From IMG/VR virus record IMGVR_UViG_3300007351_000003, positions 4,022 through 68,021 of that record: 64,000 nucleotides of DNA. One strand, 5' to 3'. The stretch comes from a virus. The notes under the pieces were generated by a model. It ran no database searches, had not been told where the DNA came from, and saw nothing but the letters and a program-made list of their open reading frames with translations. Below are positions 1-64,000 of this stretch, one piece after another. Numbering within the stretch: the stretch's first letter is position 1; each line of letters starts with the position of its first letter. A program made the translations under genes and the position numbers.

Positions 1-422
1 AGATCAGCAATATACGATTGTTCATCGAACATATCATTCGCATTTGGGGTCGTGATCTCGTCCGTGGCGATCTGAAGGCTGTCCAGTCGGGCTTCGGCAT
101 CGCTTAATTTCCCTTGCATATCAGAGAGCAAGTCGTTTGTTTTGGCGTCCGGCGAAGGTATCTGGTCGACCGCAGTATCAGCGCTGGACAGTGCCGTATC
201 GGAATCAGTCAGTTGAGTGAATGCAGGAATCTCCACACTCGAAAAGTTTGGAGTTGTTCCTGGATACGATACGGTCCCAGGCTGAAAATAAGGGGCCGCT
301 TGAGCTGCGAGTTCGTTCAGCGTCGGCATGTACGCATTGATCGCATCGATGGCTGTTGTCGTACTATCGTCAAGAGTGTCAAGATTGCTGTCTACTGCAA
401 CTCTGATATCGCTGGTACTCAA
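1..422 (-). CDS. Partial virion-associated hypothetical protein (runs off window edge)
   Basis: TTG start at 422 with GAGGT SD just after the stop of the upstream gene; frame appears open to the edge. Confidence 0.55.
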   Translation of the reverse strand, partial: MSTSDIRVAVDSNLDTLDDSTTTAIDAINAYMPTLNELAAQAAPYFQPGTVSYPGTTPNFSSVEIPAFTQLTDSDTALSSADTAVDQIPSPDAKTNDLLSDMQGKLSDAEARLDSLQIATDEITTPNANDMFDEQSYIAD

Positions 423-426
423 TTCT

Positions 427-1926
427 CTACCTCGTTCTCTTTGGGTTTACGATGTCTGTACGGATAGTCAATGTCGTGATATCAAAATCCGCGCCATCGG
501 TATTTTCAAATTTAACCGCCACAAAACGTTCCTTATGACCCTTTGCAAACGGAATGCGTTCATCGCTTAAATTTGGCCGGTCCCCCTGAACATCATAGCC
601 AGTCATATCGGATTCATCCTCATTTTCGATAATGGTCAGAACCCCGGTGCCGTCCAGCCTCCCAGATATCCAGGCATCTACGAGCTTCTGTACCTGCGGG
701 CTGTGAATATCCATGGTCCCGGTTTTGATATGAGCGTCGATTGCCGTGCCATCGTCGTCATCTCCCTCGACAAGATGCACCCCGCTTGATGTCGCTCCGT
801 ATAGCCGATCGTTTAATATTGAAAAACTGTTGAACTCAAATCCTGTATATTTCGTAATTGCTTTATTCCGCATGTTTACCGCAATGCCAAAATACTCCGG
901 TGTCGCACGAACGGTACTACCTGCTGCATTAACGATCAACGCCGCAAGTAAGCCGTTACCTACTCCTACTGCGCCCGTTATGCCATCTGCTTCTCCGGTT
1001 ATGGCAGGGAGATCTGCTTCTCCGTCCCCGATGCTCCCGGAAACTCCCGTTCCGATCGAGTCAAGCGCAGGCAATAGCCCCTCGCCAACACCTACCGCTC
1101 CCGCCGACCCATCCCCAGCCGATGAAAGCGCCGGCAAAACACCTGCGCCTGTTCCCCCCGACCCCGTGGTCCCCGTGGCTTCAGATGTAAGAATAAGTGC
1201 CGGGAGAACCCCGGCGCCTACTGCGGGCGTTATACTCGAGCCGCTTGCATCCCCGGTCATGGCTGGCAGGACACCATACCCCCACCCGGAAACCATCGTG
1301 TTGAGCAGATACCAGTTGACCCGATTATTCCCAGCGTCTTCAACCCACAGGAAATGGCTATCAACGGCACAGTTAGTTGGATAATTTAACTCTGCCGTTG
1401 ACGGTCCATACCCAAATGATCCGAATTTGAAAATAAAGTTTCCATCATGGTCGAATATCTGGAACCGGTGGTTATTGTGGTCAACGACATAGACAAACCG
1501 TGAATCAGCAGCTATCCCCTTGGGGAAATCAAATTCCCCATCGCCATCGCCATATGCACCCCACTGTGACACATATACCCCATCCAGGGTAAACTTCTGG
1601 ATGCGATGGTTTCCGGTATCCGATACATAAACATGCTCGCCATCATTAGAAACGCCGTGCGGAGAACTAAACTCTCCATCCCCTGTTCCGTAAGATCCGA
1701 ACGAAAAGAGCACATTTCCGTCATAATCCGTGACCTGAATACGGTTGTTCCCAGAGTCGCAGATATACAGATATGGGGTGCTGGTGGCGGATCCGGACAC
1801 AACAACATCGCTGGCGCTTACATCAGGAATTAAAGCGTCTGGGGTAGCCCTTGATGGATCAACCGTCGATGATAATGCAGAACGGAACCACCATGGCCGT
1901 AACGGACCTTTGAAAAGAGGTGGCAT
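427..1926 (-). CDS. Tail/virion protein with NHL-repeat beta-propeller and Gly/Ala-rich repeats
   Basis: Repeats DSGNNRIQ, DTGNHRIQKF, DHNNHRFQIF, FGSYGTGDGEF; GAGVLPAL repeats. Confidence 0.75.
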   Translation of the reverse strand: MPPLFKGPLRPWWFRSALSSTVDPSRATPDALIPDVSASDVVVSGSATSTPYLYICDSGNNRIQVTDYDGNVLFSFGSYGTGDGEFSSPHGVSNDGEHVYVSDTGNHRIQKFTLDGVYVSQWGAYGDGDGEFDFPKGIAADSRFVYVVDHNNHRFQIFDHDGNFIFKFGSFGYGPSTAELNYPTNCAVDSHFLWVEDAGNNRVNWYLLNTMVSGWGYGVLPAMTGDASGSSITPAVGAGVLPALILTSEATGTTGSGGTGAGVLPALSSAGDGSAGAVGVGEGLLPALDSIGTGVSGSIGDGEADLPAITGEADGITGAVGVGNGLLAALIVNAAGSTVRATPEYFGIAVNMRNKAITKYTGFEFNSFSILNDRLYGATSSGVHLVEGDDDDGTAIDAHIKTGTMDIHSPQVQKLVDAWISGRLDGTGVLTIIENEDESDMTGYDVQGDRPNLSDERIPFAKGHKERFVAVKFENTDGADFDITTLTIRTDIVNPKRTR

Positions 1927-1934
1927 CGATTACC

Positions 1935-2486
1935 TTAGTTTAGTGCCACCACTTCATAGGTATGAACGGTTAGGGTATTGCCTGCATCATTTATGCTCCA
2001 TGTGCCGAAAACATTGAGTGCCTGTGCCGCAGTAGAATCAAAGCCGGTACCCACTGCCGGAGCAGAAGCAGGAGCAACCACGGTCACTGCGCCGGTTGCC
2101 GCCGCTGACACGCTTTCCGAGGTAATGCAACCCATGCCCATCAGGTTTGCGGATGTCCCGCTCCCAATTGCCCGGCAGGTCAATTCAAACTCTGCCAGAA
2201 ATGATACGTTCGTCTTTGCCGTCGCGTTCAGTTGGATCGCCTGTGTGGTGAAGGCGATCACCGCACCGAGCCGAACATCAAGGGTCAGCGTCCCGGGGGT
2301 CGTAACGATGTTTGAAATTCTCCCCCCTACTTTAATACGGAGCTTTTTACCGATTTCAAAATAGTTCGCGGGGAGCGTGATCACCGCTGCGGCTGGGATG
2401 ATGCTTGTTGGAGTGACGGATGCGCCATACGCTGTCCCGTCTGCCTGCCCTACAATTAACGTCTCCATCCATTCTCTTTTTGCCAT
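1935..2486 (-). CDS. Virion structural protein (hypothetical)
   Basis: 183 aa Ala/Thr/Gly-rich ORF with AGGAGG SD in structural operon. Confidence 0.65.
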   Translation of the reverse strand: MAKREWMETLIVGQADGTAYGASVTPTSIIPAAAVITLPANYFEIGKKLRIKVGGRISNIVTTPGTLTLDVRLGAVIAFTTQAIQLNATAKTNVSFLAEFELTCRAIGSGTSANLMGMGCITSESVSAAATGAVTVVAPASAPAVGTGFDSTAAQALNVFGTWSINDAGNTLTVHTYEVVALN

Positions 2487-2512
2487 TTCAATGTCCTCCT
2501 AAAAAATTGGTT

Positions 2513-3163
2513 TTATGTCAGTCTGAATACGATATTCCCCACATTAAGCGCAGTGCCTGCGGCCTTTGTGACTTCTGTCGTGAACTGCAGGTATCCAATA
2601 ATTACATCTGCCGTCACGTCGTAGAACATGACCCCTGGTGTAGGGCCAATGGACGCACTCACCGCATTTATGGATACTGTTGGTGCCGTTGCATCGCATC
2701 GGTTATAGGTGTTATTTTGCGTCACCGTGACGGTTCCTATGGATTTTGAGTTTTGTGTGTATCCGCCCGATGCCGTTGCCAACTCATCATCTGAGGACAG
2801 TGTTTTGACCGCTGTTGAATTCACCACGGCTTCATTAAACGTGATCTTGGAAGCCGTTACCGTAGCAACTGTGAACGGCCCAGGGTTTAGCGTGTCGTTG
2901 GACGTGCATTTGTTATCCTGGACAAACCCATCGGAAATAAAAGACCCCCCATCTGTCCGCGACACGGAATTATCTGCCGCAGCCCATACAAGATTGATTG
3001 CCCCGGTATTCGTCCTTATATTCTTGAGTTGTGCATGGTTGTCCGTACTGAACACGAATCCAGATCTCATGCAGAGCATCCGGATGGTGTCCGTAGATTC
3101 ATTCACCAGTTTCTTTTTGAGTGCATACTTGTAGTAATTAGTGGGCGTAAAAACGTCTGCCAT
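2513..3163 (-). CDS. Virion structural protein (hypothetical)
   Basis: 216 aa beta-rich ORF, tight operon spacing. Confidence 0.65.
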   Translation of the reverse strand: MADVFTPTNYYKYALKKKLVNESTDTIRMLCMRSGFVFSTDNHAQLKNIRTNTGAINLVWAAADNSVSRTDGGSFISDGFVQDNKCTSNDTLNPGPFTVATVTASKITFNEAVVNSTAVKTLSSDDELATASGGYTQNSKSIGTVTVTQNNTYNRCDATAPTVSINAVSASIGPTPGVMFYDVTADVIIGYLQFTTEVTKAAGTALNVGNIVFRLT

Positions 3164-3168
3164 AGTAA

Positions 3169-4341
3169 TTAATCCTCTCTTATGCGTACACGATCGATTT
3201 CCTGCGTGCCGTGAAGGACTGAGCAGGTTGTCGGCCGCCAGAATTTACCAAGAGCAGTGCCGAGCCCGCCGAATGTTTTGAGCAGTCCCCCGTTAACATT
3301 GTATATCTTCACCTGGTTCCCTTCAGTATCGACGATGAAATATCCTATTTGTCCCATGATGCTTTGAATGGTCGATCCCGGGGTCGAGCCCGCGGCTACT
3401 CCACTACTACCATCAAACACAATCGGAAGTGCGGTGGCAATAATCGTCATGTGATATGTATCAGAACCCTCCGCATTTGAGGCCGTGAGTTGCACGGTAT
3501 AAATGCCTGCCGAACTGAACACGTACGTCGGATTCTGCAAAACCGAAAACTCGACTCCGTTTTTTTTCCACGACCATGCCGTAGGGGTGTTTGTGGAAGT
3601 GTCAGTAAAGTTCACCGTAAGCGGGGCCTGCCCCTGATAAACATCCACAGTGAACGATGCGTCCGGAGCACCTGCCAATGTTGCCTCTCCGAGGCCCGTG
3701 GTGCAGGTAGCGGTCAAGAGTGTCGGCGCAGTGGGTGGCGGAGGCGGCTCTTCGAGGGAAACAAGCACTCCTATATTCGCCTCAACTACCTCAACGCATG
3801 TGCCAGTACCTGTATTCCCGCTGATCCCTTCCAAAAAACCATAACTTGATGAGATTGTTATGCGGCCTTGCCCATCGATAAAGTTAGTCGGGATGGTATC
3901 TGTGAATATCAGATCTCCCACAGGAATACTAGAGTTTTCCCGATGCAAAAACGCAATGACATTTGCGCTTGATAGACCTGAAAGTCCGTCAAAAATACCA
4001 CCTGCCAAAGCTGCATTTGAGCGTACTGTACTATCTATCAGCGCAGATGACGTAAATCCTGATATTCGGATCATTACGCCAGCAATGTTACTTCCTGCCG
4101 CATGTGTAAATGTATGTGATGCCGTTCCAGATGACGACACAAAACGATATGCCACTACTCCATTCAACGTTGCTCCGTTGGCTGTTTGATGAAGTTGCGT
4201 CCAACCGGCAGGTATGCCGATGGCAACATTGTCGTGAGCGGTCACAACGGCAAATTCAAAGGTGTTTAATGACGAAGCCACGGTCAAAAACGTCAGGTCT
4301 CCGCTATCTGCTGTTGCTTTTTTTAATGTAGTAATGGCCAT
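3169..4341 (-). CDS. PKD-domain virion protein
   Basis: PKD signature APLTVNFTDTSTNTPTAWSW...VQLTASN; C-terminal NHL-like repeat. Confidence 0.75.
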   Translation of the reverse strand: MAITTLKKATADSGDLTFLTVASSLNTFEFAVVTAHDNVAIGIPAGWTQLHQTANGATLNGVVAYRFVSSSGTASHTFTHAAGSNIAGVMIRISGFTSSALIDSTVRSNAALAGGIFDGLSGLSSANVIAFLHRENSSIPVGDLIFTDTIPTNFIDGQGRITISSSYGFLEGISGNTGTGTCVEVVEANIGVLVSLEEPPPPPTAPTLLTATCTTGLGEATLAGAPDASFTVDVYQGQAPLTVNFTDTSTNTPTAWSWKKNGVEFSVLQNPTYVFSSAGIYTVQLTASNAEGSDTYHMTIIATALPIVFDGSSGVAAGSTPGSTIQSIMGQIGYFIVDTEGNQVKIYNVNGGLLKTFGGLGTALGKFWRPTTCSVLHGTQEIDRVRIRED

Positions 4342-4351
4342 GCTTTACACT

Positions 4352-5233
4352 CTATACCCCGCACTGCACTGACGCTATATTAGTATATGTGGAATTACCG
4401 CCTGCGTTATATGCCCTCACCCTGAAATAATTCAAAACCGTAGGGTCTACCGCGTGGAGGTTCTTGGTGACGAGAAGGGTATTTACTCCCGCCGCCGTTG
4501 TCGCAATTTGAGACCATCCAGACACACCGTTCAATGAATGTTCGACCTTAAATCCTGTCTCGTCGCCCGAATTATCCTGCCAGGAAAGCAATACCCCTGT
4601 GTCGATCGCCACTTGCTGAGATATGCTGGTACCTTCTATAGTGAGCGTAACCGTATACACCCCAGTCGAAGGGAACAGGTGGTGTGGATTAATTTCTGTT
4701 GACGTTGTGTTGTCCCCAAAGTCCCAAAGACGCGCGCCGGGCTTGGTTGACGTATCAGTAAATTGCGCCGAGATATCACCGACCGTATACGAAAACCCGA
4801 CCGTTTCCGATTCGCTTGTCACGGCCTGCGAGATTGTGATGGCCACGGTTTTTGACGATCCCCCGCTCTCGTTTATTACCGTTAGTGTCACTTGGAAAAC
4901 ACCGGCACTATTGTACTGATGGAGTGGCGATGGGTTGTACGTAAATTCACCATCTCCAAAATTCCACCTGTATTGAGATATCAGACCTGTGGAATTATTA
5001 ATAAACCCGACAATGGCGTTGGCATACACCACGTACGTGAAATCGGCATATGGCGCCGCTACTGATGTGGGCACTACCACCCCGCCCCCAGGTATTGTCC
5101 CGGCTGTTGAACCCTCATAATTCGGGTCCAGTATCCACTGCCCGGGTTGATCCGGGTTTTCTATAAACCCTGCGAGCGGAGGCGGCCCGATGTAGCTGCT
5201 GGTTGGAGGCATAATTAACTCGCCATAAGGCAA
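4352..5233 (-). CDS. Virion protein with two PKD domains and a fibronectin type III domain
   Basis: YRWNFGDG and LWDFGD PKD motifs; LSWQDNS...YFRVRAYN FN3 motif. Confidence 0.8.
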   Translation of the reverse strand: MPYGELIMPPTSSYIGPPPLAGFIENPDQPGQWILDPNYEGSTAGTIPGGGVVVPTSVAAPYADFTYVVYANAIVGFINNSTGLISQYRWNFGDGEFTYNPSPLHQYNSAGVFQVTLTVINESGGSSKTVAITISQAVTSESETVGFSYTVGDISAQFTDTSTKPGARLWDFGDNTTSTEINPHHLFPSTGVYTVTLTIEGTSISQQVAIDTGVLLSWQDNSGDETGFKVEHSLNGVSGWSQIATTAAGVNTLLVTKNLHAVDPTVLNYFRVRAYNAGGNSTYTNIASVQCGV

Positions 5234-7194
5234 AGACCGTTTATTCTCTGCACATGCCCTCCCCCATCATCTTTTTGCGGAGGGGTGATATCATTGATTT
5301 TTATTCCCGCCGTGTTAAACAGCCACCACTTCCTGTCTGTAACATCTGGATAGCAGGCGTCTGATGAAGGTGGGAACGCAATTACTGTTTCGTCAAAATT
5401 CAGGGACAAATTATTCTGAGCGTCATAAACGAGATCATGCCGGTAATTTACCGGGAACACATCGAATCCTATTAAAAGCATCCCGCTTGCGCTGGACGTA
5501 TCAATGCGCGTTACATGATAATTTTCTTCTCCTAGTGCCGCCCCGGAAGCGTCATAGCCCACATCCGCCCATGGTATCTGGACCACGTGCGAATGAACCG
5601 CAGAAATGGGAGGGCCGACATACGCCACCTTTCTCACGGTCAAGCGGTACTCGCGGGTGTAATGTTCATACGGGATATCGGTGATCACGCCGTTTACGGC
5701 AACGTGGTACGTGGTTATCGAACGAACCATTGTTTTGCGCACCTGGCACTGAGCCCCGACTGAAACGACATTCTTCGTATACGGCAGCAACTCGTCGCTA
5801 TGGCTGTCATAAACCGTCTTGCAGTAAACAACCGCTTTAAACCCGCTATCCATGTGCGAATGTAAAATCCGGTATCTTGTATTTCTGATAATAAGCGGCC
5901 CAAAGACTTCATTGTCGTGCGCTTTCGTAACTGCTTCCCATCCAGAGGATTCGATAAGTGCGTCCGCGCAGTAAAGTTCGGTCATCATAGAATCGAAGTC
6001 GCCGTTTTTCTGCACCCGGATATACGTCTGCTTTCCGTCGCTGTAAATTGCATACGGCATGCGGATGTCATCCGCTATGGTTGACGCCCCCGAGCTTATG
6101 TCTGAGTCTATGAAATAGCAGGTTTCATCCGCTGGATCTGAGCATCGACGATAAACATCGCCAGCCAGCATCGTACCTGTCGTAATATTATACGTTTCGC
6201 GCCTTGCCGGCTCAGCCATGAGCGACCCTAACCATGTATCTGTTCTGGACCGAACAAGGTTGACTTTATGCTCATATTCATTGCTTGAGTTGAGTTGTCT
6301 GTATGCTGCCGCTCCTATTACCGTATCATTCGCCTCGCCGTAGTCGGCGACCTCTGTATAGGTTATTTCCCCATCTGCGAGTTTCACCCTGAATATTCTC
6401 CGCATCTTTGCCAGCGCGTCCCGAAAATTCTCAGACTGATACGCATCCCAAACAAATGTTGCCTCGTAACCTGTCCACGGAACTATCATGGTCAATACCG
6501 AATCCCCGAGGTACTGCGTGAAGAACGGTCGTGCTGCATAAATTGAGTACGGCGCAAACGTGAGACTGTTTATCTGCCGGACGAAATTATAAGTGTAATC
6601 ATAAGGACCGGGGCCTCCCCATACCACCTGCCACGTGTACGCTTGAAAAGTTTCATCCTCAATAGCACTGTTTAGAACATAACGGACAGCCTTTCCCCGT
6701 GACACACTCTTTGCCGAAATACCTGATCCGCAGGCTGGGATGCCAAGATGCCCGGGATTCCAAAGGTAAGTATTGTTGAACGGATTTTCCGGGTCTAGTG
6801 TTAATGGCAACCCAGTTTCCGGGTCTGTGTCCGTTAGCGCGTAAAGCCCATCATCCATAAGACTCCAGCCGGGGGGACACGCCGGGAATTCTTCCGTGTC
6901 CCGGCATATTTCCGCACCGGACATAGACAAAAACCGCTTGACTGAGTAATCGCCGGTCGTTGCGCCGGCATAACAAACAATAAGAAACTCCGGCCCGCGG
7001 GCCGTAATACGGATCTCATCTTCACAATCCACGCCGGTTTTTAAAAATATCTCGACATCGTTAAGCGGCAGTAGTTTCGTCGCCCGGTCTTTGCCGGTAT
7101 TCTCCACGTACCGTTTAAGAGCCGCCAAGCGGGCCTTTGCAAAACCCTCCATGGATGCAGCTTTTACAATGTCTCCGTACAGTTTACGGATCAA
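5215..7194 (-). CDS. Large tail-associated protein (hypothetical)
   Basis: 659 aa ORF with AGGGG SD in tail gene block. Confidence 0.65.
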   Translation of the reverse strand: MIRKLYGDIVKAASMEGFAKARLAALKRYVENTGKDRATKLLPLNDVEIFLKTGVDCEDEIRITARGPEFLIVCYAGATTGDYSVKRFLSMSGAEICRDTEEFPACPPGWSLMDDGLYALTDTDPETGLPLTLDPENPFNNTYLWNPGHLGIPACGSGISAKSVSRGKAVRYVLNSAIEDETFQAYTWQVVWGGPGPYDYTYNFVRQINSLTFAPYSIYAARPFFTQYLGDSVLTMIVPWTGYEATFVWDAYQSENFRDALAKMRRIFRVKLADGEITYTEVADYGEANDTVIGAAAYRQLNSSNEYEHKVNLVRSRTDTWLGSLMAEPARRETYNITTGTMLAGDVYRRCSDPADETCYFIDSDISSGASTIADDIRMPYAIYSDGKQTYIRVQKNGDFDSMMTELYCADALIESSGWEAVTKAHDNEVFGPLIIRNTRYRILHSHMDSGFKAVVYCKTVYDSHSDELLPYTKNVVSVGAQCQVRKTMVRSITTYHVAVNGVITDIPYEHYTREYRLTVRKVAYVGPPISAVHSHVVQIPWADVGYDASGAALGEENYHVTRIDTSSASGMLLIGFDVFPVNYRHDLVYDAQNNLSLNFDETVIAFPPSSDACYPDVTDRKWWLFNTAGIKINDITPPQKDDGGGHVQRINGLCLMAS

Positions 7195-7221
7195 AAGATT
7201 TCCCCTATGCTTGCGTGCTCC

Positions 7222-8076
7222 TTACGATTCGGTCCCTGGCCATGTCAAAGAATACGTGTTCACGAATTTAAAGTCTCCTACCACGAAGTTCGTGCCAGAT
7301 GCAAAGTTTAAATCTCCGTTCGCCGTATTCACTGTCCCCTGAACTCGTTTTTGTGTGGTCGTAAGCTGGCCATCATCGGCATCGAGAATGAGCCTGTAAT
7401 GAGTGGCTGTCCCGGCGGTCGCAACCGTACCTTTCCATTCCTGCGTGGAAAGTTTTTCAATTATCCCCTGGGAGATATCAGCGACGGGCTCAAACTGCAG
7501 ACCGTAAGCATCGGCGGTAATGACTGACGTCGCCCATGCGCCCGTACCGGCACCTGCACCCGAAATCGATGCGGAATAGTCAAACGCCGTGCCTGCAACC
7601 GTAGCTTCAATGTCCAGCGTCCCGGTGTTGTCCGTAAAAGTAAATTTCTGGTAGACATCTGGGTTATTGATCGTGCAGGCTGGGGTCGTTACTGCGATCG
7701 CTCCCGAAGCCACCCGCCAAGCATTGTAAAGACCGGTGCAAATCTCTGCCGCCGTCGGCGTGCCGTCGTCCGTGAAGGTAACAAGTGTGCCGTTGAGAGT
7801 AATACCCCAGACCCCGCCATTGGCTGTACCCGGGGTCGGGGTAAACCTGATTTTTTGGGCCGCCTTGACCGATGCGCCTGACCCCGTTATTGTGCAAAGA
7901 AGCGTCCCCGTCTCGGCAAGGTCGGCTGCCGTATACCCGGCCGCAATTTGCGCTGCTGTGGGAGAAGGAGCTGTCCCGCCATACACTTTCAGCTTTGCGC
8001 ATCCACGGTTGAAAATCGCACGAAGATCAAGCGTGTGGAGTGCATTGTTTCTAGCCCCGCTGGATAACGATATCAT
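7222..8076 (-). CDS. Virion structural protein (hypothetical)
   Basis: 284 aa Thr/Ala/Gly-rich ORF with GGAGG SD. Confidence 0.65.
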   Translation of the reverse strand: MISLSSGARNNALHTLDLRAIFNRGCAKLKVYGGTAPSPTAAQIAAGYTAADLAETGTLLCTITGSGASVKAAQKIRFTPTPGTANGGVWGITLNGTLVTFTDDGTPTAAEICTGLYNAWRVASGAIAVTTPACTINNPDVYQKFTFTDNTGTLDIEATVAGTAFDYSASISGAGAGTGAWATSVITADAYGLQFEPVADISQGIIEKLSTQEWKGTVATAGTATHYRLILDADDGQLTTTQKRVQGTVNTANGDLNFASGTNFVVGDFKFVNTYSLTWPGTES

Positions 8077-8089
8077 TGTAGTGTTCCTC

Positions 8090-8992
8090 CTATTCCTGTA
8101 TTACTGATATGGCTTGGTAAAAACCTTTTCTGTTCTTTCGTAAAACGCTTGCCCCTGTAATGCCTTCTTGTGGAACAACTTTAGTCAAGGCGAGATTAAG
8201 CATCATCCCCCCGGCAAAGCCGATGCACGGGCCTTTTTGCGACATCCAGAAAACAGCTTTCCCCTGCAGCGGCACCTTGCTGGAAACCAGCGAGGCATCG
8301 AACTTAAGCGATGTATATGGAATAGCCGCATAATCGGCTACTTCTTCAACAGCGAATTCAGACGGCTTTTTGCCGCGAATAAATACTGTCTGATTCCTCC
8401 ATGAGGCATAAATCCCATCTGCAACCGACTTCCACATCGTTATTTGCCCAGGGAACCAAAAAAATGCACTCCGTGGGACCGCTCGCCCAAAATCCAGAGC
8501 TTCCGAATAGGCTACGCGGCCACCCTGTATCGTGTAGAGCCGATCATCATAGAAATCAACAATCTGGCCTGCAGGCATTGTGGAACTCGCCATTTTGGAC
8601 ACCGTAGGCAATGTACCGCCAGTATTATGCTCAATGATCCCGAGCACGTAGCCGTTTGAGTAAGAAATCTGGTTGTTAATTTCATCGAAACTCATCTGCG
8701 CTCCGACTGTCAGGCCAGAGCGGATGATGATAGTGGGCATTGAAATATTTTGGGGATCGATAGAGACCAGTGTCCCACCGGTAACCCCAAGCATGAGATC
8801 CCGTGCGGCATTACTCCACAATGAATGGTAATCTCCCGCGATGATAGGTGCGCCAAACCCCTCACGCCTGGAAACGCGTTTTCCCTCATCATCCACGTCA
8901 ACGTTATTCCCTTCGCGGAGATATGGGGGCTTGGTGGACGTAACATCCCCTTCATCCTTAATGCCAGCCCATTTTGTGAATTTAATGGTCAT
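8090..8992 (-). CDS. Putative tail tubular/nozzle-type protein
   Basis: 300 aa; position after adaptor; podovirus-like N-terminus (GNNVDVD...VSRREG); function is inference. Confidence 0.5.
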   Translation of the reverse strand: MTIKFTKWAGIKDEGDVTSTKPPYLREGNNVDVDDEGKRVSRREGFGAPIIAGDYHSLWSNAARDLMLGVTGGTLVSIDPQNISMPTIIIRSGLTVGAQMSFDEINNQISYSNGYVLGIIEHNTGGTLPTVSKMASSTMPAGQIVDFYDDRLYTIQGGRVAYSEALDFGRAVPRSAFFWFPGQITMWKSVADGIYASWRNQTVFIRGKKPSEFAVEEVADYAAIPYTSLKFDASLVSSKVPLQGKAVFWMSQKGPCIGFAGGMMLNLALTKVVPQEGITGASVLRKNRKGFYQAISVIQE

Positions 8993-9022
8993 TTATGGTT
9001 CGACTTCCTCTGCGCGTCCCGA

Positions 9023-9262
9023 TTAATTCGCCGGTGTAAAATCGACGTAGAACTCCTGGCCCTCGGTGAACTTGCCGATGAGCGCCGGATTCGTGATCGA
9101 CATTTTCAGTTCCGCTGAAGGCGTCCATCTGGCGAACGTGTTGTTCTCGTCGCTGCCGTCTTCCGGGTATCCGTCGATTTTCGCAACGGCGCTGAACGAC
9201 AGTTCCTCGGATGATCCATAATTCTTTACGCTTAATACTTTCATCTTTGCTCTCATTTGCAT
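9023..9262 (-). CDS. Small conserved phage protein
   Basis: MQMRAKMKV start with AAAGGGG SD; ARWTPSAELKMSITNP motif. Confidence 0.6.
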   Translation of the reverse strand: MQMRAKMKVLSVKNYGSSEELSFSAVAKIDGYPEDGSDENNTFARWTPSAELKMSITNPALIGKFTEGQEFYVDFTPAN

Positions 9263-9281
9263 TGTATTTCCCCTTTCGTTC

Positions 9282-9653
9282 CTAAAATGTTCCATCGAGG
9301 ATCCAGTCCTCGAGGCGCTCCAAAACATCATTGCTTGTATGCCCGTCCCATGCGGGAGCGAACTTCTTTTCTTCGATTCCATGCAGCATGTGATACATCG
9401 ATTCCGGGAGGTGATAGGTAATATCGCCTTTCGGCGTCCGCATGCCGGCTATGAACCAGCCCTCATGAAAACTGCCATCGTTATGCCGGAGTGACCGCCA
9501 GGACATCAACGGGTGGCTTTTCATCAGCGCGATGAAGATCAGGCACCTGTGCTGATAGAGTTCGCGGAACGTATGGCATCCGTCCGAGACGTCCTGAGCA
9601 TCGCCGACGACCTTCACCTGCTCGCCGTCAGGCATGAAAATCGTGTCGTTCAT
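9282..9653 (-). CDS. WDGH-motif phage protein
   Basis: HTFRELYQHR...ITYHLP...APAWDGHT. Confidence 0.7.
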   Translation of the reverse strand: MNDTIFMPDGEQVKVVGDAQDVSDGCHTFRELYQHRCLIFIALMKSHPLMSWRSLRHNDGSFHEGWFIAGMRTPKGDITYHLPESMYHMLHGIEEKKFAPAWDGHTSNDVLERLEDWILDGTF

Positions 9654-10081
9654 TCTGCGGTTACCGTGTCGACACCGAGACCAGTGTAGAGATCAAGCCG
9701 TGAGGCGATTTCGATCGCCTGCTCTGCTGTGGCGCCCATCTCCATTGCGGCCAGCGCGTAATCGGAGCCAGAACCGATAGCCCAAAACGGTTTGTTTATC
9801 TTTATAGGGAAAAGACCCATTTCATAACGATAAATCTCTTCGTTTTCTATAATGATCCCGACAAACCCTTGGTCTTTTTCCATTGAGGGTTTCTTATCGT
9901 TAGGTCGTCCTTCCTGAATCCAGTCAAAAAATCGTTGCGTATTATCAAATCCGCCCGACCATCCGCAAAGCAATGCGCCTATCTTGTGTATCTTTATTCC
10001 AGGAACGGGAGTCCCTCCGACATCAAACAACTTGTCTCCCGCTAATATTTTTTCATCCTTGCGATACGCAATAGTCGTCAT
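9650..10081 (-). CDS. HslV/proteasome-beta-like Ntn hydrolase
   Basis: M-TTIAY...LAGD, GWSGG, AIGSGSDYALAAM, AIEIASRLDLYT match the HslV motif order. Confidence 0.75.
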   Translation of the reverse strand: MTTIAYRKDEKILAGDKLFDVGGTPVPGIKIHKIGALLCGWSGGFDNTQRFFDWIQEGRPNDKKPSMEKDQGFVGIIIENEEIYRYEMGLFPIKINKPFWAIGSGSDYALAAMEMGATAEQAIEIASRLDLYTGLGVDTVTAE

Positions 10082-10284
10082 AACAGCCACAAATCCTTTC
10101 TTGATTCAGTTTTATTGCATCGCTGGCACTTCCAAACCGACCGCATGCCGCCGCTGTACATTATTTGGTCTCCATACAGGTTGTAAGCATGCTTCCAAAC
10201 ATGCCCCTCTTGAAAACAGGTGACCCGATCAGCCAGCCATCTAAGGTTTGCCTTGACCAGATTTATCACCCTGCCCAATCGCAT
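10078..10284 (-). CDS. Small hypothetical protein (Cys/His motif)
   Basis: 68 aa, CxxxGH...CxxC, overlaps next start. Confidence 0.45.
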   Translation of the reverse strand: MRLGRVINLVKANLRWLADRVTCFQEGHVWKHAYNLYGDQIMYSGGMRSVWKCQRCNKTESRKDLWLL

Positions 10285-10294
10285 GTCTGCTCCG

Positions 10295-11257
10295 CTACAT
10301 CAGCCCCATAGGGGTCAAATTCGTTGTTTTTTCATGTGAGCGTTTTATGTGCTCACGCTTCCAGTCCTCGATCATCTTCTCATACTGAGTTTCGTGCGTA
10401 GTCGCCCGTGTAAGATCCCGAACTTCGACATCGTTCTTACGGTACGCCAGTTCCATCATCTTTTCGACCATTGTTTCATGATGTTCTGACTTGATCTCCG
10501 GCAGGCCGTCCATGGAACTTGTCGACAGGTCGGCCAGAGGGAATCTGATAACGTCCTGCTCAATCAGTTCGATGGCGCTGGACGGTGGGCGCACAATTAT
10601 TTCATTGCTTTCGTAGTCAGGAACGCCGTGGGATACCGTCCCGTTGGCTTCAGTTTCCCAGTCCGGAAACGAGGCGTCCATGTCTTCCTTGGTAAACAGA
10701 AAAAGCGATCTGGTCTGGCTGTAGGGCTTGAACCGAGTTATCCGGATAACCTTCTCGTGTAGGGTGAGATGCCGCTGCCCGATGGAAAGAACGTGCCGAC
10801 ACAGGCCGGTGAGATTCGTTACCGCTGCGGCCATCCCGCCGCTTGCCGTAGCTGTCAGGCTGTAGCCGGTCGTTGGGTATCCGGTTTGAGGGACCGCCTT
10901 GATAATGACCAATGTTCCACGTGAAACCGCGCGATAGTTCGGGGTGGAGGAATAGGCGGTGATATTCACTGCGAGGTTTGCGGCTGTGGTTGCCTCACTT
11001 GTGGCCCAGGGCACCGCTCCGGAGGTAATGGTCACGCCGGTCACGGACACGCTGTCAATCTGTCCGGCAGAGCCCGAAAGGTCGATGTACCCGATAGTGT
11101 CTGAGTCTTTAAGCAACTCGAGCCGACGCGCAATTTCACGCTCGGCACGGTTTGCATAGGAGACCAACTCCCACAACTGAAACCCTCTTTTACTGTCCGT
11201 GCCGCGCTCGTCGTCCATGCGCTTATAGAACAGATCACAAATGTCTTGTAGGTTCAT
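10295..11257 (-). CDS. Head-to-tail adaptor (tail tubular A-like) with inserted domain
   Basis: ELVSYANRAEREIARR N-terminus; PEIKSEHHETMV...AYRKND C-terminus. Confidence 0.65.
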   Translation of the reverse strand: MNLQDICDLFYKRMDDERGTDSKRGFQLWELVSYANRAEREIARRLELLKDSDTIGYIDLSGSAGQIDSVSVTGVTITSGAVPWATSEATTAANLAVNITAYSSTPNYRAVSRGTLVIIKAVPQTGYPTTGYSLTATASGGMAAAVTNLTGLCRHVLSIGQRHLTLHEKVIRITRFKPYSQTRSLFLFTKEDMDASFPDWETEANGTVSHGVPDYESNEIIVRPPSSAIELIEQDVIRFPLADLSTSSMDGLPEIKSEHHETMVEKMMELAYRKNDVEVRDLTRATTHETQYEKMIEDWKREHIKRSHEKTTNLTPMGLM

Positions 11258-11349
11258 TTATGTCTCGCAGTTATGAACATCGTTTCCAGACCGTCTCCGG
11301 TCTTCCTGCTTGTCCAGCCATCCACGGCCTGCTCGCCATGGGTCACCGT

Positions 11350-11949
11350 TTATGCGGCTTTCGGCTGCCAGTTAGGGTTGCCCTTTTTAAAATCAGCAAA
11401 GATCGATTCCCTTTCCGGTCCCTGGATGTCCATAAGCCCGGTAAGCCGTTGTAACGCCGCCACCGAGGGCATGGGGTTGACCGGCGATTTGGTCATGTCG
11501 TTGACCGTCAGGCTGCTCATGGCGGTCATGATCATGTCGTACCGCTGGCTTGGGTTAATGGTTTCCGGAGCCTTGACTTCCGGAGCGGTCGGTTGTACCA
11601 CTGTAGAAGTTGGTGCTGGCGCGACCGTCGATGCAGTCGCTTCCGACTTCGTTTCCGTTCCCGGTGTAGAAACTGCCGTAGGAGATCCTGCTTGGCTTGC
11701 CTTCCACCTCTCGAATTCTTCCCATTTGGCAATATCATCCGCCGATTTGCCCGCGCTTACGGACATCTGCTTTTGCCACTCGGCCAGATTTACCCGGCCG
11801 TTTTTGGGGATGGGCGCCGTCCAGGGGATGAATCGGTTCCGGTAACGTTCGTCTGTCTCAATGACTTCCGTTGCTGCCTTGATAAACCCGGTCTGCATGT
11901 CGAGGTAATGCGAGTGCTTGACTTTATATGGTGCTTTTTGGGTGCTCAT
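11350..11949 (-). CDS. Hypothetical head-associated protein
   Basis: 199 aa with a low-complexity linker, downstream of capsid genes. Confidence 0.6.
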   Translation of the reverse strand: MSTQKAPYKVKHSHYLDMQTGFIKAATEVIETDERYRNRFIPWTAPIPKNGRVNLAEWQKQMSVSAGKSADDIAKWEEFERWKASQAGSPTAVSTPGTETKSEATASTVAPAPTSTVVQPTAPEVKAPETINPSQRYDMIMTAMSSLTVNDMTKSPVNPMPSVAALQRLTGLMDIQGPERESIFADFKKGNPNWQPKAA

Positions 11950-11980
11950 ACTGAGGTTTTCCTTTCAGAATTAGAATTTT

Positions 11981-12010
11981 AGAAAAGAGGCCGGAATGAA
12001 AACCGGCCCC
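11981..12010 (-). terminator. Rho-independent terminator
   Basis: GGCCGG/CCGGCC stem followed by U-rich tract on the minus strand. Confidence 0.55.
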
Positions 12011-12030
12011 AGGAGGTAGATTGGTTGTTC

Positions 12031-13344
12031 CTATGCGATCGTGATGCCGGTGGCGTTTTGGTTCAGAATTCGCGCGGTGAACGCACCAGTATGGTTGTCC
12101 GCACCGGCACCGCCACGGGTGATCGCAACCTTAATGGTGAATGTATTGGGATCGCCCACGGCGCCAGCAATGGCGCTGGCCGTTACAACAACGCTGGTGA
12201 TCGCCTGACCGCCTGCGACGTTTGCAGCCGCACCGCCAATCGCCGACGAGACAGTGGCGACGGCATTGACGCCCGCCGTACGCACAACAACGATCTGGTA
12301 CTTTGAGTTGCGTGTCGCTTCACCCGCACCGATTGCGCCGCCCGCACCGAGTACCCCAAGGCAATCGACCTCGATGACTGCCGCATGCGCGGCGTTCGGG
12401 ATCGTCACGGTAAACACGTCCTTCGCCACCGTGTCGCTGAACGCCGTGATTGCCTTGGTGAGTTCTGTCTGGACTGCGGCTCCGCCGGGGACGCCGGTTC
12501 CGCCGATGGTCCGGGACGTTGTTGCGCGAAGCGTATCCACGGCCTTGTTTGCATCAGCCACGACGGTTTTGGCTGCTATGACCGTTCCGCCCGTCACGCC
12601 TGCGTTGACGTTCAGTTCTGCGGCCGTGGCTGTAACTGATGTTCCGGCACCAGCTCCGAGTTTCAGATCGGCAACGGCCAGCACGTCCACGTTCTTGTCT
12701 GCGCCGAGAGCAAGCGCTTTGCTTGCCACTGCTGTACCGGCAACCGATCCGTCGAGCAAGTTCAGTTCAGCCGCCGAAGCGGTCAGGCCGGTGATGGTGT
12801 CGGTTGCGGCTGATACATACCACAGGGTTGCAGACCGGCAGACGAATATTGCCATCTGGCCGGCGGTGATGGTGAACGCATTGCCAGCGCCGAGAGCGTT
12901 GATCTGCGTACCCGCAGCATCCGGGTAAACCGGGAGGGCATTGCTTGCGTTGGAATTGATAACCATGACGATTTTGTTTACAGCGGGAACGGGGAGAGAG
13001 ACCGCCTTGGTGCCATCTGCGCCCGTAACGACCGTGGTATCTGCCGTGATATCCGCTGCAGTTGCAAGGCTGTTACCCGTTGCCGCTAGGGTCGCCGTGG
13101 TTCCGGTTTCCGCCGACGTGAACGTGCAGGACGTAATTGAACCTGTGTTGACGTAGACATTGCCCGTTGCAGTATCGATCATCTGGCAGCCAACCGCATA
13201 ACCTGCCAATGCGCTCGGCAAGGTCGTACATGTGCCCAAAAGCACATTCTGGTACTTATCGCGTATATAAACCGATACCGTTGAGTGACCGTTCGGGAGA
13301 CCGTCAACCGTGATAACATTTCCTCTGAATTCATTTCTCTGCAT
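12031..13344 (-). CDS. Head fibre/decoration-type structural protein
   Basis: 437 aa Ala/Thr/Gly-rich; repeated TASAAELN/TATAAELN motif; AGGAGG SD. Confidence 0.65.
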   Translation of the reverse strand: MQRNEFRGNVITVDGLPNGHSTVSVYIRDKYQNVLLGTCTTLPSALAGYAVGCQMIDTATGNVYVNTGSITSCTFTSAETGTTATLAATGNSLATAADITADTTVVTGADGTKAVSLPVPAVNKIVMVINSNASNALPVYPDAAGTQINALGAGNAFTITAGQMAIFVCRSATLWYVSAATDTITGLTASAAELNLLDGSVAGTAVASKALALGADKNVDVLAVADLKLGAGAGTSVTATAAELNVNAGVTGGTVIAAKTVVADANKAVDTLRATTSRTIGGTGVPGGAAVQTELTKAITAFSDTVAKDVFTVTIPNAAHAAVIEVDCLGVLGAGGAIGAGEATRNSKYQIVVVRTAGVNAVATVSSAIGGAAANVAGGQAITSVVVTASAIAGAVGDPNTFTIKVAITRGGAGADNHTGAFTARILNQNATGITIA

Positions 13345-13440
13345 GATGTTCCTCCTGCCCCGCGATAAGCGGGATTGCTACCTGCTGGATTCGCCAGCAA
13401 ACGAAAATTGCGGCAAGGGCTTTACCCCTGCCGCATAAGA

Positions 13441-13989
13441 TTAGTCGTTGAAGTCTACGATCTCGGCAATAACGTCGATCACGACGGCACCAGCCGGGTT
13501 GGTAACCGTAACAAACGCAAGGTCGATGGTGTCGTCGGCAGCGTAATACTTGCCGCCCGAGGTAATGTACGCATCGGTTCCGTCAATGCCGTAGGTCCGG
13601 GTGCCAGCGGCGCCTTTGAGACTCATTGCGGCGTCAAAACTGGATGCGCCGTCGCCGTCGCCGATATTTGCCGTCAGAGCATCGCCGGTTGTAGGGGTTA
13701 CCATGATGATATGAACCTGTTTCACCAGCCAACCTGCCTTAACGTTCAAAATCTTCACGATATCGGAAGCAACCTGCAGGGCAAGCGGGATCGTGATACG
13801 CTTGCGGATGCGGGTAGTCTTTCCGATCGCATTGGCCGGGTAACCCGTCTGGCTGTCCGTCAGGTCCGTGGTGGTAACGCCGAACAGCCCGAACGCAAGC
13901 GCCGGGGTGAGCGCGCCGAAGCTGGCCATGACCGCGACTACCGCGACGAATGCCAGCGCAAACTTGTGTTTCAAAATGAATTTCTTCAT
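13441..13989 (-). CDS. Capsid decoration/cement-type protein with hydrophobic N-terminal leader
   Basis: Directly after MCP; GAGGAG SD; GGKYYAADDTIDL beta-sandwich motif. Confidence 0.65.
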   Translation of the reverse strand: MKKFILKHKFALAFVAVVAVMASFGALTPALAFGLFGVTTTDLTDSQTGYPANAIGKTTRIRKRITIPLALQVASDIVKILNVKAGWLVKQVHIIMVTPTTGDALTANIGDGDGASSFDAAMSLKGAAGTRTYGIDGTDAYITSGGKYYAADDTIDLAFVTVTNPAGAVVIDVIAEIVDFND

Positions 13990-14072
13990 GTCCTGGTCTC
14001 CTCTCTGCTTGAGAGATTTACCCGGCCCGGAGGCCGGGGTTAATGGTTATTGCCAAAAATCAACGGTTACGA

Positions 14073-15146
14073 TTAGCCCAGGCGAGCGTACAGGACGCCC
14101 AAGGATTCCGTCTTGATCACCTTCCAGTCGAAGACCTGGATACCGCGCATACCCTTGCCGGCCGTGTTTTCGAACTTATCGAAATAGGTCATGTCGGTCA
14201 GCTGGGCCGCAAACGTCACGCCGGACTTGTGGCCGAACGTGATGTTGTAGCAGGAGTAGGTATCCGAAACCGCGGTGTAAAGGTTTGAGATGTAAAGGTC
14301 GAAATCGTACAGGCTCTTGAAGTACCCGCCGCTCACCATGAACGAAGAGGCGGCGCCGGTCACACCGACGTCCTTCAGTTCCGAGGTGTCGAGCAGATAC
14401 TTCGCCCAGGTCGGAAGGACCATCCAGCGGCCTTCCTTGGGCCAGTTCTGCTCGTTCGCCACGGCCGCGCACTCGGCGATCTTGTCCGTGATATTGCCCT
14501 TGGTCAGGGGGATGGATGAGCCCGTGGTGCCGAGGTTGTAGGAACCGCTTTTACCGGCGGTCGTGCCCTGGTTGTCAGCATGCGCTTCGAGGTACACATC
14601 GGCCAGGAAGTCGGTATCGATGGCGATACGCATCTTCTCGCCGCCATGCTTGGTGTACTTGTCGAGGGTGCCCTTGTCGCCCAGCTGCGCGAGGGTCACA
14701 TCATCTAGGCGGAGAGCGAAATATTTCGATCGGTCGACCTTGAGTTCAACCTTCCCGCCGGCCAGCACCTGCCAGTTGATCGTGCCGTTTACCTCGTAAT
14801 TCGAGATGTCGATGTCGGGCAGGGTGTTGATGACAACGGTATCGCCCTTCTTCTTGATCATGCCCTCATAGTCGCTATTGGCCACAAACGGCGCAACGCT
14901 GACGTCGTAGAACACTTCCACGGTCTTGTCCGCGAACAGGACCGGGATCTCACCAGAGCCGGAAGCATAGGTGTAGTCCGGGGAGCCGGGGGCGCCTGCG
15001 ACAGTGCCGAACAGAAGGGGCAAGCCGAGACCGAACAGTGCGGTGGAGGCATCAGCCGTACCGCAGATACCGAGCGCATAGAGCGCAAGTACAACTCCGA
15101 GCACGACAAGGTTGATCGTGCTGATTTTTTTGATAAACTTTTTCAC
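14073..15146 (-). CDS. Major capsid protein (N4-gp56/P22-type HK97 fold) with hydrophobic N-terminal leader
   Basis: NSDYEGMIKKKGDTVVIN and GMRGIQVFDWKVIK motifs; GTG start with AGGAG SD; follows scaffold gene. Confidence 0.85.
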   Translation of the reverse strand: MKKFIKKISTINLVVLGVVLALYALGICGTADASTALFGLGLPLLFGTVAGAPGSPDYTYASGSGEIPVLFADKTVEVFYDVSVAPFVANSDYEGMIKKKGDTVVINTLPDIDISNYEVNGTINWQVLAGGKVELKVDRSKYFALRLDDVTLAQLGDKGTLDKYTKHGGEKMRIAIDTDFLADVYLEAHADNQGTTAGKSGSYNLGTTGSSIPLTKGNITDKIAECAAVANEQNWPKEGRWMVLPTWAKYLLDTSELKDVGVTGAASSFMVSGGYFKSLYDFDLYISNLYTAVSDTYSCYNITFGHKSGVTFAAQLTDMTYFDKFENTAGKGMRGIQVFDWKVIKTESLGVLYARLG

Positions 15147-15157
15147 TTTGGGTTCTC

Positions 15158-16327
15158 CTAACCCCTAATCCTCCCTTCTGCGCGTGCCAATGCGAATTCA
15201 TCAGACCAGTGCTGTTTTTCCTTCGCCAACTTTGCGGCTTCCTCCGCAGTCTTTCCGATCACGTTGTAGTAGCCGCTTCTGATCTTTTTGTTATGCGCAT
15301 CTACGTCAGCTTGGGAGTAGATGGGTTTTTTGTTGGTATTCAGGTCCCCTGCACCCGTCTGAGAAGCGGGCATCAGGTGACTTGGTTTTTTGTTTGGGTC
15401 TGCGACAGCCAGTGCTGCCTTGCCTTTCCATTCGACGAAAGACCTGTAGACTTCCGCCATTGTTACCGAATCTTTTGCCGCATGTGCTTCTTCCGCGATC
15501 TCCCGGATAGGTCTTTTGGTGCCCGCATCGATCATGGCCAGAAATTCAGGGAACTTCGGATTATTTACGATCGACAGCCTGACTGCCTCGCCTCCAACCA
15601 GTGCGTCCAGCGTTTCTATATACGAGGGGTCAACGCTTGGTGCCGCTGGTGCAGGTGGTGCTGCAGGTTGTGCCGGTGTTGCATGCACGGGAGCAGGAGC
15701 AGGTTGTTCTGCAGGCTTGGGGACCGTGGCAAGAACGGCGTCCACAATGGATTGTCTCCATGTGGCTACCTTTGCCGGGTCGGCTCCAAGTTCATCAGCC
15801 CAGTCCTTGTCGGCTTCGGTAATGGTTGCCTTCGTTACGTCTGCCTGTGCGGACTGAGGTTTCGCCTTCAACTCTGCTATCTGTTTCTCGAGGTCGGAGA
15901 CCGATGCTTTTAGCCGGTCATTCTCGGCCTTGAGTTCCCCTGTATTGGCGATTTGCCTTTTCAGGTCGGCGTTTTCCTTCATGAGCGGCTGGACTTCAGA
16001 GTTGTATTTCCCCTGAAGGATTCTGAGTGCCGCTGCCTGCCGGGTGATCGTGTCTACGGGGGATTCGCCCATCTTTGCGCCCTGGTCGTCCTTGGGAGCA
16101 GGTTCCGGGGTAATCGTGCCGCTGACCGGTGGTTTCGGTTCTGCGGGTGCCGGAGGAGCGGGTTGAGGTGCTGCCGGAGGAGTTGCCGGAGGCGGTTCTA
16201 CGGGAGCCGGGGGAGCCGGTGGGGTATTCCCTGGCGGTGTTCCTGCATTCGCTTCAGCAATCTTCTTCTCGTTTTCCTCAATGCGCTTCTTAATGTGTTG
16301 CGGTAACGCTGCTTTCGGTGCTGGCAT
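15158..16327 (-). CDS. Capsid scaffolding protein
   Basis: Pro/Ala-rich with coiled coil (LQGKYNSEV) and C-terminal ARAEGRI; ATG at 16327 with AAGGAG SD. Confidence 0.75.
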   Translation of the reverse strand: MPAPKAALPQHIKKRIEENEKKIAEANAGTPPGNTPPAPPAPVEPPPATPPAAPQPAPPAPAEPKPPVSGTITPEPAPKDDQGAKMGESPVDTITRQAAALRILQGKYNSEVQPLMKENADLKRQIANTGELKAENDRLKASVSDLEKQIAELKAKPQSAQADVTKATITEADKDWADELGADPAKVATWRQSIVDAVLATVPKPAEQPAPAPVHATPAQPAAPPAPAAPSVDPSYIETLDALVGGEAVRLSIVNNPKFPEFLAMIDAGTKRPIREIAEEAHAAKDSVTMAEVYRSFVEWKGKAALAVADPNKKPSHLMPASQTGAGDLNTNKKPIYSQADVDAHNKKIRSGYYNVIGKTAEEAAKLAKEKQHWSDEFALARAEGRIRG

Positions 16328-16451
16328 ACTGACTGTCTCCTTCTGCGATCCCTTTCGGGTGTTCGCTACGACGCAGAGCCCGTCAGGGTGTTCTGCGTTA
16401 AAATTGGTTCCCGCCGAGCCCGGAGGTCCAGGTATTCGGTCGAGAGAAAAC

Positions 16452-16505
16452 AAAAAAAGGCCGGACAGAAAGAAACCCTTTCGGGAATCCTTCCATCCGG
16501 CCTTC
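16452..16505 (-). terminator. Leader terminator 2 of head-gene transcript
   Basis: GAAGGCCGGA...TCCGGCC followed by T-tract. Confidence 0.65.
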
Positions 16506-16537
16506 GATAGTTATTATCGGTGGTGCCTTTTGTGGGC

Positions 16538-16557
16538 TATTCAGTTTTCAAAGAGCA
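16538..16557 (-). promoter_or_regulatory. boxA antitermination element
   Basis: TGCTCTTTGAAAACTGAATA, an rrn-type boxA. Confidence 0.7.
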
Positions 16558-16560
16558 AAT

Positions 16561-16599
16561 AAAAAAGGCCGCTTGATCTACTTGATCAAAGCGGCCTTC
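16561..16599 (-). terminator. Leader terminator 1 of head-gene transcript
   Basis: GAAGGCCGCTTTGATC...GATCAAGCGGCC followed by T6. Confidence 0.7.
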
Positions 16600-16782
16600 A
16601 GGACAACCTGGTGGTGCCGAGATATTCAGTTTTTGGTAGCGGGAGTGAGCGTTGATCTCACCGGTCCAGGCTTATGAGACCCAGATAGGCACCGGCCTCC
16701 CCGCAATCATTTTAAGAGGCTGGCCCGGGTCTATCCCCGGGTCGCCCAAACTCAAAAAAATCAGATTACTTCATCAGACTCA

Positions 16783-16810
16783 AGTATTGCACATTTAACA
16801 GGAAAGTCAA
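16783..16810 (-). promoter_or_regulatory. Sigma70-type promoter upstream of scaffold/capsid leader
   Basis: TTGACT-N16-AATACT with extended -10 TGn. Confidence 0.55.
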
Positions 16811-16820
16811 GAAAAAAAAT

Positions 16821-17030
16821 TCACAGTGTTAATATGGTTTCGTCATCCATCTCCCCAAACTGCCGAATTTTTTCATCACGCACTTCACTTGCCACAAGCA
16901 TGCGAAGAAGTTTAGAGGGAATGGTTATCTCTTCATCAGAACCTTCTTTCTTGATAAAAACTCCGCTTGTACCCCCACGGGAATACAACTTCCACTTCTT
17001 GTTCGGCAAATCATGTGACGTCCAACCCAT
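16821..17030 (-). CDS. Small hypothetical protein
   Basis: 69 aa, AAAGGA SD. Confidence 0.55.
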   Translation of the reverse strand: MGWTSHDLPNKKWKLYSRGGTSGVFIKKEGSDEEITIPSKLLRMLVASEVRDEKIRQFGEMDDETILTL

Positions 17031-17060
17031 ACCACGTCCTTTCTCGCCTATTCTGGCGCG

Positions 17061-17234
17061 CTACTCCACTATCTCTCGGAAAGCATGCGCCTGCTTCGAC
17101 ACATTCCCCTTGTGGAAGTTAAAGATCACGGGCCCGGTGTACTTCTTACTCCAGAGTTTATAGAACAGGACGATGACCCACTTCACGTGATCATAATATG
17201 CCAGTAAATCCATTCTTTCCTGTGCATCCGCCAT
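17061..17234 (-). CDS. Small DUF2292-like protein (57 aa, not in ORF track)
   Basis: Hand translation MADAQERMDL...KYTGPVIFNFHKGNVSK; G-x-V-x-F-N-F-H-x-G motif. Confidence 0.5.
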   Translation of the reverse strand: MADAQERMDLLAYYDHVKWVIVLFYKLWSKKYTGPVIFNFHKGNVSKQAHAFREIVE

Positions 17235-17259
17235 TCAATCCTCGCCAGTTGATAGAAAA

Positions 17260-18138
17260 TTACTGTCTCGTGTCCTGAGATATTTCGAGTTTGCCTTCCC
17301 AGCACGTCAACGGGTTTGATGTCCCATCAGCATCTCTGCGTTCGATTTCTGCATAATAGGTATCGACTACGGCCAGCTCGTTGGCGGTGAATATAATGTT
17401 CATCGCGCAGTTGGCCGCATCGGTTACGGTCATTTCACGGTTTACTATCGCAGTTGAATTAGGCGAGTTCTGAGATTCTTTCGCGCAGAAGAAGTAGCGG
17501 CCTCCGGACTTGAAGAATGTCGCCCCGAGATTGAACGATGCGGTATCGACATCGCCGCGCTTTACCCGGATCGTCGCGTTATTCGATTTCACGACAATGC
17601 GCCTGAGTACGCCCGTGCCAACCTGGAGAGGTGAGACTGTGACGCCGGCAACGAGTTTTTCCTGCAAAGCCTCGAGGCTGTCCGTCGCGGGGTCGAACGT
17701 GCCGCCGATATCGGAGACGGCCGACGCGACCTTGGATGCCAGCGCGCGGACTGCGCCGAGAACCGTGTTTACACCGGTCCCGGTGAAGGCCCCGATCCGG
17801 GTAATAATGCTTGCTACACTGGCATCAACGGGGTATTCAATGATTTGTATCGTGGTGCCGAGTGCTTCGGCGGTGTTTGCGCTCTTGTAGCGGCCCTCAA
17901 TGACGGAACGATCAGCGATATTGACCGCATCCTGAGTTAGTTCGGCGTAATACCTGCCGTTGCCAATCGCAACCAGAACGCCTATCCCTGTGTTTGCCCA
18001 GGGCGGGCCATTTACGGCGATTTGGGGCTGTCCGCCTGCCTCGAGTGTCTCAGGGGTCATGCCGTCGGTTGCATCAACACAGTGGAAATACATGCGTCTG
18101 AGTGCTGCGGTTGCTTCGTTCTTTTTTACCTGGATCAT
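17260..18138 (-). CDS. Virion protein with BppU-like C-terminal domain
   Basis: 292 aa; C-terminal GDVDT..F..G....YYAEIE..EGKLEI pattern. Confidence 0.55.
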   Translation of the reverse strand: MIQVKKNEATAALRRMYFHCVDATDGMTPETLEAGGQPQIAVNGPPWANTGIGVLVAIGNGRYYAELTQDAVNIADRSVIEGRYKSANTAEALGTTIQIIEYPVDASVASIITRIGAFTGTGVNTVLGAVRALASKVASAVSDIGGTFDPATDSLEALQEKLVAGVTVSPLQVGTGVLRRIVVKSNNATIRVKRGDVDTASFNLGATFFKSGGRYFFCAKESQNSPNSTAIVNREMTVTDAANCAMNIIFTANELAVVDTYYAEIERRDADGTSNPLTCWEGKLEISQDTRQ

Positions 18139-20045
18139 GCCGCATGCCTCCGTAAAAGGGTTTGATAGTAGCTGCGTCCGCCCTGCGACTCTTCCGGCCC
18201 GATCTCATATGTGGGCTCAACCGTGGCATATTGGCCGACGGCGAATGAATAGATCCGGATTTTATGCGTTGATGCATATGCCGCGCCGTAAAGCCCGAGC
18301 GGATTGGCGAGGTTCGGCACCTGCGCGCTCGTTTCTACCTCGCCCAAAAGTGCTCCGGCGGTGTCCCGCCAAATGGTTTTTGCATACCCGCTGCGCTTGA
18401 CCAGCTCGATAATGCGGGTCGTGTTATACCAGGAGTTATACGCGATAGCCCCGACGCTACTGTCGCTGAGGCTGGTCGTGTAGGTGCTGAGCCGGGCGTT
18501 TGCTGCGCCGTAGCGCTGCCCGGTGAGTGCCCACGGGTTCGCGCCACCGGCATTGTCCGTGCCGCACTGGCCGACCATGAGATTGGTGTTTATTTCATCG
18601 ACTAAAACCTGCGCCTTGCACAATATCCTCCAGCTGCCGCCTGCTGCCGGAGAGTAGCCGGACCGGGCGGATGAAAAATAACCGGACTTCGGCAGATATT
18701 CTAATTTACCGTGTGATTTTGTGAGCGTGCCGTAGGTGTTGGTCCACGTCTTTTCCGCACGGGCCTGCAGTAATTCCCGGCGGTTTGCGCTTGTGGCGAG
18801 GCCGATCGCTCCATTAGTGCCGTCGCTGCCGGAAAAAAGCGTGTACCACGTGCCGCCGACGAGCGCCTGGGACGGCCAGAAACACCAATAGGAATCGAAC
18901 TGGTCAATCTGTGTAACAAGCAGCGCGCCGTCTCGTGTCCACGGCCCTTCGGGCGCTGGCGCGCTCGCCAGGTTTACAAACTCGTCGCTGGCAAAATAGG
19001 TGATGTAGTAGGTCGAGCCCTCTTTCCAGAATTCCGATGGAGAGATGTAGTTTGCTGCGTTGGTCCAGACATAATTGTTGCTGTACCGAGTCCACGGACC
19101 CTCGGGCGCGGGTGCCGTGGCATACATCATATTGTACTGCCCGCCGGCATTGTGACCGGTGTAGAGCATACGCCAGACAGCTCCGTCCTTGAGCACGGCG
19201 CAGGCATACAGGTCGAGCGAATCGTCGGCAGAGCCTTGTGAGAGAATCGGAGATACATCGCATGTCCACGGCCCGGTAACGACCGAGGCAGAAGCATGCC
19301 CGATGGTTACGAAATCCGTTGCGGGGGGGTTGTCGCGGTTTGCCTCGAAAAATGCGTGGAATGTCGCGGTATCCGGATCATAGACGGCGGTGATGACCAC
19401 ATGGTCGGCAGCATAATATGTTGCAGGCACAACAGGCATTACTGGATTGCTGCCGTAGCGCGTCCATGTTATTAAATCAGTTGACCACATGAGGCCGGTC
19501 TGGTCCTGGCTCCCGGATGATTGAACAGCGCCCCCGGCATAAAACGCCCAGTATTTACCGGAACCATCTTGGTATGCCGTGCCGTCGGCGTTTTTGATGA
19601 TGCGCGGGACATACACCACATCCTTTTCCCAACCTGAGCCGGTTTTTGACAGAATGGGGTTTCCGCTGTAGCGGTCGAGCCCGCCGGTCCAGAGTATCCG
19701 ATCATCAAACCACTCCCATACGAGGTCTCCGTCGGTCGTATTGTCGTGCGCGACTGAGGGGTTGCCGTAATACAGATAGATTGTGGATTCGCCTGCGGGG
19801 ATGGACGGGACTTTGACCGTGAGCCGGGTGGTTGCGGAGTTTGCTCCCCAGTCGAGCGTGTGCGGCAGGATTGTGGTGCCGTCGGCACCGGTGAACCGGA
19901 TGTCGCCGCAGTCCGCGCGGAGCTTGCCTGCGGCAACGAGGGCGGCAGTGTTCATCTCGGTGAAATACTGGTAATTGGTCAAGAGCACATCAGTATTGGT
20001 GATGACTATCGGCTTTCTGTATGTCCAACCTGTGAGCCAGCCCAT
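18135..20045 (-). CDS. DUF2341-domain protein with glycoside-hydrolase-like five-bladed propeller
   Basis: GWTYRKPIVI...CGDIRFT...VKVPSIP...YLYYGNP (DUF2341); repeated WTRYGSNPV, GPWTR blades. Confidence 0.7.
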   Translation of the reverse strand: MGWLTGWTYRKPIVITNTDVLLTNYQYFTEMNTAALVAAGKLRADCGDIRFTGADGTTILPHTLDWGANSATTRLTVKVPSIPAGESTIYLYYGNPSVAHDNTTDGDLVWEWFDDRILWTGGLDRYSGNPILSKTGSGWEKDVVYVPRIIKNADGTAYQDGSGKYWAFYAGGAVQSSGSQDQTGLMWSTDLITWTRYGSNPVMPVVPATYYAADHVVITAVYDPDTATFHAFFEANRDNPPATDFVTIGHASASVVTGPWTCDVSPILSQGSADDSLDLYACAVLKDGAVWRMLYTGHNAGGQYNMMYATAPAPEGPWTRYSNNYVWTNAANYISPSEFWKEGSTYYITYFASDEFVNLASAPAPEGPWTRDGALLVTQIDQFDSYWCFWPSQALVGGTWYTLFSGSDGTNGAIGLATSANRRELLQARAEKTWTNTYGTLTKSHGKLEYLPKSGYFSSARSGYSPAAGGSWRILCKAQVLVDEINTNLMVGQCGTDNAGGANPWALTGQRYGAANARLSTYTTSLSDSSVGAIAYNSWYNTTRIIELVKRSGYAKTIWRDTAGALLGEVETSAQVPNLANPLGLYGAAYASTHKIRIYSFAVGQYATVEPTYEIGPEESQGGRSYYQTLLRRHAA

Positions 20046-20462
20046 CTATTCCCCTTTAGTCACAATGTCAGATTGCTTTGACGACATATCGTGCGTTCGC
20101 CACCAATTAAACCCGCCAACAAGCAGTGCGGCAACTACTATTGCCGCTACGCCTGCCAGAAATCCCTTATAGCCCCTCACCCATTTCACGTCTGCGTGAT
20201 CTGATATTCGAGCATCTAAACCGTATGCACCGATTTCTGTTTTGATGGCAACCATGTCTTGTTCCACTTTATTGAGCCGAGGGTGTATGATATCGGCTTG
20301 ATCTTTTACGGCTTGCCGTATTTCCATGATTCTGTTGTCGAGGGCGTCGTAATGGCTCTGCATCAAGTCCTTGATATTATGTATGCCTTGCTCTTGCGAC
20401 CTGAGCATAGATGCTTCTACTTGTTTCGCAAAACATGAGACAGATCCGCATTCTGAAGCCAT
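20046..20462 (-). CDS. Membrane protein with coiled coil and C-terminal TM helix (holin-like candidate)
   Basis: FLAGVAAIVVAALLVGGF TM segment; function is inference. Confidence 0.55.
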   Translation of the reverse strand: MASECGSVSCFAKQVEASMLRSQEQGIHNIKDLMQSHYDALDNRIMEIRQAVKDQADIIHPRLNKVEQDMVAIKTEIGAYGLDARISDHADVKWVRGYKGFLAGVAAIVVAALLVGGFNWWRTHDMSSKQSDIVTKGE

Positions 20463-20486
20463 GCCATACCCCCTTACTGTAAAAAA

Positions 20487-21212
20487 TTAGCCGTTCTTCC
20501 TCAGAAGGATTGCAAATCCTCCTTCGGCAACCGTGTTGTTAGCCGTTGCGGTGAACTTGAGCTTTACGTCAGACTTCGCCGGGATCTCTTTGCCGAGGAT
20601 CGGCAAAGGCTGCGGCAGGTGCTCCTGGAAGAGGTACATATCCCGGTACTTGATGAAAGCCCCGCCGAATTCCCGAACGTCTAGCGTCATGGTGCCGTCA
20701 AACGCTTTCTGCGTGTTGCCGAACCAGTCGGTCAGGATCCCAATATAGCCGTCAGGGATTGAATAGAACCCCTGCTTTGCAATCCCGCTTGCGGCAATAA
20801 TTTTCGCCCTCACCTTGGCTGCGTCTCCGGGAACACCTGCAACGGGTACGAGGTCTTCATAGACATACACATCTCCGGCAGGGTTGGACGCGCTGGTGTT
20901 TTTCACCTCGTTTATCCTGATCCACGTGCCCGATATGGCCGTTTTCGTCTGCCCGACCAGGGTAACGGTAGTGGTTTGCACGTCCCAGTTTGCATCGAGC
21001 CCGGTGACTCTGATCACCATGTCGTCGGCATTGTTTGAGCTTGATATATAAAGTGCCGCAGCAGCAGCCATGAACGTATGATCGCCGCCGAAATCCCACA
21101 CGTCTTCGGTCCCTGTGTCAACATCCGGGTTGATGCCTATTATTTCCACCCGTGAATACTGAGAGTCCCGCCCGAGAGCAATATCAACCATTTTTTCCTG
21201 TAGCATGTTCAT
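20487..21212 (-). CDS. Conserved phage structural/hypothetical protein
   Basis: 241 aa; GINPDVDTGTEDVW motif; AGGAGG SD. Confidence 0.6.
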   Translation of the reverse strand: MNMLQEKMVDIALGRDSQYSRVEIIGINPDVDTGTEDVWDFGGDHTFMAAAAALYISSSNNADDMVIRVTGLDANWDVQTTTVTLVGQTKTAISGTWIRINEVKNTSASNPAGDVYVYEDLVPVAGVPGDAAKVRAKIIAASGIAKQGFYSIPDGYIGILTDWFGNTQKAFDGTMTLDVREFGGAFIKYRDMYLFQEHLPQPLPILGKEIPAKSDVKLKFTATANNTVAEGGFAILLRKNG

Positions 21213-21223
21213 GTCGTTTCCTC

Positions 21224-21451
21224 CTAAGAATTTCGCGATTCGATGAATTGTTTTTTCAGATACAGATACCCGAGGGATTCACCCTGCAGCCACCTGGATG
21301 TTACGTTTTCGATCGCCGCTCTGCTCTGCTTGAGCGAGTCAATCTCCATTGCGTCCAGCAGTTCAACGAGTTTTTGCCCATCCCCCCGGTTTGGAGAGTC
21401 AACCATGATCCGGGAGAGCAGTTTTCTCTGATCGTCCTTGAGTGTCATCAT
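21224..21451 (-). CDS. Small portal-adjacent protein
   Basis: 75 aa coupled to portal stop; RWLQGES motif. Confidence 0.55.
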   Translation of the reverse strand: MMTLKDDQRKLLSRIMVDSPNRGDGQKLVELLDAMEIDSLKQSRAAIENVTSRWLQGESLGYLYLKKQFIESRNS

Positions 21452-23649
21452 TATGCGGCTACCCCTTTCTTTTGCTGCATTGTAGAATAATCACGTCCTG
21501 CTACACGCTCACCAGATGGAGAAAGCGGCTGCATTGGTTTCATGGGGCGCTGCTCACCGCTCTGCGGCGTCATCTCGCCGTTTTCTCCGGTCAGTTGATC
21601 AATCTGTTCTTGTTCCTCGGGGAGGATTTTGTCACGGTCCAGCCCGGGGAGGCTTTTCATTGCATCCCTGAGCATGTGACGGCGCCCGGTCATGCCGATG
21701 ATTGCCATGTCGACAGGGTTATTTGTATTCCGGAGCATTTCATTCATGCGGATAATCGTCTGCTCACGCACGATCAGCGCAGATGATCCTTTTGCGACCG
21801 GCTTCATGTCCCCTGCGGGAGGCTCCGCAGAATCATCGTTATCCATGATGTAATAGGATTCGGCTTCAACCGAGGGTTCCGTCAGTCCGCGGTCAATGTG
21901 CTCAATCACAGCCTTAATACCCCTCGACGACTGCGACAGGAGCATGGATGTTGCCGAGGCTGTGTCTATGTTCGCCGGGGTTGATCCCCCGTGCGCGAAC
22001 TTTGGCACTCCGGAGTCAAAATCAGCGAGGTTCATGAGGAAATCGTAGAAATCGGCGAGAGGGCCGACTATCAGCTGTACTTGGTAGAACCGGAGGGCCG
22101 GCGCATTGGCCTGCATTTGGTTTGTCGTGACGTAGAACCGCTTGTACGGATGGAGCGGGCTTTTGTCCGGGCATCTTTCCTGGTCCTGTTCAATAATAGG
22201 ACCGGATGCCATGGCCGCATTGATGCCGCATGCCCGGAATACCGCGTTTGCCGTGACCTGATGCGCCCAGAGAACGTCGGGAATAGCCTGACCCCAGAAC
22301 TTGTCGGGATCTTCAATGAATGATGCCTTATAATAATTGATCTTTCCGTCTGCGTTCGGGTTGAGACGGGCCATAATGACATGATTGCCGATGAGGATGC
22401 AGTAAACGCGATACCATTTGTCGAGGTCGGTAATAATCTCACCGCTTTTATTCATCCCCCACTCGACCAGTATGCTGCCCGGCGCCGTGCCCCAGTAAAT
22501 GAGCGCGTCGACATTATCACCCATATACATCGTGTTCGTGGACTTGTTGTCCAGTGCGGCAACGCGGGAATCGATCGCCGTCCATTCCCGGAGGGCTCCA
22601 TTCCCAGCTTCGCGCAGTACCGCTCGGATCTCGTTGTCGTCAAACCCGTCTACTCCAAGCATTCCTTGCAGGTCCAGCGGGGAGTACTGAGTTTTTTCAA
22701 TCAGTCCGTCCTGACAACTTCTGGCTCCTACCAACGGATAAACGTTGATTGGGGAAACGCGCGAGAACTTCTCATGCACCACATTTTCAAATGCGAACTT
22801 ACGCTTCCCGGTTGCCGGATCGAACGGTCTGGTGCGCTTCACAACCATACGTTCTTCCGGTCCCTTGACGAAACAGGCCGGGAATGTCACGATATCATGG
22901 ATAATCTCACGGATAGCGTTATACCACCCTCCCTCTTTCAGTTTGTCGTCTACCTTGACTTCAAACTTTTCCGTTAATTCCTTGGCCATCTGGAGCGTTT
23001 GGCGGTGTATTTCGTCAACTTTGGCCTTGAGCGCAGCCGCAACTTGTTGGGCCACCAACTCTTCTACCTCGGCGTCCATGGCCTCGACGTCATAATTGCC
23101 CCGCGCCGTGTGCTTTTGGGCGACCATCTGGGCAACCTGACGGCCGAATGTCTGACGGACCTCTTGCTCGATCTGTTGTCCATATGCCATCTGGACCGTT
23201 TGTTCGATTTCTGGAGGGAGGTCGGGGTCCGGGGTGTTCTCAATGCCGAACGGTCGGGTACCGGCTTGGAAATATACGTCCATGATCCAGTCTTCCCCCG
23301 CACGGCACTTGGTTTCGATCACCGGCATGTACGGAGGCTCCCAGTCTTTCCCGTGCAGAATTGCGATTTCTGCCAGCTTCTTCGCATCGTACTCCAATGC
23401 TCTCGCCTGTTTTGCCCGGATCATCCGTTCTTCGATGCCAGAGGAAATTCGTTCCTGCTTGGCTCGATCGAATTGACCGCGGACAAACGACGCCAAACTG
23501 TTGATCAGGCCGGCATTGGTCTGAGGTGTCGGCACCGGGACGGGTGCTGCCTGAGCGTTTACGGCCGGCAACGTTGGGAGCGGTGCGCTCCCTGCCATCA
23601 CCGGGATGATTCCTTTCTGCATTTCTGCGGGAGATATTGGAGTTATCAT
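21451..23649 (-). CDS. Portal protein
   Basis: About 730 aa downstream of terL; FSRVSPINVYP, KFWGQAIPD, DFDSGVP motifs; ATG at 23649 preferred over the track start 23679. Confidence 0.85.
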   Translation of the reverse strand: MITPISPAEMQKGIIPVMAGSAPLPTLPAVNAQAAPVPVPTPQTNAGLINSLASFVRGQFDRAKQERISSGIEERMIRAKQARALEYDAKKLAEIAILHGKDWEPPYMPVIETKCRAGEDWIMDVYFQAGTRPFGIENTPDPDLPPEIEQTVQMAYGQQIEQEVRQTFGRQVAQMVAQKHTARGNYDVEAMDAEVEELVAQQVAAALKAKVDEIHRQTLQMAKELTEKFEVKVDDKLKEGGWYNAIREIIHDIVTFPACFVKGPEERMVVKRTRPFDPATGKRKFAFENVVHEKFSRVSPINVYPLVGARSCQDGLIEKTQYSPLDLQGMLGVDGFDDNEIRAVLREAGNGALREWTAIDSRVAALDNKSTNTMYMGDNVDALIYWGTAPGSILVEWGMNKSGEIITDLDKWYRVYCILIGNHVIMARLNPNADGKINYYKASFIEDPDKFWGQAIPDVLWAHQVTANAVFRACGINAAMASGPIIEQDQERCPDKSPLHPYKRFYVTTNQMQANAPALRFYQVQLIVGPLADFYDFLMNLADFDSGVPKFAHGGSTPANIDTASATSMLLSQSSRGIKAVIEHIDRGLTEPSVEAESYYIMDNDDSAEPPAGDMKPVAKGSSALIVREQTIIRMNEMLRNTNNPVDMAIIGMTGRRHMLRDAMKSLPGLDRDKILPEEQEQIDQLTGENGEMTPQSGEQRPMKPMQPLSPSGERVAGRDYSTMQQKKGVAA

Positions 23650-23669
23650 ATAGCCCTCAAGTACTTCAG

Positions 23670-23900
23670 TTAAACCCAAACGATATTTATTCCCAAAACG
23701 GTTGTAATGCCTGCCTCAAACTGCTCGCGAAAATGCCGTTTTGATAATTTGACATACCTTCCTGCGCGAGGCATGCCTTTGCTATCGGCGTGTTTTACCC
23801 GTGGTAACATAATTTCAACCAGCGGCATTACAAGACGCACTTTCTCGTCGATCTCGCAAAGGGTACGCTCTAAGATTTCCATCCGGTCAAGAGTTGTCAT
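23670..23900 (-). CDS. Small hypothetical protein
   Basis: 76 aa, ATGA-coupled. Confidence 0.55.
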   Translation of the reverse strand: MTTLDRMEILERTLCEIDEKVRLVMPLVEIMLPRVKHADSKGMPRAGRYVKLSKRHFREQFEAGITTVLGINIVWV

Positions 23901-24208
23901 GCGTTCCCCTCATACTTCATCTTGAAACGAATTCGTGCATGTTCCGCAACTAACTCTCTCCAATTTGCAGGCGGTTCTGGCATTTCGTGCTTTAAAGCAA
24001 AGTAACAGGATTCGCCGTTCTTGTGCGTTGCCAGTCCACGGGTACCGTAACCGAAAGTCTCGAGTCTGAACGTTTCTACATAAAACACTGTAAACTCTTC
24101 AGGCTTTTCCTCTCTCCACCCAAGGGCTGGGACAGTGGGAACAGTAACCGCAACGACTGCACCTATCATTGCTTTCAGGAAGCCACGTCTTGAAATGTCA
24201 TTCATCAT
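23897..24208 (-). CDS. Small protein with twin-arginine (Tat) signal
   Basis: MMNDISRRGFLKAMIGAVVAV; ATG 24208 with AAGGGG SD. Confidence 0.65.
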   Translation of the reverse strand: MMNDISRRGFLKAMIGAVVAVTVPTVPALGWREEKPEEFTVFYVETFRLETFGYGTRGLATHKNGESCYFALKHEMPEPPANWRELVAEHARIRFKMKYEGNA

Positions 24209-24666
24209 GCGTTCCCCTTGATATGTTTTGAGCTGATGACGATGTTCGACGTCTGCAGCGGTATCATCATCTGCGGCAGCAACTGCCCGTTCTTCATCTT
24301 CCGATCCGGGAACGATACCAGCGGCTGATACTCCGGTTTCTTTCTCGGATCCGGGTTGTGGAGCACTTTCATGATCCATGTGCCGGTCAGTTCCGGTTTC
24401 TTCCGAACGTTCACATGCAGGACCACGATGTTCATGAACTGCATGCGGCGCTTGAGGTCTTCCATGGGGAGGTTTAAGTCCCGGGCTCCGATCACCCCGC
24501 AGTGCTCCTCGAGGAATAACCTAACGTTGCCTTCTAAGTCCGCATGCGCCTTCGAAATCATCTTCTGCAACTTGGGACTGGCTAGGATGATCTGCTTCCC
24601 CTGCTCCCCGCGCAGTTCTTCGGGCAGGATCTCGACGCCGGTTAAAAGTCCGTTCTTGGCGGCCAT
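24205..24666 (-). CDS. Hypothetical protein
   Basis: 153 aa, stop overlaps next start. Confidence 0.6.
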   Translation of the reverse strand: MAAKNGLLTGVEILPEELRGEQGKQIILASPKLQKMISKAHADLEGNVRLFLEEHCGVIGARDLNLPMEDLKRRMQFMNIVVLHVNVRKKPELTGTWIMKVLHNPDPRKKPEYQPLVSFPDRKMKNGQLLPQMMIPLQTSNIVISSKHIKGNA

Positions 24667-24748
24667 GGCTATACCCCAATCCCAAACAGGCCCGTCGGTT
24701 TTCCGTTATTCATCGTTGTATTTGCTGTTAATGTGATCAAGAACTTTT

Positions 24749-25666
24749 TCATTGCGCCTTCCTTTCTGTGGAGGTCGACCCGGATGCTTTCTCTGCGCTC
24801 GGAGTGCATTCGGCACATTTCCCAACCGTCTCGTTTGTGCTGCATGAGCATGGTACCGGCTCTGTCTTTCGAATGATACTGGACGGATTGTCAAAGGGGT
24901 AATGCTTGAACGGTGTAGGGTCTTTAAATTCCATTGGCCGCCCCGGTTTCAAGTTCCCCAGATCGATCTTCGGAGCGCACCCTTGTTTTTCTCTGACTTG
25001 ATTACGAGCATACAGTGCCCGCTCGATTGCATATTTCGTTCGTTCTGCCGTTGATCTCCCTTGGTTACGCTCACATATTTTTTTGAATGTGGCATCCAGA
25101 TCTCCAAGTCCATCGTAATAATCTCGCAATTCCTTCTCGTGCTCTTCACGAATAATGTCATCAAGGATTGCAACTGTTTCGGTTGATATAATGTTTCCTT
25201 CTGTCGCTGTCGGTTGCGGCGCGCAGGACTTGCAGTAGTAGGGAGTGACGATACGCTCCTCTCTGGTGGGTTCAAACGTACCTGAAAGTGTCATAAATCC
25301 CGTCTTTTCCTCAATGAACGATTTACCCCTGACCGCCTTCTCTTGCTTCACCATGCAGCCGCAGGTGGCGCAGTCGATGGTATTGGTTGCGCCACTCTTA
25401 AATAATTCTTTTAGGAATTCAATCTCCTCTCTGGTCATCGGAGTCGGTTTCTCGGGAGTTGCAGCGCATGCGTCGGTAGCTGCACGTGCGAGGTTCGGAA
25501 TACCAGACATACTTTCTGCCACGTCGTGCAGCATGCTCACTGTTTTCGCAAAATACTTTGCGGCCTGCATATGCTGTATCCGCATGTACTGAATAAAATT
25601 AGTCGCCACTAACGTAGCCAGCAACACCCCCAATATCACGAGTACAACAATCGGTAATGTAATCAT
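24749..25666 (-). CDS. Membrane-anchored hypothetical protein with CxxC motifs
   Basis: N-terminal TM helix; CATC, CKSC, CAEC. Confidence 0.6.
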   Translation of the reverse strand: MITLPIVVLVILGVLLATLVATNFIQYMRIQHMQAAKYFAKTVSMLHDVAESMSGIPNLARAATDACAATPEKPTPMTREEIEFLKELFKSGATNTIDCATCGCMVKQEKAVRGKSFIEEKTGFMTLSGTFEPTREERIVTPYYCKSCAPQPTATEGNIISTETVAILDDIIREEHEKELRDYYDGLGDLDATFKKICERNQGRSTAERTKYAIERALYARNQVREKQGCAPKIDLGNLKPGRPMEFKDPTPFKHYPFDNPSSIIRKTEPVPCSCSTNETVGKCAECTPSAEKASGSTSTERKAQ

Positions 25667-25686
25667 CTCAACTTCCTTTCCGCGCG

Positions 25687-25854
25687 TCAGCGCACTCGGT
25701 ATCTTCCCAGGATTGTCTTTCTATAAAAATCTTCCAGCATCTTCCTTGATTTGATTTTTGGGTCCGGGTCAGGCGTTTTAATAAGCACTACTGCAACTGT
25801 GAATAACGTTGTTAGCGTTACTATAATGCACCATACTATTTCGAAAACATTCAT
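25687..25854 (-). CDS. Small membrane protein (55 aa, not in ORF track)
   Basis: Hand translation MNVFEIVWCIIVTLTTLFTVAVVLIK... Confidence 0.4.
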   Translation of the reverse strand: MNVFEIVWCIIVTLTTLFTVAVVLIKTPDPDPKIKSRKMLEDFYRKTILGRYRVR

Positions 25855-25867
25855 CTCTTATCCTTTC

Positions 25868-26200
25868 TCAGCGCACCGGCACCCCGGTATTGGTTTTTAC
25901 CTGCACGCAGCGGTCGTCCCAAATTTCATCAAACCGCATGCTTTTCTCGTTCGTGACCTCGAGATGCCCGATCCCCTGCTTGGACAGCCAGTCCTTGACA
26001 AACGGAACGGCATCAGGATTATCAGCGCGCGCCGTGAAAATAACGACCTCATGACCATGCTTGAGCCAGGCCTTAACTCTCCTGAGCATCCCCGGGACCG
26101 GAGCCCCGATGTGCTCAATGCCCATCCACCCGCCATATTTGGCGAGCGTACCGTCCAGGTCGACGGCATAAACTTTACGGTCTGAAAACAGGCTTTTCAT
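25868..26200 (-). CDS. HAD-superfamily phosphatase
   Basis: AVDLDGTLA motif I, IFTAR motif II, WDDR motif IV; ATGA overlap with terL stop. Confidence 0.8.
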   Translation of the reverse strand: MKSLFSDRKVYAVDLDGTLAKYGGWMGIEHIGAPVPGMLRRVKAWLKHGHEVVIFTARADNPDAVPFVKDWLSKQGIGHLEVTNEKSMRFDEIWDDRCVQVKTNTGVPVR

Positions 26201-27954
26201 ACCAGTGCTCCAGCCGGCACCGTCGGGCCCATCGTGCTCCCGGACATCACTGCCCTGATCACGCTGGGGAGAGGTAGCCGCTTCCGAACCCACTGCCCGA
26301 TCGCGTAGGATATCACCCGGTCGTCGAAACAACCGGACTCGGCGCCTATCGTCCCGTCATCGTTGTGCTTCATGGACATCATTTCCCAGTACGTTTCTGG
26401 GCAGACGATGCCCTCGGCACCCTGATTAAAAAGCTCTACTAGGCCGTCAATAACGAGTGACTTCGCGTCTCCGTACTTCCCGCCCTTAGTCACCCATCCA
26501 TAACGCTTAACGGGCATATGCGGAGGATTCGGCTGGGTTTCTGCGTAAATGTTCGGGTACGCCATCTCTACCAGCTTCCCGACCACGGCTGTACCATGAT
26601 TGTTTCTCTCGGGCACCAACCAGGCTGTGTTATACCTGTACCCCAGATGTGCGAGCAAAATACCGAATTGCACGGCGTCAATACGTCCATGCCATTGAGC
26701 AACCTGTTTCCCTGTCAGTTGTTCAATCACATCGGCGTTTGAAAAATCCGCATGCTTGCTGGTGATCATGATGCCTTCGGCAACGTCTGCGGAAATCAAA
26801 TAGGGCACCCCGGGCTTCGGTTCTTCCCACACCTGCAGCAGTTTATCGGTATCGCCGGCAAGCGGGTTCTTCGCTATGAACTGGCCGATAGAGGTTAAAC
26901 ACTCGTAATATGCAACGGGCTTTTTGCATGCCTTCCGCCGGTCGTCGGCTTTTTCTGCGTCTACAATCGGACGCCCAGAGGCAAGGAAAGCCTCTTTCGC
27001 ATTACTCGGATACTCCTGGCGGAAAATTCTTTCATCGCCGCGGCATTTGTTCTGGATCGCCCAGCGACGATATTGTAGATGGCAATCGTTGATGCCGTAT
27101 CTAACAACCATCTCCTGTTCATACGGCGTTCTGGTAAACCCGGGCTCGGGATCCATCTGGTATTTCGGGAACACGAACCACGGGATAAACACGCTCGAGA
27201 ATTCATTGTCTTTGTCGGCGTCGGGGTTGACTGTGCAGCGGAAGTCGGGGTTGCCGTCTCTGCCGATGAAAACCTCATACCGGTACCGGGCCGCCCAGTA
27301 GTTGTCGTGGAACTCGCCGCCGGTCCCGGCTGCGGTGCTTTCTCCGATGATCTCAGTGTCTGGCTCGTCAGGAACGCACTGAATAAGCGAAGTCAGCAGG
27401 GCTGAAACCGTGTGCTTCGGCCACTTGGCCAATTCGCTCAAATGCAGATAATGAATCAACTGGCCGGAACCGAGGTGTAGTTTCCCCGCCGTGCCCACGC
27501 GGATCGCGGAGTCGAGGCCGGTGCCTTCTTTGGTGTTGAATTCGAGGATTGATGTGTTATTGAATCGGGTCTTTGGTTTCAGAGGAGCATGGTCGTAATA
27601 CCGCTTGACCATGCCGAAAATAAAATCAGTGGCGTCCGGCTCGTGGGTCACATGCATTGCATACCGGTTTCGTGCGTGGGTTGTTTTGTGATAGAAGCAT
27701 CCCGTTGTGTCTGTAGATATTCCTTCGCGCCGGGCTTTCAATACCCACATGCGCAACAGCCTACCGTTATTAACAATGTCGCGCTTGATTTTGTGGAGAA
27801 CCAACTGGACGGGGTTGAAAGTAAAGTCAATCAGGTCGCCTTCTGGGGTCTGAATCTTCAGGTTGGCGGGCGCATACTTTTCGAAATCAAGTCCAACCTC
27901 GATCATTTCGTCGGTGATTTCGAATTTACTATGTTGAGTTTCGGTATCGATCAA
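26197..27954 (-). CDS. terL: Terminase large subunit
   Basis: LKARREGIST (Walker A), LHLSE (Walker B), GESTA motif C, ISADVAEG and FDDRVIS nuclease motifs. Confidence 0.93.
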   Translation of the reverse strand: MIDTETQHSKFEITDEMIEVGLDFEKYAPANLKIQTPEGDLIDFTFNPVQLVLHKIKRDIVNNGRLLRMWVLKARREGISTDTTGCFYHKTTHARNRYAMHVTHEPDATDFIFGMVKRYYDHAPLKPKTRFNNTSILEFNTKEGTGLDSAIRVGTAGKLHLGSGQLIHYLHLSELAKWPKHTVSALLTSLIQCVPDEPDTEIIGESTAAGTGGEFHDNYWAARYRYEVFIGRDGNPDFRCTVNPDADKDNEFSSVFIPWFVFPKYQMDPEPGFTRTPYEQEMVVRYGINDCHLQYRRWAIQNKCRGDERIFRQEYPSNAKEAFLASGRPIVDAEKADDRRKACKKPVAYYECLTSIGQFIAKNPLAGDTDKLLQVWEEPKPGVPYLISADVAEGIMITSKHADFSNADVIEQLTGKQVAQWHGRIDAVQFGILLAHLGYRYNTAWLVPERNNHGTAVVGKLVEMAYPNIYAETQPNPPHMPVKRYGWVTKGGKYGDAKSLVIDGLVELFNQGAEGIVCPETYWEMMSMKHNDDGTIGAESGCFDDRVISYAIGQWVRKRLPLPSVIRAVMSGSTMGPTVPAGALV

Positions 27955-28535
27955 CTCTTTTTCCCCTGTGACTCTTTCCGCTTTTGCTCCAGCCGGTCGA
28001 TGTACGCTGAGAAAGGATCCTCGACTACCACGGTGGAACGATAAATCCCCAGACGCTTGCCTTTCATGTCTAGGGCTTTCAGTTTGTCATAAACCTTCAG
28101 GTTGGTGACTTTGATGAGCGGCTTACTGCCATTACCCCCGCCGACCTGCGTATGCTCAATTTCGTGAATTATGGCCAGTTGCTCGTCAGTAAGCTCGCTG
28201 ATGTCTTTGAGAGTTCCATCGGGCTTATAGAAATCATGATGCCCGCGGTAGAAAGCGATCATGTCAATTTCTCGGTCCCAATCTTCCGCAGTTTTAATGG
28301 CCTTATTTTCCACTTTGGCCATAAGCTCTTGAATTCGCTTCTGAACCTTTGCTAAAGCTAACCATTTGGCTGCGACCACATCTGGGTTTTTAGCCTTACT
28401 CCCCGCCCGCCTTGCGGCCTCGGCGCCTTTCCCCTTCATGCCGCCCAACTCCACGTATTTAAAGCAGAAAAACTCTTGAGCCTGAGTTAGTTTGTCACGC
28501 TTGGGGGTCTTCCTTTTCTCCCTAGCTTTTGCCAT
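27951..28535 (-). CDS. terS: Terminase small subunit
   Basis: LTQAQEFFC...AEAARRAG HTH; KVYDKLKALDMKGKRLG; directly upstream of terL. Confidence 0.85.
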   Translation of the reverse strand: MAKAREKRKTPKRDKLTQAQEFFCFKYVELGGMKGKGAEAARRAGSKAKNPDVVAAKWLALAKVQKRIQELMAKVENKAIKTAEDWDREIDMIAFYRGHHDFYKPDGTLKDISELTDEQLAIIHEIEHTQVGGGNGSKPLIKVTNLKVYDKLKALDMKGKRLGIYRSTVVVEDPFSAYIDRLEQKRKESQGKKS

Positions 28536-28558
28536 AACCTATTGCGTTCCTTTCGCCC

Positions 28559-28765
28559 TCAACCCCAACCCCTGCCCAGGTATTCCGGTTTTTCCGTAAA
28601 CATTCGCGGCTCGTAAACAGGTACCTGTATGTCTGCAAGTGCCTGTATATCTTTCTTGAATTCACTGACCATATAAAGAGATCGCTCGATGATCCCTCGC
28701 AGTTCTATTGCCCTGCTTCTCCGTTTCCGGGTCTTTACCCGTCTGATGTTTAACTGGTTACTCAC
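28559..28765 (-). CDS. Small hypothetical protein
   Basis: 68 aa, coupled to upstream ORF. Confidence 0.45.
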   Translation of the reverse strand: MSNQLNIRRVKTRKRRSRAIELRGIIERSLYMVSEFKKDIQALADIQVPVYEPRMFTEKPEYLGRGWG

Positions 28766-28962
28766 GCCTTCCGTCCCCTTGCCCCCACATGCTTCACGCT
28801 ACCTTCTGCTGGAATTTGCCGTAGCAACCGCTTTGCCTGCATCAGTCCTGAAATAAATCCCTTCCTCCAACTCTCGGATTTGGTAGGTGCCATATTCTTA
28901 TTTGCTCGGCACCACTCTATTTCATCCTGCAGCACCCGTTTGGCGTTTTTTTTATTGATCAT
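28762..28962 (-). CDS. Small hypothetical protein
   Basis: 66 aa with AAAGGTG SD. Confidence 0.45.
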   Translation of the reverse strand: MINKKNAKRVLQDEIEWCRANKNMAPTKSESWRKGFISGLMQAKRLLRQIPAEGSVKHVGARGRKA

Positions 28963-29127
28963 CAGTACCCCACCTTTCCCGGAATATTTCCCGCCTCCTC
29001 TGCCTTCGTTCTTTCCGGTGAGTGAGATGCTTTCCGTATCTTCCCCAGGACCATGCTCCCCTGAGTCTGCGGCTCCAATACTCCCGGCCTAGATGACCTG
29101 CCCGCTCTGCTCGTTCGCCGTGTGTCA

Positions 29128-29478
29128 TTACGGGCTGTTTCTTCGGCTGCGGATATATGCCTTCCTTGCTCCGCCCATCAGCCCCTGTTTAACCGCTTGC
29201 TCTCTGACTAATGACATCCATCCCCTGTGAGTTCTCAGACCATTAAGGTTATGGGCCGCCCATCGCGGCAAAACTGCCCAGAGATCCTTTATTTCAATTC
29301 TGCATGTGATAGTGGATATCTCTGGCCCGCTGACCATGATTGATTCACGATGTGTTCGGTCGATCTCGTCCGCTGTCATGATGACCATTGGAATATGCCC
29401 GGAGGCGATTTCTTCGAGGTATTGCCGGTCTATAGCATCACGCAGTCCTTGGGCTGCTGCATCAATTGCCTTGGCCAT
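29128..29478 (-). CDS. Hypothetical protein
   Basis: 116 aa ORF at the head of the late operon. Confidence 0.5.
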   Translation of the reverse strand: MAKAIDAAAQGLRDAIDRQYLEEIASGHIPMVIMTADEIDRTHRESIMVSGPEISTITCRIEIKDLWAVLPRWAAHNLNGLRTHRGWMSLVREQAVKQGLMGGARKAYIRSRRNSP

Positions 29479-29781
29479 CTAAGGGCTGAGGTAGATGATC
29501 TCTGCCATAGAAAGACAACACCTCTCCTGTTGGATCGGTGATACGTGAAATCAAGATGTTACGTTACGCCGATTGTGATAAAACCCTTTCGCACTGCTTC
29601 CGCGTCTCTTCGTCCAGCGGCTGCGCAGTACGCAGGATTTGTAGGGCGTGCTCCCTGCTCTCTATTTGCTCCGTGCGGTCCATAACTTATGAATAAATTC
29701 ATTGAATAATTCCTCAAAACGGACCTTGTGCAACATATCTATACAGCCTCTATTATTTCATATACTTTGGAAAAACGTGAG

Positions 29782-29826
29782 TGGAATCACTGGAATATGT
29801 GGAATATTTGGAATACGTGGAATAAA
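29782..29826. repeat. Five tandem 9-bp repeats TGGAATnnn
   Basis: tggaatcac tggaatatg tggaatatt tggaatacg tggaataaa in the intergenic region upstream of late genes. Confidence 0.9.
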
Positions 29827-29883
29827 AACAGGCGTAATTACCCGTTTTAGTGGGTGGGTGTCTTGCTGGTGAGAATAATGTTG

Positions 29884-30069
29884 TCACGCATAAGGCTTGC
29901 CGTACTTCTTTTCATACCGAGTGATGTTCAGTCTCCATTTGCCGCCTGGGGTTTTACGGAAAATTTCTTTGTCGGAGATCCGATCAAGGAATTTCCGCTT
30001 CGCTACTTTGAAACAGCATTCGAAATACTTTTCAATTGGATCATTCCCGGTACGGATATCTTCTGCCAC
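29884..30069 (-). CDS. Small winged-HTH-like DNA-binding protein (candidate late regulator)
   Basis: 61 aa; FRKTPGGKWRL wing; AAAGGGGGAG SD; function is inference. Confidence 0.5.
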   Translation of the reverse strand: MAEDIRTGNDPIEKYFECCFKVAKRKFLDRISDKEIFRKTPGGKWRLNITRYEKKYGKPYA

Positions 30070-30146
30070 ATTCTCCCCCTTTCAACTTAAGCCCGGGGAT
30101 TTCCACCCCGGGCTCTCGTAACAAATGATCCGGCCGTGGCCGGCGC

Positions 30147-30239
30147 CTACATCATCTTTTTACCGCATTCAGGACAACCCTTCTTACCCTTCATGCCCTT
30201 CCCACTGCATGTGCTGCACTTCTTTTTCGGAACTGCCAT
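30147..30239 (-). CDS. 30-aa zinc-finger-like micropeptide (not in ORF track)
   Basis: MAVPKKKCSTCSGKGMKGKKGCPECGKKMM; SD AAGGAGGTGA. Confidence 0.55.
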   Translation of the reverse strand: MAVPKKKCSTCSGKGMKGKKGCPECGKKMM

Positions 30240-30277
30240 TAATGATCACCTCCTTTCAACTTGTCGCTTATTAGAAA

Positions 30278-30703
30278 TTACGGCACTTCAAAAAATCCAA
30301 GTGCCCCCTTGAACTTTTGAAACGGCAGTGGTTTGGTATCACGGAGAAGTAATGCGTAATCTCCCATAAACCAGTTCGACAGCGATTCTTTTACGCAGTC
30401 GTATATCACCGACTGCCCGACTATGCCGCCCCGCGGCAGTTCATCGAATGTCGGTAGTTTGATGTTGGTAAATTCGGAAATGAACCGTTGACAGAAATCA
30501 TATTCGCTTTTTGTCATGCCGATGGATGCGTGAATTTTGAACGGTCCTCGAAATTGACGCCATCCGGGACAGCCTTCCCAATCGCGGTTTTCAAGCGGCT
30601 TTATTTCCTCGGCAGCAAAGGCCCGTGCTCTTTCTGACGGATCGGTAATATCAGGCCGGACAATCAGCCACGCCCACGGTTGCCGTATGGATAATGCTTT
30701 CAT
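30278..30703 (-). CDS. ASCH-domain protein
   Basis: MKALSIRQPWAWLI, ENRDW, PRGGIVG, KGALGFFEV. Confidence 0.9.
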   Translation of the reverse strand: MKALSIRQPWAWLIVRPDITDPSERARAFAAEEIKPLENRDWEGCPGWRQFRGPFKIHASIGMTKSEYDFCQRFISEFTNIKLPTFDELPRGGIVGQSVIYDCVKESLSNWFMGDYALLLRDTKPLPFQKFKGALGFFEVP

Positions 30704-30736
30704 AATTTTTATCTCCCCGTAAATTCCAACTAAGCG

Positions 30737-31060
30737 TTATAACCCATACCATGTACTCATCGACCTTTGAAATTCGATTTCATCCTGTTCGGTCCATCTC
30801 CCTTTCTTTGCTTCATGCTGTCGAATCAGGCGATACACCTGTGGATAATACGGTTCATCTATCGCAACACAGATAAATGGCTTTCCTTTTTTCAGGAGCT
30901 TTCCGGCACGAGTGGTATCAATAAGATGCTCCGCATTAAAAAGACGATCCATCATCTGCTTGTTTTGATCGGCCAAAATACGCTTCAAATCGGACTCGTC
31001 CTTCTTTGTCATTTTACCGAATGTCGGTTCTGGTCCACCTCTTGGCATATAGTCCTCCAC
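30737..31060 (-). CDS. Hypothetical protein
   Basis: 107 aa, GGAGG SD; stop TAA lies in a TAAC half-site. Confidence 0.6.
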   Translation of the reverse strand: MEDYMPRGGPEPTFGKMTKKDESDLKRILADQNKQMMDRLFNAEHLIDTTRAGKLLKKGKPFICVAIDEPYYPQVYRLIRQHEAKKGRWTEQDEIEFQRSMSTWYGL

Positions 31061-31319
31061 AAAAAACGGATACGTTGTTCAACTGTTCGAGACAAAAATC
31101 ATAAAATGGCCGAAACCGAGCGGCGTTATATGGATTCTCTTTGCCACTTAAAGGGTCGATTTCTCCGATGCTTTCCTGAACGTGTACGCCGCGATTACCA
31201 TCCTTATCCGCATAAGGGATAACTGACCGAATCGTATATATTTCTCCCATCACGGTCGGAGGAGAATGTCTTTGAATATTTCGATCATCTATGCAAATTA
31301 CCTTATCTCCTATTTTCAT
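31014..31319 (-). CDS. Hypothetical protein (SH3-like MKIGDKVICID family)
   Basis: MKIGDKVICIDD...GEIYTI...YNAARFRP. Confidence 0.6.
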   Translation of the reverse strand: MKIGDKVICIDDRNIQRHSPPTVMGEIYTIRSVIPYADKDGNRGVHVQESIGEIDPLSGKENPYNAARFRPFYDFCLEQLNNVSVFCGGLYAKRWTRTDIR

Positions 31320-31338
31320 ATCGTCTCCCGAAAAGAAG

Positions 31339-31394
31339 GCCCAACCAGTCAGTCCTGCCGTCCAAAAGGACGGCAGCTGACTTCCCCGTTCCTG
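31339..31394. repeat. attC-like site
   Basis: GCCCAAC...GCCGTCC-AAAA-GGACGGC...GTTCCTG; near-copy of 48059-48115. Confidence 0.7.
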
Positions 31395-31484
31395 CCGTCG
31401 CTACGTAGAGGTGAAGTTGCGAAATTGCAATCGTTCCAACGCGGGCCATAAACTCTTTAGGCAAATCGCTTGCCTTATACGCCC

Positions 31485-31937
31485 TCACTGGTATTCGAGA
31501 ATAATTAGATTCCGTTTTTTAGTTCGTCCGACCTCGCGCCATCCACATTTTTTGAAACAACAACCCGGATTCGTGGATCGTATCTTTTTCTGATTAATGA
31601 ACGTGTATAGCCGCTCTCCGGGCCATCGGCTCCCAGCTCGTGACATTGCCTCCCGGATCAGGCCGGACGATAGGCGCGGCCCCTCGTTTCGGAAGACGGC
31701 ACAGTTGATTCCCTTGTTGCCTGATGCGTCGACGAATTTTCGCCAAATGAATATTGCATCGGCCTCCGGTGTGATGAGTGCCATATACTGCCCCGGTCCT
31801 GCCGTCTTTTTCGGCTGTCTGCCGTCCCGATATTGGTACGCCGAATAGTGCCGATTGTAGAGCGTCCGAAGGCGCGGATCACCGTCCCTGATTTCTATCC
31901 ATGAATCCACGCTTATCGGCATTTCAGTTTGAAGCAT
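31485..31937 (-). CDS. GNAT/Mom-like hypothetical protein
   Basis: LYNRHYS, CAVFRNEG..LSS.LIREA, STNPGCCFKKCGW; family assignment is inference; start uncertain (track gives 31973). Confidence 0.55.
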   Translation of the reverse strand: MLQTEMPISVDSWIEIRDGDPRLRTLYNRHYSAYQYRDGRQPKKTAGPGQYMALITPEADAIFIWRKFVDASGNKGINCAVFRNEGPRLSSGLIREAMSRAGSRWPGERLYTFINQKKIRSTNPGCCFKKCGWREVGRTKKRNLIILEYQ

Positions 31938-32328
31938 AGAACCTCGCCCAACCATCGTATCGACGGGTCGCAAGAACCACGCCCGTCATCCGGGTGTTCT
32001 CTGCCCGCAAGGTGCATGCGGCTAATAGCTACAAAATATAATCATGCCGTGATCGAAATCTGCTTTTAGCGCATCGAGCAAGCTACACTTACGACACGCG
32101 CCGCATGGTTCGGGATAAAAGCGATTCGAGCGGGCAGAGAACGGGGGCGAGTTGAGAACCTGTCCCCTCGGCTCAGGATTATGAGCTGGACATGTTTCTG
32201 GTTCAAGGCCGTCTATGCATCCAGAAAATAATAGTTTCCCGCAGTTTATATTATGGCATTCGCTCATACTCCCGATCCTCTTCGCCCCGATCCACCGCAA
32301 CTTTTACATTTCACCCAAACACTCATGG

Positions 32329-32790
32329 TTATTCCTCCTTATTCTCAGCGGCAAACTGTTCTTTCGTTTTTCCAAAGTGCTTTTCTGCGCACGGAAGGCA
32401 AAACCAGAAGGAGCAATACAAGCACTTGTACGCATTCGCCATTGAAACTTTACGACCGCATTGTTGGTGATCTTTACCGCTCAACCTTGCGGGGTGCGTT
32501 CCCTGGCAGGTCACATAGTCAGTAAATTCCGTGTCCATTCCGGTCCCGGTGATGGACTTGGTGCGCAGCTTCTCGACCTCGATGCACTGAACTTGATAGC
32601 GTTTTAGTACGGTCTGCTGTGATATTGGCAAGTTGCCTCCCTGACTAACCAGTCGTTCGTGTGGGATGCTTCGCACCCCACAACTCAGCGTTATCGTCCT
32701 ACTATCTCGCCCAAATTGGTCATTTCTTCGATTGACCATGCCGATTTTATAGTCGGCTGCATTGATGATTTCTTTGTGTATGAGGACCAT
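32329..32790 (-). CDS. Hypothetical protein with C-terminal zinc finger
   Basis: CGRKV...YKCLYCSFWFCLPCAEKHF. Confidence 0.5.
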   Translation of the reverse strand: MVLIHKEIINAADYKIGMVNRRNDQFGRDSRTITLSCGVRSIPHERLVSQGGNLPISQQTVLKRYQVQCIEVEKLRTKSITGTGMDTEFTDYVTCQGTHPARLSGKDHQQCGRKVSMANAYKCLYCSFWFCLPCAEKHFGKTKEQFAAENKEE

Positions 32791-32906
32791 TTTTTGACGG
32801 CCTCACTTGCATTCCGAGCAATAATTATGCCTGTTGTCCAAGAGCTTCTTATCTGCCATGCAAACATGATTTTCTCCTTTCCCGGGCGCGAATCAGAGCG
32901 CACGGA

Positions 32907-33374
32907 CTACCCTGTTGCCGCCGGCAATAGGTTTTTTGAATTAACAAAATCTATAACGCGCTGCCCAGATCCCAAAAGAATATGCGGCATAAACACAGCA
33001 TCAAAACTCATTGCGCCCATCTCGGCCGCTGTTATCTGCGCTTTGAGCATATCCCTGAGCATGGAACATACCGCGATTTTACCCTGTTCAAGGGCCATGG
33101 CATCATAATCTGCTTTTTTCATGCGTCGATGGCCGTTAAAAGGGTGTCTTTGCAGGTACATGGCCGCATACCCACGCCAGGACATGACGATAGAAACCGG
33201 CCGATCCCGGTGACGGAACTGTAGAATGGTTTCACCCTTGACGGTATCCTGCATGGTCCCGAACTGGGAGCAGCCAAAATCGGAAAGAATTTTTTCAAGG
33301 TCTGCAATTGCCTCTTTCCCACTTCTGGCGTGCTCATACGGCAAACTTTTAACCTTCTTTTTACGCTGTATCAT
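32907..33374 (-). CDS. Conserved phage hypothetical protein
   Basis: YEHARSG..A...LEKILSDFGC..FG...SWRGYAA motif; AAGGAG SD. Confidence 0.65.
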   Translation of the reverse strand: MIQRKKKVKSLPYEHARSGKEAIADLEKILSDFGCSQFGTMQDTVKGETILQFRHRDRPVSIVMSWRGYAAMYLQRHPFNGHRRMKKADYDAMALEQGKIAVCSMLRDMLKAQITAAEMGAMSFDAVFMPHILLGSGQRVIDFVNSKNLLPAATG

Positions 33375-33386
33375 GATTCTCCTTTC

Positions 33387-33584
33387 TTAAATTCCAGATC
33401 CCGCATCAGTCCTTGCCGTGTCTACTACAGTTTTTCTATCTACTGCCCGGATTATTCTCAATAACGGCTTCCGTAGTGGATTTTCGTGAATATGGGAAAG
33501 TCCGACACACAAACTCTCCCGCTTCTCCTTGGGGAGTTTAATGCGACTGATGAGTAAATAAACATGATGGCCGAAGATCTTCAC
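33387..33584 (-). CDS. Small hypothetical protein
   Basis: 65 aa, GTGA-coupled. Confidence 0.4.
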   Translation of the reverse strand: MKIFGHHVYLLISRIKLPKEKRESLCVGLSHIHENPLRKPLLRIIRAVDRKTVVDTARTDAGSGI

Positions 33585-33805
33585 GGGTGGAATCTCCTTT
33601 CCCTCCTGAGCACACCATCAATCCCGGCCTCCGGGTATTTCCGGTGCAACTCCTCGTACCCTTCCCTCTCCCGGCAAAGCTTCTCCTGGTCGCTGTGTGT
33701 TGAACAGTACCGCAACACATGGGAGGTAAAGTCCCTAGCCTTCTGTATGTCACGGGGTACAGCCGGTTGATTGTATCCGAGGTCTTCGTGAGGTGATGTA
33801 GACAT
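33581..33805 (-). CDS. Small hypothetical protein
   Basis: 74 aa directly after dnaB stop. Confidence 0.5.
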   Translation of the reverse strand: MSTSPHEDLGYNQPAVPRDIQKARDFTSHVLRYCSTHSDQEKLCREREGYEELHRKYPEAGIDGVLRRERRFHP

Positions 33806-33806
33806 A

Positions 33807-35195
33807 TCAATGCCCTCCGTATTTTTTTTCTGCGTTTTCGAACCGTGTGAACCTGTTCAGGAAAGTGAGATCCACCTTCCCAATGGGCCCGTTTCTCTGC
33901 TTCCCAATGATAACTTCTGCCCGGCCGCGCCTTTCACAAAGGCATTCACCGTCAATAGGACATTCACACTTGTTGTATACTTCGGCCCGGTAAATAAACA
34001 GGATCACGTCTGCGTCTTGCTCTATGGCTCCGGATTCTCTCAGGTCGGCAAGCATGGGCCGCTTTTCCTTCCCCGGCCTGTTTTCCACTGCTCGGTTCAA
34101 CTGGGAGAGCGCTATCACCGGTGTTTTCAGTTCCTTTGCCAGCGCCTTGAGTGATCGTGATATGTTTGATATTTCCTGTTCTCGGCTGCCCTCATTCCCC
34201 TTCCCGCGCATCAGCTGCAGGTAATCCACAATAACCAAGTCCAGCCCCTGATCCGCTTTTAATCTCCTTGCTTTTGCGCGCAGTTCGAGGGAGGAAATAG
34301 CTGCCGTATCATCGATATAAATTTCCGCATCCGACATTGTGCCGGCTGCATGGGAAAGGGGAGACCAGTCGCGTTCTGCCAATTGCCCGGTCCGGATTCG
34401 GTGCGCGTCCACCCTTGCCTGTGACCCCAGCATGCGAAGCACCAACTGCTCTTTCGACATTTCCAAACTGAACACTGCTACCTTCTGCCTTTTCTCGATT
34501 GCTGCATATTCAGCAATATTGAGAGCGAATGCGGTCTTTCCCATGGACGGTCGGCCAGCAATAATAATCAAATCGCTCGGCTGGAGGCCAGACAGCATGT
34601 CATCAAGATCCACAAACCCGGTTGCCACCCCAGTGATCTTCTCTTTTCTTTCATACAACCTCTCAATCATCCCAAAGCTATCCCCCACGATCTGGCGCAT
34701 GGGGGAAAATGAATCCTGAGTCTTCTTTTGGGCTATTGTGAATATCTTCTCTTCTGCTTGATCCAGAAGTTCGTCAATACTCATTGTGCGGGCATCGTCG
34801 TAACTCTGGGTGATGATGTCGGTAGCGGAGTGGATCAGTTGGCGCAGGACCGATTTTTCGCGTACAATCCGGGCGTGGTTTTTAATGTTCGCGGCAGTTG
34901 GGACCAAACTGACTAGAAACGCAAGATATGAGGCTCCGTCCACCTGTTCAAGGCCCACCTTGCCGCGGATCGCATCCGGGAGTGTAACCAGGTCAATTAC
35001 TTCCCCACCCTCATACATTTCCGCCATGACACTATAGATTCTACGATGGGAGTCTTTATAAAAATCATCGGCGGTCAGAAGGTCGACAACATTTTCTATT
35101 GCGGAATTTTCAATGAGTATGGCGCCCAGCACCATCTGTTCGGCTTCAAGGTTTTGCGGCGGCAGTTTCTGAAGGCTGATTTCACTTTGCGACAT
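33807..35195 (-). CDS. dnaB: Replicative DNA helicase
   Basis: LPPQNLEAEQ; AGRPSMGKT Walker A; VIVDYLQLM; LSQLNR; DLRESGAIEQDAD; IIGKQRNGP. Confidence 0.97.
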   Translation of the reverse strand: MSQSEISLQKLPPQNLEAEQMVLGAILIENSAIENVVDLLTADDFYKDSHRRIYSVMAEMYEGGEVIDLVTLPDAIRGKVGLEQVDGASYLAFLVSLVPTAANIKNHARIVREKSVLRQLIHSATDIITQSYDDARTMSIDELLDQAEEKIFTIAQKKTQDSFSPMRQIVGDSFGMIERLYERKEKITGVATGFVDLDDMLSGLQPSDLIIIAGRPSMGKTAFALNIAEYAAIEKRQKVAVFSLEMSKEQLVLRMLGSQARVDAHRIRTGQLAERDWSPLSHAAGTMSDAEIYIDDTAAISSLELRAKARRLKADQGLDLVIVDYLQLMRGKGNEGSREQEISNISRSLKALAKELKTPVIALSQLNRAVENRPGKEKRPMLADLRESGAIEQDADVILFIYRAEVYNKCECPIDGECLCERRGRAEVIIGKQRNGPIGKVDLTFLNRFTRFENAEKKYGGH

Positions 35196-36327
35196 TGAAT
35201 ATCTCCATTTCTTTTGCTTTATATAATCGCTGTAGTTCCGTCCACTTCATGCCGAATTTTTTAAATTCTGTGTTTGCCTCATCCGACATAACTGGTTGGC
35301 TGGTGTAGTTTACATTGTCCAATTCTTTGGCGAGTTCTTCTTGTGCGGCATTATATGTATTGCCCTCGGGCTTTTTGGGCTCCTGCCATTCCACCCAATC
35401 CTGCCAGTTATTGAACCAAGTGGATCCGTTTTTTGGTTTCTTCCATGCATTTTCCTTCATGGCAAGGTGCGTGATGTAGTTGTCAAGTGCCTTATCAATC
35501 TTGGCCAATTCATCCAGGGTGTTTACTGTAGCCTTAAAATGGCGTAATGCCTCTTTTTTACCATCCTTGTTGGGGTACCGGTTCCATCGGACCATAAATT
35601 CATTTTCATGATTAATCGACTTTTCTTTTGTAGTTTCTTTTGTAGAGTTTTCTTTTGTATGTCCTGTTTTCGGTAATGACTCTTTACCTTTTTCGGTAAC
35701 ACTCATTTCCTTTTTCGGTAAGGCCGTGCTTTTTCTTTTTTCGGTAATCATACTTCGCAAAAAAGTTGACATGGCTGTCCTATTAGTGTGTGACTTCCCG
35801 TGACAACTTTTACATAATGTGATTAAATTATCATCCGTGTTATTTGTCTGATTAAAATCAATATGATGGACAGGTAAAAATTCTTTCGTAATATGCCCTT
35901 CATATCCACAAACCATACACGCGTTACCATCGGTCACCCTTATCTTGTTTTTTATTTCTGTTATACTTACACGTCCTTTTAATATTTCCTTTTTCGGTAA
36001 TGGTTTCCATGTATGAAAATCTTTATTGAAACAGTATGTTGAACACCATCCGTTTCCTTTTTCGGTAACGTTGTTTCCTTTTTTGGTAATAAGATTCATC
36101 GAAGTCAATTTATTGATGGCTTGGCACACCCGTGTCTTTGACATGCCCGTACCATCTACAAATTGAGAAAGGGAAATATCATCTTCCTTTTTGTGCCATC
36201 CATATGTTTTCCTGAAAATGAAATCGAGAACTTGACGCGCTTCTCCAGGTATTCTTGTTTTGGCGAGCGCATCCATTATTTCATTTGCAATATCTGTATG
36301 GCCGTTTTCTGCTTGTGGATTTGCCAA
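35182..36327 (-). CDS. Replication initiator (lambda O-like N-terminus) with internal HNH domain
   Basis: QAENGHTDIANE...FIFRKTYGWHKKED; CxxC...VHHID...NLITLCKSCH; C-terminal RWNRYPNKDGK. Confidence 0.85.
   Translation of the reverse strand: MANPQAENGHTDIANEIMDALAKTRIPGEARQVLDFIFRKTYGWHKKEDDISLSQFVDGTGMSKTRVCQAINKLTSMNLITKKGNNVTEKGNGWCSTYCFNKDFHTWKPLPKKEILKGRVSITEIKNKIRVTDGNACMVCGYEGHITKEFLPVHHIDFNQTNNTDDNLITLCKSCHGKSHTNRTAMSTFLRSMITEKRKSTALPKKEMSVTEKGKESLPKTGHTKENSTKETTKEKSINHENEFMVRWNRYPNKDGKKEALRHFKATVNTLDELAKIDKALDNYITHLAMKENAWKKPKNGSTWFNNWQDWVEWQEPKKPEGNTYNAAQEELAKELDNVNYTSQPVMSDEANTEFKKFGMKWTELQRLYKAKEMEIFNVAK
35667..36089. repeat. Replication origin iterons (core TTTTCGGTAA)
   Basis: Copies at 35667, 35690, 35712, 35738, 35991, 36059 and a variant at 36081, inside the initiator gene. 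Confidence 0.85.
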
Positions 36328-36370
36328 AAATTTCTACCTCTCCAAGCCCCTCATCAGGCAGTGCATTACA

Positions 36371-37126
36371 CTACGACAGGTTCACCCCTGCCGCCTCGAG
36401 CAGGTCTTTTTTGAACATGTGCTTCTTCCCCAAATGCTCCATGAGGTTCTTGGCGTCCTGGTAGAACTTTCCCCAGTCGATTTCTTCCGCCCGAGGATCG
36501 TGGTTCCACTTGCCGATTTTGAATTCATCGACATACGGCGCCGCGAAGTACATGGCCCTCAGTGATTCCTTGGGACTAATTACGGGCTCTATAGAGGCCC
36601 ACGTCGATATACCGGCGTCCTTTGCCCGGGAAAGCATCTGTAATCGGTCGTCAGGTAATGCGGCTTTTGGTTCCCATTTTCTGGATAGGTCGTTATCCAT
36701 GAAAGTCAGGGTGGCGCCGATTTTGTTCCGGGGATCCTTCACCAGGAGGTCGAAGTCCTTTACCGCCCGGGTGCCGCCCTTGGTTAGAATGTTCACGGCG
36801 TTGCCGGAATCGGTTATGATCTTGAGTATGGACCGGGTGAGGCCATGGACATCGTGGTTGGCCGGGTAGACGTCGCATAGAAAGCAGAGAAATATCGGGT
36901 CCGGTATTTTCTCCGCGCAGTCTTTTGACATCCGAGCGAAAAGGTCAGGGACGGCCGTTACTGAAGCATGAAATTTTACTTTTCCTTCTGGGCCCTTCAT
37001 CCACTTGGCTGCCGGCGCATAGCAGTAACGGCATCCGTGATCGCATCCCGAGAAGATGTTCGCAGCATAGCCTTTATCCTGGTATTCTCCTGCCCTTCCT
37101 GATGGCGTGTAAAGTATCGGTCTCAA
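36371..37126 (-). CDS. Radical SAM protein (SPL-like family)
   Basis: CDHGCRYC CxxxCxxC; ILTKG; IGATLT; WASIEPV. Confidence 0.85.
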   Translation of the reverse strand: MRPILYTPSGRAGEYQDKGYAANIFSGCDHGCRYCYAPAAKWMKGPEGKVKFHASVTAVPDLFARMSKDCAEKIPDPIFLCFLCDVYPANHDVHGLTRSILKIITDSGNAVNILTKGGTRAVKDFDLLVKDPRNKIGATLTFMDNDLSRKWEPKAALPDDRLQMLSRAKDAGISTWASIEPVISPKESLRAMYFAAPYVDEFKIGKWNHDPRAEEIDWGKFYQDAKNLMEHLGKKHMFKKDLLEAAGVNLS

Positions 37127-37141
37127 GGTGTGGCTCCTTCC

Positions 37142-38320
37142 CTATAAAAGCAATCCTACTTGTGCTGTTCTCTCTTTCTGTAGGGGCTCATACGCCCGCT
37201 GGATCTCGCAGCCGATCCATTGCCGCCCCAGCTGCTCGGCAACTTGGCCGGCGGTCCCGCTTCCGAAAAACGGATCAAGAACAATGTCGCCCGCCCGGGA
37301 CCCTGCGAGGATGCAAGGTTCGATTAATTTTTCTGGGAACGTCGCAAAGTGTGATCCGCTATACGGTTGCGTCGCCACTTTCCAAACGGATCTTTTATTT
37401 CTCATCTCAACTACGTCTCGGACTGCGTTAGAAAAACTTGCATTCTGTTTACTTCCCTTGGCATTCATTGCGGCTTTCGGGTTGACACCCGCTTTTACCA
37501 TGTGATCTAAAGAACGCGCTATCGTCTGGCCTCCGGGCCCTCCGTCGGCATATTTGTGGCTGTCGCTTCGGCCCCGAGCATACCGGGCGTGCGTGTCAAG
37601 GGAGGCTGGTTCCATAATCGCCGCCGCATCGTAGTAGTAGCGTTCCGTCTTGGAAAGAAGAAAAATATATTCATGCGACTTCGTTGGGCGATCCTTTACG
37701 GACTCTGGCATACACTGCGCCTTCTCCCATACAATGTCACACCTGAGATACCAGCCGTCAGCACGCAGGGCAAAGGCCACCATCCACGGAATGCCGACGA
37801 GGTCTTTCTGTTTCAGCCCAGGCGGTACGGTATGCCCGAGCGTGTTCCCGACGTCCTTATACTTGTTGTCCGGCACTTGGTATGATCTCGCGGCCGCGTA
37901 TGTATCCCCAAGATTCAACCACAGCGTTCCGTCATCGGCCAAAAGATCCCGCACAAATCTGAAAATCTCAACTGAGTGCTCAACGTAAAGTTGCGGAGTA
38001 GGCTCAAGCCCGAAGCAGCCGAGCCATGCACCGCATTTCTGGCACCACGTATGACTTGAATCAAAGCGTGACCCGAGCGTATGGTTCGGATCGCTGGCCG
38101 TAGTGCTTCCAGCGTTTCCCTTTGTGGAGTTTTTGAAACCCGTTTCCTGCGGACCCCATTCGTGGTCACACTCAGTATCTCCACCCCACACTGTCGGGTT
38201 ATTCCCATAATCCCGCAGCCCCCAATATGGCGGACTCGTGACGCAGGTTTGTACCTTCACGCCGTCCACTATCAGGCGCTTCATTGTTTCCCTGCAATCT
38301 CCGAAAAAGCACTTATTCAC
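37142..38320 (-). CDS. Beta-class amino (N4-C/N6-A) DNA methyltransferase
   Basis: TSPPYW motif IV before DPFFGSGT motif I; HFATFP. Confidence 0.92.
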   Translation of the reverse strand: MNKCFFGDCRETMKRLIVDGVKVQTCVTSPPYWGLRDYGNNPTVWGGDTECDHEWGPQETGFKNSTKGNAGSTTASDPNHTLGSRFDSSHTWCQKCGAWLGCFGLEPTPQLYVEHSVEIFRFVRDLLADDGTLWLNLGDTYAAARSYQVPDNKYKDVGNTLGHTVPPGLKQKDLVGIPWMVAFALRADGWYLRCDIVWEKAQCMPESVKDRPTKSHEYIFLLSKTERYYYDAAAIMEPASLDTHARYARGRSDSHKYADGGPGGQTIARSLDHMVKAGVNPKAAMNAKGSKQNASFSNAVRDVVEMRNKRSVWKVATQPYSGSHFATFPEKLIEPCILAGSRAGDIVLDPFFGSGTAGQVAEQLGRQWIGCEIQRAYEPLQKERTAQVGLLL

Positions 38321-38340
38321 CCTTCAAACTCCTTCAGCCA

Positions 38341-38802
38341 TTATTTATTCTGCGCTTCTCTAAGTTTCATGTATTCACTGTTTGCCGGTATCTTGATATC
38401 GCAGCCAATGCTCTGGGCCCAGTCAAGTATTTCCGTGGTGTATTGGTATGCCTCTCCGACATCAAGTGCGGCAGTCGGTCTCAATACTTCATGGACTGTC
38501 TTTTTGCCGGTTACAACATCGGTGAATTCTCTCTGCACCCAGCCGAGAAATTTATTTTTCAACATATCTTTTACCCACTCAGGCGAACAATCAGTCCTGC
38601 CTTTGTTGATCAGGTATTTACTAATCTCCTGGTATATGACATGCTGAAATGCGTTTTGCGAAAGGGACCTATGCTCTCTCCATGGGGTAAAGGTGATGCG
38701 CCATCCTTCTTTCGGGATGCTCACTTTTAGCAACCGGGAGCATTCATCTATTTGCTCTGCGGTTGTTGCTCTGTATGATTGAGGAGTTGACATATTGACC
38801 AA
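38341..38802 (-). CDS. NinB/YbcN-like recombination protein
   Basis: RSLSQNA...EISKYL...VKDMLKNKFLG...TAALD. Confidence 0.75.
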   Translation of the reverse strand: MVNMSTPQSYRATTAEQIDECSRLLKVSIPKEGWRITFTPWREHRSLSQNAFQHVIYQEISKYLINKGRTDCSPEWVKDMLKNKFLGWVQREFTDVVTGKKTVHEVLRPTAALDVGEAYQYTTEILDWAQSIGCDIKIPANSEYMKLREAQNK

Positions 38803-39741
38803 CTATCCGCACAACCCGTATGCCGATTGACATTCCGATGAATCTATCAAAGCCATCATGTCCTGCTGCTTGCCTCCGTGCGTTGTCCGGGACCAGCGCA
38901 CTACATCGCGTATGCCCCGGCCCATGAGATCGCCCCGGCTGTCGTCCGGCGACGGGAAAAAAGAAGATTCCTGACGCTTGCTCGCCAGCGCAACCATGCT
39001 TTCCCATTCGGCTATACGTTCAATCTGCTCTGGAAACCGTTTTGAAATTTCCCGGATTTCCCCCTTCGCGGCATTGATGCAAGGCATGCAGCCCACTCGA
39101 TTCATTCCCATCGAATAAAGCGGGTTTGGCTTTATGCCGTGCCGAGCGTGTATCTTGAAACAGTCCTCGGCGGTCCAGTCCAATATCGGTCGGTAATTAT
39201 ACAGTCTGCCGTCGTCCACGCGCTCAAGAGGAAGGAGACGAGCCCGGCTCTCTGATTCGCTTGCTCGCACTCCCTGCCACGAGAAAACCATAAACGCCTC
39301 GTTGTCCAGTAGGTCAATATTGTATTCAAGTAGCGGCATGGTCTTCAAGAACTGTGTACAGAACTGGGCCTTTCGTGACGGGAAGCGCCCTTTCCAGATG
39401 CAAAGATCAAGGTACGGGTTCCCGGTCGGGACCAGTGCTTTTGCGGCCCGCTCGATCACGCCTTGCGGCACACCCTTATCCGCCCACTTCGACAGCACGT
39501 ACTCTTTCTTTCCCGCGATCTGCAGGATAAAATCCCGTTTCAGCCGGTCGATCTTGATTCCCAACTTGTACTCTAAATATTCCAGGTACTCGTAAACGAT
39601 AGGATGCTCGTTCCCTGTGTCGGCAAAGACAAACCGGCACTCATCCATGTTGTACTGCTCAATGGCAAGCAGTGCCGTTGCCGTTGAATCCTTCCCACTA
39701 CTCATCGATACCACGCGCAAAACTTTCAACATGAAAATCAC
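38803..39741 (-). CDS. PAPS-reductase-family (adenine nucleotide alpha hydrolase) protein
   Basis: SMSSGKDS PP-loop; FADTGNEH; QGVRASES; RVGCMPC. Confidence 0.88.
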   Translation of the reverse strand: MIFMLKVLRVVSMSSGKDSTATALLAIEQYNMDECRFVFADTGNEHPIVYEYLEYLEYKLGIKIDRLKRDFILQIAGKKEYVLSKWADKGVPQGVIERAAKALVPTGNPYLDLCIWKGRFPSRKAQFCTQFLKTMPLLEYNIDLLDNEAFMVFSWQGVRASESESRARLLPLERVDDGRLYNYRPILDWTAEDCFKIHARHGIKPNPLYSMGMNRVGCMPCINAAKGEIREISKRFPEQIERIAEWESMVALASKRQESSFFPSPDDSRGDLMGRGIRDVVRWSRTTHGGKQQDMMALIDSSECQSAYGLCG

Positions 39742-39848
39742 CCCTATCTAACTACACATTTTAAAATGATTCGATCCATTGGTTTCCCCCGGCTGCCATA
39801 CTGCGGTACGTGACCTACCGGCTTATTTGTGGGCTGGCCGGGGAAGAT

Positions 39849-40190
39849 TTATTTACTCAAACTCAATTTCAATAATCGTTTGGTCTTCCGCTCCTCTTTC
39901 TTGCGAGTACGATACTTCTTTGATGATGCTGGCGTTATCGTCTGCAAGTATTCCTGCTTTTGTAATCCCGTCCAAGACAGCTTTAATACTCGCTCCGTCG
40001 GGATCTGTGAGATGTTTTCTGATGCTATGCACTCTGATACGGCATGGTGTATGGCATCCCGTACTTTCTTTCTTTGCCATGGGCTCATGGCGAGAAGCGC
40101 GTTCCATGTCGGCAGCCTGAACGGGAGTGCCAACACTATTTTTTTGACAGGCACCACAGATGAGCTTATTTCCTTTCCATTTACATCCAT
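39849..40190 (-). CDS. Overlapping ORF carrying the RusA-like N-terminal segment
   Basis: TAATG coupling to upstream gene; LALPFRLPTWN...RKKVRDAIHHAV resembles the RusA N-terminus. Confidence 0.5.
   Translation of the reverse strand: MDVNGKEISSSVVPVKKIVLALPFRLPTWNALLAMSPWQRKKVRDAIHHAVSECIASENISQIPTERVLKLSWTGLQKQEYLQTITPASSKKYRTRKKEERKTKRLLKLSLSK
39853..40080 (-). CDS. rusA: RusA-like Holliday junction resolvase catalytic core
   Basis: TDPDGASIKAVLDGITKAGILADD matches RusA DxD...D...DD; start uncertain. Confidence 0.7.
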   Translation of the reverse strand: MAKKESTGCHTPCRIRVHSIRKHLTDPDGASIKAVLDGITKAGILADDNASIIKEVSYSQERGAEDQTIIEIEFE

Positions 40191-40627
40191 TAATGCAAGC
40201 CATCTCTCTTTGCCTTTTCTTCAAGTTTTTCTTTATATTCGATCAATAACTGTTCATACACATCCTCGAAATCCAACATACATATCGCCCGGGCCAGCTG
40301 CCAAAGCCTGTCATAAAGCCCCGGAGATCTCTTCTCAATCCATGCCTTGAAAGCATTCTCGTTCGAGTGTGCTTCTGCATGGCATCCTACACACAGAGGG
40401 ATCAAGTTTTCTTTCAAAGTGCAGGTGTTTCCATATTTCCGGTGAACAATATGGTGCGGGTGCAGCGCCATGGACGGGCTGTCCGGCCGGTTGCACTTCG
40501 CACACCGGGCATCCAGGAGTACGATCTTGCAGGCGACGGCAATGGCTTTATCCTGCCATTCCTTCTGGGGTGTCTGTCGTTCTGGTTTCGGGACCGGCTT
40601 TGTAAAAACGCTCACGCCACCCTCCAA
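40190..40627 (-). CDS. NinG-like HNH nuclease
   Basis: CAKC...LHPHHIV...NLIPLCVGCH. Confidence 0.75.
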   Translation of the reverse strand: MEGGVSVFTKPVPKPERQTPQKEWQDKAIAVACKIVLLDARCAKCNRPDSPSMALHPHHIVHRKYGNTCTLKENLIPLCVGCHAEAHSNENAFKAWIEKRSPGLYDRLWQLARAICMLDFEDVYEQLLIEYKEKLEEKAKRDGLH

Positions 40628-40896
40628 TAGAGGTATTTATTAGGACCTGCGCTCGGCACAGCCTTCCTGTCCAATAACCCCATATCCCGCATTTCCCGGA
40701 GCGCCTGGGCCGCTGTTGTCTGTATCATGTCGTGCTGACTCGCCAGTTCGCGGGATGAGATGCAAGGGACTTTACGGAGTAGGTTGAAAATTCTCTTCTG
40801 CGTAGGTGACAGTCCTCGGATAAGCACGGCATTCATGTCCGGGGCTATCTGCGGGTGCTTCTTTTTCAGGCGTATGAGGTCTTTGAGGGAAATCAC
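40612..40896 (-). CDS. Winged-HTH (MarR-like) DNA-binding protein
   Basis: LSPTQKRIF...ISSRELA...AQALREMRDMGLL; GTGA-coupled start. Confidence 0.7.
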   Translation of the reverse strand: MISLKDLIRLKKKHPQIAPDMNAVLIRGLSPTQKRIFNLLRKVPCISSRELASQHDMIQTTAAQALREMRDMGLLDRKAVPSAGPNKYLYWRVA

Positions 40897-41261
40897 GCCT
40901 TCACCGCCTTGAAATAGGATATGAGGTCCTCCAGTGAATGAAACACCGGTATCCCGAGAGAATATGCGCGTTCCAGTTCCTTCTGTGCCCCGCGGCTGTT
41001 TTCCCAACCTTCCACGAGTAAAATTGCGTCACTTACTTCCATCCACGCTAACGACTGCGCCTGTATCATCTCAATCGGGATAGACTCGCCTTCGCGGAGT
41101 TGGAAAAATAAACTGTAATCAATAAACGGGGAAAATACCGCAAAACCTTCTAGGAGCAGCTGGGTGGATATCCGCATGCCCTTCCGGAGATTGTCGAGGA
41201 ACTTGATAGGGTTGGGGTCGCTCATCGCGCCAGCACAATAGATACGCTTCTTGGTATTCAA
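40893..41261 (-). CDS. Nucleoside 2-deoxyribosyltransferase-like (DUF1937/DUF4406) protein
   Basis: RIYCAGAMS...FSPF...WENSRGAQKE...LGIPV; TTG start with GGGAGG SD. Confidence 0.75.
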   Translation of the reverse strand: MNTKKRIYCAGAMSDPNPIKFLDNLRKGMRISTQLLLEGFAVFSPFIDYSLFFQLREGESIPIEMIQAQSLAWMEVSDAILLVEGWENSRGAQKELERAYSLGIPVFHSLEDLISYFKAVKA

Positions 41262-41271
41262 TGATTCCTCC

Positions 41272-44262
41272 CTATGCGTGGGCATAAACCGCATGATTGG
41301 CGTAATTTGCCTTCACCAGTGCTGCCGCGATCCCTGGGCATACCGAATTACCGCACAGTCTTACCTGTGCTGTTTTGGTGAATGGCTTACCGTGCATATC
41401 GTGCTCGATAATATAGGTGTCGTAGAATCCCTGAGCACGGAATATTTCGCGTGGCGCGAGCATGCGGAGACCTATATCAATGATTTGGTAGTCTTCCCCG
41501 TGGACCTTTACTAAACCGAAACGATCTCTTGTTGAAATTGTATTAATTGGCTTCCGTATGTCATGGGATTCACTGGCTGCATGGTATTGCAAGAGGAATG
41601 CCCGGACTTCTCCGAAGTGAAGGCCGCCAGCCGTGATTGTCTGCAGCGGTTCACGTGAGTCCTGACCGATATTCGTACCCTTGAGCTTAACCAAGTGTGA
41701 CGTTACAAGGCTGTCTTTGTCACGTTGAGTAACCGTCCGCACTGGTTCGTCGGCAGCATATCCTATGCTCGATCCCATGTATCGAACAAGACTCGCGGCT
41801 ACCAGGGAATGATGGTCTACTGACGTGACCGTGCCGAGCGGCATTTCAACCTGCGAGCCCACGACTCCGCCGTAGTGTTTGGCGAGGAAGGCAGAAACGA
41901 GGGCATGCCTTTGAGTTGCGGTAATTGTTGGTAGTGGATCATCGACAGGATGGCAACGGTCCTCGTCACCTTTTGAAGAATAGAGTGAAGACAAAACAGG
42001 AGATACCAGCGCCAGCTCTCCCCGGTGCGCAGCGGTTATCGTCGGAAATGGGTCTTTAATATCATTGGTCCTATCGCCTCCCTGATGGGTCAGTGGAATA
42101 AGATGTGGCATGACGAGTGCGCTGTCTGCCTTTGCCGTAACCGTTGCAACAGGTTCCTCTATATGCCTCGGCCTTGACTGTCCTGCCCGTCCGCCAACTC
42201 CTATTATATGGGGCGCAACGAGCGCAAAGTGTCCGCCCTTTGTCTCCGCACAGATAGTTCTGAGCGGTTCATCAATGGGCATAGAACGCGGCGATGATCC
42301 GTTGGCGTGCTCAGTAATATACGGGACTACCAGTCCGTGCCGGTTCTCCGTAGTTTGCGTTGCCAGCGGATCGCCAACAGATTGCCCGCGGAACTCTCCG
42401 CCCTTATCGCCATAGTACGTCACGATAAACGGCTCAGTCGAATCTGTGACATACCGCTTAATACCCATGGCAATGCGGCGTTGCGTGGCTTCGGCCAGCG
42501 GTTTCTTGCGCTCGAATATAGACGGCGCGGGAATATCCCATTGGATGCACTCGGCCGCAGTTCTCCAAGGCAGGAGTTTTCCACTCTTTACGGCTGCGCT
42601 TTTCGGGTCACCATGTGTCGGCTCGGGCCACACAATAGGCTGTCCGTCTGAGCGGGCAATGAGAAAGAGACGCTTCCGGATGGTCGGGTCGCCATAATCA
42701 CAAGCCCTGAGCATTTTATGGTCAACTTCGTAACCATTTTTACGGAGGGCATTGAGAAACGAACGGAAGGTTCGGCCCTTGCGTTTCGGACACGGGTACT
42801 GCTTGCCGTCCGTTTTGGTGATCAGCGGTCCCCAAGTGATGAATTCCTCGACGTTCTCGAGCATGATTACCCGTGGTTTTACCGTAGCAGCCCAGCGGAG
42901 AACTACCCAGGCAAGCCCACGGATCTTCTTACTGACAGGTTTCGTGCCCTTGGCCTTAGAGAAATGTTTGCAATTATGAACGACAATACCTTCAACAATG
43001 TAGCTTTCATCGTCCTCGACGCCAATATTAAAAACATCGGTTTCAACAACTGCGGGTTCCTGGCTACGAATAGGACACCACTCAAGGCCACTCTCGGCAA
43101 TAGTTTGACTATGACCATCAACAATATTTTCTCGCCATCGAAGCAGGTAAATTGGCCTCGCGTTGACAATTCGGCCTTGAATTTCATTGCTGTTTTGTAA
43201 AAGATGAACTGTGACTGTTTTCCCAAGAGAATTCAGGAGGGCTTTGATTCCGAAAGCGAGGTGTTTGGATACCGTGCGGCATTCGGTAAATTGTTTTCCT
43301 GCCCATCCATCCGCAGAAAGGTATCCGTCAAGCAAAGACTGTTTAAAGGCTGGTCCGATACCGAGTGCCCAAGCTGGAATTCGTTTTGACTCGGCCCTGT
43401 GCCCAAAGTGTTCTCGTAACCATTCCACTAAACCACGGTGGTTTGTACTGAATTGATATGCTGTACCAGTCTCCCGCTCGTGCCACGCCAACTCATTAAA
43501 ACCGGCACGTTCTCCTTCACGCATCCATGTGTTGATTGTCTGGCGAAGTTTTTCTACCTCATGCTTACCGCAGGTGAGAACCAATTCAGCGCGTGTATCT
43601 GTGAGGCGTGTCCAGCCGTCTCCAAGGTAACGACCAACAAGCCACATAAAGCGGTTGTCTGCAACCATGCCGCGACCCAACACAGGAGGTATTGTTGACG
43701 CCGGGAAGGTCGTAGGAGTTGCCCAATACCACCCTTTTGTGAGAAGCGATGCTGGTGCCCAGCCAGCGTCTCCCAGAACACGCCCATATCCTCGAGGTTC
43801 GGTACACCATACGCTTTTACGATGACGAACATAGAATGGATGCTCAGGACTCACAAGTAACCCGGGATGCCCATGTCCCTTAATTGACATCAACGGCTTG
43901 CGTGTATGAGATACCTCTGTTACCCGTCCCCAACGCAGTTTATGTGTGAGTACTTCATCGCCAACTTCGATTTCTTCAATGGCTTGATAGCCCCGGCGCG
44001 TGAGTACCAGTGTTCCTGCCGGGAAACAGTCCGGGCTGAACCATGCCAGGCCGACGGGCCTGCCGGCGCATTCAACCATCGGGTTGACTTTCCACACGTC
44101 TTCCCGGAGATGCTTTGTGAACGGGTGATTTACCTGATGCATCCGGATCGCGTCCGCATCGTGGTTTACAGCGATATCGATCGGGCGCCCAAGGGCCCGC
44201 TCTATCCCCGTTGATGCTCCGCCGCCGCCCGCAAAATTATCGACTACGATTTCTCCTGTCAT
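41272..44262 (-). CDS. C5 cytosine DNA methyltransferase interrupted by an intein
   Basis: DNFAGGGG motif I; SPD|C motif IV; LENVEEF; RKRLFLIAR; CGNSV; EPLxTIT repeats. Confidence 0.93.
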   Translation of the reverse strand: MTGEIVVDNFAGGGGASTGIERALGRPIDIAVNHDADAIRMHQVNHPFTKHLREDVWKVNPMVECAGRPVGLAWFSPDCFPAGTLVLTRRGYQAIEEIEVGDEVLTHKLRWGRVTEVSHTRKPLMSIKGHGHPGLLVSPEHPFYVRHRKSVWCTEPRGYGRVLGDAGWAPASLLTKGWYWATPTTFPASTIPPVLGRGMVADNRFMWLVGRYLGDGWTRLTDTRAELVLTCGKHEVEKLRQTINTWMREGERAGFNELAWHERETGTAYQFSTNHRGLVEWLREHFGHRAESKRIPAWALGIGPAFKQSLLDGYLSADGWAGKQFTECRTVSKHLAFGIKALLNSLGKTVTVHLLQNSNEIQGRIVNARPIYLLRWRENIVDGHSQTIAESGLEWCPIRSQEPAVVETDVFNIGVEDDESYIVEGIVVHNCKHFSKAKGTKPVSKKIRGLAWVVLRWAATVKPRVIMLENVEEFITWGPLITKTDGKQYPCPKRKGRTFRSFLNALRKNGYEVDHKMLRACDYGDPTIRKRLFLIARSDGQPIVWPEPTHGDPKSAAVKSGKLLPWRTAAECIQWDIPAPSIFERKKPLAEATQRRIAMGIKRYVTDSTEPFIVTYYGDKGGEFRGQSVGDPLATQTTENRHGLVVPYITEHANGSSPRSMPIDEPLRTICAETKGGHFALVAPHIIGVGGRAGQSRPRHIEEPVATVTAKADSALVMPHLIPLTHQGGDRTNDIKDPFPTITAAHRGELALVSPVLSSLYSSKGDEDRCHPVDDPLPTITATQRHALVSAFLAKHYGGVVGSQVEMPLGTVTSVDHHSLVAASLVRYMGSSIGYAADEPVRTVTQRDKDSLVTSHLVKLKGTNIGQDSREPLQTITAGGLHFGEVRAFLLQYHAASESHDIRKPINTISTRDRFGLVKVHGEDYQIIDIGLRMLAPREIFRAQGFYDTYIIEHDMHGKPFTKTAQVRLCGNSVCPGIAAALVKANYANHAVYAHA
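42973..44028 (-). mobile_element. Intein (352 aa) with LAGLIDADG homing endonuclease
   Basis: CFPAGTLV start, IVVHN end, +1 Cys; GRYLGDG and DGYLSADG motifs. Confidence 0.92.
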
Positions 44263-44274
44263 GCCATACCTTTC

Positions 44275-44589
44275 TTAAAACGGCAATTCCATTTCCTTCC
44301 CGAACTTCACGCGCCACCAGGAGCGCAACCTGTACCCCCAGATTTTCCACCGGTACAGCGCACGCTTGATGCTTTGCCAGATCGGGTGCGTCAGATAGCG
44401 CATGAACATCCCGACATCAAATAAGGCCATCAGGATAACGACCGCTTCCCATGCCTTTTCGTTGTCAACAGCCTCGTGCTTGATCAGGCTGTTGTACTGG
44501 GTCACCGGGGGATGGATCAGGATCGGCAGTGTGTGTGTCGGTGTAAGTTTTTTCTTGATATTTATAAAACCATGCCCGCCCCGTTCCAT
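44275..44589 (-). CDS. Hypothetical protein
   Basis: 104 aa; start uncertain. Confidence 0.4.
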   Translation of the reverse strand: MERGGHGFINIKKKLTPTHTLPILIHPPVTQYNSLIKHEAVDNEKAWEAVVILMALFDVGMFMRYLTHPIWQSIKRALYRWKIWGYRLRSWWRVKFGKEMELPF

Positions 44590-44749
44590 CGCACGACCAA
44601 CAAGGCTTGGTTATCACCTGCTTATCATACCCATCCTGCACCCCGTACCTGCGGAGGATCTTGTCCTTGAGCTGGTAGAACCATCCCTCTTTCCGGGATA
44701 GGTGCCGTTATTGGCAAGGATGAGCAGATTGAGGATGGACGGGTGCATG

Positions 44750-45280
44750 TTATGGCCTCTCCCCAATGATTTCCTCGATACACCTGATAAGTTTCTCAAC
44801 ATCCCCACTCTCGGCCCGGATGGTGTAATCGCAATCGATGGAATCAACAAACCGTTCGCTGTCATGGGTGGTCCCGGCCGTTTCATCTGTGTACCCGATG
44901 CGCTCCACCTTGATCAGGACACCGCCGAGGTCGCGGATGCGCTTGGCCTCTTCGGGGAAACGGACATCATCGACAACAACGTGCTTCTTTTCTTCGCCCA
45001 TGATCCTGCAGATTTCGTCCTCGCAGCGGTTGACCCAATAAAGCGGGTCTACCTGCTTCCGGAATATCTCGGTTCCGACCTTCTGCATCAGCCATCTGGA
45101 ACGTTCGGTTTTTGCTCCGTAACATTCTTCATGCGTACACATGCCGGCGGTAATGAGCATCTTCTTTAGCGGGTCCGCGAAGGCCACACGTGCGTAATCG
45201 AAATTAGCAGTGAGATGATCGCCGATGGTTGTCTTGCCGACATATGCCTTGCCTACTATGCCGAAGAGATGGAGTTTCAT
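44750..45280 (-). CDS. Deoxynucleoside monophosphate kinase
   Basis: GKAYVGKTT P-loop; FADPLK; MQKVGTE; DDVRFPEE; THDSE. Confidence 0.9.
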   Translation of the reverse strand: MKLHLFGIVGKAYVGKTTIGDHLTANFDYARVAFADPLKKMLITAGMCTHEECYGAKTERSRWLMQKVGTEIFRKQVDPLYWVNRCEDEICRIMGEEKKHVVVDDVRFPEEAKRIRDLGGVLIKVERIGYTDETAGTTHDSERFVDSIDCDYTIRAESGDVEKLIRCIEEIIGERP

Positions 45281-45555
45281 GCCGTTACCGCCGCATTCCG
45301 GTACTCGTTCATCAGGCTTTTCGGGATGTTTATAATCTGCTTCTTGATCTCCCTTTCCACCCCTCCGCAATCAGCCAGACACCAAGCATGTTGCTTTCCC
45401 GGAGTTACCCTGAGCACCCGGAGCACAACCGCCTTGGGCTTCGGCCTTGACGGTGATCCTGCGAACGCAAATGCTCTCTTCGCCACAGCCACGGCAACGG
45501 CCATCATCGAAGCCAGCCGATAATATTTATTGCTCACCAGATTTACCTTGCTCAT
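45277..45555 (-). CDS. Hypothetical protein
   Basis: 92 aa, GGAGG SD, ATGA overlap. Confidence 0.5.
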   Translation of the reverse strand: MSKVNLVSNKYYRLASMMAVAVAVAKRAFAFAGSPSRPKPKAVVLRVLRVTPGKQHAWCLADCGGVEREIKKQIINIPKSLMNEYRNAAVTA

Positions 45556-45638
45556 GCTTCCTCCCTTGAAATCTCCCGCCCTTCCCCGGGCCAGTGCTTC
45601 CCGACACTGGTTGTTCCGGGGTCAGGGGGAAGGTTTGA

Positions 45639-46472
45639 TTACTGATTATTGCTGCTGAATTTCCCGTTCAGAAATACCCATCCGGGCAGTTTGGTTTTCA
45701 GTGTTGCGATTTCCTGGGCGAGAGCATCGCGCTCGGTCCGCTCGTGCTTGACGTTGATGATCTTGAACACGGGCTTTTCGTCCTGGCTCTTGGGCATCTC
45801 GACCTCAAAGTCCGCTTCGATCCTGATTTTGTTTTCCGACCCTTCATAGAACGGCAGCGTCAGCGTAAGTTTCTTGGGCAGATTGCTTATCTGCGCCCCG
45901 TTCTTATCTGCAAACATTAAGGTCGTATTGTCCGGATCAAGGTCGCTCTCGAATTTCAATTCGCGGTCCATCTTGATCAGGGCAATGTTGCCGCGCAGGA
46001 GTCCGGAATTCTGGAAGCATTCCGGGTAGGTATCAAACAGTTTGAGCAGGGATTTTTGGTCAAATTCGCCGATACCGGGTTCCCCCCTCCTGTTTAAGAA
46101 GATCGCTTTCATTTCGAGAGAGATGGCCAAGGGGAGGGCGATTCTCTCCTGCCGCGTTTTTTCGTCGAAGAACATGGTGATCTTGGTGTTGTTTCTGCCA
46201 TACTCCCCGACGTAAAAAATCACTCCCTCTTCAGGCTTGGCGCCGCACTTATTGATCGCATTGACGAACGCCTCGGAATCATTCGCCGTGTAAAGCCGGT
46301 CGTTGTGCCGACGGATCGGAGTGATCGGATCCTTGGTGACTTCTGTGTACCCCACTCCACCCCGCAAAAAATGCCGCTCCTGATTGGTGGTGGTGTCTTT
46401 AAAACTGATGTGGTCGTCAGGCAGTGCGGTTTTGCCGACGGTCAGTTGTACTTCCTGCGTGTTTTTTTCCAT
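45639..46472 (-). CDS. DUF2303/YfdQ-like protein
   Basis: 277 aa; LPKKLTLTLPFYEG C-terminal motif; paired with a small upstream ORF. Confidence 0.55.
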   Translation of the reverse strand: MEKNTQEVQLTVGKTALPDDHISFKDTTTNQERHFLRGGVGYTEVTKDPITPIRRHNDRLYTANDSEAFVNAINKCGAKPEEGVIFYVGEYGRNNTKITMFFDEKTRQERIALPLAISLEMKAIFLNRRGEPGIGEFDQKSLLKLFDTYPECFQNSGLLRGNIALIKMDRELKFESDLDPDNTTLMFADKNGAQISNLPKKLTLTLPFYEGSENKIRIEADFEVEMPKSQDEKPVFKIINVKHERTERDALAQEIATLKTKLPGWVFLNGKFSSNNQ

Positions 46473-46822
46473 TACGATGCCGCTCCTTCCCTGTGTGCCG
46501 TTGTGATTGACCGAACCTTGTCGGAATCTGTGAATTCAAATCCCGGCTGCTTGGCGTTGTCGGACGTGGTTTCGATCTTGATCTTTTCGTCCTCGATGAC
46601 CGCTATCGCCTTAGACGATCTTTTCGGGACTTTTGCCTCGCAATCGAACGTGATAATTACGCTTCCACCGTCCAGATCAACCGTGATGTCGATCGAGATT
46701 TTCCGCTTTCCTGGGATGTCGTTCTCAAAAATAACGGATTGCAGCACTTTCGCCATCTCGTTATTATAAAGCGGAAGTAATTTTGTATCCTTCAGGTTTG
46801 CCAATGACAATTCTTTCAGCAT
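46472..46822 (-). CDS. YfdP-like partner protein
   Basis: KRKISIDITV motif; GAGGAGGTG SD; TAATG coupling. Confidence 0.55.
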   Translation of the reverse strand: MLKELSLANLKDTKLLPLYNNEMAKVLQSVIFENDIPGKRKISIDITVDLDGGSVIITFDCEAKVPKRSSKAIAVIEDEKIKIETTSDNAKQPGFEFTDSDKVRSITTAHREGAAS

Positions 46823-46852
46823 ATGTCTCACCTCCTCTCTCTACTGCTGTTG

Positions 46853-47269
46853 TTATTTTTCTTTTGCCATCTGCATGAGTCGCGCAGCTACAACGACCTC
46901 ATCAACTTGGTATCGTTTCGCAAAAAATGACACAACATCCGGTCGATCCTTGTATTTTTCCCAGTCGGGAAGAAACAGGCTATCCGGCATCAGTAAGTGC
47001 AGCGCAAATTCATTCGCTTCTTTCTCGTCTCGATCTTCTAGTATCGTGGTCATATTTACCCTTGTTATCGTGTCTTGCGCTCGCTTATTCCATAGCCCAA
47101 TCGCGCCTCTGCGTGATTTCTTCGGATAAGTACGAACTAGGCATTTTAGGCATTCGATCTGCCACCATTTATGATTGACCATCGTGCTTTCATAGTTATC
47201 AACCCGCGCTTTACCGCCGCAGAATGGACACGATAACAAAACGGTCGAATCAGATTTCGCTTTGCTCAA
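46853..47269 (-). CDS. Lar-family zinc finger fused to an ImmA/IrrE-like C-terminal fragment
   Basis: CPFCGG...CLKC...AIGLWNKR, then EKEANEFALHLLMP. Confidence 0.7.
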   Translation of the reverse strand: MSKAKSDSTVLLSCPFCGGKARVDNYESTMVNHKWWQIECLKCLVRTYPKKSRRGAIGLWNKRAQDTITRVNMTTILEDRDEKEANEFALHLLMPDSLFLPDWEKYKDRPDVVSFFAKRYQVDEVVVAARLMQMAKEK

Positions 47270-47290
47270 CTGTTCACCTCCACGTTGGTG
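47231..47290. repeat. attC-like site
   Basis: CGATAAC...GGT[C]GAA/TTCACC...GTTGGTG, 60 bp. Confidence 0.8.
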
Positions 47291-47310
47291 CGGCGCTTCG
47301 CGCCGGAAAC

Positions 47311-47456
47311 CTTTTACGTCTGGGCGGGCTGGTAGGGACTTTCGGTTCTGCCACCATCACCCGACGATCGGGAGTCCTCCCGGCGAAGGGATTCTCATCC
47401 ACGGTACGGTATCGTTTTAGCGACAGCCGCCGCCAGTTCCCGCCCAGACGTAAAAG
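47311..47456 (-). ncRNA. 146-nt structured RNA candidate, copy 1 (strand assumed from operon direction)
   Basis: 18-bp closing stem and internal hairpins; 139/146 identical to 63489-63634. Confidence 0.65.
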
Positions 47457-47539
47457 CTTTTTATATTAAGCGCCGCACCAATGGGGCCGTTAAGTCGTGA
47501 CCGGCAAGCATTGGTTGATGCGTCGCACACTACGCGCCG

Positions 47540-47604
47540 CACCAACCAAGCCGTTCAAGACCGACCGCCCCTAACGGGGCGGCGACTTAACGGCCCCATT
47601 AAAT
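47540..47604. repeat. attC-like site (ATT variant)
   Basis: GCACCAAC...GTT[C]AAG/CTTAAC...ATTAAAT. Confidence 0.8.
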
Positions 47605-48045
47605 TTCTTCATGCCTCACGAAGACGGCGGTTGATAGTTCCAACCTCCGCAAAACTGAGACAAGCATCACTACTTCGGCGCTCTTGTTCGCAGCGGTATA
47701 CGTTGCCTCTTTTGCCGTTCGCACTTGTTTATCGTATAACTCAAGCAAGCCCCACGAGTCAGGCAATTCATCGGGCTTGACGAGTTTCGCGGGAACTAGA
47801 AAATAACGGTGATCCCCCATACCGCGCTCTTGTTCCCGGCGAAATATTTTATTCTTATCCGAGAGAAAATCTGCTCTCGATGCCTTGCACTCCACAAGGA
47901 TGCTAGCTCCACCAGAAGCATAGAAGCCTATCGCGTCTGGAGTTTCGGTGTTGTGTGTAGTGGCAAGTTCGGCCAAAATGATTGTGCAACGCCGATTATT
48001 TGCAAGCCATGCCTGAGCTTTTTTGACCAACTCTTTATGAGTCAA
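47599..48045 (-). CDS. PD-(D/E)XK nuclease-like (MmcB-related) cassette gene
   Basis: ETPDAIGF...LVECKASRADF. Confidence 0.7.
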   Translation of the reverse strand: MTHKELVKKAQAWLANNRRCTIILAELATTHNTETPDAIGFYASGGASILVECKASRADFLSDKNKIFRREQERGMGDHRYFLVPAKLVKPDELPDSWGLLELYDKQVRTAKEATYTAANKSAEVVMLVSVLRRLELSTAVFVRHEEI

Positions 48046-48058
48046 ACCGACCTCTGAA

Positions 48059-48115
48059 ATTTAACCAGTCAGTCCAGCCGTCCAAAAAGGACGGCAGCTG
48101 ACTTCTGCGTTATGG
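48059..48115. repeat. attC-like site
   Basis: ATTTAAC...AGT[C]CAG/CTGACT...GTTATGG, 57 bp. Confidence 0.8.
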
Positions 48116-48322
48116 TTCCAACCTCTTCATGAATTCTGCATTGCCATCCTCATGGCACCTGCTGCAGATATATCTTTTTGTCTTGATCGTCTTGTATGCC
48201 CTCGGTGCCTTATCTCGTGGCGGGTATGTGGTGCGGTTATCTGTATTGAATGCCTCTATGCCGAGGAATATCAATCCAAGAGTGAGAGCGATGCTGACTA
48301 TTGTGAGTCCGGGATTGGCCAT
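48110..48322 (-). CDS. Small membrane-anchored protein
   Basis: N-terminal TM, CSRCH; stop lies in the attC TAAC. Confidence 0.55.
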   Translation of the reverse strand: MANPGLTIVSIALTLGLIFLGIEAFNTDNRTTYPPRDKAPRAYKTIKTKRYICSRCHEDGNAEFMKRLEP

Positions 48323-48325
48323 GTT

Positions 48326-48475
48326 CTAATCTCCACTGTCGTCGGTCTGGTTTATGTCTTTCGGAGTAACCGCCATTTGTATCCTGTGCAATGCGCTGTA
48401 TACCGCTTCCCGGTTCTTCGGGTCGTTGTAGTTCTCAATTGCAAAATCAATATCTTTCTTTATCGTTTCGATCAT
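48326..48475 (-). CDS. Small hypothetical protein (49 aa, not in ORF track)
   Basis: Hand translation MIETIKKDIDFAIENY... Confidence 0.45.
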   Translation of the reverse strand: MIETIKKDIDFAIENYNDPKNREAVYSALHRIQMAVTPKDINQTDDSGD

Positions 48476-48614
48476 TCGTCACCACCTTGGTTAAGTTTGC
48501 AGGGCGACCCCGGACCAGGAGCCGCCCTGCATATGTAAAGGAGGTCCACTCCCCATGAGTGGCAAAAGAAACCCTGCCAGTAAGGAGAACCAGAAACCCG
48601 GCAGGGCAAATCAT

Positions 48615-48833
48615 TTATTCGTCTCCGTCTTGAGTGGGGTAAAGTATGTCATACGGTTTAAATGTTGCCTCGTGGATCGCCCTCGCTACTTCAACTCGCA
48701 TACGCTCGTAGGCCCTGATACGAATTTCTTTCGGGAGGCTGTCGAATTGTTTTTTTACGTCCGGGTGGACACGAAAGGAAACTGGGGGGCCTGTTTTTTC
48801 ATACTGCTGCAGATCGTCGCAATCTTTAGCCAT
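48615..48833 (-). CDS. Small regulator in cII position (ribbon-helix-helix-like)
   Basis: PVSFRVHPDVKKQF; AAAGGA SD; follows cro. Confidence 0.55.
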   Translation of the reverse strand: MAKDCDDLQQYEKTGPPVSFRVHPDVKKQFDSLPKEIRIRAYERMRVEVARAIHEATFKPYDILYPTQDGDE

Positions 48834-48900
48834 ATGTGTCATTCCTTTCGTAAATAGTGAACCAATGTAGACAGTGACAAAGAAAAAAATATATGTATAC

Positions 48901-49122
48901 TCAGGACGCTTTCCCCATGCGCTTGCCGAGTGACGGATTTTCAGCGAGGTGATATTTTCGAAAACCTTTTCGCTTGCTGAGAAAATAAATCGGTTTTTTA
49001 CCGGCGAAGATGGCAAGGTCGATCGCAAGGGGGATGATGGTAGTTTTTTTATCCCCCCGCAGGAGTGGGGTTAGGAAGCTCGGCTCGACGCCGTGCTTAT
49101 TGGCAATCTCAATCTTTTTCAT
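48901..49122 (-). CDS. cro: Cro-like HTH protein
   Basis: EIANKHGVEPSFLTPLLRG; divergent from repressor. Confidence 0.75.
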   Translation of the reverse strand: MKKIEIANKHGVEPSFLTPLLRGDKKTTIIPLAIDLAIFAGKKPIYFLSKRKGFRKYHLAENPSLGKRMGKAS

Positions 49123-49130
49123 TAGGCTTA

Positions 49131-49209
49131 ATTGTACTTTAGTACAAGTTAAAAGTCAACATAAAATTGTACTATAGTTTATTGACGTAGCTTTGAGGAT
49201 GCATATAAT
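49131..49209. promoter_or_regulatory. OR region: PR (minus), PRM (plus) and two operators
   Basis: PR TTGACT-N17-TACAAT (49159 to 49131); PRM TTGACG-N16-TATAAT (49182-49209); operators 49132-49147 and 49167-49182. Confidence 0.85.
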
Positions 49210-49215
49210 GAATGG

Positions 49216-49506
49216 ATGGAGAACTCCATGAAGGTTTTAGGGCGGCATATAAGAGCTTTGCGTAAATCCAGAGGATTAAAGGCAAAAGACATTGCAGAAC
49301 GTGCCAATTTGACACCTACTTATATAAGCAGGGTAGAAAACGGGAGAGTTGATGGCGTTTCGGTCGAGGTAATCATGAGGATCGCCCAAGCCATGTCTGT
49401 ACCCACGGCAGCTTTGTTTAAAGACGATGAGATCGTGGAAGAATTAATAAAACATGCGGAACTAATGAAGAAATTTTTTAAGGAAGAAGGCAAAAAAGAC
49501 AAATAA
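49216..49506 (+). CDS. XRE-family HTH repressor (cI position, no peptidase domain)
   Basis: IRALRKSRGL..KDIAERANLTPTYISRVENG. Confidence 0.85.
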   Translation: MENSMKVLGRHIRALRKSRGLKAKDIAERANLTPTYISRVENGRVDGVSVEVIMRIAQAMSVPTAALFKDDEIVEELIKHAELMKKFFKEEGKKDK

Positions 49507-49542
49507 TACCCTGAAAATACCCTGAAAGTATTAGATATGAGG

Positions 49543-49571
49543 TTGACAAATAATCCTTTCTTATGTTTAAT
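49543..49571 (+). promoter_or_regulatory. Sigma70-type promoter for a small lysogeny-region gene
   Basis: TTGACA-N17-TTTAAT with extended TG. Confidence 0.55.
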
Positions 49572-49600
49572 TGGCTTATTAAATCAAGGAGGATTAAGGA

Positions 49601-49777
49601 ATGAAAAAAGAAGAACCCTGCAACAATCTGAGGAACAACCTGTGCAAGCGATGCAGATCCAGCCGTATTGTTGTGGTGCCACGGGCCGCATTTGTGAAAT
49701 ATCTGAAACAAGGAAACGCCCTGCTATCGAAGTCGTTTTGCCCTCCCAACTCCATCCATAAACTACCGAAACAATAA
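49601..49777 (+). CDS. Small Cys-containing protein (58 aa, not in ORF track)
   Basis: MKKEEPCNNLRNNLCKRC...; AAGGAGG SD; own promoter and terminator. Confidence 0.5.
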   Translation: MKKEEPCNNLRNNLCKRCRSSRIVVVPRAAFVKYLKQGNALLSKSFCPPNSIHKLPKQ

Positions 49778-49798
49778 AAAATAATAATACTTTGACTT

Positions 49799-49826
49799 AA
49801 AAAAGGCACCCTTGGGTGCCTTTTTT
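49799..49826. terminator. Bidirectional Rho-independent terminator
   Basis: A6-GGCACC-CTTG-GGTGCC-T6. Confidence 0.85.
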
Positions 49827-49842
49827 ATTGTCCGAAAAATAA

Positions 49843-49895
49843 TTGTACTATAGATATATTTTTTACTTGCATTGTTAGTTGTACTATGGTACAAT
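49843..49895 (+). promoter_or_regulatory. OL region: PL and two operators
   Basis: TTGCAT-N17-TACAAT (49867-49895); operators 49843-49858 and 49879-49894. Confidence 0.8.
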
Positions 49896-50060
49896 TCAAC
49901 CATGCTTAATTTGCTGCGTTAGTTTCACCCTCTGCCCCTTCTTACGAAGCAGGGCGTGAGGGTTCTAATAGCAACATGGTACATCCACCAGCATCGGGAT
50001 GGTTTCAAAGGCGGATTACAATCGGCCAAAGGTAATTGAGCTTCTTACCGCACCGCAGTA

Positions 50061-50262
50061 CCAGTAGGTAGTTCTTGGAGGGGGTTGAGCTACGGAGGGC
50101 CAAACCGGTAGCGCAAATCGAAAACGACACAGTGCGTACCCTGATCCCGGGGTCTGAAGCGCACGAGAGATACAGGAAGGGGCCGCTTGCTGGTCGTCGA
50201 AGCAACGCGTTGGTCTGCAGGCAACAGACACTCTTCCTGCCTCGCCAAGAACTACTTACTGG
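50061..50262 (+). ncRNA. Structured RNA candidate in the PL leader
   Basis: 17/18-bp closing stem 50061-50078/50245-50262 enclosing several hairpins. Confidence 0.45.
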
Positions 50263-50326
50263 ACACCACGAGCGCAGCACCAGCGATTTTAAGAATCGCG
50301 CCATTCTCCAAGAAAGGAGGGGCACT

Positions 50327-50560
50327 GTGAGCGCATTAGCGGAAACACTCAGCAAAGCCAGAACGCGCCGTAAGTTGTCGATGAACGACGTATCCAGGCA
50401 GTCCAGCATCGCCAAAGATCACCGCGGCAGGATCACTCAGGGCTACATCTCCCGCCTTGAGTCTGGCAAAGAAACAAACCCATCATTCCTGAAACTGCAG
50501 ACGCTGTGCAATATTTACCGGATCAATCCGGGGACACTCTTTAAGCAAACGGTGAGATAG
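50327..50560 (+). CDS. XRE-family HTH protein
   Basis: GTG start with AAGGAGG SD; ITQGYISRLESG..NPSF. Confidence 0.8.
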   Translation: MSALAETLSKARTRRKLSMNDVSRQSSIAKDHRGRITQGYISRLESGKETNPSFLKLQTLCNIYRINPGTLFKQTVR

Positions 50561-50634
50561 ACTTGTACGGCGCAAGAGCGGACTGTAAATCCGATCCGAA
50601 AGGCCAGGAGGTTCGATTCCTTCTCTCACCACCA
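50551..50634 (+). tRNA. tRNA-Tyr(GTA) with encoded CCA and atypical D-arm
   Basis: GGTGAGA/TCTCACC acceptor stem, A73-CCA, CT-GTA-AA loop, GGTTCGATTCC T-arm, long variable arm. Confidence 0.8.
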
Positions 50635-50651
50635 TCACGCTCGATCATGAT

Positions 50652-50667
50652 AGTTCCACGTGAAACA
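50652..50667. promoter_or_regulatory. parS: parS-like ParB loading site
   Basis: AGTTCCACGTGAAACA, 15/16 to TGTTCCACGTGAAACA. Confidence 0.7.
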
Positions 50668-50767
50668 TCGGTGCAAAATCCTCAACCGGAGGTGATTGCC
50701 CTATGAAGTAGGAAAAACACTTATTTTATCACTGTTCCTTATTGAGAGTACCAAAAGCAAAGTTTTA

Positions 50768-50779
50768 CGTTCTTTCACA
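50768..50779 (+). promoter_or_regulatory. boxA-like element
   Basis: CGTTCTTTCACA in the PL leader. Confidence 0.4.
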
Positions 50780-51017
50780 TCAAGATCCACATCCAGAATT
50801 ACATCAAGTTAAAAAGGGCGGGCAGAGCCTCTTGCACCCGTGAGATAGGGTTCAGCTCCAATAAAACTTCGCGGCTTTCAGATACTCTGAGCCGCACACT
50901 AATCGAGCGATGGGGAGAAATAAAAAATTACCCGACGCAAAGCTCTGCCGCCCTCACCTACGAGCATCCTATATCGGAATCATATTTTTATTTTATTCAA
51001 CGTCGAAAGGTGAACCC

Positions 51018-51209
51018 ATGTCAGAATCAAAATATGAGTCATTTTCGTCAATCAGCGAACTGAAGCCGGGAATGATCGTTCGCGGAAAGTCAACCGGACA
51101 AACGTTTATGGTCCTCGTAAGCTTTGGGGACCGCGTGACTGCCGTAAGCACGGCAGACATAACGAATCCCGATGAGTGGGAAGTTTTAAAAAAAATAACG
51201 CCAAGCTGA
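51018..51209 (+). CDS. Small hypothetical protein
   Basis: 63 aa from MSESKY, AAAGGTG SD; LKPGMIVR SH3-like. Confidence 0.55.
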   Translation: MSESKYESFSSISELKPGMIVRGKSTGQTFMVLVSFGDRVTAVSTADITNPDEWEVLKKITPS

Positions 51210-51434
51210 CCCGCAGCCGAGGAGGAGAAGCATGAGCATGTGTCGAATACCAGACTGTGGATATTATTTCAAGGGATGCTGTAAAAAGAAAGATGGAACT
51301 ATTTGCACTGCTCAGGCTTCGCCGTCTCGAACGAGTGGTTCTCCGACCGCGTCGCGGTCGGACTCGGTCGAGGCGGCTGCCTCTCAACTCGCCGCCATTC
51401 CAGCGGTCACAATCGAAAGTTGAGGAGCGAGTCT

Positions 51435-51599
51435 ATGCAAAAACTTACAGTAAAGGAACTCAGAGACGCACTGCAAAAGGCAGACGATAATGCAGATATC
51501 ATTATTCATACTGCCAAAGAGATTTCGACAGCGAGGCAAGTAGTGATAGGCAGAGAACCGTTCATCATGATAATCGCAAGCGACGAAACTTGTCCTTAG
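51435..51599 (+). CDS. Small hypothetical protein
   Basis: MQKLTVKELRDAL, GAGGAG SD. Confidence 0.55.
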   Translation: MQKLTVKELRDALQKADDNADIIIHTAKEISTARQVVIGREPFIMIIASDETCP

Positions 51600-51668
51600 A
51601 AGCGTGACCGCTGGAATGCTTGCGTAACTCGCAGGCGTAGCCAGTCGAAGTTGACGCGATTGTTACGA
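51594..51668. repeat. Degenerate attC-like site
   Basis: Imperfect hairpin ending TTGACGCGATT-GTT; left AAC lost. Confidence 0.45.
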
Positions 51669-51702
51669 TTGTTATGATTGCGTCTAAAGGTGGTAATTGA
51701 AA

Positions 51703-51840
51703 ATGGACGAAAAAGTTTACGATCTTTCATTAGAAGATATCAGACCATTGATTGACCTACCTGCCGAATATGAATTGGTTCGCGCAGATAGCAACGGAAA
51801 CGGAACAGGCGTGATTGTCAAACTGGTCAAGCGATCATAA
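51703..51840 (+). CDS. 45-aa cassette-like ORF (not in ORF track)
   Basis: MDEKVYDLSLEDIRPL...; flanks GTTATGATT / GATCATAAT pair. Confidence 0.5.
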   Translation: MDEKVYDLSLEDIRPLIDLPAEYELVRADSNGNGTGVIVKLVKRS

Positions 51841-51894
51841 TGCGGCGGTAAGCCTCGGCACGCGAAGCGACGGGTTCGACCCGTTTGGTTAAGA
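51835..51894. repeat. Degenerate attC-like site
   Basis: TCATAAT-GCGGCGGTAAGCCTCGGC...GTTAAGA; left arm resembles 62609. Confidence 0.55.
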
Positions 51895-51915
51895 CTTTTT
51901 GGAGGGCTGATATAT

Positions 51916-52224
51916 ATGCCAAGAAAATTATCTGAACCCGTTATGCGATACGCGAATGCCATGCAATTGAAATTGAACAAAAACGCGCACAAAGGCGGCT
52001 GGATTCGCTATGACAATCGGGGCCGACGAATATGGGCTCCTGAAGACGTGCGTTTTTTGCTCAACAAACTTAAAGAAGAGCACGACGAACTGATTGCAGA
52101 GGTGGAAAAGTATTTGTCTAATCCATGCATGTATCAAGGGAACAATCTGCTGAAAGAAGCTGCGGATAATGGAAATATTTCGATGATGCTTGCGGATGTA
52201 TGTAGGCAATTGAAAAAAGTATAA
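51916..52224 (+). CDS. MazG-like nucleotide pyrophosphatase-fold protein
   Basis: KLKEEHDEL...EAADNGNISMML; stop in TAAC. Confidence 0.55.
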   Translation: MPRKLSEPVMRYANAMQLKLNKNAHKGGWIRYDNRGRRIWAPEDVRFLLNKLKEEHDELIAEVEKYLSNPCMYQGNNLLKEAADNGNISMMLADVCRQLKKV

Positions 52225-52276
52225 CGCGCCGGATGAACGGCGCAGCGGAAGCGGAATGTCGGTCCGCTGGTTGAAA
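52219..52276. repeat. Degenerate attC-like site
   Basis: GTATAAC...CTG-GTTGAAA, 58 bp. Confidence 0.5.
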
Positions 52277-52299
52277 ACGGCGATATCAGGAGGCCCACC

Positions 52300-52548
52300 A
52301 TGAAGAAACAGAAATTGCTCTGCGGAAAGTGCAAAACGGAACTGGACGAAAGCATGCTCTGCTCGGTAACTGATACTGTCGGCGAGGTTTACCGGGAAAG
52401 AAAGGCTTTGTGCTGCAATAATCCAGATTGCTCGGCACCGATCCATGTAATTTCTATGACCGAGGGGCCGATTGAGAAACCCAAAACGTTTTTTGGCCGC
52501 TCCTGGCTCCTCGCTCCTATTGGCCGGCTGCTCATGGGGAGGACATAG
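52300..52548 (+). CDS. Zinc-finger hypothetical protein
   Basis: CGKC...CCNNPDC; AGGAGG SD. Confidence 0.55.
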   Translation: MKKQKLLCGKCKTELDESMLCSVTDTVGEVYRERKALCCNNPDCSAPIHVISMTEGPIEKPKTFFGRSWLLAPIGRLLMGRT

Positions 52549-52660
52549 TCATGGAGATAACCTATTGCTCCTGGATTCGCGTGATCGAACAGGCACAGCG
52601 GGAAGCCCCTGTCTGGCTGGAAGAAGCATTCGCTCGGATCAAGCAGAAAGAAGTTGCGTA

Positions 52661-52858
52661 ATGACCGAAACCGCACCCATACACAACTTGGCCGACGCCC
52701 TGCCATATCTGCAGGAACTGATGAAAGTCACCTGCACCTGTCAGCACAAGCACACAAATCCGAAATATCATAAAGCCGGGTGCCCCTACCCGGAAGAAGC
52801 ATATAAACTTTGTCCAATGTTGAAGGAGACCACCGATGAACCCGAACGCAACAGTTGA
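52661..52858 (+). CDS. Small hypothetical protein
   Basis: TAATG-coupled MTETAPIH... Confidence 0.45.
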   Translation: MTETAPIHNLADALPYLQELMKVTCTCQHKHTNPKYHKAGCPYPEEAYKLCPMLKETTDEPERNS

Positions 52859-53008
52859 TCAGCAGTGCAGCAATGCCCATGGAACCAATACCTGTGGAGC
52901 TGGCTGGAAGCAGTGCCCCTGCCCTCAGTCGATCGACCACATCAAAAAGGTACGGCGCCGGGGAGATCCCGGGCCCCTGCCGCCGAGAGAAGAAAGCGAG
53001 GAATACCG

Positions 53009-54988
53009 ATGAAAAAGATCAGCCTGAAGAAACTGGTGCTCAAGGACTTCCAGGGCGGGAATTTCACGCTCGAATCGAACGGACAGGATGTTCATATCAG
53101 CGGGGATAACGGGGTAGGCAAAACGAGGCTTATCAGCGCCTTCACGTGGCTCCTGTTCAATAAAGACTCCCTCGGCCGCAACGACTTCCAGATTAAGAAC
53201 CTTGACGCGACCGGCGAAGCCGCGCACGGGCTCGAGCATACCGTCGAAGCGGTACTGGATGTAAACGGCGACCTCGTAACACTCAAGAAGGTCTACGTGG
53301 AAAGATGGACCAAACAGCGCGGCCGAGCGCACGCGGAATTCTCCGGCCATACCACGAACCATTTTATCGATGAGATACCCGTATCCGAAAAAGACTACAA
53401 GGCCCGAATCGCCGAGATCACCGGGGATGAGGCACGGTTCCGCCTTCTGACCTCCCCTACCACATTCCCCGCCCTACACTGGAAGGAAATGCGGTCCATC
53501 CTGCTTTCGGTCTGCGGAGATATCAGCGACCAGGATGTGATCAACTCCGACGAGAAGCTTTTCGCCCTTACCGCAATCCTCGGGAAGAGAAAACTGGACG
53601 ACCACAAGAAGGTCGTTGCAGCCAGAAAAGCTGAGATCAATGGGGAACTCGGGAAGATCCCCGTCCGGATAGACGAGGTGCGCCGGTCCCTGCCTGACAT
53701 CGCTGGATTGGACAAGGACGCGCTTTGGAACGAGCAGTTGCGGCTCGAGGGCGCCATCTCTGACGCCAAACTCCGGAAGCAGGGTGTGGACACCGGAGGG
53801 GCCATTGCGGACCTGACCAAACAACTGAAAGCCATCGACTCCGACCTGTACCGGATGGAGCGCGCGCACAGCGACGAGATCGGAAAAACAGTGGGCAGAC
53901 TGAGCGGAGAAGTCACGGAAGCCTATGAAAAACTTCGTGCCAGCCGCAACCGTCTGGATGCCATTGACGGGGAAATAAATCGCAAGAAGTCCTCTGTAAG
54001 CGCCCTTGAAAACGATCTGGACCGATACCGGTCCCAGTGGGGCGGCATTGAAGCCGAACGGTTCCAGGACACAACAGCCGAAGCATGCGCTGCCTGCGGC
54101 CTGTCCCTTCCCGCTGGTCGTGTTCAGGAAGCTCGGAATAAAGCCCTGAAATTATTCAACGATACCAAGGCGAACCGACTGGCAGAGATCACAAGGAAGG
54201 GCGTACAACTTAGTGACGAGCGGGACGGGCTGCAGTCCCAGATTGCAGCACTTGAAACAGAAAAACAAGGTCTTACCGTGACCATTCCGGAGGCAGAAAA
54301 GCGGCACCAGGAACTTACCGCCGAGCGCGATGCGGTCAAGAAGCAAGCAGAGGACTATTCCGCGATACCGGGCAGGGCCGCACTGCTCGCCCAGAAGACC
54401 GATATCGAACAGAAGATTACGGCCGCCAAGGGCTCGGTAGCCCAGGACACCGCCAAGATCGAGCAGGAAATCGACGGCATGGAAACTACCCTGAAGGGCG
54501 TCAAGGAGAAGCACGGCCGGTTCGAAACACGCGAAAAGGCAGAGAAGCGGATCGAAGAACTGAAAGCCGAGGAAAAGAAACTGGCGTCCGAGTTTGAACA
54601 GCTCGAATCCGAACTCTTCCTGTGTGAACAGTTCATCAGGACCAAGGTGAGCATGCTGACCGACCGGATCAATTCCCGGTTCGAGATCGTGCGCTTCAAA
54701 CTGTTCAATGTTCAGGTCAATGGCGGACTGGATGAGTGCTGCGAGATCACCGTCAATGGGGTGCCTTATAACGGCGGTCTGAACAATGCGGCCCGGATCA
54801 ATTCCGGCCTTGACATTTGCCGGACCCTCTCCCAGCACTACGGCCTTCTGGCGCCGGTCTTTGTAGACAATGCCGAATCCGTGACCAGTTTGGTAAAAAT
54901 GGACGCCCAGGTTATCCGGCTGGTCGTGAGCGCGCTGGACAAGACGCTCCGGGTGGAGATGGCAAACAGGAAAATGGTGGCAGCATGA
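53009..54988 (+). CDS. SbcC/RecF-like ABC ATPase with long coiled coil
   Basis: GDNGVGKT Walker A; CAACG zinc hook; LNNAARIN signature; VFVDNAES Walker B. Confidence 0.88.
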   Translation: MKKISLKKLVLKDFQGGNFTLESNGQDVHISGDNGVGKTRLISAFTWLLFNKDSLGRNDFQIKNLDATGEAAHGLEHTVEAVLDVNGDLVTLKKVYVERWTKQRGRAHAEFSGHTTNHFIDEIPVSEKDYKARIAEITGDEARFRLLTSPTTFPALHWKEMRSILLSVCGDISDQDVINSDEKLFALTAILGKRKLDDHKKVVAARKAEINGELGKIPVRIDEVRRSLPDIAGLDKDALWNEQLRLEGAISDAKLRKQGVDTGGAIADLTKQLKAIDSDLYRMERAHSDEIGKTVGRLSGEVTEAYEKLRASRNRLDAIDGEINRKKSSVSALENDLDRYRSQWGGIEAERFQDTTAEACAACGLSLPAGRVQEARNKALKLFNDTKANRLAEITRKGVQLSDERDGLQSQIAALETEKQGLTVTIPEAEKRHQELTAERDAVKKQAEDYSAIPGRAALLAQKTDIEQKITAAKGSVAQDTAKIEQEIDGMETTLKGVKEKHGRFETREKAEKRIEELKAEEKKLASEFEQLESELFLCEQFIRTKVSMLTDRINSRFEIVRFKLFNVQVNGGLDECCEITVNGVPYNGGLNNAARINSGLDICRTLSQHYGLLAPVFVDNAESVTSLVKMDAQVIRLVVSALDKTLRVEMANRKMVAA

Positions 54989-55233
54989 CACAGAACAACG
55001 ATACCAAAATCCCTTTGATGCAGGAAGTCGAATCCAGCAACATTGCCTCCATCGGACACGATGAGGAAGAAAACGCACTGCACGTTCAGTTTAAGAACGG
55101 CGGGCACTATGTCTATTCCGGCATCGCGCGTGATGCATTCAATGAAATCCTAAAGGCCAAAAGCGTGGGCGGCTATATCCACAAGCACGTGAAAGGCCAG
55201 TGTGCCTGCAGGAAGATCGAGATCAAGAAATAG
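54985..55233 (+). CDS. KTSC-domain protein
   Basis: VESSNIASIGHD...LHVQFKNGGHYVY...AKSVGGY. Confidence 0.88.
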   Translation: MTQNNDTKIPLMQEVESSNIASIGHDEEENALHVQFKNGGHYVYSGIARDAFNEILKAKSVGGYIHKHVKGQCACRKIEIKK

Positions 55234-55259
55234 GAAGATAGTAAATAGAAAGGCGAAAC

Positions 55260-55565
55260 ATGAAAACAGTATCGATTTGCAAAGCTCAGGGTATTCCACG
55301 GGTGAACAGCATCGAACCCGTGACAATAGTGATTGAACGGGAATTCCCGGAGTACAAGGCCCTGAGCCAATCTGCCGAGCATTTTGAAAAGGATGCAGAT
55401 GCCCTTGTGGGCGCCATCTTAACCACTCTACCGGGTGGGACGATTGACAGATTGATATGCAAACTTCTTCAGAAGAAGGCGTCACTTTTCGTTGTACCGT
55501 TATTTAATGAAAAAAAACCAGACGAAGGAGGCATCACCCATGGCAACACAGACAGCAACAGATAA
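55260..55565 (+). CDS. Hypothetical protein
   Basis: 101 aa; LPGGTIDRL motif. Confidence 0.55.
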   Translation: MKTVSICKAQGIPRVNSIEPVTIVIEREFPEYKALSQSAEHFEKDADALVGAILTTLPGGTIDRLICKLLQKKASLFVVPLFNEKKPDEGGITHGNTDSNR

Positions 55566-56538
55566 GGCCCCGGCAAAGCCCGGGAACGTACCGGCAACAC
55601 AAAAGGCAGCAGCCCCGACAATTTCGGGCACATCCAAGAGCATCACCGATATGGTTGAGTCCAGCATCAGCCAGATGGTCATGGCCGGGAAACTCGTTCT
55701 CCCTCCCGATTACGCAGTGGCGAACGCCCTCAAATCGGCCTACCTGATGCTCCAGACGGTGGAAAATCGGGATCACAAGAAGGCCCTTGAGGTTTGCACC
55801 AGGGAGAGCGTGGCAAACGCTCTACTGGATATGGTGGTGCAGGGCCTGAACGTCGGCAAGGACCAGGGATATTTTATCGTCTTCGGCAACCAACTGGTGT
55901 TTATGCGCTCTTACATGGGCGCCATGGCCGTCGTAAAGATGGTCAACCCGGCCGTTAAGGACTTCGCCTTTGCCGTGGTATATGAGGGAGACGTGTTTAA
56001 ATACTCCCTCAAGAACGGTCAAAAAACCGTCGTGCAGCACGAGCAGGAACTGGCAAATATCGACAAGGCCAATATTCTCGCGGCCTATGCCATCGCCCTA
56101 GACAAAGACAACAACCCGATCAGGACCGAGATTTCCACGATCGACGAGATCCATCAGGCATGGAAGCAGTCCAGAAACAACCCGTTTGATGATAAGGGCG
56201 ATGTTAAGGAATCGAGCACGCACGGCAAATTCGCGTCAGACATGGCCCAAAAAACCGTGATCAATAAACTGTGCAAGTTCATTATCAACTCATCATCCGA
56301 CAACACCCTGCTGAAAGAAACAGTCAACAAGACGTATGAAGTCGTGGATGCCGCCGCGGTAAAGGCGGAAATCAGCGATGCGGCAAACGCTGGTCCGGTG
56401 CTGGAAATCCCCGCGGAGACCATCACCGAGACTGCCCAGGCAGCCGAGCAGTCAACCCAGCCCGAGAAGTCCCCGCCGCCGGCAGGAGACGGGCAGCTTC
56501 CGCTTACGGGAGCAACGGCAAGGAAACCGGGATTTTAA
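55540..56538 (+). CDS. recT: RecT-family single-strand annealing protein
   Basis: PPDYAVANAL, SVANALLDMVVQGL, YFIVFGNQL..RSYMG, MAQKTVI. Confidence 0.9.
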   Translation: MATQTATDKAPAKPGNVPATQKAAAPTISGTSKSITDMVESSISQMVMAGKLVLPPDYAVANALKSAYLMLQTVENRDHKKALEVCTRESVANALLDMVVQGLNVGKDQGYFIVFGNQLVFMRSYMGAMAVVKMVNPAVKDFAFAVVYEGDVFKYSLKNGQKTVVQHEQELANIDKANILAAYAIALDKDNNPIRTEISTIDEIHQAWKQSRNNPFDDKGDVKESSTHGKFASDMAQKTVINKLCKFIINSSSDNTLLKETVNKTYEVVDAAAVKAEISDAANAGPVLEIPAETITETAQAAEQSTQPEKSPPPAGDGQLPLTGATARKPGF

Positions 56539-56633
56539 ACCTTCGGCGAAGGGCTGCCTGACAGAAATGCAGGACAGCAGCCGATCACTCCCGGTACCGG
56601 TGTAATCCGGACCGGGAGTTTAATAAAAAAATT

Positions 56634-57206
56634 ATGAATGAAATTTGGAAAGACATACCTGAGTTTGAAGGTGTTTATCAAATCTCAAATCATGGTAGAT
56701 TGAAAAAACTAAAATGCGAAAGAAGACCGCATTCCTATCCTCGGATTGTATCGGTTAAAAACGGGAATGGGTGGTATCTCACGATTATTTTGCAGTTCGA
56801 AGGGAAAAAGAAAACTGCGAGAATACACCGTCTTGTGGCAGAGGCATTCATTCCTAATCCAGAAAATAAGCTAGAGGTAAACCACAAAGATACGAATAAA
56901 CAAAACAACCACTGGAGCAATTTAGAGTGGGTCAGCCGAAAAGAAAATCATGCTCATGCGGTCAAGAATACAGATATCGTAAAGGGCATGAATCATTACA
57001 ACAAGTTTGTCAGGCCAAATATCATAGTGCAAGTTTCTCCTGAAGGAGATGTAATTAAAGAATTCCCAAACGCATGCGAAGCTGCGCGAACTACAGGCGT
57101 ATGTAACAGAAATATTCTCCAAGTTGCTCATAAGACGCAATATAAGCCTGGGAAAATCAGGAAGCAAGCGGGTGGTTTTATCTGGAGGTTTAAGGATGCA
57201 GTTTGA
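56634..57206 (+). CDS. NUMOD4-HNH homing endonuclease
   Basis: EIWKDIPEFEGVYQISNHGR; IHRLVAEAFI; VNHKDTNKQNN..SNLEW. Confidence 0.9.
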   Translation: MNEIWKDIPEFEGVYQISNHGRLKKLKCERRPHSYPRIVSVKNGNGWYLTIILQFEGKKKTARIHRLVAEAFIPNPENKLEVNHKDTNKQNNHWSNLEWVSRKENHAHAVKNTDIVKGMNHYNKFVRPNIIVQVSPEGDVIKEFPNACEAARTTGVCNRNILQVAHKTQYKPGKIRKQAGGFIWRFKDAV

Positions 57207-57901
57207 GTCATTGGCGTCATCCAGTAAAGGAAATGCTTATATCGTTACAGCGGAAGGGGCAGCGCCGTTGCTCATCGAAGCAGGTATGCCAATCCGCACT
57301 TTGAGAGAACGCCTAGGTTTTGGCGTTACGGGTCTCGCGGGGTGCCTTGTATCCCACGAGCATCTTTGACCACGCCAAAGGCGTCAAGGACTTGCTTAAA
57401 GCAGGCGTAGACTGCTGGATGAGCGCAGGGACCGCCGAGGCACTTGGAGTATTCGGCCATCACCGGCATTGCCTGCTTTTGCCTGACGATACTGCGACAC
57501 TAGGAAATGGATGGACGGTAAAGCCTTTTGATCTACAACACGACGCCTCAGAGCCGCTCGGCTTCCTCATAGGCCACAAAGATGAAAGGCTTCTGTTCGT
57601 TCCAGATACCGCATACGTCGAGAACCGCTTCGCAGGTGTCACCCTGGCCGCGATCGAATGTAACCACGTGGAGTCCATCCTGTCGCAGAATATCGTAAGC
57701 GGCCGGGTGGATCCTTCTCTCGGGAAGCGGATACGCAGGAATCACATGAGCCTGGAAACCGCAATCGCCATGCTCAAAGCCAATGATCTGAGCAAGTGCC
57801 GGAAGATTTTTTTGCTTCATCTCTCAGACGCTAACTCGGATGAGCAGCGCATGAAACTTGAGATCCAGCAGGCCACAGGAATACCGACTGAAATATGCTG
57901 A
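57196..57901 (+). CDS. MBL-fold exonuclease requiring a +1 frameshift at 57364-57370 (or a pseudogene)
   Basis: LASSSKGN...SHEHL in one frame, DHAKG...HDA...DT...IECNH...LLHLS in the +1 frame; junction CTT TGA C. Confidence 0.85.
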
Positions 57902-58146
57902 AACTTGAATTCAACAAACCATCCATTAATTGTATGTATTTCCGGGAGAAACTTTCCGGGGTTGGGGAGAATGTCTGCATCCATAAATTCGATACTTGTA
58001 CACCAGTAGACTGTGAAGATAAGGCGCCATATCCTGCAGCGGAAGATATCCGACAAGAAAATTGGAAGCGCAACTACGAAGAATGCCCAAGCATGGACTG
58101 TGAGCTATGCGAGGATAGAGAAATCTGTGAAGGAAGTGAAGTGTAG
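57895..58146 (+). CDS. Cys-rich hypothetical protein
   Basis: 83 aa overlapping the upstream stop. Confidence 0.45.
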   Translation: MLKLEFNKPSINCMYFREKLSGVGENVCIHKFDTCTPVDCEDKAPYPAAEDIRQENWKRNYEECPSMDCELCEDREICEGSEV

Positions 58147-58223
58147 AGCAGCCCGCACCACGCGGGCAGAGAACGCCAAGCTGACCCGCAGCCGAGGAGA
58201 AGCTATCGGAAAGGAGAAATATC

Positions 58224-58625
58224 ATGGGCATGCCTGACAGAACGGTTGATCCGAACGGAATTGAAGAAGACGACGCATATATGACCATCTTCGAAGAGGC
58301 ACGCAAGGAGAAAATGGCCGATATGGACGTATGGGTTGCCTGGAAGATGGGTCTTGCAGCATATCAGCAGGCGCGGAAACTCGACGTGAAGTTTCCACAC
58401 GACACACCGGAACCGATTGATACCCCGGACCACATGACCATCGCGGATATGAAAGTTGAAGTTGCCGACTACGAACCGCATTATAACATGATTGATGCCG
58501 AAACCATCCGCGAATCATCATGTCCGGCTTGCAAGGGCCCGCTTATGTACCGTGGATTCAAGCATGGTGACTCATACCGTGCGTTTGCCGTATGCAAGAA
58601 ATGCAATCGAGCGGACGAATTTTAA
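58224..58625 (+). CDS. Hypothetical protein with C-terminal zinc ribbon
   Basis: CPACKG...CKKC; AAAGGAG SD after an attC half-site. Confidence 0.6.
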   Translation: MGMPDRTVDPNGIEEDDAYMTIFEEARKEKMADMDVWVAWKMGLAAYQQARKLDVKFPHDTPEPIDTPDHMTIADMKVEVADYEPHYNMIDAETIRESSCPACKGPLMYRGFKHGDSYRAFAVCKKCNRADEF

Positions 58626-58771
58626 AGCGTCCAACGCGGTCGATAGGATAGATGGCGCTGAAATCGTACTGGAAAATAAAATAGCCCAGGCAATCCCCGG
58701 CCCGGACGGGAAGTCAAGATGGACTGCCAACCCTTATGTATGGAGCATTTACTTTAAGAGAATACCTAACC

Positions 58772-59113
58772 ATGACACATTTTGAAGACGGACCCGCAAA
58801 AGGGGAAACCCTGATGCTGAAACGTTCTCCCATCTTTCTCCGTGTGGTAGAAGTTAACGGACAATGGGACGCTCTTGATCAGTTGGATGACGAACCAGCC
58901 CCCCATGAGAAGATATACGCCTATGAACGCATAGGCGAGCCCGGCATGGTGCATATCAATGCAGGGCGTAAGGGCAACAGTGGGTGGTATCCGATGGCAG
59001 CTTACCGGTTCATAACTGATCAACCAACCGATTCTGCAATGCTCGACAGCGAAGCCTGGCGGCAGTGGTGCCGGAATAGAGTAAAACCGAAATCTACAGA
59101 GGTCTTAAAATAA
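58772..59113 (+). CDS. Conserved phage hypothetical protein
   Basis: FEDGPAKG...WDALDQLDDEP motif. Confidence 0.6.
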   Translation: MTHFEDGPAKGETLMLKRSPIFLRVVEVNGQWDALDQLDDEPAPHEKIYAYERIGEPGMVHINAGRKGNSGWYPMAAYRFITDQPTDSAMLDSEAWRQWCRNRVKPKSTEVLK

Positions 59114-59574
59114 TGGTCATCCTTGCCTTTCTGCAAAACATGTGGGTTCGGGAGCCCGAGAAGGTCCGGGCTTGGCTGGACAAGAATCCGCATCTCTGGA
59201 ACCGTGCCGTAACCGGCTTTTTGTTCTCGGGCTGTCTGACCGGCCGGAGGATTAAAGCCTGCTTCGGTGACCTGGTCGAGAAGATGACATTCGAGGAATG
59301 TACAAGGGAGATCGCCGGCGATTCCCGAACCATCTGCCCACCGAACACCGCACACATCGAGGCTTGTATCGAGAAGTACAAACCGACGGTTGTGGTCACG
59401 TTCGGGAGGATCGCAGCTGAGGCGGTACGACCGATCTGGCATGCCTGGTCCACATTGACGCCTGAATATTTTATCGCATTGCCTCACCCAGCAGCCAGGC
59501 AGGTCGACACGATCAGCAAACTGAAGTCTGCAGCCAATAAGATCAGGAGGCTCTGTGGAAACTACATCAGTTAG
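59113..59574 (+). CDS. Uracil-DNA glycosylase-like superfamily protein
   Basis: PTVVVTFGRIA and IALPHPAAR motifs. Confidence 0.6.
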   Translation: MVILAFLQNMWVREPEKVRAWLDKNPHLWNRAVTGFLFSGCLTGRRIKACFGDLVEKMTFEECTREIAGDSRTICPPNTAHIEACIEKYKPTVVVTFGRIAAEAVRPIWHAWSTLTPEYFIALPHPAARQVDTISKLKSAANKIRRLCGNYIS

Positions 59575-59734
59575 CGGCGAAATCAAAAAAGAAACCGACC
59601 TCGCCATACTGTTCTTTGACGGGGAAAAGGAAGTCTGGATACCGAAATCACAGATCGAATCCCGGGTGAATTACAGCGATAGCGTGGAGATTGAGATTCC
59701 GGCCTGGTTAGCAGAAGAAAAGGAGTTGGTATGA
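59555..59734 (+). CDS. Small conserved phage protein (59 aa, not in ORF track)
   Basis: GTG with AGGAGG SD; WIPKSQI...IPAWLAEEKEL. Confidence 0.6.
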   Translation: METTSVSGEIKKETDLAILFFDGEKEVWIPKSQIESRVNYSDSVEIEIPAWLAEEKELV

Positions 59735-60129
59735 GCGACGTTATTAGAGACATTACAGATTACTCCATGAGCGAAGACTATGAACTGCTTTGGGACTTGG
59801 CACAAAAGCAGTCAGTCGTGTGCGAGGTGGACTATGATTCCAGAAACAATGATCCATCCAAACCTATCCGGGACATAGCAGCCACTCGATCTCACAAGCA
59901 TCGTGATGAAATAGTGGTCGAGGTTGAAGTCAGAGGGTACGGGTATATCTATGCCACTGATAAAGAAGATTTCCTGATGCAGTGCCGGAGATCGCGGCTG
60001 AAGTTCATATTGCCCCACATCAGAAAAAAAGAGAGATGCATACACTACTCGTGCAGACTGTGCTTATTGGGCAGTGGTATATGCTCAGGATGCGAGGGCT
60101 GTAAAGAATATGAACCTGACGGGTTGTAA
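59731..60129 (+). CDS. Hypothetical protein
   Basis: 132 aa, ATGA-coupled. Confidence 0.55.
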   Translation: MSDVIRDITDYSMSEDYELLWDLAQKQSVVCEVDYDSRNNDPSKPIRDIAATRSHKHRDEIVVEVEVRGYGYIYATDKEDFLMQCRRSRLKFILPHIRKKERCIHYSCRLCLLGSGICSGCEGCKEYEPDGL

Positions 60130-60132
60130 TTA

Positions 60133-60402
60133 ATGGCCGCCTTCTCCAAAGATGGCTGGGTTAACCGCTTCTGGCACTGTGACGGTTGCGGGAAAGAAGG
60201 ATCATGGGAAGAAGGCTGGTCATGGTACGGGTCAATCTTACATCTCGACACATGCCCGAACGATGTCCCGGTTGCCTGTTCAGATGCTTGCGCGAAGATC
60301 GTTCAGGAGAGGATCGACAGCGGCCAGTACGTTTTACCGAAACCGAAGCTGAGGAATAAGAAATACTACTCGGCAGTGGTGACGAAGAGAAAGGGGTACT
60401 GA
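60133..60402 (+). CDS. Zinc-binding hypothetical protein
   Basis: CDGCG...W...ACSDAC. Confidence 0.55.
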   Translation: MAAFSKDGWVNRFWHCDGCGKEGSWEEGWSWYGSILHLDTCPNDVPVACSDACAKIVQERIDSGQYVLPKPKLRNKKYYSAVVTKRKGY

Positions 60403-60591
60403 ATGAGCGAAGAACTTAATCCAATCCCCTGCCCGTCATGCGGCGAAGATCTGGTAAAAAAAGATGACCATCACGGAGACTGGTGGGCTCACAAGAATGA
60501 TCTGTCAAGCTGCATTTTTTCATTCATTCAATTGATGGATCAATCTGATGTTAAACGGTGGAATATTCGACCGACTATCCCCGGGCTCTAA
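60403..60591 (+). CDS. Lar-like zinc ribbon protein
   Basis: PCPSCG...KRWNIR. Confidence 0.55.
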   Translation: MSEELNPIPCPSCGEDLVKKDDHHGDWWAHKNDLSSCIFSFIQLMDQSDVKRWNIRPTIPGL

Positions 60592-60821
60592 GTAACCCAC
60601 ATCCCAGAACACGATGGGGCCACAGGATTCACCCGGGGGCTCACGCTGGCCGAAGGTATGGAGTTGCTGCCGAAGTTGGTTGAATACATCCTTACCGCCG
60701 AGGGGATGCAGTGTATAAGCGGACTGTCTGTCAATCTAGTGCTTACCCTGCCCTGCGGGGATCGCGTAGAGGTCCAGAAAGATGATATTGCAGAAAGTAC
60801 CAAGAGATAAGAGGAGTCATT

Positions 60822-61073
60822 ATGAGTAACGAGCAGCCGCAAAAAGTAGTGAATACTCTCCCGGCCGAGGGCCTTTGTCGACTCAGGCAGATCATAGGAT
60901 ACAGGGATAAAGATTCTGGTGAATGGGTGCCAGGCTTCCTTGCTATCAAAAAAAGTGCATGGTATCGGGGGATCATAGAAGGCAAATACCCGAAGCCTGC
61001 AAAGAAGTTTGGCACTCGCTGCACTTTATGGGATGTTGATGATATCAGGAAGCTGAAAGAAAAGGCATCGTAA
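60822..61073 (+). CDS. alpA: AlpA-family excisionase/regulator
   Basis: LCRLRQII...IKKSAWYRGI.EGKYPKP.KFG.RCTLW. Confidence 0.85.
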   Translation: MSNEQPQKVVNTLPAEGLCRLRQIIGYRDKDSGEWVPGFLAIKKSAWYRGIIEGKYPKPAKKFGTRCTLWDVDDIRKLKEKAS

Positions 61074-61126
61074 TGCGATACTGACCCCTGCTACTTTAGC
61101 GTGGGTGTCGAGCACTCTGGTTAGTT
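61068..61126. repeat. attC-like site (AAT variant)
   Basis: CT-GAC-CCC pairs with GGG-[T]-GTC-[G]-AG; ends GTTAGTT. Confidence 0.75.
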
Positions 61127-61148
61127 TTCCAGAGTGCGGAAAGGCAGC

Positions 61149-61391
61149 ATGATAAAGATTACAGACAGACGGTCAATTTTAAAACAGGTCATCAGCGGGA
61201 TTTGCTGGTCTCCGGTGGCTCTCATCGGCTTATTTATTGCTGCGCTCGTGGGCCTGATGGCATACGGTATTACAATTACCATTCTTGGCGGCGGGCTGCT
61301 TAAAGTCATTATTGGATTAGCGAAGTCTGCCGGTATTATGGCCGTGGTTTTCGGATACATCATTGCATTTATATGGTCGAACCAAAACTAA
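61149..61391 (+). CDS. Cassette gene: two-TM membrane protein
   Basis: Hydrophobic 80 aa; stop in TAAC. Confidence 0.65.
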   Translation: MIKITDRRSILKQVISGICWSPVALIGLFIAALVGLMAYGITITILGGGLLKVIIGLAKSAGIMAVVFGYIIAFIWSNQN

Positions 61392-61489
61392 CGCGAGCAT
61401 GAGCCGCGTACACATTGGAGGGCAAATGAAGCATTTTATTAAAACCACAACGGAGCAGATCGGGCGACGGCTCGATGCTCTGGTTAGAA
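61386..61489. repeat. Long attC-like site (104 bp)
   Basis: GAGCAT-GAGCCG pairs with CGGCTC-[G]-ATGCTC; ends GTTAGAA. Confidence 0.85.
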
Positions 61490-61614
61490 TTTGTCATGTT
61501 CATTGGCATTCTAAGTTTGCGAGATCGTGGATATGTCACTCATACCCATGCTATTATCCTGTTTCTGATTATCGCTGCCGATGTGGGCACATTAAGACAT
61601 ATCGCACAAATTGA
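61426..61614 (+). CDS. Cassette ORF initiating inside the attC loop (62 aa, Cys/His-rich)
   Basis: GGAGGG SD and ATG within the attC variable loop. Confidence 0.45.
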   Translation: MKHFIKTTTEQIGRRLDALVRICHVHWHSKFARSWICHSYPCYYPVSDYRCRCGHIKTYRTN

Positions 61615-61677
61615 TTTTAACGCGGCGCTGACCTGCCGCAGCGAAGCGGAGGCCAGTGTCGAGCGTCCTGGTTAGAA
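61615..61677. repeat. attC-like site
   Basis: GCT-GAC-CTG pairs with CAG-[T]-GTC-[G]-AGC. Confidence 0.85.
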
Positions 61678-61680
61678 TTT

Positions 61681-62304
61681 ATGCCAATGATCGCAGCACT
61701 ATATGTTATGAAAAACGGCGTCTATTATGGGTTGCCCGACGTGGACCCATGGGACGCTCACCGCGACGCCCGGAAGTACGCAGGGCCTTTCCCGGTTGTC
61801 GCACATCCGCCCTGTGAACGATGGGGCCGCTATTGGAGCGGAGGGCCGATGTTGGCAAGGACGCCGAAGGCCAAAAAAAAGGGCGACGATCAGGGATGTT
61901 TTGAGGCGGCGATAAATGCAGTACGCCGATTCGGCGGAGTCATTGAACATCCCGAGGGCAGCCACGCATGGACGGCATTCGGTTTGAACAAGCCACCGCG
62001 AACCGGGGGATGGGTGACGGCAGACTTTGAGGGCGGCTGGACATGTTGTGTCGAACAGGGACATTACGGGCACAGAGCTCGCAAGGCAACCTGGTTATAT
62101 GCGCACAGCGTAGAATTGCCGGATTTGAAGTGGGGTTCGTGCGGTAAAAAGGAACGGCTGGAAGACGGATACCATTCAACGGAAGAGCGGCGGCGGGCAG
62201 TTCGTACCGGGATTTGCCAGAGGTTATCGAAAAACCAGCGCACCGCGACGCCGCAGGAGTTCCGGGATTTGTTGATTGGAATTGCAAAGACGGTACGGAA
62301 TTAA
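61681..62304 (+). CDS. Cassette gene: minimal C5-methyltransferase-like protein
   Basis: AHPPC (motif IV-like), VIEHP (VI-like), QGHYGHRARKATW (VIII-like); no FxGxG. Confidence 0.65.
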   Translation: MPMIAALYVMKNGVYYGLPDVDPWDAHRDARKYAGPFPVVAHPPCERWGRYWSGGPMLARTPKAKKKGDDQGCFEAAINAVRRFGGVIEHPEGSHAWTAFGLNKPPRTGGWVTADFEGGWTCCVEQGHYGHRARKATWLYAHSVELPDLKWGSCGKKERLEDGYHSTEERRRAVRTGICQRLSKNQRTATPQEFRDLLIGIAKTVRN

Positions 62305-62306
62305 AA

Positions 62307-62365
62307 TTCCAACGCTTGCGTCAACCGCGAGCGAAGCGTAGACGGTTTGGACGCAATTGTTATGC
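62307..62365. repeat. attC-like site (59 bp)
   Basis: TTGCGT-C-AACCG pairs with CGGTT-[T]-G-[G]-ACGCAA. Confidence 0.85.
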
Positions 62366-62387
62366 GCCATCACGGAAAAGGAGAACA

Positions 62388-62606
62388 GTGAAAACTATTA
62401 TCACGAAACAACAGTTCACAGAGTTAGTGGGGATTCTGGCACTCGCAGATCATGAAATGAAAATCCTCAACACCCTAAACGATGCGGCACACGCTATCAC
62501 AGGTGAAAAAGATGATTGGGGACATACGGCAGATGCGATCTGGGACGACAACCTACGAGACGCGAAAAAATTGTTGAGGAAGCTCAAAATCATCGTTAAA
62601 AAGTAA
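62388..62606 (+). CDS. Cassette gene: 72-aa hypothetical protein
   Basis: GTG with AAGGAG SD. Confidence 0.6.
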   Translation: MKTIITKQQFTELVGILALADHEMKILNTLNDAAHAITGEKDDWGHTADAIWDDNLRDAKKLLRKLKIIVKK

Positions 62607-62608
62607 GC

Positions 62609-62672
62609 GCATAATGCGGCAGTTAAGCCTCGGCCCCGTCAGGGGCCGAAGGTCTTGAACTCCTGGTTCTCT
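62609..62672. repeat. attC-like site (AAT variant)
   Basis: GTT-AAG-CC pairs with GG-[T]-CTT-[G]-AAC. Confidence 0.85.
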
Positions 62673-62776
62673 CAGCGCTGATTTATAGCGCGTTTTGAGA
62701 AGGAGTTCAGGCTTAACTGCCGCATTCCCTCAGCGCGGCTCATGTAAAAGGCTTTAAGCTGAAAGGAGATTACACA

Positions 62777-62923
62777 ATGGCAACGAAAATCGAAAAGGTG
62801 CTTCAAGATACAGAAAAATGGCTTGAAAAAGAAAAAACGTGGGAAGACGATTTAGACGGATTAGATGCCATAGATATAGCGAAGGCTGTAATTCATCGGA
62901 TCAGAGAGCGGCTTTCAGCTTAA
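62777..62923 (+). CDS. Cassette gene: 48-aa protein (not in ORF track)
   Basis: MATKIEKVLQDTEKW...; AAAGGAG SD. Confidence 0.55.
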   Translation: MATKIEKVLQDTEKWLEKEKTWEDDLDGLDAIDIAKAVIHRIRERLSA

Positions 62924-62945
62924 AGCCTACCTCTAATCAGCGCTG

Positions 62946-63002
62946 AGGGAACCCGACAAAATGAGGGGTGCGGAGCATCCCGCTCGATTTTAATGGTTAG
63001 CC
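62946..63002. repeat. attC-like site
   Basis: AAAAT-GAG-GGG pairs with CCC-[G]-CTC-[G]-ATTTT. Confidence 0.8.
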
Positions 63003-63035
63003 GCTTTCATCGGTTTAGCCAGAAAGGATACTATT

Positions 63036-63350
63036 ATGAGTTGGGGAGAAAGAAGCTGCAAGCGGCCTTGTCGTTGTCCTCAGAAATGTAAAATGGAAAC
63101 GTGTAATGTTGATTGTTCCTCGTATGAATGGGATGGTGTGACAAAACCAGATTCGGCGTCAAAAATAATGAAATATTGGCCTTGTGAATGTCCTTTTATC
63201 GTGGGGCAGAATAGGTGTCAAGTTCATGATGCTGAAGCTACATGGATAATGTTCGATACGCCATTACGGGGTTATGACAACCAGAGAGTACAGGAGGCCC
63301 TTAAATCACTGGAAGAGCTGTGCAGGTCGGGCAAGAAGTTAAGCGGCTAA
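63036..63350 (+). CDS. Cassette gene: Cys-rich hypothetical protein
   Basis: 104 aa; stop in TAAC. Confidence 0.6.
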   Translation: MSWGERSCKRPCRCPQKCKMETCNVDCSSYEWDGVTKPDSASKIMKYWPCECPFIVGQNRCQVHDAEATWIMFDTPLRGYDNQRVQEALKSLEELCRSGKKLSG

Positions 63351-63405
63351 CCCCGGGGCTAAGCCATCGCCCGTAGGGCGATTGGTTTTGAACTCCTGGT
63401 TGATA
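63345..63405. repeat. attC-like site
   Basis: GGCTAAC...ATCGCCC-GTA-GGGCGAT...TT[G]AACTCCTG-GTT. Confidence 0.8.
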
Positions 63406-63488
63406 CGGCGCGTAGCTTGCGCCGTGCCAACCGATTAGAGACTTCAGCGGCTCAAGGCCCCCATTGGTGCGGCGCTTAATATAAAAAG

Positions 63489-63634
63489 CTTTTACGTCTG
63501 GTCGGGAACTGGCGGCGGCTGTCGCTAAAACGATACCGTACCGTGAATGCGAATCCCTTCGCCGGGAGGACTTCCGATCGTCGGGTGATGGTGACAGAAC
63601 CGAAAGTCCCTACCAGCCAGACCAGACGTAAAAG
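63489..63634 (+). ncRNA. 146-nt structured RNA candidate, copy 2
   Basis: Inverted copy of 47311-47456 with a compensatory G-C to U-A change in the closing stem. Confidence 0.65.
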
Positions 63635-63654
63635 GTTTCCGGCGCGAAGCGCCG

Positions 63655-63712
63655 GGAGAACGTCAAAATGACGCGCAAGCGTAGCGCGTCGCTATCGATT
63701 TTATGGTTAGGC
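63655..63712. repeat. attC-like site
   Basis: AAAAT-GA pairs with TC-[G]-ATTTT; ends GTTAGGC. Confidence 0.8.
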
Positions 63713-63724
63713 CACGGAGGGGAA

Positions 63725-63964
63725 ATGAAAAAGCCATTAGACATAGCCAACAAATGGAGAGATGAAAACGGGTACATCGGCAAGGGTGGCGTCATTGTTA
63801 TTTTAAATGGTGAGGTCAACAGTTGGGTGAATGAGTTACGCAATCCTGAGCATTGGGTGCCGGGATGTATCGCAGTAGATGAACGCGGCAACGAGTGGCG
63901 CACTGTCGGAGGAACCGAACAGGCCGGGGCTGATCGTTGGGAGCCGATAAAGATAGTGGCCTAA
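63725..63964 (+). CDS. Cassette gene: 79-aa conserved hypothetical protein
   Basis: GGAGGGG SD; stop in TAAT of the next, truncated attC. Confidence 0.65.
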   Translation: MKKPLDIANKWRDENGYIGKGGVIVILNGEVNSWVNELRNPEHWVPGCIAVDERGNEWRTVGGTEQAGADRWEPIKIVA

Positions 63965-64000
63965 TGGGGCCAGCTGACCCATATTCCAGATAAGGACATC

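Follow-up and report, generated by a model that had tools for sequence, protein, structure and literature searches.

A probable array of integron-type cassettes in an early operon of a phage genome that carries no integron integrase gene

The minus strand of positions 47065-48109 probably consists of three integron-type cassettes, set in a CALIN-like row in a phage that has no integron integrase of its own. The phage, which is uncultured, is represented by an IMG/VR record of 83,217 bp (IMGVR_UViG_3300007351_000003), whose bases 4022-68021 form the 64,000-nt stretch analysed here, referred to below as the window and numbered from its first base. A CALIN, in the sense of IntegronFinder, is a group of at least two attC sites lying no more than 4 kb apart with no intI gene nearby, and three attC-like sites, S1 to S3, are found here within 885 nt with no intI. 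The cargo of the three units is made up of accessory early genes: an MmcB-like nuclease, a structured RNA and a Lar-type restriction-alleviation domain. Two of the three units, those of the nuclease and of the Lar domain, are, as judged from their DNA homology, also present in other phage contigs, where they are cut at the same bases.

The array genes lie on the minus strand and read leftward from a promoter-like site at 49131-49159, opposite which stands a divergent promoter-like site at 49182-49209. The first two ORFs to be transcribed code for 49 aa and 70 aa (the latter at 48110-48322); they are followed by a 148-aa protein, the nuclease (47599-48045), by a 330-nt gap without a convincing ORF and by a 138-aa ORF (46853-47269) that combines the Lar domain with an ImmA/IrrE remnant. 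Past this last ORF, the minus-strand operon continues with 119-aa and 277-aa proteins, a dNMP kinase and a 996-aa Dcm-type methylase.

The sites have a common geometry, namely AAC, an unpaired spacer of 5-6 nt, 3 bp, a bulged G, 3 bp, a bulged T or A, more pairs, a variable loop and GTT. S1 (48059-48115, minus strand), an attC-like bottom strand read on the sense strand, runs from a 5' box CCATAA/C (the slash marks the predicted cut) through an L' box, a variable loop and an L'' box with a bulged G to the 3' box GTTAAATTTC. Its 5' box overlaps the TAA stop codon of the 70-aa ORF upstream, its L boxes are AGTCAGCTG and CGG-CTG[G]ACT (bulged base in brackets), and its ends, CATAAC...GTTAAAT, show the AAC...GTT pattern of R boxes; folded as single-stranded DNA, it reaches -14 kcal/mol (z -4.6). 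S3 (47231-47290, minus strand; 5' box CACCAA/C, 3' box GTTATCGTGTC) shows the same R-box pattern in its ends, CACCAAC...GTTATCG, with L' GTGAAC and L'' G[A]TTC[G]AC. Its spacer GTGGAG is also a Shine-Dalgarno sequence, and its 20-nt loop contains a TTG start codon, an arrangement repeated in the counterpart of S3 on the contig L271 described below, where the start codon is likewise in the loop. The single-stranded fold of S3 is weak (-5 kcal/mol, z +0.8), and that of the best external site is weak too. The atypical S2 (47540-47604, minus strand; 5' box ATTTAA/T, 3' box GTTGGTGCGGCGC) departs from the R-box pattern by one base, AAT replacing AAC in AAT...GTTGGTG; it is built of L' GTTAAG, a GC-rich loop hairpin and L'' GG[T]CTT[G]AAC, and folds at -18.3 kcal/mol (z -4.4). 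The other arm of the genome has, at 62612-62660, a sequence with 82% identity to S2. The 5' part of S2 is like the site at 62612 and its 3' part like the site at 63345, which gives it the look of a chimera made from two paralogous sites. In all of S1 to S3 only the 3' arm of the sense strand is bulged, in agreement with validated attC bottom strands, and the unpaired spacers and L boxes of such sites are present. The L'' boxes of S2 and S3 compare with CC[T]CTT[A]AAT in Vibrio and CCTT[G]AAC in phage TJE1. A reading of the sites as terminators was rejected, none of them being terminator-like, and a simple regex grammar for attC, which gave 35 matches, was set aside as too unspecific.

The borders of the units follow from the pairing of their flanks. 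The sequence-only reading had described three inverted-repeat pairs that obey one flank rule, and all three are indeed there: 13/13 between 47284-47296 and 47534-47546, 13/13 between 47062-47074 and 47227-47239, where that reading had counted an 11-nt core, and 9/9 between 47599-47607 and 48056-48064, where the tenth position it had included is the T at 47598 and belongs, by the logic of the crossover, to the next unit. A 13-mer is by itself not decisive, since 17 perfect inverted repeats of at least 13 nt spaced 120-3000 nt apart were seen in the 83 kb and about 3.6 were expected. When flank pairing is counted from the first T of GTT onward, the 3' box of S1 forms 9 bp with the 5' half of S2 against 3 bp with its own adjacent 5' half, that of S2 forms 12 bp with the 5' half of S3 against 2 bp, and that of S3 forms 10 bp with the half-site at 47064 against 2 bp. 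For each of the three boxes the partner given by the rule is the best of about 6,400 AA positions on that strand in the whole genome, the best partner of the S2 box being tied with a paralogous copy at 47471-47483. Complementarity between the start of a cassette and its own attC is the classical way in which the crossover point was defined. Judged by its pairing pattern, the flank rule is what is classically seen with cassettes cut at G/TT, i.e. at AA/C on the sense strand, and it yields three units. C1 (47599-48109, minus strand) extends from the first C of S1 to GAAATTTAA, after which the cut would fall, and carries the MmcB-like nuclease ORF. C2 (47285-47598, minus strand) extends from the centre of S2 to the structured RNA and ends with GCGCCGCACCAA, and C3 (47065-47284, minus strand) holds the centre of S3 and the Lar part and ends with GACACGATAA. 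A partner for the 5' half of S1 was sought upstream and none was found nearby, so that the array begins at S1 and leaves the 70-aa and 49-aa ORFs outside.

Two covariance models were used for scoring the sites. R1 was made from real attC bottom strands only, in an alignment on which the R-box and L-box pairs were imposed; its training set comprised four assayed phage sites (Qi 2023 Table S3, PMC9892861; TJE1 and P12002L genomes), three of which recombined with IntI1 (Qi 2023, PMC9892861), and nine chromosomal-integron attCs carried on Vibrio phage MK672802. R2 was made from 12 sites on the contigs L272, L275, L278 and L280, with none from the present genome and with the homologue of S1 excluded. 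In the R2 alignment 95% of the cells are paired, against 75% after shuffling and 29-48% when the partner is slid, and seven of the nine L-box pairs show compensatory change. Run with filters off, R1 returned 11 full-length matches in the window, among them S1 to S3 on the minus, i.e. sense, strand, with scores of 15.1 bits for S3 (47231-47290; E 0.54), 13.7 for S1 (48059-48115) and 11.1 for S2 (47541-47603); the single-site E-values of 0.5-5 are those of a small home-made model, distinct from that of IntegronFinder. The controls for R1 amounted to 253 kb and gave a maximum of 13.0 bits, below S1 and S3 and above S2; they consisted of unrelated phage loci (76 kb, maximum 12.1 bits), random bacterial loci (96 kb, 13.0 bits) and loci that have one gene in common with this phage (81 kb, 12.9 bits). 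A TJE1 attC outside the training set scored 27.6 bits. With R2 the scores were 29.3 bits for S1, 26.6 for S3 and 13.7 for S2 (E 1.4; match beginning at 47540/47541), ten sites besides these were matched in the window, and the 96-kb control gave one match, of 11.5 bits. Over the 90 kb of TJE1 and the Vibrio phage, the three best R2 matches were the three TJE1 attCs on their bottom strands (26.7-31.6 bits, comparable with the R2 scores of S1 and S3), and recombination by IntI1 has been shown for two of these three (Qi 2023, PMC9892861). Attributed by the earlier reading to 47231, 47540 and 48059, the three sites are thus the places where the full-length minus-strand matches of both models start. 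The search with attC models that it had called for favours S1 and S3, whose scores exceed all R1 controls and whose R2 E-values are 4.5e-4 and 1.8e-3, respectively; S2 is marginal, its score falling in the noise range with R1 and just above the control maximum with R2.

Comparison with other contigs delimits the same units. The 148-aa protein of C1 is a member of phrog_631, in which D37, E52 and K54 are invariant across an alignment of 19 homologues; the profile of the family matches PDB 3dnx (E 8e-6) and three of the 19 homologues match PF06319 (MmcB-like), which together identify it as a PD-(D/E)XK protein. Among its many homologues, those with 79-87% amino acid identity are found on three groups of contigs (L272/L273, L275-L277 and L278-L280) whose neighbouring genes differ from one group to another. 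In all three groups attC-like sites stand on the sense strand directly before and directly after the gene, with R1 scores of up to 34.3 bits, and BLASTN homology to the window starts at 48065-48078 and ends at 47599, at the AA of the predicted cut. A homologue of S1 lies upstream of the nuclease in L278, L279 and L280, which have the S1 centre in common; other centres occupy this place in L272 and L275, suggesting that exchange does not always occur at one fixed point. A further homologue, on L274, is in an ordinary context of overlapping genes without sites. Three site centres from the other arm of the phage (61618-61680, 62954-62999 and 62325-62363) are 90-94% identical to sites that accompany unrelated genes on L275.

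The Lar-like zinc-finger coding part of C3 corresponds to residues 1-68 of the ORF at 46853-47269 and matches Lar_restr_allev (PF14354) over residues 10-64 of the 138 (E 4e-10). A close relative of 82 aa (P0002, 88% identity) is encoded on the 2-kb contig L271; on the sense strand a site at 462-581 (R1 21.4 bits) comes before the gene and another site after it. DNA homology between 47248-47064 and L271 564-744 stops at AAC, and the L-box pairs of the two copies differ by two double changes, i.e. by covariation. The neighbours of the Lar gene on L271 are a 74-aa gene and a terminase-proximal block; in this phage it stands next to the RNA unit and the ImmA remnant. Invariant content in relatives had been named in advance as what would count against cassettes; instead, both the nuclease and the Lar units occur elsewhere in other gene surroundings, and their homology stops at the bases where crossover is predicted (G/TT, AA/C), at 47599 in the three contig groups and at 47064 for Lar. 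The cargo labels given by the sequence-only reading (PD-(D/E)XK nuclease, structured RNA and Lar-like zinc finger) likewise agree with the profile matches and with the fold z-scores reported below.

At the distal junction (46853-47064, minus strand) a remnant of the phage backbone, the C-terminal half of an ImmA/IrrE metalloprotease, is in frame with Lar. The remnant covers positions 63-123 only of the PF06114 profile, the N-terminal half of ImmA was found nowhere in the genome, and neither R1 nor R2 matched an attC-like centre after the last AA/C at 47064. Integrase-mediated insertion of cassettes outside att sites, as outlined in a preprint (bioRxiv 10.1101/2022.09.11.507474), could explain by analogy the bare AAC at 47064 beside a truncated ImmA-like gene. 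Deletion of a resident site along with the N-terminal half of ImmA would give the same picture.

C2 contains the centre of S2, a GTTG...CAAC hairpin, a linker and a non-coding structured RNA with a 146-nt core (47311-47456) that is closed by an 18-bp stem and an outer 14-bp stem. The intergenic stretch 47270-47600 folds far better than its shuffles, with z-scores of -10.8 for the plus and -8.6 for the minus strand. Rfam scans of the 330-nt region, with gathering and with E-value thresholds, returned noise and no family, and an exact 20-mer from the RNA was absent from the viral and metagenome contigs searched. A 14-mer, TTGAACTCCTGGTT, gave only scattered chance matches in genome and viral contigs; some of the loci so reached were reused as controls. 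A second copy of the RNA is present in the other arm (63376-63654), with an identity of 88% overall and of about 96% over 47487-47291 (= 63454-63654). The edges of this block, A/TTGGTGCGGCGC and GCGCCG, are not clean AA/C; the two RNA copies are thus not bounded at canonical points, and the complementarity of the C2 flanks may in part serve the structure of the RNA. A perfect 18-bp long-range stem (47583-47600 with 47480-47497, minus strand) competes with the attC-type fold of S2 and out-competes it. The paralogous stem, 62613-62630 with 62709-62726, is also paired at 18/18, and as the arms of the two stems differ at four positions, all of them compensated, the 18-bp stem is under selection in its own right.

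In the window as a whole R2 marks 13 attC-like sites. Every site below 49 kb is on the minus strand and every site above 51 kb on the plus strand, and further such sites are found beyond the window edges. The other arm of this phage holds a 3-kb array between an xis-like gene and int, where the relative L281 has a single site. The proposal that the cassette system works genome-wide, rather than at one captured locus, fits this map, and footprints of past exchange suggest that the system has worked. A blastn search of INPHARED with the 5.4-kb array region returned no relatives; the 277-aa neighbour led to no related loci and no syntenic relative covering the array's arm was found, and the 12 loci reached through a 312-aa protein have that gene alone in common and show no attC-like arrays.

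Models of the bottom strand match the sense strand at 13 of the 13 window sites and on every related contig examined; each cassette therefore has its site upstream of its gene. This is not the arrangement of a canonical cassette, in which the ORF is on the attC top strand and the attC downstream of the gene, and the array is not a complete integron with intI, attI and Pc beside it, as no IntI is present. A search for the integron integrase family TIGR02249 found none in the 83-kb genome, nor was a Y1 transposase, a serine recombinase or a small Xer-like gene found there. The sole PF00589 protein is a P4-type integrase of 453 aa with an arm-binding domain, which is encoded just to the right of the window beside the xis-like gene, 17 kb from the array. 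The named homologues of this integrase come mostly from Syntrophales, other 'Deltaproteobacteria' and Nitrospirota MAGs, suggestive of the lineage of the host.

Phage CALINs have been reported in 17 cases with 2-4 predicted sites each (Qi 2023, PMC9892861), and our literature search found no primary report of them besides that one. As in those CALINs, the array described here has single-gene units in rows between attC sites, no intI and anti-restriction cargo; unlike them, it belongs to a genome with at least 13 sites in the window, distributed over both divergent early arms, one of its cargoes is a non-coding RNA, and its sites are known from sequence alone. The attCs of TJE1 and the present sites recognise each other through covariance models, and TJE1_attC1 has the L'' box CTT[G]AAC, a 5-nt spacer and the GTT nearly letter for letter; the genes of TJE1, however, are on the attC top strand, and those of this phage and of the related groundwater contigs on the bottom-strand side. 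With the sedentary chromosomal integron arrays of Vibrio, as carried by phage Va_90-11-286_p16 (MK672802), the sites have in common the AAC...GTT boxes, the unpaired spacers and two bulged bases 3 bp apart in the L box (CC[T]CTT[A]AAT there, GG[T]CTT[G]AAC here), and in both systems a cassette and its own attC have complementary starts. Vibrio-type integrons differ in having intI, attI and Pc, in the polarity of their genes, which is reversed here, and in the length of their sites (about 128 nt, against 57-65 nt here); the site centres here are heterogeneous. What sets the array apart from known cases is thus that its polarity is reversed, that an RNA is among its cargo, that both early arms are occupied and that comparison gives breakpoints exact to the base, and neither reversed polarity nor RNA cargo figures in the Qi 2023 survey of phage CALINs (PMC9892861).

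According to the mechanism we propose, a cassette would comprise an attC-like hairpin site at its start and, at its end, the left half of the outer stem of the next site. An excised circle would rebuild one complete site, which would account for the complementarity of the two ends of a unit. The cut would be made between the AA and the C of the 5' box by a tyrosine recombinase that works on the strand in its folded, single-stranded form, and whole units would in this way be swapped, inserted or deleted; the enzyme would most likely be a host IntI provided in trans. The breakpoints carry this mechanism as far as the cassette borders, and the enzyme is what we infer.

Several observations could also be accommodated in other ways. 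The same architecture may be the work of an enzyme other than IntI, in a phage-specific integron-like system whose recombinase is either encoded by related phages and lost here or a protein that goes unrecognised, and whose likeness to attC reflects shared ancestry or convergence. The reversal of polarity with respect to integrons, uniform in every contig examined, and a pool of cassettes common to phage-like contigs rather than to recognisable bacterial integrons lend this explanation some weight; we nevertheless hold it to be unlikely, given that the only tyrosine recombinase of the genome is the P4-type arm-binding integrase by the xis-like gene, that the searches for a small Xer-like gene, a Y1 transposase and a serine recombinase found none, and that covariance models link these sites with TJE1 attCs in both directions, IntI1 being able to recombine two of the latter.

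The hairpins and the complementary flanks might instead act in RNA, as stems for RNase III-type processing or stabilisation of the early transcript, with modules exchanged at the joints by ordinary or illegitimate recombination. It is on the transcribed sense strand that the sites are always found, in both divergent arms, and the perfect 18-bp stems kept by S2 and its paralogue through four compensatory changes, the closure of the RNA cargo by 18-bp and 14-bp stems and the location of a ribosome-binding site and start codon inside S3 all agree with a role of this kind. Such a role as the whole explanation is nonetheless quite improbable in our estimation, as homology breaks at the AA/C and GTT box bases rather than at variable points, the sites do not resemble terminators, and their bulge geometry (3 bp, G, 3 bp, T or A, 3 or more bp), spacers and AAC...GTT ends match those of validated attC bottom strands; moreover, the box sequence of each unit is unique, so that homologous recombination between joints would not yield the flank rule. 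That the sites are chance matches or ordinary intergenic palindromes of phages, without a common function, has a negligible probability: a few inverted repeats of 13-14 nt are expected elsewhere in the genome and the R1 E-values of single sites are near 1, yet in three of three cases no partner in the genome pairs better than the predicted neighbour site, S1 and S3 score above the controls, and the sites recur beside homologous genes on other contigs.

Integron-type cassettes moved by a host integrase remain our preferred explanation of the array, and they lead to a wider, more tentative picture, for which the odds seem to us slightly short of even. Phages of anaerobic groundwater and sediment, probably with Syntrophales hosts, may share an attC pool of their own with reversed polarity, in which the mRNA strand is the recombinogenic one; arrays may grow from single resident sites located after backbone genes, and anti-defence genes and non-coding RNAs may be shuffled among them by host IntI or by an unrecognised enzyme. 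Should replication start between the two arms, the recombinogenic strand would be the lagging-strand template in both of them. The mosaicism of phage genomes is usually credited to illegitimate recombination. If our explanation is true, accessory early genes would be modular parts exchanged by site-specific recombination at hairpins, and integron-type sites would be tied to phage counter-defence cargo, here Lar and the nuclease, with a Dcm methylase nearby. S1 and S3 would, in that case, be concrete substrates with which to ask whether integron integrases act on phage DNA, in lineages beyond the well-studied Proteobacteria.

The joints of the plus-arm array, one of the two divergent early arms carrying integron cassette (attC)-like sites, are better conserved between the phage and a Hainich groundwater contig (L275) than the genes between them: the site centres at 61618-61680, 62325-62363 and 62954-62999 share 90-94% identity with L275 sites, and in that contig the matching sites adjoin unrelated genes. 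A relative with 79% identity in its integrase (L281:4149-6090) has the xis/AlpA-like gene approximately 250 nt from int, and the xis-like stop codon there coincides with a single attC-like site (23.7 bits with R2, a model built from 12 sites on other contigs). The corresponding genes of the window phage (xis/AlpA-like, 60845-61076; int, 64039-65478) are separated by 3 kb, and this gap is occupied by the plus-arm cassette array.

Each arm contains a perfect 18-bp long-range stem that encloses the 3' half of one attC-like site (47480-47600 in the minus arm; 62613-62726 in the plus arm). The two paralogous stems differ at four positions, all four of which are compensated, and could either be substrates for RNase III-type cleavage or keep the attC fold locked. 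Five further attC-like sites map outside the two arrays, each on the local sense strand: 31946-32002 and 32643-32696 on the minus strand, the latter being the top match in the window to the covariance model of real attC sites (27.5 bits), and 51611-51668, 51835-51894 and 52219-52276 on the plus strand.

A gene fusion spans the distal junction of the minus-arm array. The TAA stop of the homologue of the Lar zinc-finger ORF (46853-47269) in contig L271 falls within the box CGATAA|C (L271:700-746). The window copy carries four additional bases (AAGCGAGCGCAAGAC, 47064-47100, versus AAGCGCAAGAC, L271:700-746) that place this stop out of frame, resulting in readthrough into the C-terminal remnant of an ImmA/IrrE peptidase and a 138-aa fusion.

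The minus arm is likely transcribed from a switch region at 49131-49209, where promoter-like sites stand back to back (TTGACT-17-TACAAT, minus; TTGACG-16-TATAAT, plus) next to an HTH repressor-like gene (49216-49506). The translation of a 996-aa Dcm-type methylase ORF (41272-44262) displays a CF...HNC block between methylase motifs that appears to be a putative intein-like insert.

A P4-type tyrosine integrase with Arm-DNA-bind_3, Phage_int_M and Phage_integrase domains is encoded immediately beyond the right edge of the window (positions 68059-69420 of the whole virus record, G000:C1; window coordinates 64038-65399; minus strand), where portions of the plus-arm arrays lie on either side of it. 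Its named homologues, mostly from metagenome-assembled genomes of Syntrophales and other Desulfobacterota, are suggestive of a host in these lineages.

Follow-up and report, generated by a model that had tools for sequence, protein, structure and literature searches.

A duplicated 146-nt element in phage early operons resembles a swappable hairpin-framed module rather than a known regulatory RNA

The 146-nt element that occurs once in each early arm of this phage looks like a swappable hairpin-framed module of early operons and not like a member of a known regulatory RNA family. Among the structures tested, only the long stems exceed chance, and it is because these stems beat chance and the rest does not that we prefer a hairpin-framed module to a known RNA family. 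We tentatively propose, at somewhat short of an even chance, that a hairpin-framed module system carries the element as non-coding cargo, that the element is co-transcribed, and that its stems are likely RNase III substrates.

In the window (the whole stretch of 64,000 nucleotides analysed), the element forms the core of a 216-nt inverted repeat with 93% identity and 15 differences between copy A and copy B. The cores differ at 7 of 146 positions, as the first-pass annotation had reported, and alignment, a repeat finder and a script concur on the repeat and on its two copies. Searches with the repeat and with a covariance model (R1) found no further copy in the 83-kb virus record. Both read in the sense direction of their operons, each ~35 nt upstream of a start codon, and the earlier placement of one sense copy per early arm agrees with the neighbouring genes in both divergent arms. 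On the transcribed strand, read from 5' to 3', domain 1 comes first, a conserved junction of three helices; the P0 5' arm follows, then an A-rich spacer and the P1 5' arm. Next come 110 nt whose subterminal blocks are conserved and whose centre varies, then the 3' arms of P1 and P0 in that order, and finally the next gene's ribosome-binding site and start codon. The parts of the repeat are as follows.

47282-47497, minus strand: full repeat, copy A; 216 nt, matching itself at 100% and its inverted partner at 93%
63448-63663, plus strand: full repeat, copy B; 216 nt, 15 differences from copy A
47311-47456, minus strand: core, copy A; P1 stem 47439-47456 with 47311-47328, 110-nt interior 47329-47438
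63489-63634, plus strand: core, copy B; P1 stem 63489-63506 with 63617-63634, 110-nt interior; inverted repeat at 91%
47470-47481, minus strand: P0 5' arm, copy A, TTGGTGCGGCGC; a direct copy of the 5' arm of hairpin 2 in domain 1 (47534-47545)
47285-47296, minus strand: P0 3' arm, copy A, GCGCCGCACCAA
63640-63654, plus strand: local hairpin CGGCGC-GAA-GCGCCG after copy B, where P0 is down to 6 bp with 63470-63475

In copy A, P1 is an 18-bp perfect inverted repeat (21/22 when extended) that stacks on a P0 of 12-14 bp (47285-47298 with 47468-47481), and the minimum-energy fold retains both, so that flanking sequences form the near-perfect RNA duplex of about two turns expected of an RNase III stalk. 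In copy B, P0 is only 6 bp (CGGCGC/GCGCCG), and P1 carries one compensated pair, G-C to U-A, together with an uncompensated C to A change giving a G.A mismatch; the 18-bp closing stem and its compensatory change had been described correctly, but the mismatch had gone unmentioned. Long-range perfect inverted repeats like P1 and P0 number 10 in the window versus 0.16 in shuffles, and the early arms hold nine of the ten. The whole core of copy A has a folding z of -5.4, and the 110-nt interior does not exceed dinucleotide shuffles in stability (z -0.38 in copy A, -0.81 in copy B). Fold strength is equal on both strands, and copy B retains fold energy no better than random mutants do (p 0.44). The small hairpins previously assigned to the interior do appear in the minimum-energy fold of copy A, but the interior equals its shuffles and these hairpins are lost in relatives. 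The picture of a 146-nt multi-hairpin RNA is therefore not supported, since the stems alone beat chance, the strands fold equally, and one soil relative (rec4) loses 11 of the 51-52 pairs of the single-sequence folds.

Relatives of the element come from one run (soil metagenome X3) as short contigs, and their sequences were rebuilt from a difference table that lacks one rec4 substitution and six rec5 substitutions. Soil contigs at about 87-90% identity span 47294-47481, and one of them keeps 47289-47347 and 47427-47548 while its central 79 letters are replaced by 78 unlike ones. Depth in this run is 36-68 in arm bins versus 16-18 in the interior, and the flanking genes are uncovered; the relatives conserve the arms and subterminal blocks and vary in the centre. 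P1 pairing survives two fully compensated changes among copies and relatives: positions 47443 and 47324 pair as G-C or U-A, and at 47441/47326 copy A has G-C and rec4 has U-A, with G.A in copy B and in two relatives. Fold energy in rec4 is retained better than in random mutants (p about 0.03). In wastewater contigs, domain 1 and the P0 5' arm occur at up to 98% identity with other sequence beyond, which indicates that domain 1 and the element are separable; a clean empty site did not turn up, in these contigs or otherwise.

These relatives also bear on the possibility that the element is a genuine stable small RNA, cut from the operon transcript within the stalk, whose interior blocks bind a protein or a host RNA; a variant would have the RNA serve in counter-defence within an anti-restriction neighbourhood. 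Interior blocks of 15, 16, 11 and 32 nt are unchanged across about 13% divergence, both copies lie in the sense orientation, and copy A adjoins a Lar-like gene. Moreover, in a rod model, three copy B changes are one-sided with pairing kept via G-U, and one pair appears as U-G, U-A and A-U. However, this model was tested on the sequences from which it was derived, interior stability equals that of shuffles, rec4 loses the pairs noted above, and the centre is replaced in one relative. In addition, the element has no Rfam family, no promoter or terminator of its own and no antisense target above chance in the phage. We therefore consider a stable small RNA rather unlikely. Two of these observations also weigh against the module: the invariant blocks would fit a sequence-specific RNA or protein-binding function too, and the alignment-derived rod model gives some interior covariation, in a test that is circular.

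Rfam at the gathering score over the whole window returned no match to the element, including C4, c4-2 and c4-a1b1, and at E<=10 around both copies only chance-level hits were obtained (Twister-sister, Scr6106, rydB, CRISPR-DR20, Termite-flg and MIR856), so the suggested kinship with C4/P4-CI RNAs was not borne out. Like the C4/P4-CI RNAs of P1, P7 and P4, the element is phage-borne and non-coding and would be processed from a longer transcript; unlike them, it matches no covariance model, lacks complementarity to a phage target and is about twice their size. The target search that the first-pass annotation had proposed yielded no antisense target above chance in the phage: there is no complementarity of at least 13 nt, one 12-mer was found versus 1.07 expected, and eight 11-mers versus 4.1 +/- 2.7 expected. 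No open and conserved reading frame exists in any of the six frames of either copy, in line with the earlier view that the element holds no convincing ORF; a 13-aa peptide is identical in copies A and B, yet it is missing from the relatives. A retron was dismissed, as no reverse transcriptase is present. Blastn of the region matched nothing in GenBank phages, plasmids or E. coli genomes, five words taken from the element and domain 1 had no exact match in IMG/VR, and scanning JGI metagenomes and GTDB genomes with an 18-mer returned 9 matches, all judged chance by the covariance model. R1 was likewise negative on four contigs from phages with an SbcC-like/RecT module in common with this one (55-59% identity), and IMG/VR holds no close relatives of the phage's 98-aa and 707-aa proteins. 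No RNA sequencing runs containing the locus were listed, with either the whole locus or the core alone as query.

The module reading draws further on domain 1, which precedes both copies and recurs a third time.

47480-47600, minus strand: domain 1, copy A; 18-bp closing stem around two hairpins, directly upstream of P0
63351-63465, plus strand: domain 1, copy B; about 65% identity to copy A, identical fold

After copy C of domain 1 (62613-62726) comes an outer stem (62718-62736 with 62940-62958); nested in it, a perfect stem of 17 bp (62749-62765 with 62912-62928) surrounds a 48-aa ORF including its Shine-Dalgarno sequence and stop codon. Thus the order of domain 1, outer stem, inner stem and cargo recurs around this ORF. 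The proposal that the element is non-coding cassette cargo gains from this, because the element lies between mutually complementary flanks and a like architecture encloses the 48-aa ORF. Mimicry of a CRISPR repeat by domain 1 was discarded, the resemblance to a type I-C repeat being merely weak (PMC8916207).

Such cargo recalls integrons. Integron cassettes are characterized by IntI and by attC sites with a 7-bp R box and extrahelical bases, conserved at the base and variable at the apex. Like them, the element is cargo framed by complementary ends with a conserved base and a variable apex; unlike attC, its stems are perfect over 13-18 bp and no IntI accompanies them. Neither P0 nor P1 has the attC boxes, a 5'-arm RYYYAAC that pairs with a 3'-arm GTTRRRY. 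In domain 1, the order is reversed in copies A and C (5'-arm GTTAAGY, 3'-arm RCTTAAC), and copy B carries neither box. No IntI-type integrase lies beside the array; the sole tyrosine recombinase, just right of the window, is P4-type with Arm-DNA-bind_3, Phage_int_M and Phage_integrase domains and matches only NF007246 (274 bits, under the model's 434-bit cut-off) and no integron-integrase model. The flanks once labelled attC are indeed complementary (12-14 bp in copy A, 6 bp in copy B), but they lack attC boxes. With flanks that are no attC sites and a P4-type integrase nearby, the element is not an integron.

A DNA-level element was also considered, either a MITE-like transposable palindrome or a pair of inverted recombination substrates that would let the 16-kb control and early segment invert or exchange. 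MITEs have been reported from phage genomes, usually as two per viral sequence that carries any (PMC11602168); the present element likewise has two copies. Like MITEs and palindromic intergenic repeats such as Correia and ERIC, the element is ~150 bp (146-152 bp), non-coding, intergenic and predicted to be co-transcribed, and its terminal inverted repeats of 18-22 bp form a long hairpin; it thereby has the small size, the lack of coding capacity and the terminal repeats of at least 10-15 bp that define MITEs. Conserved subterminal regions with a variable centre, equal folding of both strands, and the SbcC-like ATPase and RecT encoded by the phage are further points in favour. In contrast to MITEs, no target-site duplication of 2-10 bp abuts the repeats (flanks ...AATATAA/AAAG... 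and ...GTTT/CCGG...), the sole direct repeat nearby being the 6-bp CGGCGC, 8 nt off on one side and 1 nt on the other, and no cognate transposase is known or was found. All copies seen also have identical flanks and lie in the same conserved hairpin context, nested within a second stem. Compensated stem changes suggest selection for pairing rather than for a protein-binding end, although hairpin-templated correction could mimic them, and inversion lacks junction evidence. A DNA-level element is thus unlikely. The module itself is touched by two of these observations: no target-site duplication adjoins its inverted repeats, and because both copies and the soil relatives share P0 and the domain-1 context, independent insertions are not demonstrated.

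A parallel to exchangeable cargo may be sought in the PeSLs of T4-type phages, composite terminator/promoter motifs that combine a local stem-loop with a sigma-70-like early promoter and mediate modular shuffling (PMC2839356, PMC4122927). Like PeSLs, the present structures are conserved motifs bordering small variable early-region units, between which exchange among phages can be inferred. In contrast, the arms pair across the cargo and not as a local hairpin, and the stem-loop followed by a sigma-70-type early promoter is absent; a consensus scan found no promoter-like site in 47270-47600 or 63351-63667, where no own terminator was found either.

The genes that follow the two copies bear on possible cis-acting roles.

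46853-47269, minus strand: gene downstream of copy A; Lar-like zinc ribbon plus the C-terminal half of an M78 peptidase (PF14354, PF06114; phrog_599), TTG start, Shine-Dalgarno GGAGGTG at 47275-47281
63668-63964, plus strand: gene downstream of copy B; 98-aa ORF without family match, ATG start, Shine-Dalgarno GGGAGAA

As both copies end about 35 nt ahead of a Shine-Dalgarno sequence and start codon, the element could act as a leader, riboswitch-like or as a translational operator, in which GCGCCG would pair either in a local hairpin or in P0 and so set downstream expression. Indeed, the first 6 nt of the P0 3' arm of copy A alternatively close the local hairpin CGGCGC-GAA-GCGCCG (47291-47305), and this hairpin and P0 are mutually exclusive. 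Yet the proteins encoded downstream of the two copies are unrelated, the element matches no known riboswitch class, a conserved ligand-pocket-like junction with covariation is lacking, P0 of copy B is just 6 bp, and R1 was negative at 80 loci with Lar-like genes of other phages, so that the element is missing upstream of those genes. A cis-acting leader is decidedly unlikely. We regard as highly improbable a processive antitermination signal of the put or nut kind, one per early arm: the arrangement of one sense copy in each divergent arm, with promoters at 49131-49209 and a Cro/CI-type HTH gene at 49216-49506, would suit it, but copy B, at the distal end of its arm, is ~14 kb away from the promoters, the element is far bigger than put or nut sites, its centre is replaceable, and similarity to any Rfam model was not detected.

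For the hairpin-framed module, the most plausible RNA-level role is that of a processing element, an alternative already raised by the first-pass annotation. RNase III processing stalks are known from the stems that flank pre-16S/23S rRNA and from the early intercistronic sites of T7, the latter being local hairpins with internal loops. Like such stalks, the element presents long near-perfect duplexes built from both sides of a unit within a polycistronic transcript; unlike the rRNA and T7 stalks, its stem cleavage is only predicted and the enclosed unit has no known product. The element would be transcribed through within the early operon mRNA, and host RNase III may cut the coaxial P0 and P1 duplex (about 33 bp in copy A) as it does rRNA-precursor stems and T7 early sites. 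Cleavage would part the upstream from the downstream cistron and free the enclosed ~150-nt RNA as a by-product. At the DNA level, recombination within or at the complementary arms, which are conserved, may swap cargo from phage to phage and also from one early arm of this phage to the other, in a manner comparable to PeSL-mediated shuffling or to insertion into a hairpin loop. A bolder version has poor prospects: that the early arms consist of hairpin-framed units whose complementary arms are exchange points of integrase-independent cassettes, and that the 146-nt RNA cargo is released from its stalk as a stable RNA serving host takeover or counter-defence beside the Lar-like gene. In that case, an SbcCD-like nuclease of the phage could cleave the hairpin tip, followed by RecT annealing.

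On present evidence, neither the module nor the stable-RNA reading justifies filing the element as a new RNA family. If it were a stable RNA, it would be a new phage RNA beside an anti-restriction gene. If instead the module reading holds, this phage group would need no integron integrase to shuffle its small early genes and non-coding pieces, using conserved complementary arms instead, which would offer a way for the mosaic 'ORFan' regions of temperate phages to arise and make counter-defence cargo findable by its frames.

The element, a 216-nt inverted repeat with a 146-nt core, is carried by an 83,217-bp IMG/VR virus record estimated to be 93% complete, of which bases 4022-68021 form the window. 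The features that frame it are:

47282-47497, minus strand, element copy A (core 47311-47456)
63448-63663, plus strand, element copy B (core 63489-63634)
49131-49209, divergent sigma-70-like promoters
49216-49506, plus strand, Cro/CI-type HTH gene beside these promoters
64038-65399 (genome C1:68059-69420), minus strand, P4-type integrase with an arm-binding domain, just past the window

The leftward arm contains a phrog_631 protein, a Lar-like gene, methylases, replication genes and virion genes. The O-like replication initiator (35182-36327, minus strand) has an HNH endonuclease insertion at residues about 91-227, and the 996-aa C5 DNA methylase (41272-44262, minus strand) has a Hint/intein insertion. 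The phage carries a heavy load of selfish elements. The rightward arm encodes an SbcC-like ATPase, RecT and numerous small ORFs, with a tRNA-Tyr (GTA; 50551-50634, plus strand) near its start, and the integrase is convergent with its end, approximately 400 nt beyond copy B.

Gapless alignment of the two cores reproduced the 7 differences in 146 positions reported in the first-pass annotation, and the whole repeats differ at 15 of 216 positions. No further copy occurs in the phage genome. As also reported, each copy is in the sense direction of its own arm. Each ends ~35 nt ahead of a Shine-Dalgarno sequence and a start codon. That the element acts as a leader of the downstream gene appears improbable; this gene is a Lar-like/M78 fusion ORF after copy A and a 98-aa ORF without a family match after copy B. 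The fusion ORF (46853-47269, minus strand) has a TTG start and encodes a Lar-like zinc ribbon (aa 10-64) followed by the C-terminal half only of an M78/IrrE peptidase domain (aa 70-132). Within the element no reading frame is both open and conserved, and indels among relatives have lengths that are not multiples of three, in agreement with the suggested absence of a convincing ORF.

The entire control and early segment is flanked by the two inverted copies, and recombination between them would therefore invert it. MITEs are present in phage genomes (PMC11602168), and the element is similar to them in its repeats, size and absence of coding capacity but has no abutting target duplication. It also resembles the PeSL-bounded shuffling units (PMC4122927) but lacks a promoter. 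We consider it rather unlikely that the element functions at the DNA level, as a MITE or an inversion substrate.

The whole core folds well (z -5.4 in copy A and -4.1 in copy B), as do its opposite strands (z -5.7 and -5.8), whereas the 110-nt interior folded alone gives z -0.38 and -0.81. The folding signal therefore resides in the 18-bp stem P1 closing the core (21 of 22 pairs on extension) and the outer stem P0, which spans 12-14 bp in copy A and is reduced to 6 bp in copy B. The enclosed hairpins described earlier are ordinary for sequence of such composition, and the proposed attC flanks and likeness to C4-type antisense RNAs failed the respective tests.

No relatives emerged from searches of curated or exact-word sequence collections, and the comparative data consist solely of contigs from four public runs, reached through a k-mer index and placed on 46850-48050. 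One soil run yielded several short contigs over the element, covering 47294-47481 (20 substitutions, 5 gaps) and 47294-47453 (16 substitutions, 4 gaps), or retaining 47289-47347 and 47427-47548 with the central 79 letters replaced by 78 unlike ones. Soil-run depth was higher in the arm bins (36-68) than in the interior (16-18), and the neighbouring genes had no coverage at 80% likeness. Two relatives, rec4 and rec5, were rebuilt from the difference table, with 1 and 6 substitutions unlisted, respectively. The P1 pair 47443/47324 is G-C or U-A, and at the pair 47441/47326 copy A has G-C, copy B and two relatives have G.A and one relative has U-A, indicating that pairing was restored by two different routes.

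Blocks of the interior that are 15, 16, 11 and 32 nt long are invariant across relatives, and two other segments are hypervariable and contain indels. When the fold is predicted from either copy A or copy B by itself, 11 of its 51-52 pairs are lost in rec4 and 11-14 in rec5. A rod-like model derived from the alignment has some covariation, such as one pair seen as U-G, U-A and A-U, but this test is circular because the same four sequences had been used to fit the model. Compared with random mutants, rec4 retains fold energy better (p about 0.03), largely via P1, whereas copy B does not (p 0.44). Moreover, complementarity between the interior and other parts of the phage does not exceed chance. 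A minority reading, at perhaps slightly better standing than a DNA-level element, is that the element is excised as a stable RNA whose role is sequence-specific.

Upstream of each copy of the element lies another structured unit, domain 1, of about 115 nt with a conserved GGTYTTGAAC and two hairpins enclosed by a closing stem of 18 bp. Its copies and the inverted repeats in the window are:

47480-47600, minus strand, domain 1 of copy A
63351-63465, plus strand, domain 1 of copy B
62613-62726, plus strand, third domain 1
62718-62736 with 62940-62958, outer stem after the third domain 1
62749-62765 with 62912-62928, perfect 17-bp inner stem after the third domain 1
47062-47074/47227-47239, 51396-51410/51604-51618 and 31996-32008/32130-32142, further perfect repeats of the 13-17-bp set around small units

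The domain-1 copies upstream of copies A and B share only ~65% identity yet have a similar fold, and comparison of all three copies shows double compensatory changes at 8 of 37 pairs. The evidence for a structure is stronger for domain 1 than for the element. Domain 1 is also present in the absence of the element in two wastewater runs and a third run of unrecorded source, where domain 1 and the P0 5' arm (up to 98% identity) are followed by other sequence. Hairpin 1 and the following GGTCTTGAAC (47547-47584, minus strand, and counterparts in the other copies) bear a weak likeness to a type I-C CRISPR repeat, which terminates in ATTGAAAC (PMC8916207). None of the Rfam CRISPR-DR models matches domain 1, and the single weak CRISPR-DR20 match (E 1.6) falls in the hairpin after copy B; domain 1 as a solitary-repeat anti-CRISPR RNA is a low-odds lead.

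The P0 5' arm is a repeat of its counterpart in domain-1 hairpin 2, so that P0 looks like such a hairpin whose loop contains the element; CGGCGC occurs as a 6-bp direct repeat close to both junctions. The same order recurs after the third domain 1, where the outer and inner stems surround coding cargo, an acidic 48-aa ORF including its own Shine-Dalgarno sequence and stop codon. Perfect long-range inverted repeats of 13 bp or more, with 50-250 nt between their arms, number 10 in the window versus 0.16 in shuffles, and 9 of the 10 lie in the early arms. The units that they bracket include the zinc-ribbon coding part of the Lar-like gene within a longer ORF, part of a 98-aa ORF and the whole 48-aa ORF.

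Taken together, the data fit a dedicated folded RNA less well than a scaffold of nested hairpins that is conserved while its contents are replaceable. Therefore, we tentatively regard the element as a non-coding cargo carried by the hairpin-framed units from which the early arms are built, the reading we favour though well short of confidence. RNase III cuts stacked near-perfect duplexes of this kind in rRNA precursors and T7 early mRNAs. The conserved arms would be the sites of the recombination by which such cargo spreads, the element would be transcribed along with its operon, and at the RNA level the stacked P0 and P1 duplex of about 33 bp might be cut by RNase III.

What the first reader, a model, noticed from the sequence alone, without database searches (positions are those of the whole stretch)
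57355..57375. prfB-type CUU-UGA-C +1 frameshift inside the metal-binding motif of the exonuclease
Seen: CAC GAG CAT CTT TGA C CAC. The zero frame stops at SHEHL*; the +1 frame continues DHAKG, which restores HxHxDH exactly. Established: CUU-UGA-C is the RF2 (prfB) autoregulatory +1 shift site. The upstream internal SD of prfB is weak or absent here (CACGAG). Inference: RF2-sensitive programmed frameshifting that limits or conditions nuclease output. The alternatives are a one-base insertion pseudogene or a sequencing error.
Basis: partly seen in the sequence, partly recalled or inferred. Interest (0 to 1): 0.7.

Follow-up and report, generated by a model that had tools for sequence, protein, structure and literature searches.

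The report
Conserved +1 frameshift in phage hydrolase
A phage metal-dependent hydrolase gene is split inside its catalytic motif by one extra T. The T creates the same shift site (CUU-UGA-C) that bacteria use in their release-factor-2 gene, dozens of diverged relatives keep the same break, and it is often found next to a selfish homing-endonuclease gene, so it is very probably a real, selected ribosomal frameshift and not an error or a dead gene.

Summary
ORF1 runs from ATG 57196 to CAC GAG CAT CTT TGA (57367-57369). The +1 frame continues GAC CAC... to 57901 and restores HxHxDH.

It is not a sequencing error or a pseudogene:
- At least 46 distinct homologous phage genes from independent assemblies carry CAY GAR CAY CTT TGA C at the same codon.
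- Every complete copy keeps an intact +1-frame ORF. dN/dS of that part is 0.07-0.22, over dS up to about 1.9.
- Only T is inserted, never A, C or G.
- C follows UGA 14:1. The codon before CUU is CAU 40:6.
- A minority variant uses UUU_UGA_C, as a minority of prfB genes do.

There is no internal Shine-Dalgarno sequence, no conserved RNA structure and no special tRNA.

An intact HNH homing-endonuclease gene sits directly upstream in 14 of 37 interrupted loci and in 0 of 129 uninterrupted ones. The window is one of the 14.

Best reading: a prfB-type, SD-less +1 frameshift compensates a one-base "savior" insertion. That insertion probably protects the conserved motif DNA from the neighbouring endonuclease, a minimal analogue of T4 mobA/gene 60.

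RF2-dependent regulation is possible but untested. I found no publication describing this. The scan has already noted other insert types at this same codon on other DNA.

The parts
55492..56538 (+). RecT-family single-strand annealing protein. It is the usual direct upstream neighbour of the MBL gene in relatives.
   Evidence: Pfam RecT, E 2.8e-28. In uninterrupted relatives RecT ends 250-440 nt before the motif, which leaves no room for another gene.
56634..57206 (+). Free-standing HNH homing-endonuclease gene (NUMOD4 + HNH_3, 190 aa). It is inserted between RecT and the MBL gene, and its stop overlaps the MBL start by 11 nt.
   Evidence: Pfam HNH_3 9e-12 and NUMOD4 2.4e-10. Homologues at 47-64% identity occupy the same position, ending about 100-170 nt before the shift site, in other interrupted loci and in no uninterrupted locus.
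57184..57188 (+). GGAGG ribosome-binding site of the MBL gene, 7 nt before ATG 57196.
   Evidence: Read directly from the sequence.
57196..57369 (+). MBL gene, zero-frame part: 57 codons (M...GCLVSHEHL) followed by UGA.
   Evidence: Homologous 56-65 aa fragments ending SHEHL are called as separate proteins in public data (P0124, P0125, P0126).
57361..57370 (+). Recoding site CAT CTT TGA C. CUU (57364-57366) is the slippery P-site codon, UGA (57367-57369) is the zero-frame stop, C (57370) gives the weak termination context, and CAU (57361-57363) is the E-site codon.
   Evidence: The same site is present in at least 46 distinct relatives. T is the only base inserted. GAC:GAT is 14:1 and CAT:CAC is 40:6, both departing from the uninterrupted genes.
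57368..57901 (+). MBL gene, +1-frame part: 177 codons (DHAKGV...TEIC) and stop TGA 57899-57901.
   Evidence: Pfam Lactamase_B_2. dN/dS of this part between shifted relatives is 0.07-0.22. The read-through product folds as a complete MBL domain, pLDDT 96.2.

Best explanation
The gene encodes one 234-aa MBL-fold hydrolase that can be made only by a +1 ribosomal frameshift.

Proposed mechanism:
1. Ribosomes start at ATG 57196 and read 57 codons.
2. They pause with peptidyl-tRNA-Leu on CUU in the P site and the poorly terminating UGA-C in the A site.
3. In a fraction of ribosomes the tRNA slips one base forward from CUU to UUU. GAC is then read and H-x-H-L-D-H is completed.
4. The remaining ribosomes terminate through RF2 and release a 57-aa fragment, presumably useless.

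The site has the prfB heptamer but no Shine-Dalgarno stimulator and no conserved RNA structure. Efficiency is therefore probably a few percent to perhaps ten percent (inferred).

Why the extra T exists (inferred, about 45% confidence): it is a 'savior' insertion in the most conserved DNA stretch of the gene. It makes the genome immune to the HNH homing endonuclease encoded directly upstream, or to related endonucleases of co-infecting phages. The catalytic motif cannot tolerate an inserted amino acid, so only an insertion that the ribosome can skip is viable. This is the logic of the T4 mobA/gene 60 cassette, reduced to a single base.
For: Shown:
1. The same CAY GAR CAY CTT TGA C sits at the same codon in diverged homologues from independent JGI, ENA, Logan, NCBI-MAG and IMG/VR assemblies. 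These include L005-L008, 13 IMG/VR contigs, 6 MAG contigs, five of them binned as Clostridia and one (L119) in an archaeal Bathyarchaeia bin, and 34 metagenome contigs. That makes 46 unique sequence contexts whose flanking synonymous sites are saturated.
2. Every complete copy keeps an open +1 ORF of 169-193 aa. dN/dS of that part between shifted pairs is 0.07-0.22 while dS reaches 0.75-1.9.
3. In IMG/VR with identical flanks, the MBL genes with an inserted T number 13 plus the window, those with A, C or G number 0, and those with no insertion (CTT GAC) number only 7.
4. The site shows prfB-like preferences. C follows UGA 14:1 against 68:54 GAC:GAT in uninterrupted genes (p 0.0045). The E-site codon is CAU 40:6 against 69:53 (p 2e-4). 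GC3 is equal in both sets.
5. A second shift codon, UUU_UGA_C, occurs in L338/L360, L351/L358 and L361. This matches the statement in PMC5009743 that prfB uses CUU_U and, in a minority of species, UUU_U, with C nearly always after UGA.
6. Leu at x4 is rare in uninterrupted genes (3 of 78). Uninterrupted Leu forms lie next to shifted tips on the tree.
7. SD-less prfB sites do work, at about 7% in F. johnsoniae (PMC10798248).
8. The read-through protein gives a confident, complete MBL fold.

For the endonuclease link:
- An HNH gene of at least 100 aa lies directly upstream in 14 of 37 interrupted loci and 0 of 129 uninterrupted loci (Fisher 8e-11).
- Degenerate HNH remnants are present in L011 and L008.
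- L263, which carries a different interruption at the same codon (CTC TAA CTT GAT), has a different HNH_3 gene upstream.
- There is a published precedent: the T4 gene 60 insert protects against MobA (PMC5009743; preprint 10.1101/2022.08.31.505936).
Against: - No frameshift product has been observed. Everything here is comparative.
- All instances come from metagenome assemblies or MAGs. No cultured phage with the site was found among 130 phage records holding a homologue.
- Without SD or structure the efficiency may be low.
- The synonymous-site statistics are not corrected for shared ancestry.

Against the endonuclease-immunity part specifically:
- 23 of 37 interrupted loci have no HNH gene nearby.
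- The phylogenetically independent-pairs test is underpowered: about 3 pairs go the same way, 0 the opposite way, out of 10.
- HNH identity tracks both halves of the MBL gene (r 0.78 and 0.83). The association could therefore come from a limited number of old events.
- N-terminal versus C-terminal mosaicism at the site (L010 against L007) is no more common in shifted genes than in uninterrupted ones.
- The cleavage site of the HNH enzyme is unknown.
Confidence: 0.85

Rival explanations
1. Regulatory RF2 sensor. The shift site exists to couple hydrolase output to RF2 activity, or simply to keep a potentially harmful nuclease at a low fixed level. The endonuclease neighbour is incidental.
For: The heptamer, the C after UGA and the CUU/UUU choice are those of the RF2 autoregulatory site. 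UGA is read only by RF2 (PMC5009743), so the shift must compete with RF2. 23 of 37 interrupted loci keep the site without any HNH gene, and selection maintains the site over long divergence.
Against: UGA is forced by geometry, because one T before GAC gives TGA, so its use is not evidence of RF2 sensing. A purely translational regulator could sit anywhere in the gene. Here every interruption I saw (CTT_T, TTT_T, a 6-nt TAA insert) is at the same codon of the most conserved DNA stretch. About 95% of family members do without it. The HNH gene is never found next to an uninterrupted gene.
Confidence: 0.3
2. Tolerated leaky mutation. CTT GAC lineages repeatedly gain a T by slippage. Because this happens to create a shifty site, the gene stays partly functional and the state drifts in and out without being favoured.
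For: The interrupted state is scattered on the tree, with at least 16-22 changes on FastTree trees and 10 on well-supported branches. It neighbours uninterrupted CTT forms. One base separates the two states.
Against: With identical flanks the interrupted state (13 plus the window) outnumbers the uninterrupted CTT state (7). It persists across dS of 0.75-1.9 although a one-base deletion would restore the frame. Synonymous positions around the site are biased in the direction expected for shift efficiency. The link with HNH genes is unexplained by drift.
Confidence: 0.1
3. Sequencing or assembly error, or a recently dead gene in this particular phage.
For: The record is a single metagenome contig and the reads are not available. 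The insertion extends a run of T.
Against: The identical site is present in at least 46 other distinct sequences from different samples, assemblers and databases. No second lesion occurs in any complete copy. The downstream frame is under strong purifying selection.
Confidence: 0.02
4. Split gene. The 57-aa N fragment and a separately initiated C fragment assemble into an active enzyme without any frameshift.
For: Gene callers annotate two ORFs. A few relatives have an ATG in the +1 frame just before the junction, created by CAT GAA, in L005, L006, L020 and L200.
Against: No start codon or RBS is conserved for the +1 part. Across loci the first possible starts range from 113 nt upstream to 145 nt downstream of the site, and many would lose the DH of the motif. 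The window has only a TTG 35 nt upstream with no SD. The break falls inside the metal-binding loop.
Confidence: 0.03

Closest known systems
prfB (release factor 2) autoregulatory +1 programmed frameshift, CUU_UGA_C
   Same: The heptamer is identical. The P-site tRNA-Leu slips from CUU to UUU at an RF2-specific UGA. C after the stop is strongly preferred (14:1). A minority variant uses UUU_U. The functional bulk of the protein is encoded in the +1 frame, and the zero-frame product is a short peptide (PMC5009743).
   Different: No internal Shine-Dalgarno stimulator. The gene product is not RF2, so there is no feedback loop. The site lies at codon 58 inside a catalytic motif, not early in a dispensable region. 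It is present in only about 4-5% of family members, against about 87% of prfB genes.
Phage T4 mobA / gene 60 cassette (HNH homing endonuclease plus a 50-nt translationally bypassed insert; Bonocora et al. 2011, as described in PMC5009743 and preprint 10.1101/2022.08.31.505936)
   Same: An HNH endonuclease gene lies directly 5' of a gene whose highly conserved coding DNA carries a non-coding insertion that ribosomes must skip. Across relatives the endonuclease is seen only together with an interruption. The logic is the same: recoding allows foreign bases in a motif that cannot accept extra amino acids.
   Different: The insert here is 1 nt and is handled by a +1 slip on overlapping codons. It is not a 50-nt hop with take-off and landing codons, a hairpin and a nascent-peptide signal. 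The endonuclease is intergenic (between RecT and MBL) and does not split the host gene. Many interrupted loci lack the endonuclease. Protection from cleavage is untested here.
'Savior indel plus compensatory low-level frameshifting' (for example the herpesvirus thymidine kinase G-run; PMC5009743)
   Same: A DNA-level indel that is advantageous for another reason is compensated by a modest level of ribosomal frameshifting. The non-shifted product is useless.
   Different: That case is a drug-selected mutation arising within patients. This one is an evolutionarily conserved site across a phage gene family, with sequence features tuned to shifting.
Other interruptions at the same codon of this phage MBL family, noted earlier in this scan (e1-1935047, e1-2903616, e1-3643297, e1-3777659, e1-3067471)
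   Same: Same gene family and same position between H-x-H-x and D-H. The interruptions contain a stop codon, and some are linked to HNH genes. I saw one such case myself: L263, CTC TAA CTT GAT.
   Different: Those are 2-11 nt gaps read as short hops, or a four-base codon. This one is a single base read by a classical +1 slip at the prfB heptamer.

Membership tests
prfB-type +1 programmed frameshift site | Heptamer CUU_UGA_C with UGA in the zero frame | tested here: met
   57364-57370. Present in 46 distinct relatives.
prfB-type +1 programmed frameshift site | The functional part of the protein is encoded in the +1 frame and is conserved | tested here: met
   A 177-codon +1 ORF with a Pfam MBL hit. 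dN/dS 0.07-0.22.
prfB-type +1 programmed frameshift site | Internal Shine-Dalgarno stimulator about 3 nt 5' of CUU | tested here: not met
   Upstream sequence is TCC CAC GAG CAT. Mean anti-SD duplex energy is -0.74 kcal/mol in 46 shifted sequences against -1.36 in 78 uninterrupted ones. SD-less prfB sites do exist (PMC10798248).
prfB-type +1 programmed frameshift site | The gene encodes RF2, closing an autoregulatory loop | tested here: not met
   The product is an MBL-fold hydrolase.
prfB-type +1 programmed frameshift site | Measured +1 frameshifting that responds to the RF2 level | not testable with these tools
   Needs a reporter assay or mass spectrometry.
Homing-endonuclease plus recoding-insert cassette (T4 mobA/gene 60 type) | An intact HNH endonuclease gene directly 5' of the interrupted gene | tested here: met
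   56634-57206, NUMOD4 + HNH_3. Full-length homologues occupy the same position in 13 other loci.
Homing-endonuclease plus recoding-insert cassette (T4 mobA/gene 60 type) | Across relatives the endonuclease co-occurs with the interruption | tested here: met
   HNH upstream in 14/37 interrupted loci against 0/129 uninterrupted (Fisher 8e-11). The independent-pairs test points the same way but is underpowered.
Homing-endonuclease plus recoding-insert cassette (T4 mobA/gene 60 type) | The insert blocks cleavage or nicking by the endonuclease | not testable with these tools
   Needs a cleavage assay on alleles with and without the T.
Homing-endonuclease plus recoding-insert cassette (T4 mobA/gene 60 type) | Long-range bypass with matched take-off and landing codons and a hairpin | tested here: not met
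   The insert is a single base and no conserved structure is present. Relative L263 does show CTC-TAA-CTT.
Homing-endonuclease plus recoding-insert cassette (T4 mobA/gene 60 type) | The cassette moves as a unit, so the N-terminal part travels with the endonuclease | tested here: inconclusive
   L010 and L007 share 80-90% DNA identity up to the site and 45-60% after it. Such mosaics are equally common in uninterrupted genes. HNH identity tracks both gene halves.
MBL-fold (Lactamase_B_2) metallo-hydrolase | HxHxDH motif and the domain above Pfam threshold | tested here: met
   Read-through P0003 scores 50.3 bits on PF12706 against a cut-off of 27. PHROG 392 'metal-dependent hydrolase', E 4.8e-64. 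AF2 pLDDT 96.2.
Apyc1 anti-Pycsar cyclic-nucleotide phosphodiesterase | Pfam PF23023 above its gathering score | tested here: not met
   17.8 bits against a cut-off of 50, matching only the N-terminal motif region. Structural similarity to Apyc1 is TM about 0.6, no better than to ElaC, YhfI or PhnP.
RecT-partner exonuclease | Demonstrated DNA exonuclease activity or membership of a characterised exonuclease family | not testable with these tools
   Only gene adjacency to RecT supports it. RecT was detected upstream in 44 of the 78 uninterrupted loci of the first sample, and directly adjacent in 39 of those.

The most novel reading that the evidence does not exclude
The single inserted T is a functional resistance allele against a homing endonuclease. 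HNH endonucleases that target the invariant HxHxDH-coding DNA of phage MBL genes have repeatedly selected insertions at that exact codon. Only insertions that ribosomes can skip survive: CUU_U or UUU_U before GAC, and short stop-hops.

If so, selfish endonucleases would be a general evolutionary source of recoding sites in catalytic motifs. The prfB heptamer would have arisen here convergently, as the minimal one-base version of the T4 gene 60 cassette.
Probability: 0.45. Interest if true: 0.85.

Novelty: new variant of a known kind. Interest (0 to 1): 0.75.

Why it matters
Outside prfB, naturally used +1 frameshift sites in bacteria and phages are few. I found no report of the prfB heptamer being used by another gene family.

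Here it recurs in dozens of diverged phage genes. It has the same fine preferences as prfB (CUU over UUU, and C after UGA) but no Shine-Dalgarno stimulator. That gives a natural series for asking what the bare heptamer can do in Firmicute ribosomes.

The strict one-way link with HNH homing-endonuclease genes extends the T4 mobA/gene 60 idea from a single 50-nt curiosity to a one-base case. It suggests that conflict with selfish nucleases drives recoding in active-site motifs.

In practice, gene callers split these genes, and annotators will label them pseudogenes.

Tried and rejected
1. **Antonov et al. 2013 'cyclic-nucleotide phosphodiesterase' frameshift cluster (PMC3711429).** I checked whether it is this family. 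It is a different -1 A_AAA_AAG site.
2. **Special decoding.** The 83-kb genome has only tRNA-Tyr(gta) and tRNA-Pro(tgg), with no expanded-anticodon tRNA-Leu. TGA is used as an ordinary stop, for example at the ends of the HNH and MBL genes.
3. **Conserved RNA structure or SD.** RNAalifold on 46 sequences gives no structure, and there is no SD enrichment.
4. **Co-conversion signature.** The L010/L007 breakpoint at the site looked promising, but N>C discordance is just as frequent among uninterrupted pairs. It is not used as evidence.
5. **Whether the HNH gene travels with the N-terminal part only.** It does not. HNH identity correlates with both halves.
6. **Cultured phages.** tBLASTn against 50,697 phage records found 130 homologues. 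The 60 rows listed were all single-piece matches, and no interrupted copy was identified.
7. **Nucleotide search of the phage collection.** It matched only the HNH gene weakly.
8. **The search for related loci with the 25-sequence alignment A1.** It failed because no conserved stretch was found. Narrower alignments A2 and A3 worked.
9. **Transcriptional slippage.** Rejected on general grounds: a run of 3-4 T is far shorter than known slippage tracts (own knowledge).

Full report
**1. The observation**

The window is positions 4022-68021 of an 83,217-b IMG/VR virus record, estimated 93% complete.

- At 57355-57375 the sequence is CAC GAG CAT CTT TGA C CAC.
- An ORF with a good ribosome-binding site (GGAGG 57184-57188, ATG 57196) encodes 57 residues ending ...GCLVSHEHL. 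It stops at TGA 57367-57369.
- The +1 frame is open from GAC 57368 for 177 codons (DHAKGVKDLL...) to TGA 57899-57901.
- Reading CTT, skipping one base, then reading GAC gives a 234-aa protein with an intact HxHxDH motif (P0003).
- That protein scores above threshold on Pfam Lactamase_B_2 and Lactamase_B and on PHROG 392 'metal-dependent hydrolase'.
- It folds as a complete MBL domain: AlphaFold2 pLDDT 96.2, pTM 0.93.

So the description is exact.

**2. It is not an error or a dead gene**

The 120 closest proteins to the C-terminal part are mostly continuous, 233-240 aa, with ..SHEH[G/M/Q/L]DH...

- Four of them (P0049, P0075, P0116, P0121; 56-61% identical) begin with ..NIFDH.., which is the +1-frame reading of CAY GAA CAT CTT TGA C.
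- Their contigs come from Logan, ENA and JGI. All carry CAYGAACAT CTTTGAC CAY at the same codon, with a 36-60 aa upstream ORF ending HEHL.
- Short proteins ending SHEHL or SHQHL are also on record.

Pattern scans with CAYGARCAYCTTTGACCAY found further MBL genes split at this codon:

| Collection | Split MBL genes |
|---|---|
| IMG/VR | 13 |
| GTDB genome set | 6 MAG contigs: Oscillospiraceae, Anaerococcus, Agathobacter, Clostridium, Desulfosporosinus, and one in an archaeal bin |
| Metagenome set (first 120 hits only) | 34 |

In all there are 46 distinct sequence contexts whose flanking third positions are scrambled.

- Every copy that does not run off its contig has an intact +1 ORF of 169-193 aa.
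- Between pairs of interrupted genes, dN/dS of the +1-frame part is 0.07-0.22, at dS from 0.1 to about 1.9.
- The site and the downstream frame have therefore been kept together by selection for a long time.

**3. The site has the fine structure of a shift site**

With the same flanks in IMG/VR:

| Junction | MBL genes |
|---|---|
| CTT + T + GAC | 13 (plus the window) |
| CTT + A, C or G + GAC | 0 |
| CTT + T + GAT | 1 |
| Uninterrupted CTT GAC | 7 |

Synonymous-site preferences, with equal GC3 in both sets:

| Position | Interrupted genes | Uninterrupted relatives | p |
|---|---|---|---|
| Asp codon GAC:GAT | 14:1 | 68:54 | 0.0045 |
| Codon before CUU, CAU:CAC | 40:6 | 69:53 | 2e-4 |
| First His, CAC:CAT | 36:10 | 47:75 | 5e-6 |

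The histidine codon after Asp is unbiased, 24:22. These tests ignore shared ancestry.

A second unbiased sample turned up CAY GAG CAC TTT TGA C in L338/L360, L351/L358 and L361.

The review by Atkins et al. (PMC5009743) states that the prfB shift site is CUU_U, that UUU_U occurs in a minority of species, and that the base after UGA is nearly always C. The phage genes reproduce all three features.

They do not have the prfB Shine-Dalgarno element, any conserved RNA structure, or a phage tRNA that could read four bases.

SD-less prfB sites exist and give about 7% shifting in Flavobacterium johnsoniae (PMC10798248). A modest efficiency is therefore the reasonable expectation (inference).

UGA itself is dictated by geometry: one T in front of GAC.

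**4. Distribution**

In two samples taken by similarity to the C-terminal part only:

| Sample | Loci | Interrupted | Types |
|---|---|---|---|
| First | 81 | 3 | Two CTT_T, and one CTC TAA CTT GAT (L263) |
| Second | 74 | 4 | Two CTT_T, two TTT_T |

- About 4-5% of the family is therefore interrupted.
- In uninterrupted genes x4 of HxHxDH is K, M, G or Q. Leu is rare, 3 of 78.
- On FastTree trees of the C-terminal part the interrupted state needs 16-22 changes, 10 of them on well-supported branches.
- Uninterrupted Leu (CTT) forms sit beside interrupted tips.
- So the state is gained and lost repeatedly, or moves laterally, and always at this one codon.

**5. The endonuclease link**

In the window a 190-aa NUMOD4 + HNH_3 endonuclease gene (56634-57206) is wedged between RecT (55492-56538) and the MBL gene, and overlaps its start.

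- Homologous HNH genes (47-64% identical) lie at the same place in many interrupted loci.
- L011 and L008 carry degenerate remnants.
- L263, with the 6-nt insert, has a different HNH_3 gene upstream.
- Among 166 non-redundant loci with enough upstream sequence, an HNH gene of at least 100 aa lies within 1.5 kb upstream in 14 of 37 interrupted loci and 0 of 129 uninterrupted ones (Fisher 8e-11).
- In uninterrupted loci RecT abuts the MBL gene directly.
- The only uninterrupted locus with an HNH hit has it 1.9 kb away, beyond RecT (L003).

The asymmetry is what self-immunity predicts. The endonuclease is never next to an uninterrupted target, while an interruption is often found without the endonuclease. 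An endonuclease cannot persist beside a cleavable site, but an immune allele can outlive the endonuclease.

This is the published logic of T4 gene 60, whose 50-nt insert protects against the MobA HNH endonuclease encoded just upstream. [quoted passage not shown]

Caveats:
- The independent-pairs test is underpowered: about 3 pairs concordant and 0 discordant out of 10.
- HNH identity tracks both halves of the MBL gene, so the pairs have co-diverged for a long time.
- The recombination breakpoint seen at the site between L010 and L007 is not specific to interrupted genes.
- The enzyme's target is unknown.

**6. What the protein is**

The fold is closest to the ElaC/YhfI/PhnP/Apyc1/tRNase Z group of MBL phosphodiesterases, with TM 0.6-0.75.

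- It fails the Apyc1 Pfam threshold: 17.8 bits against 50.
- Its nearly constant position after RecT, also seen in cultured Bacillus, Listeria, Clostridium and Staphylococcus phages, fits a recombination nuclease.
- 'Exonuclease' remains an inference.

**7. Comparison and novelty**

- The site works like the prfB site but is not a member of that system. It has no SD, no RF2 product and no feedback loop.
- It resembles the mobA/gene 60 cassette in architecture and probable purpose, but uses a one-base slip rather than a hop.
- Full-text searches found no paper describing a +1 shift in phage MBL genes, or another gene family using CTT_TGA_C.
- The one frameshifted 'phosphodiesterase' cluster in Antonov et al. 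2013 is an unrelated -1 site.
- Earlier notes of this scan, on other DNA, report 2-, 5-, 8- and 11-nt gaps and a CGGA codon at the same codon of this family, some with HNH neighbours. I verified only the existence of one 6-nt case (L263).
- The present finding adds the single-base, prfB-type form and quantifies the endonuclease association.

**8. Verdict**

| Question | Assessment |
|---|---|
| Observation | Confirmed |
| Real, selected +1 recoding site | About 0.85-0.9 |
| Endonuclease-immunity origin | About 0.45 |
| RF2-sensing as the purpose | About 0.3, not exclusive of the above |
| Error, pseudogene or split gene | A few percent together |

Noticed in passing
L263:2982-3005 (IMGVR_UViG_3300029812_000007): A relative carries CAT GAA CAT CTC TAA CTT GAT CAC at the same codon. 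This is a 6-nt insert with an in-frame TAA between two Leu codons (CTC and CTT), a candidate short stop-hop. An HNH_3 gene (L263:1941-2498) lies upstream.
   Followed up: partly
L338, L351, L358, L360, L361 (IMG/VR contigs 3300038805_000018, 3300049642_000046, 3300028593_000051): A variant shift site, CAC TTT TGA C (Phe UUU_U instead of Leu CUU_U), at the same codon. RecT is directly upstream. L361 has an HNH-like ORF just downstream on the opposite strand.
   Followed up: partly
L010 vs L007, from about -250 to +15 relative to the shift site: The DNA is 80-90% identical up to the shift site and only 45-60% identical after it, so there is a recombination breakpoint at the motif. Such N/C mosaics are also common among uninterrupted family members, so the conserved motif seems to be a general crossover point.
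   Followed up: yes
window 52865-55233: Upstream of RecT lie a 707-aa coiled-coil protein (only weak coiled-coil Pfam hits; possibly an SMC/SbcC-like ATPase) and a KTSC-domain protein (54817-55233). A weak UDG-superfamily hit is at 59113-59574. Together with RecT, HNH and MBL they form a recombination/replication module.
   Followed up: partly
L119 (CAZLHA010000003.1, binned as Candidatus Bathyarchaeia): A RecT plus interrupted-MBL phage region sits on a 40-kb contig assigned to an archaeal MAG. All other host assignments are Clostridia, so this is probably a mis-binned phage contig.
   Followed up: no
L008:41-907 and L003:2144-2821: In some relatives an N6/N4 DNA methyltransferase gene, rather than an HNH gene, is inserted between RecT and the MBL gene. 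L008 also keeps a 32-aa HNH-like fragment at its contig edge.
   Followed up: no
window 39849-40190: An earlier first-reader note on this genome (e1-5353536) reports a RusA-like resolvase encoded in two overlapping frames, a possible second frameshifted gene in the same phage. I did not examine it.
   Followed up: no
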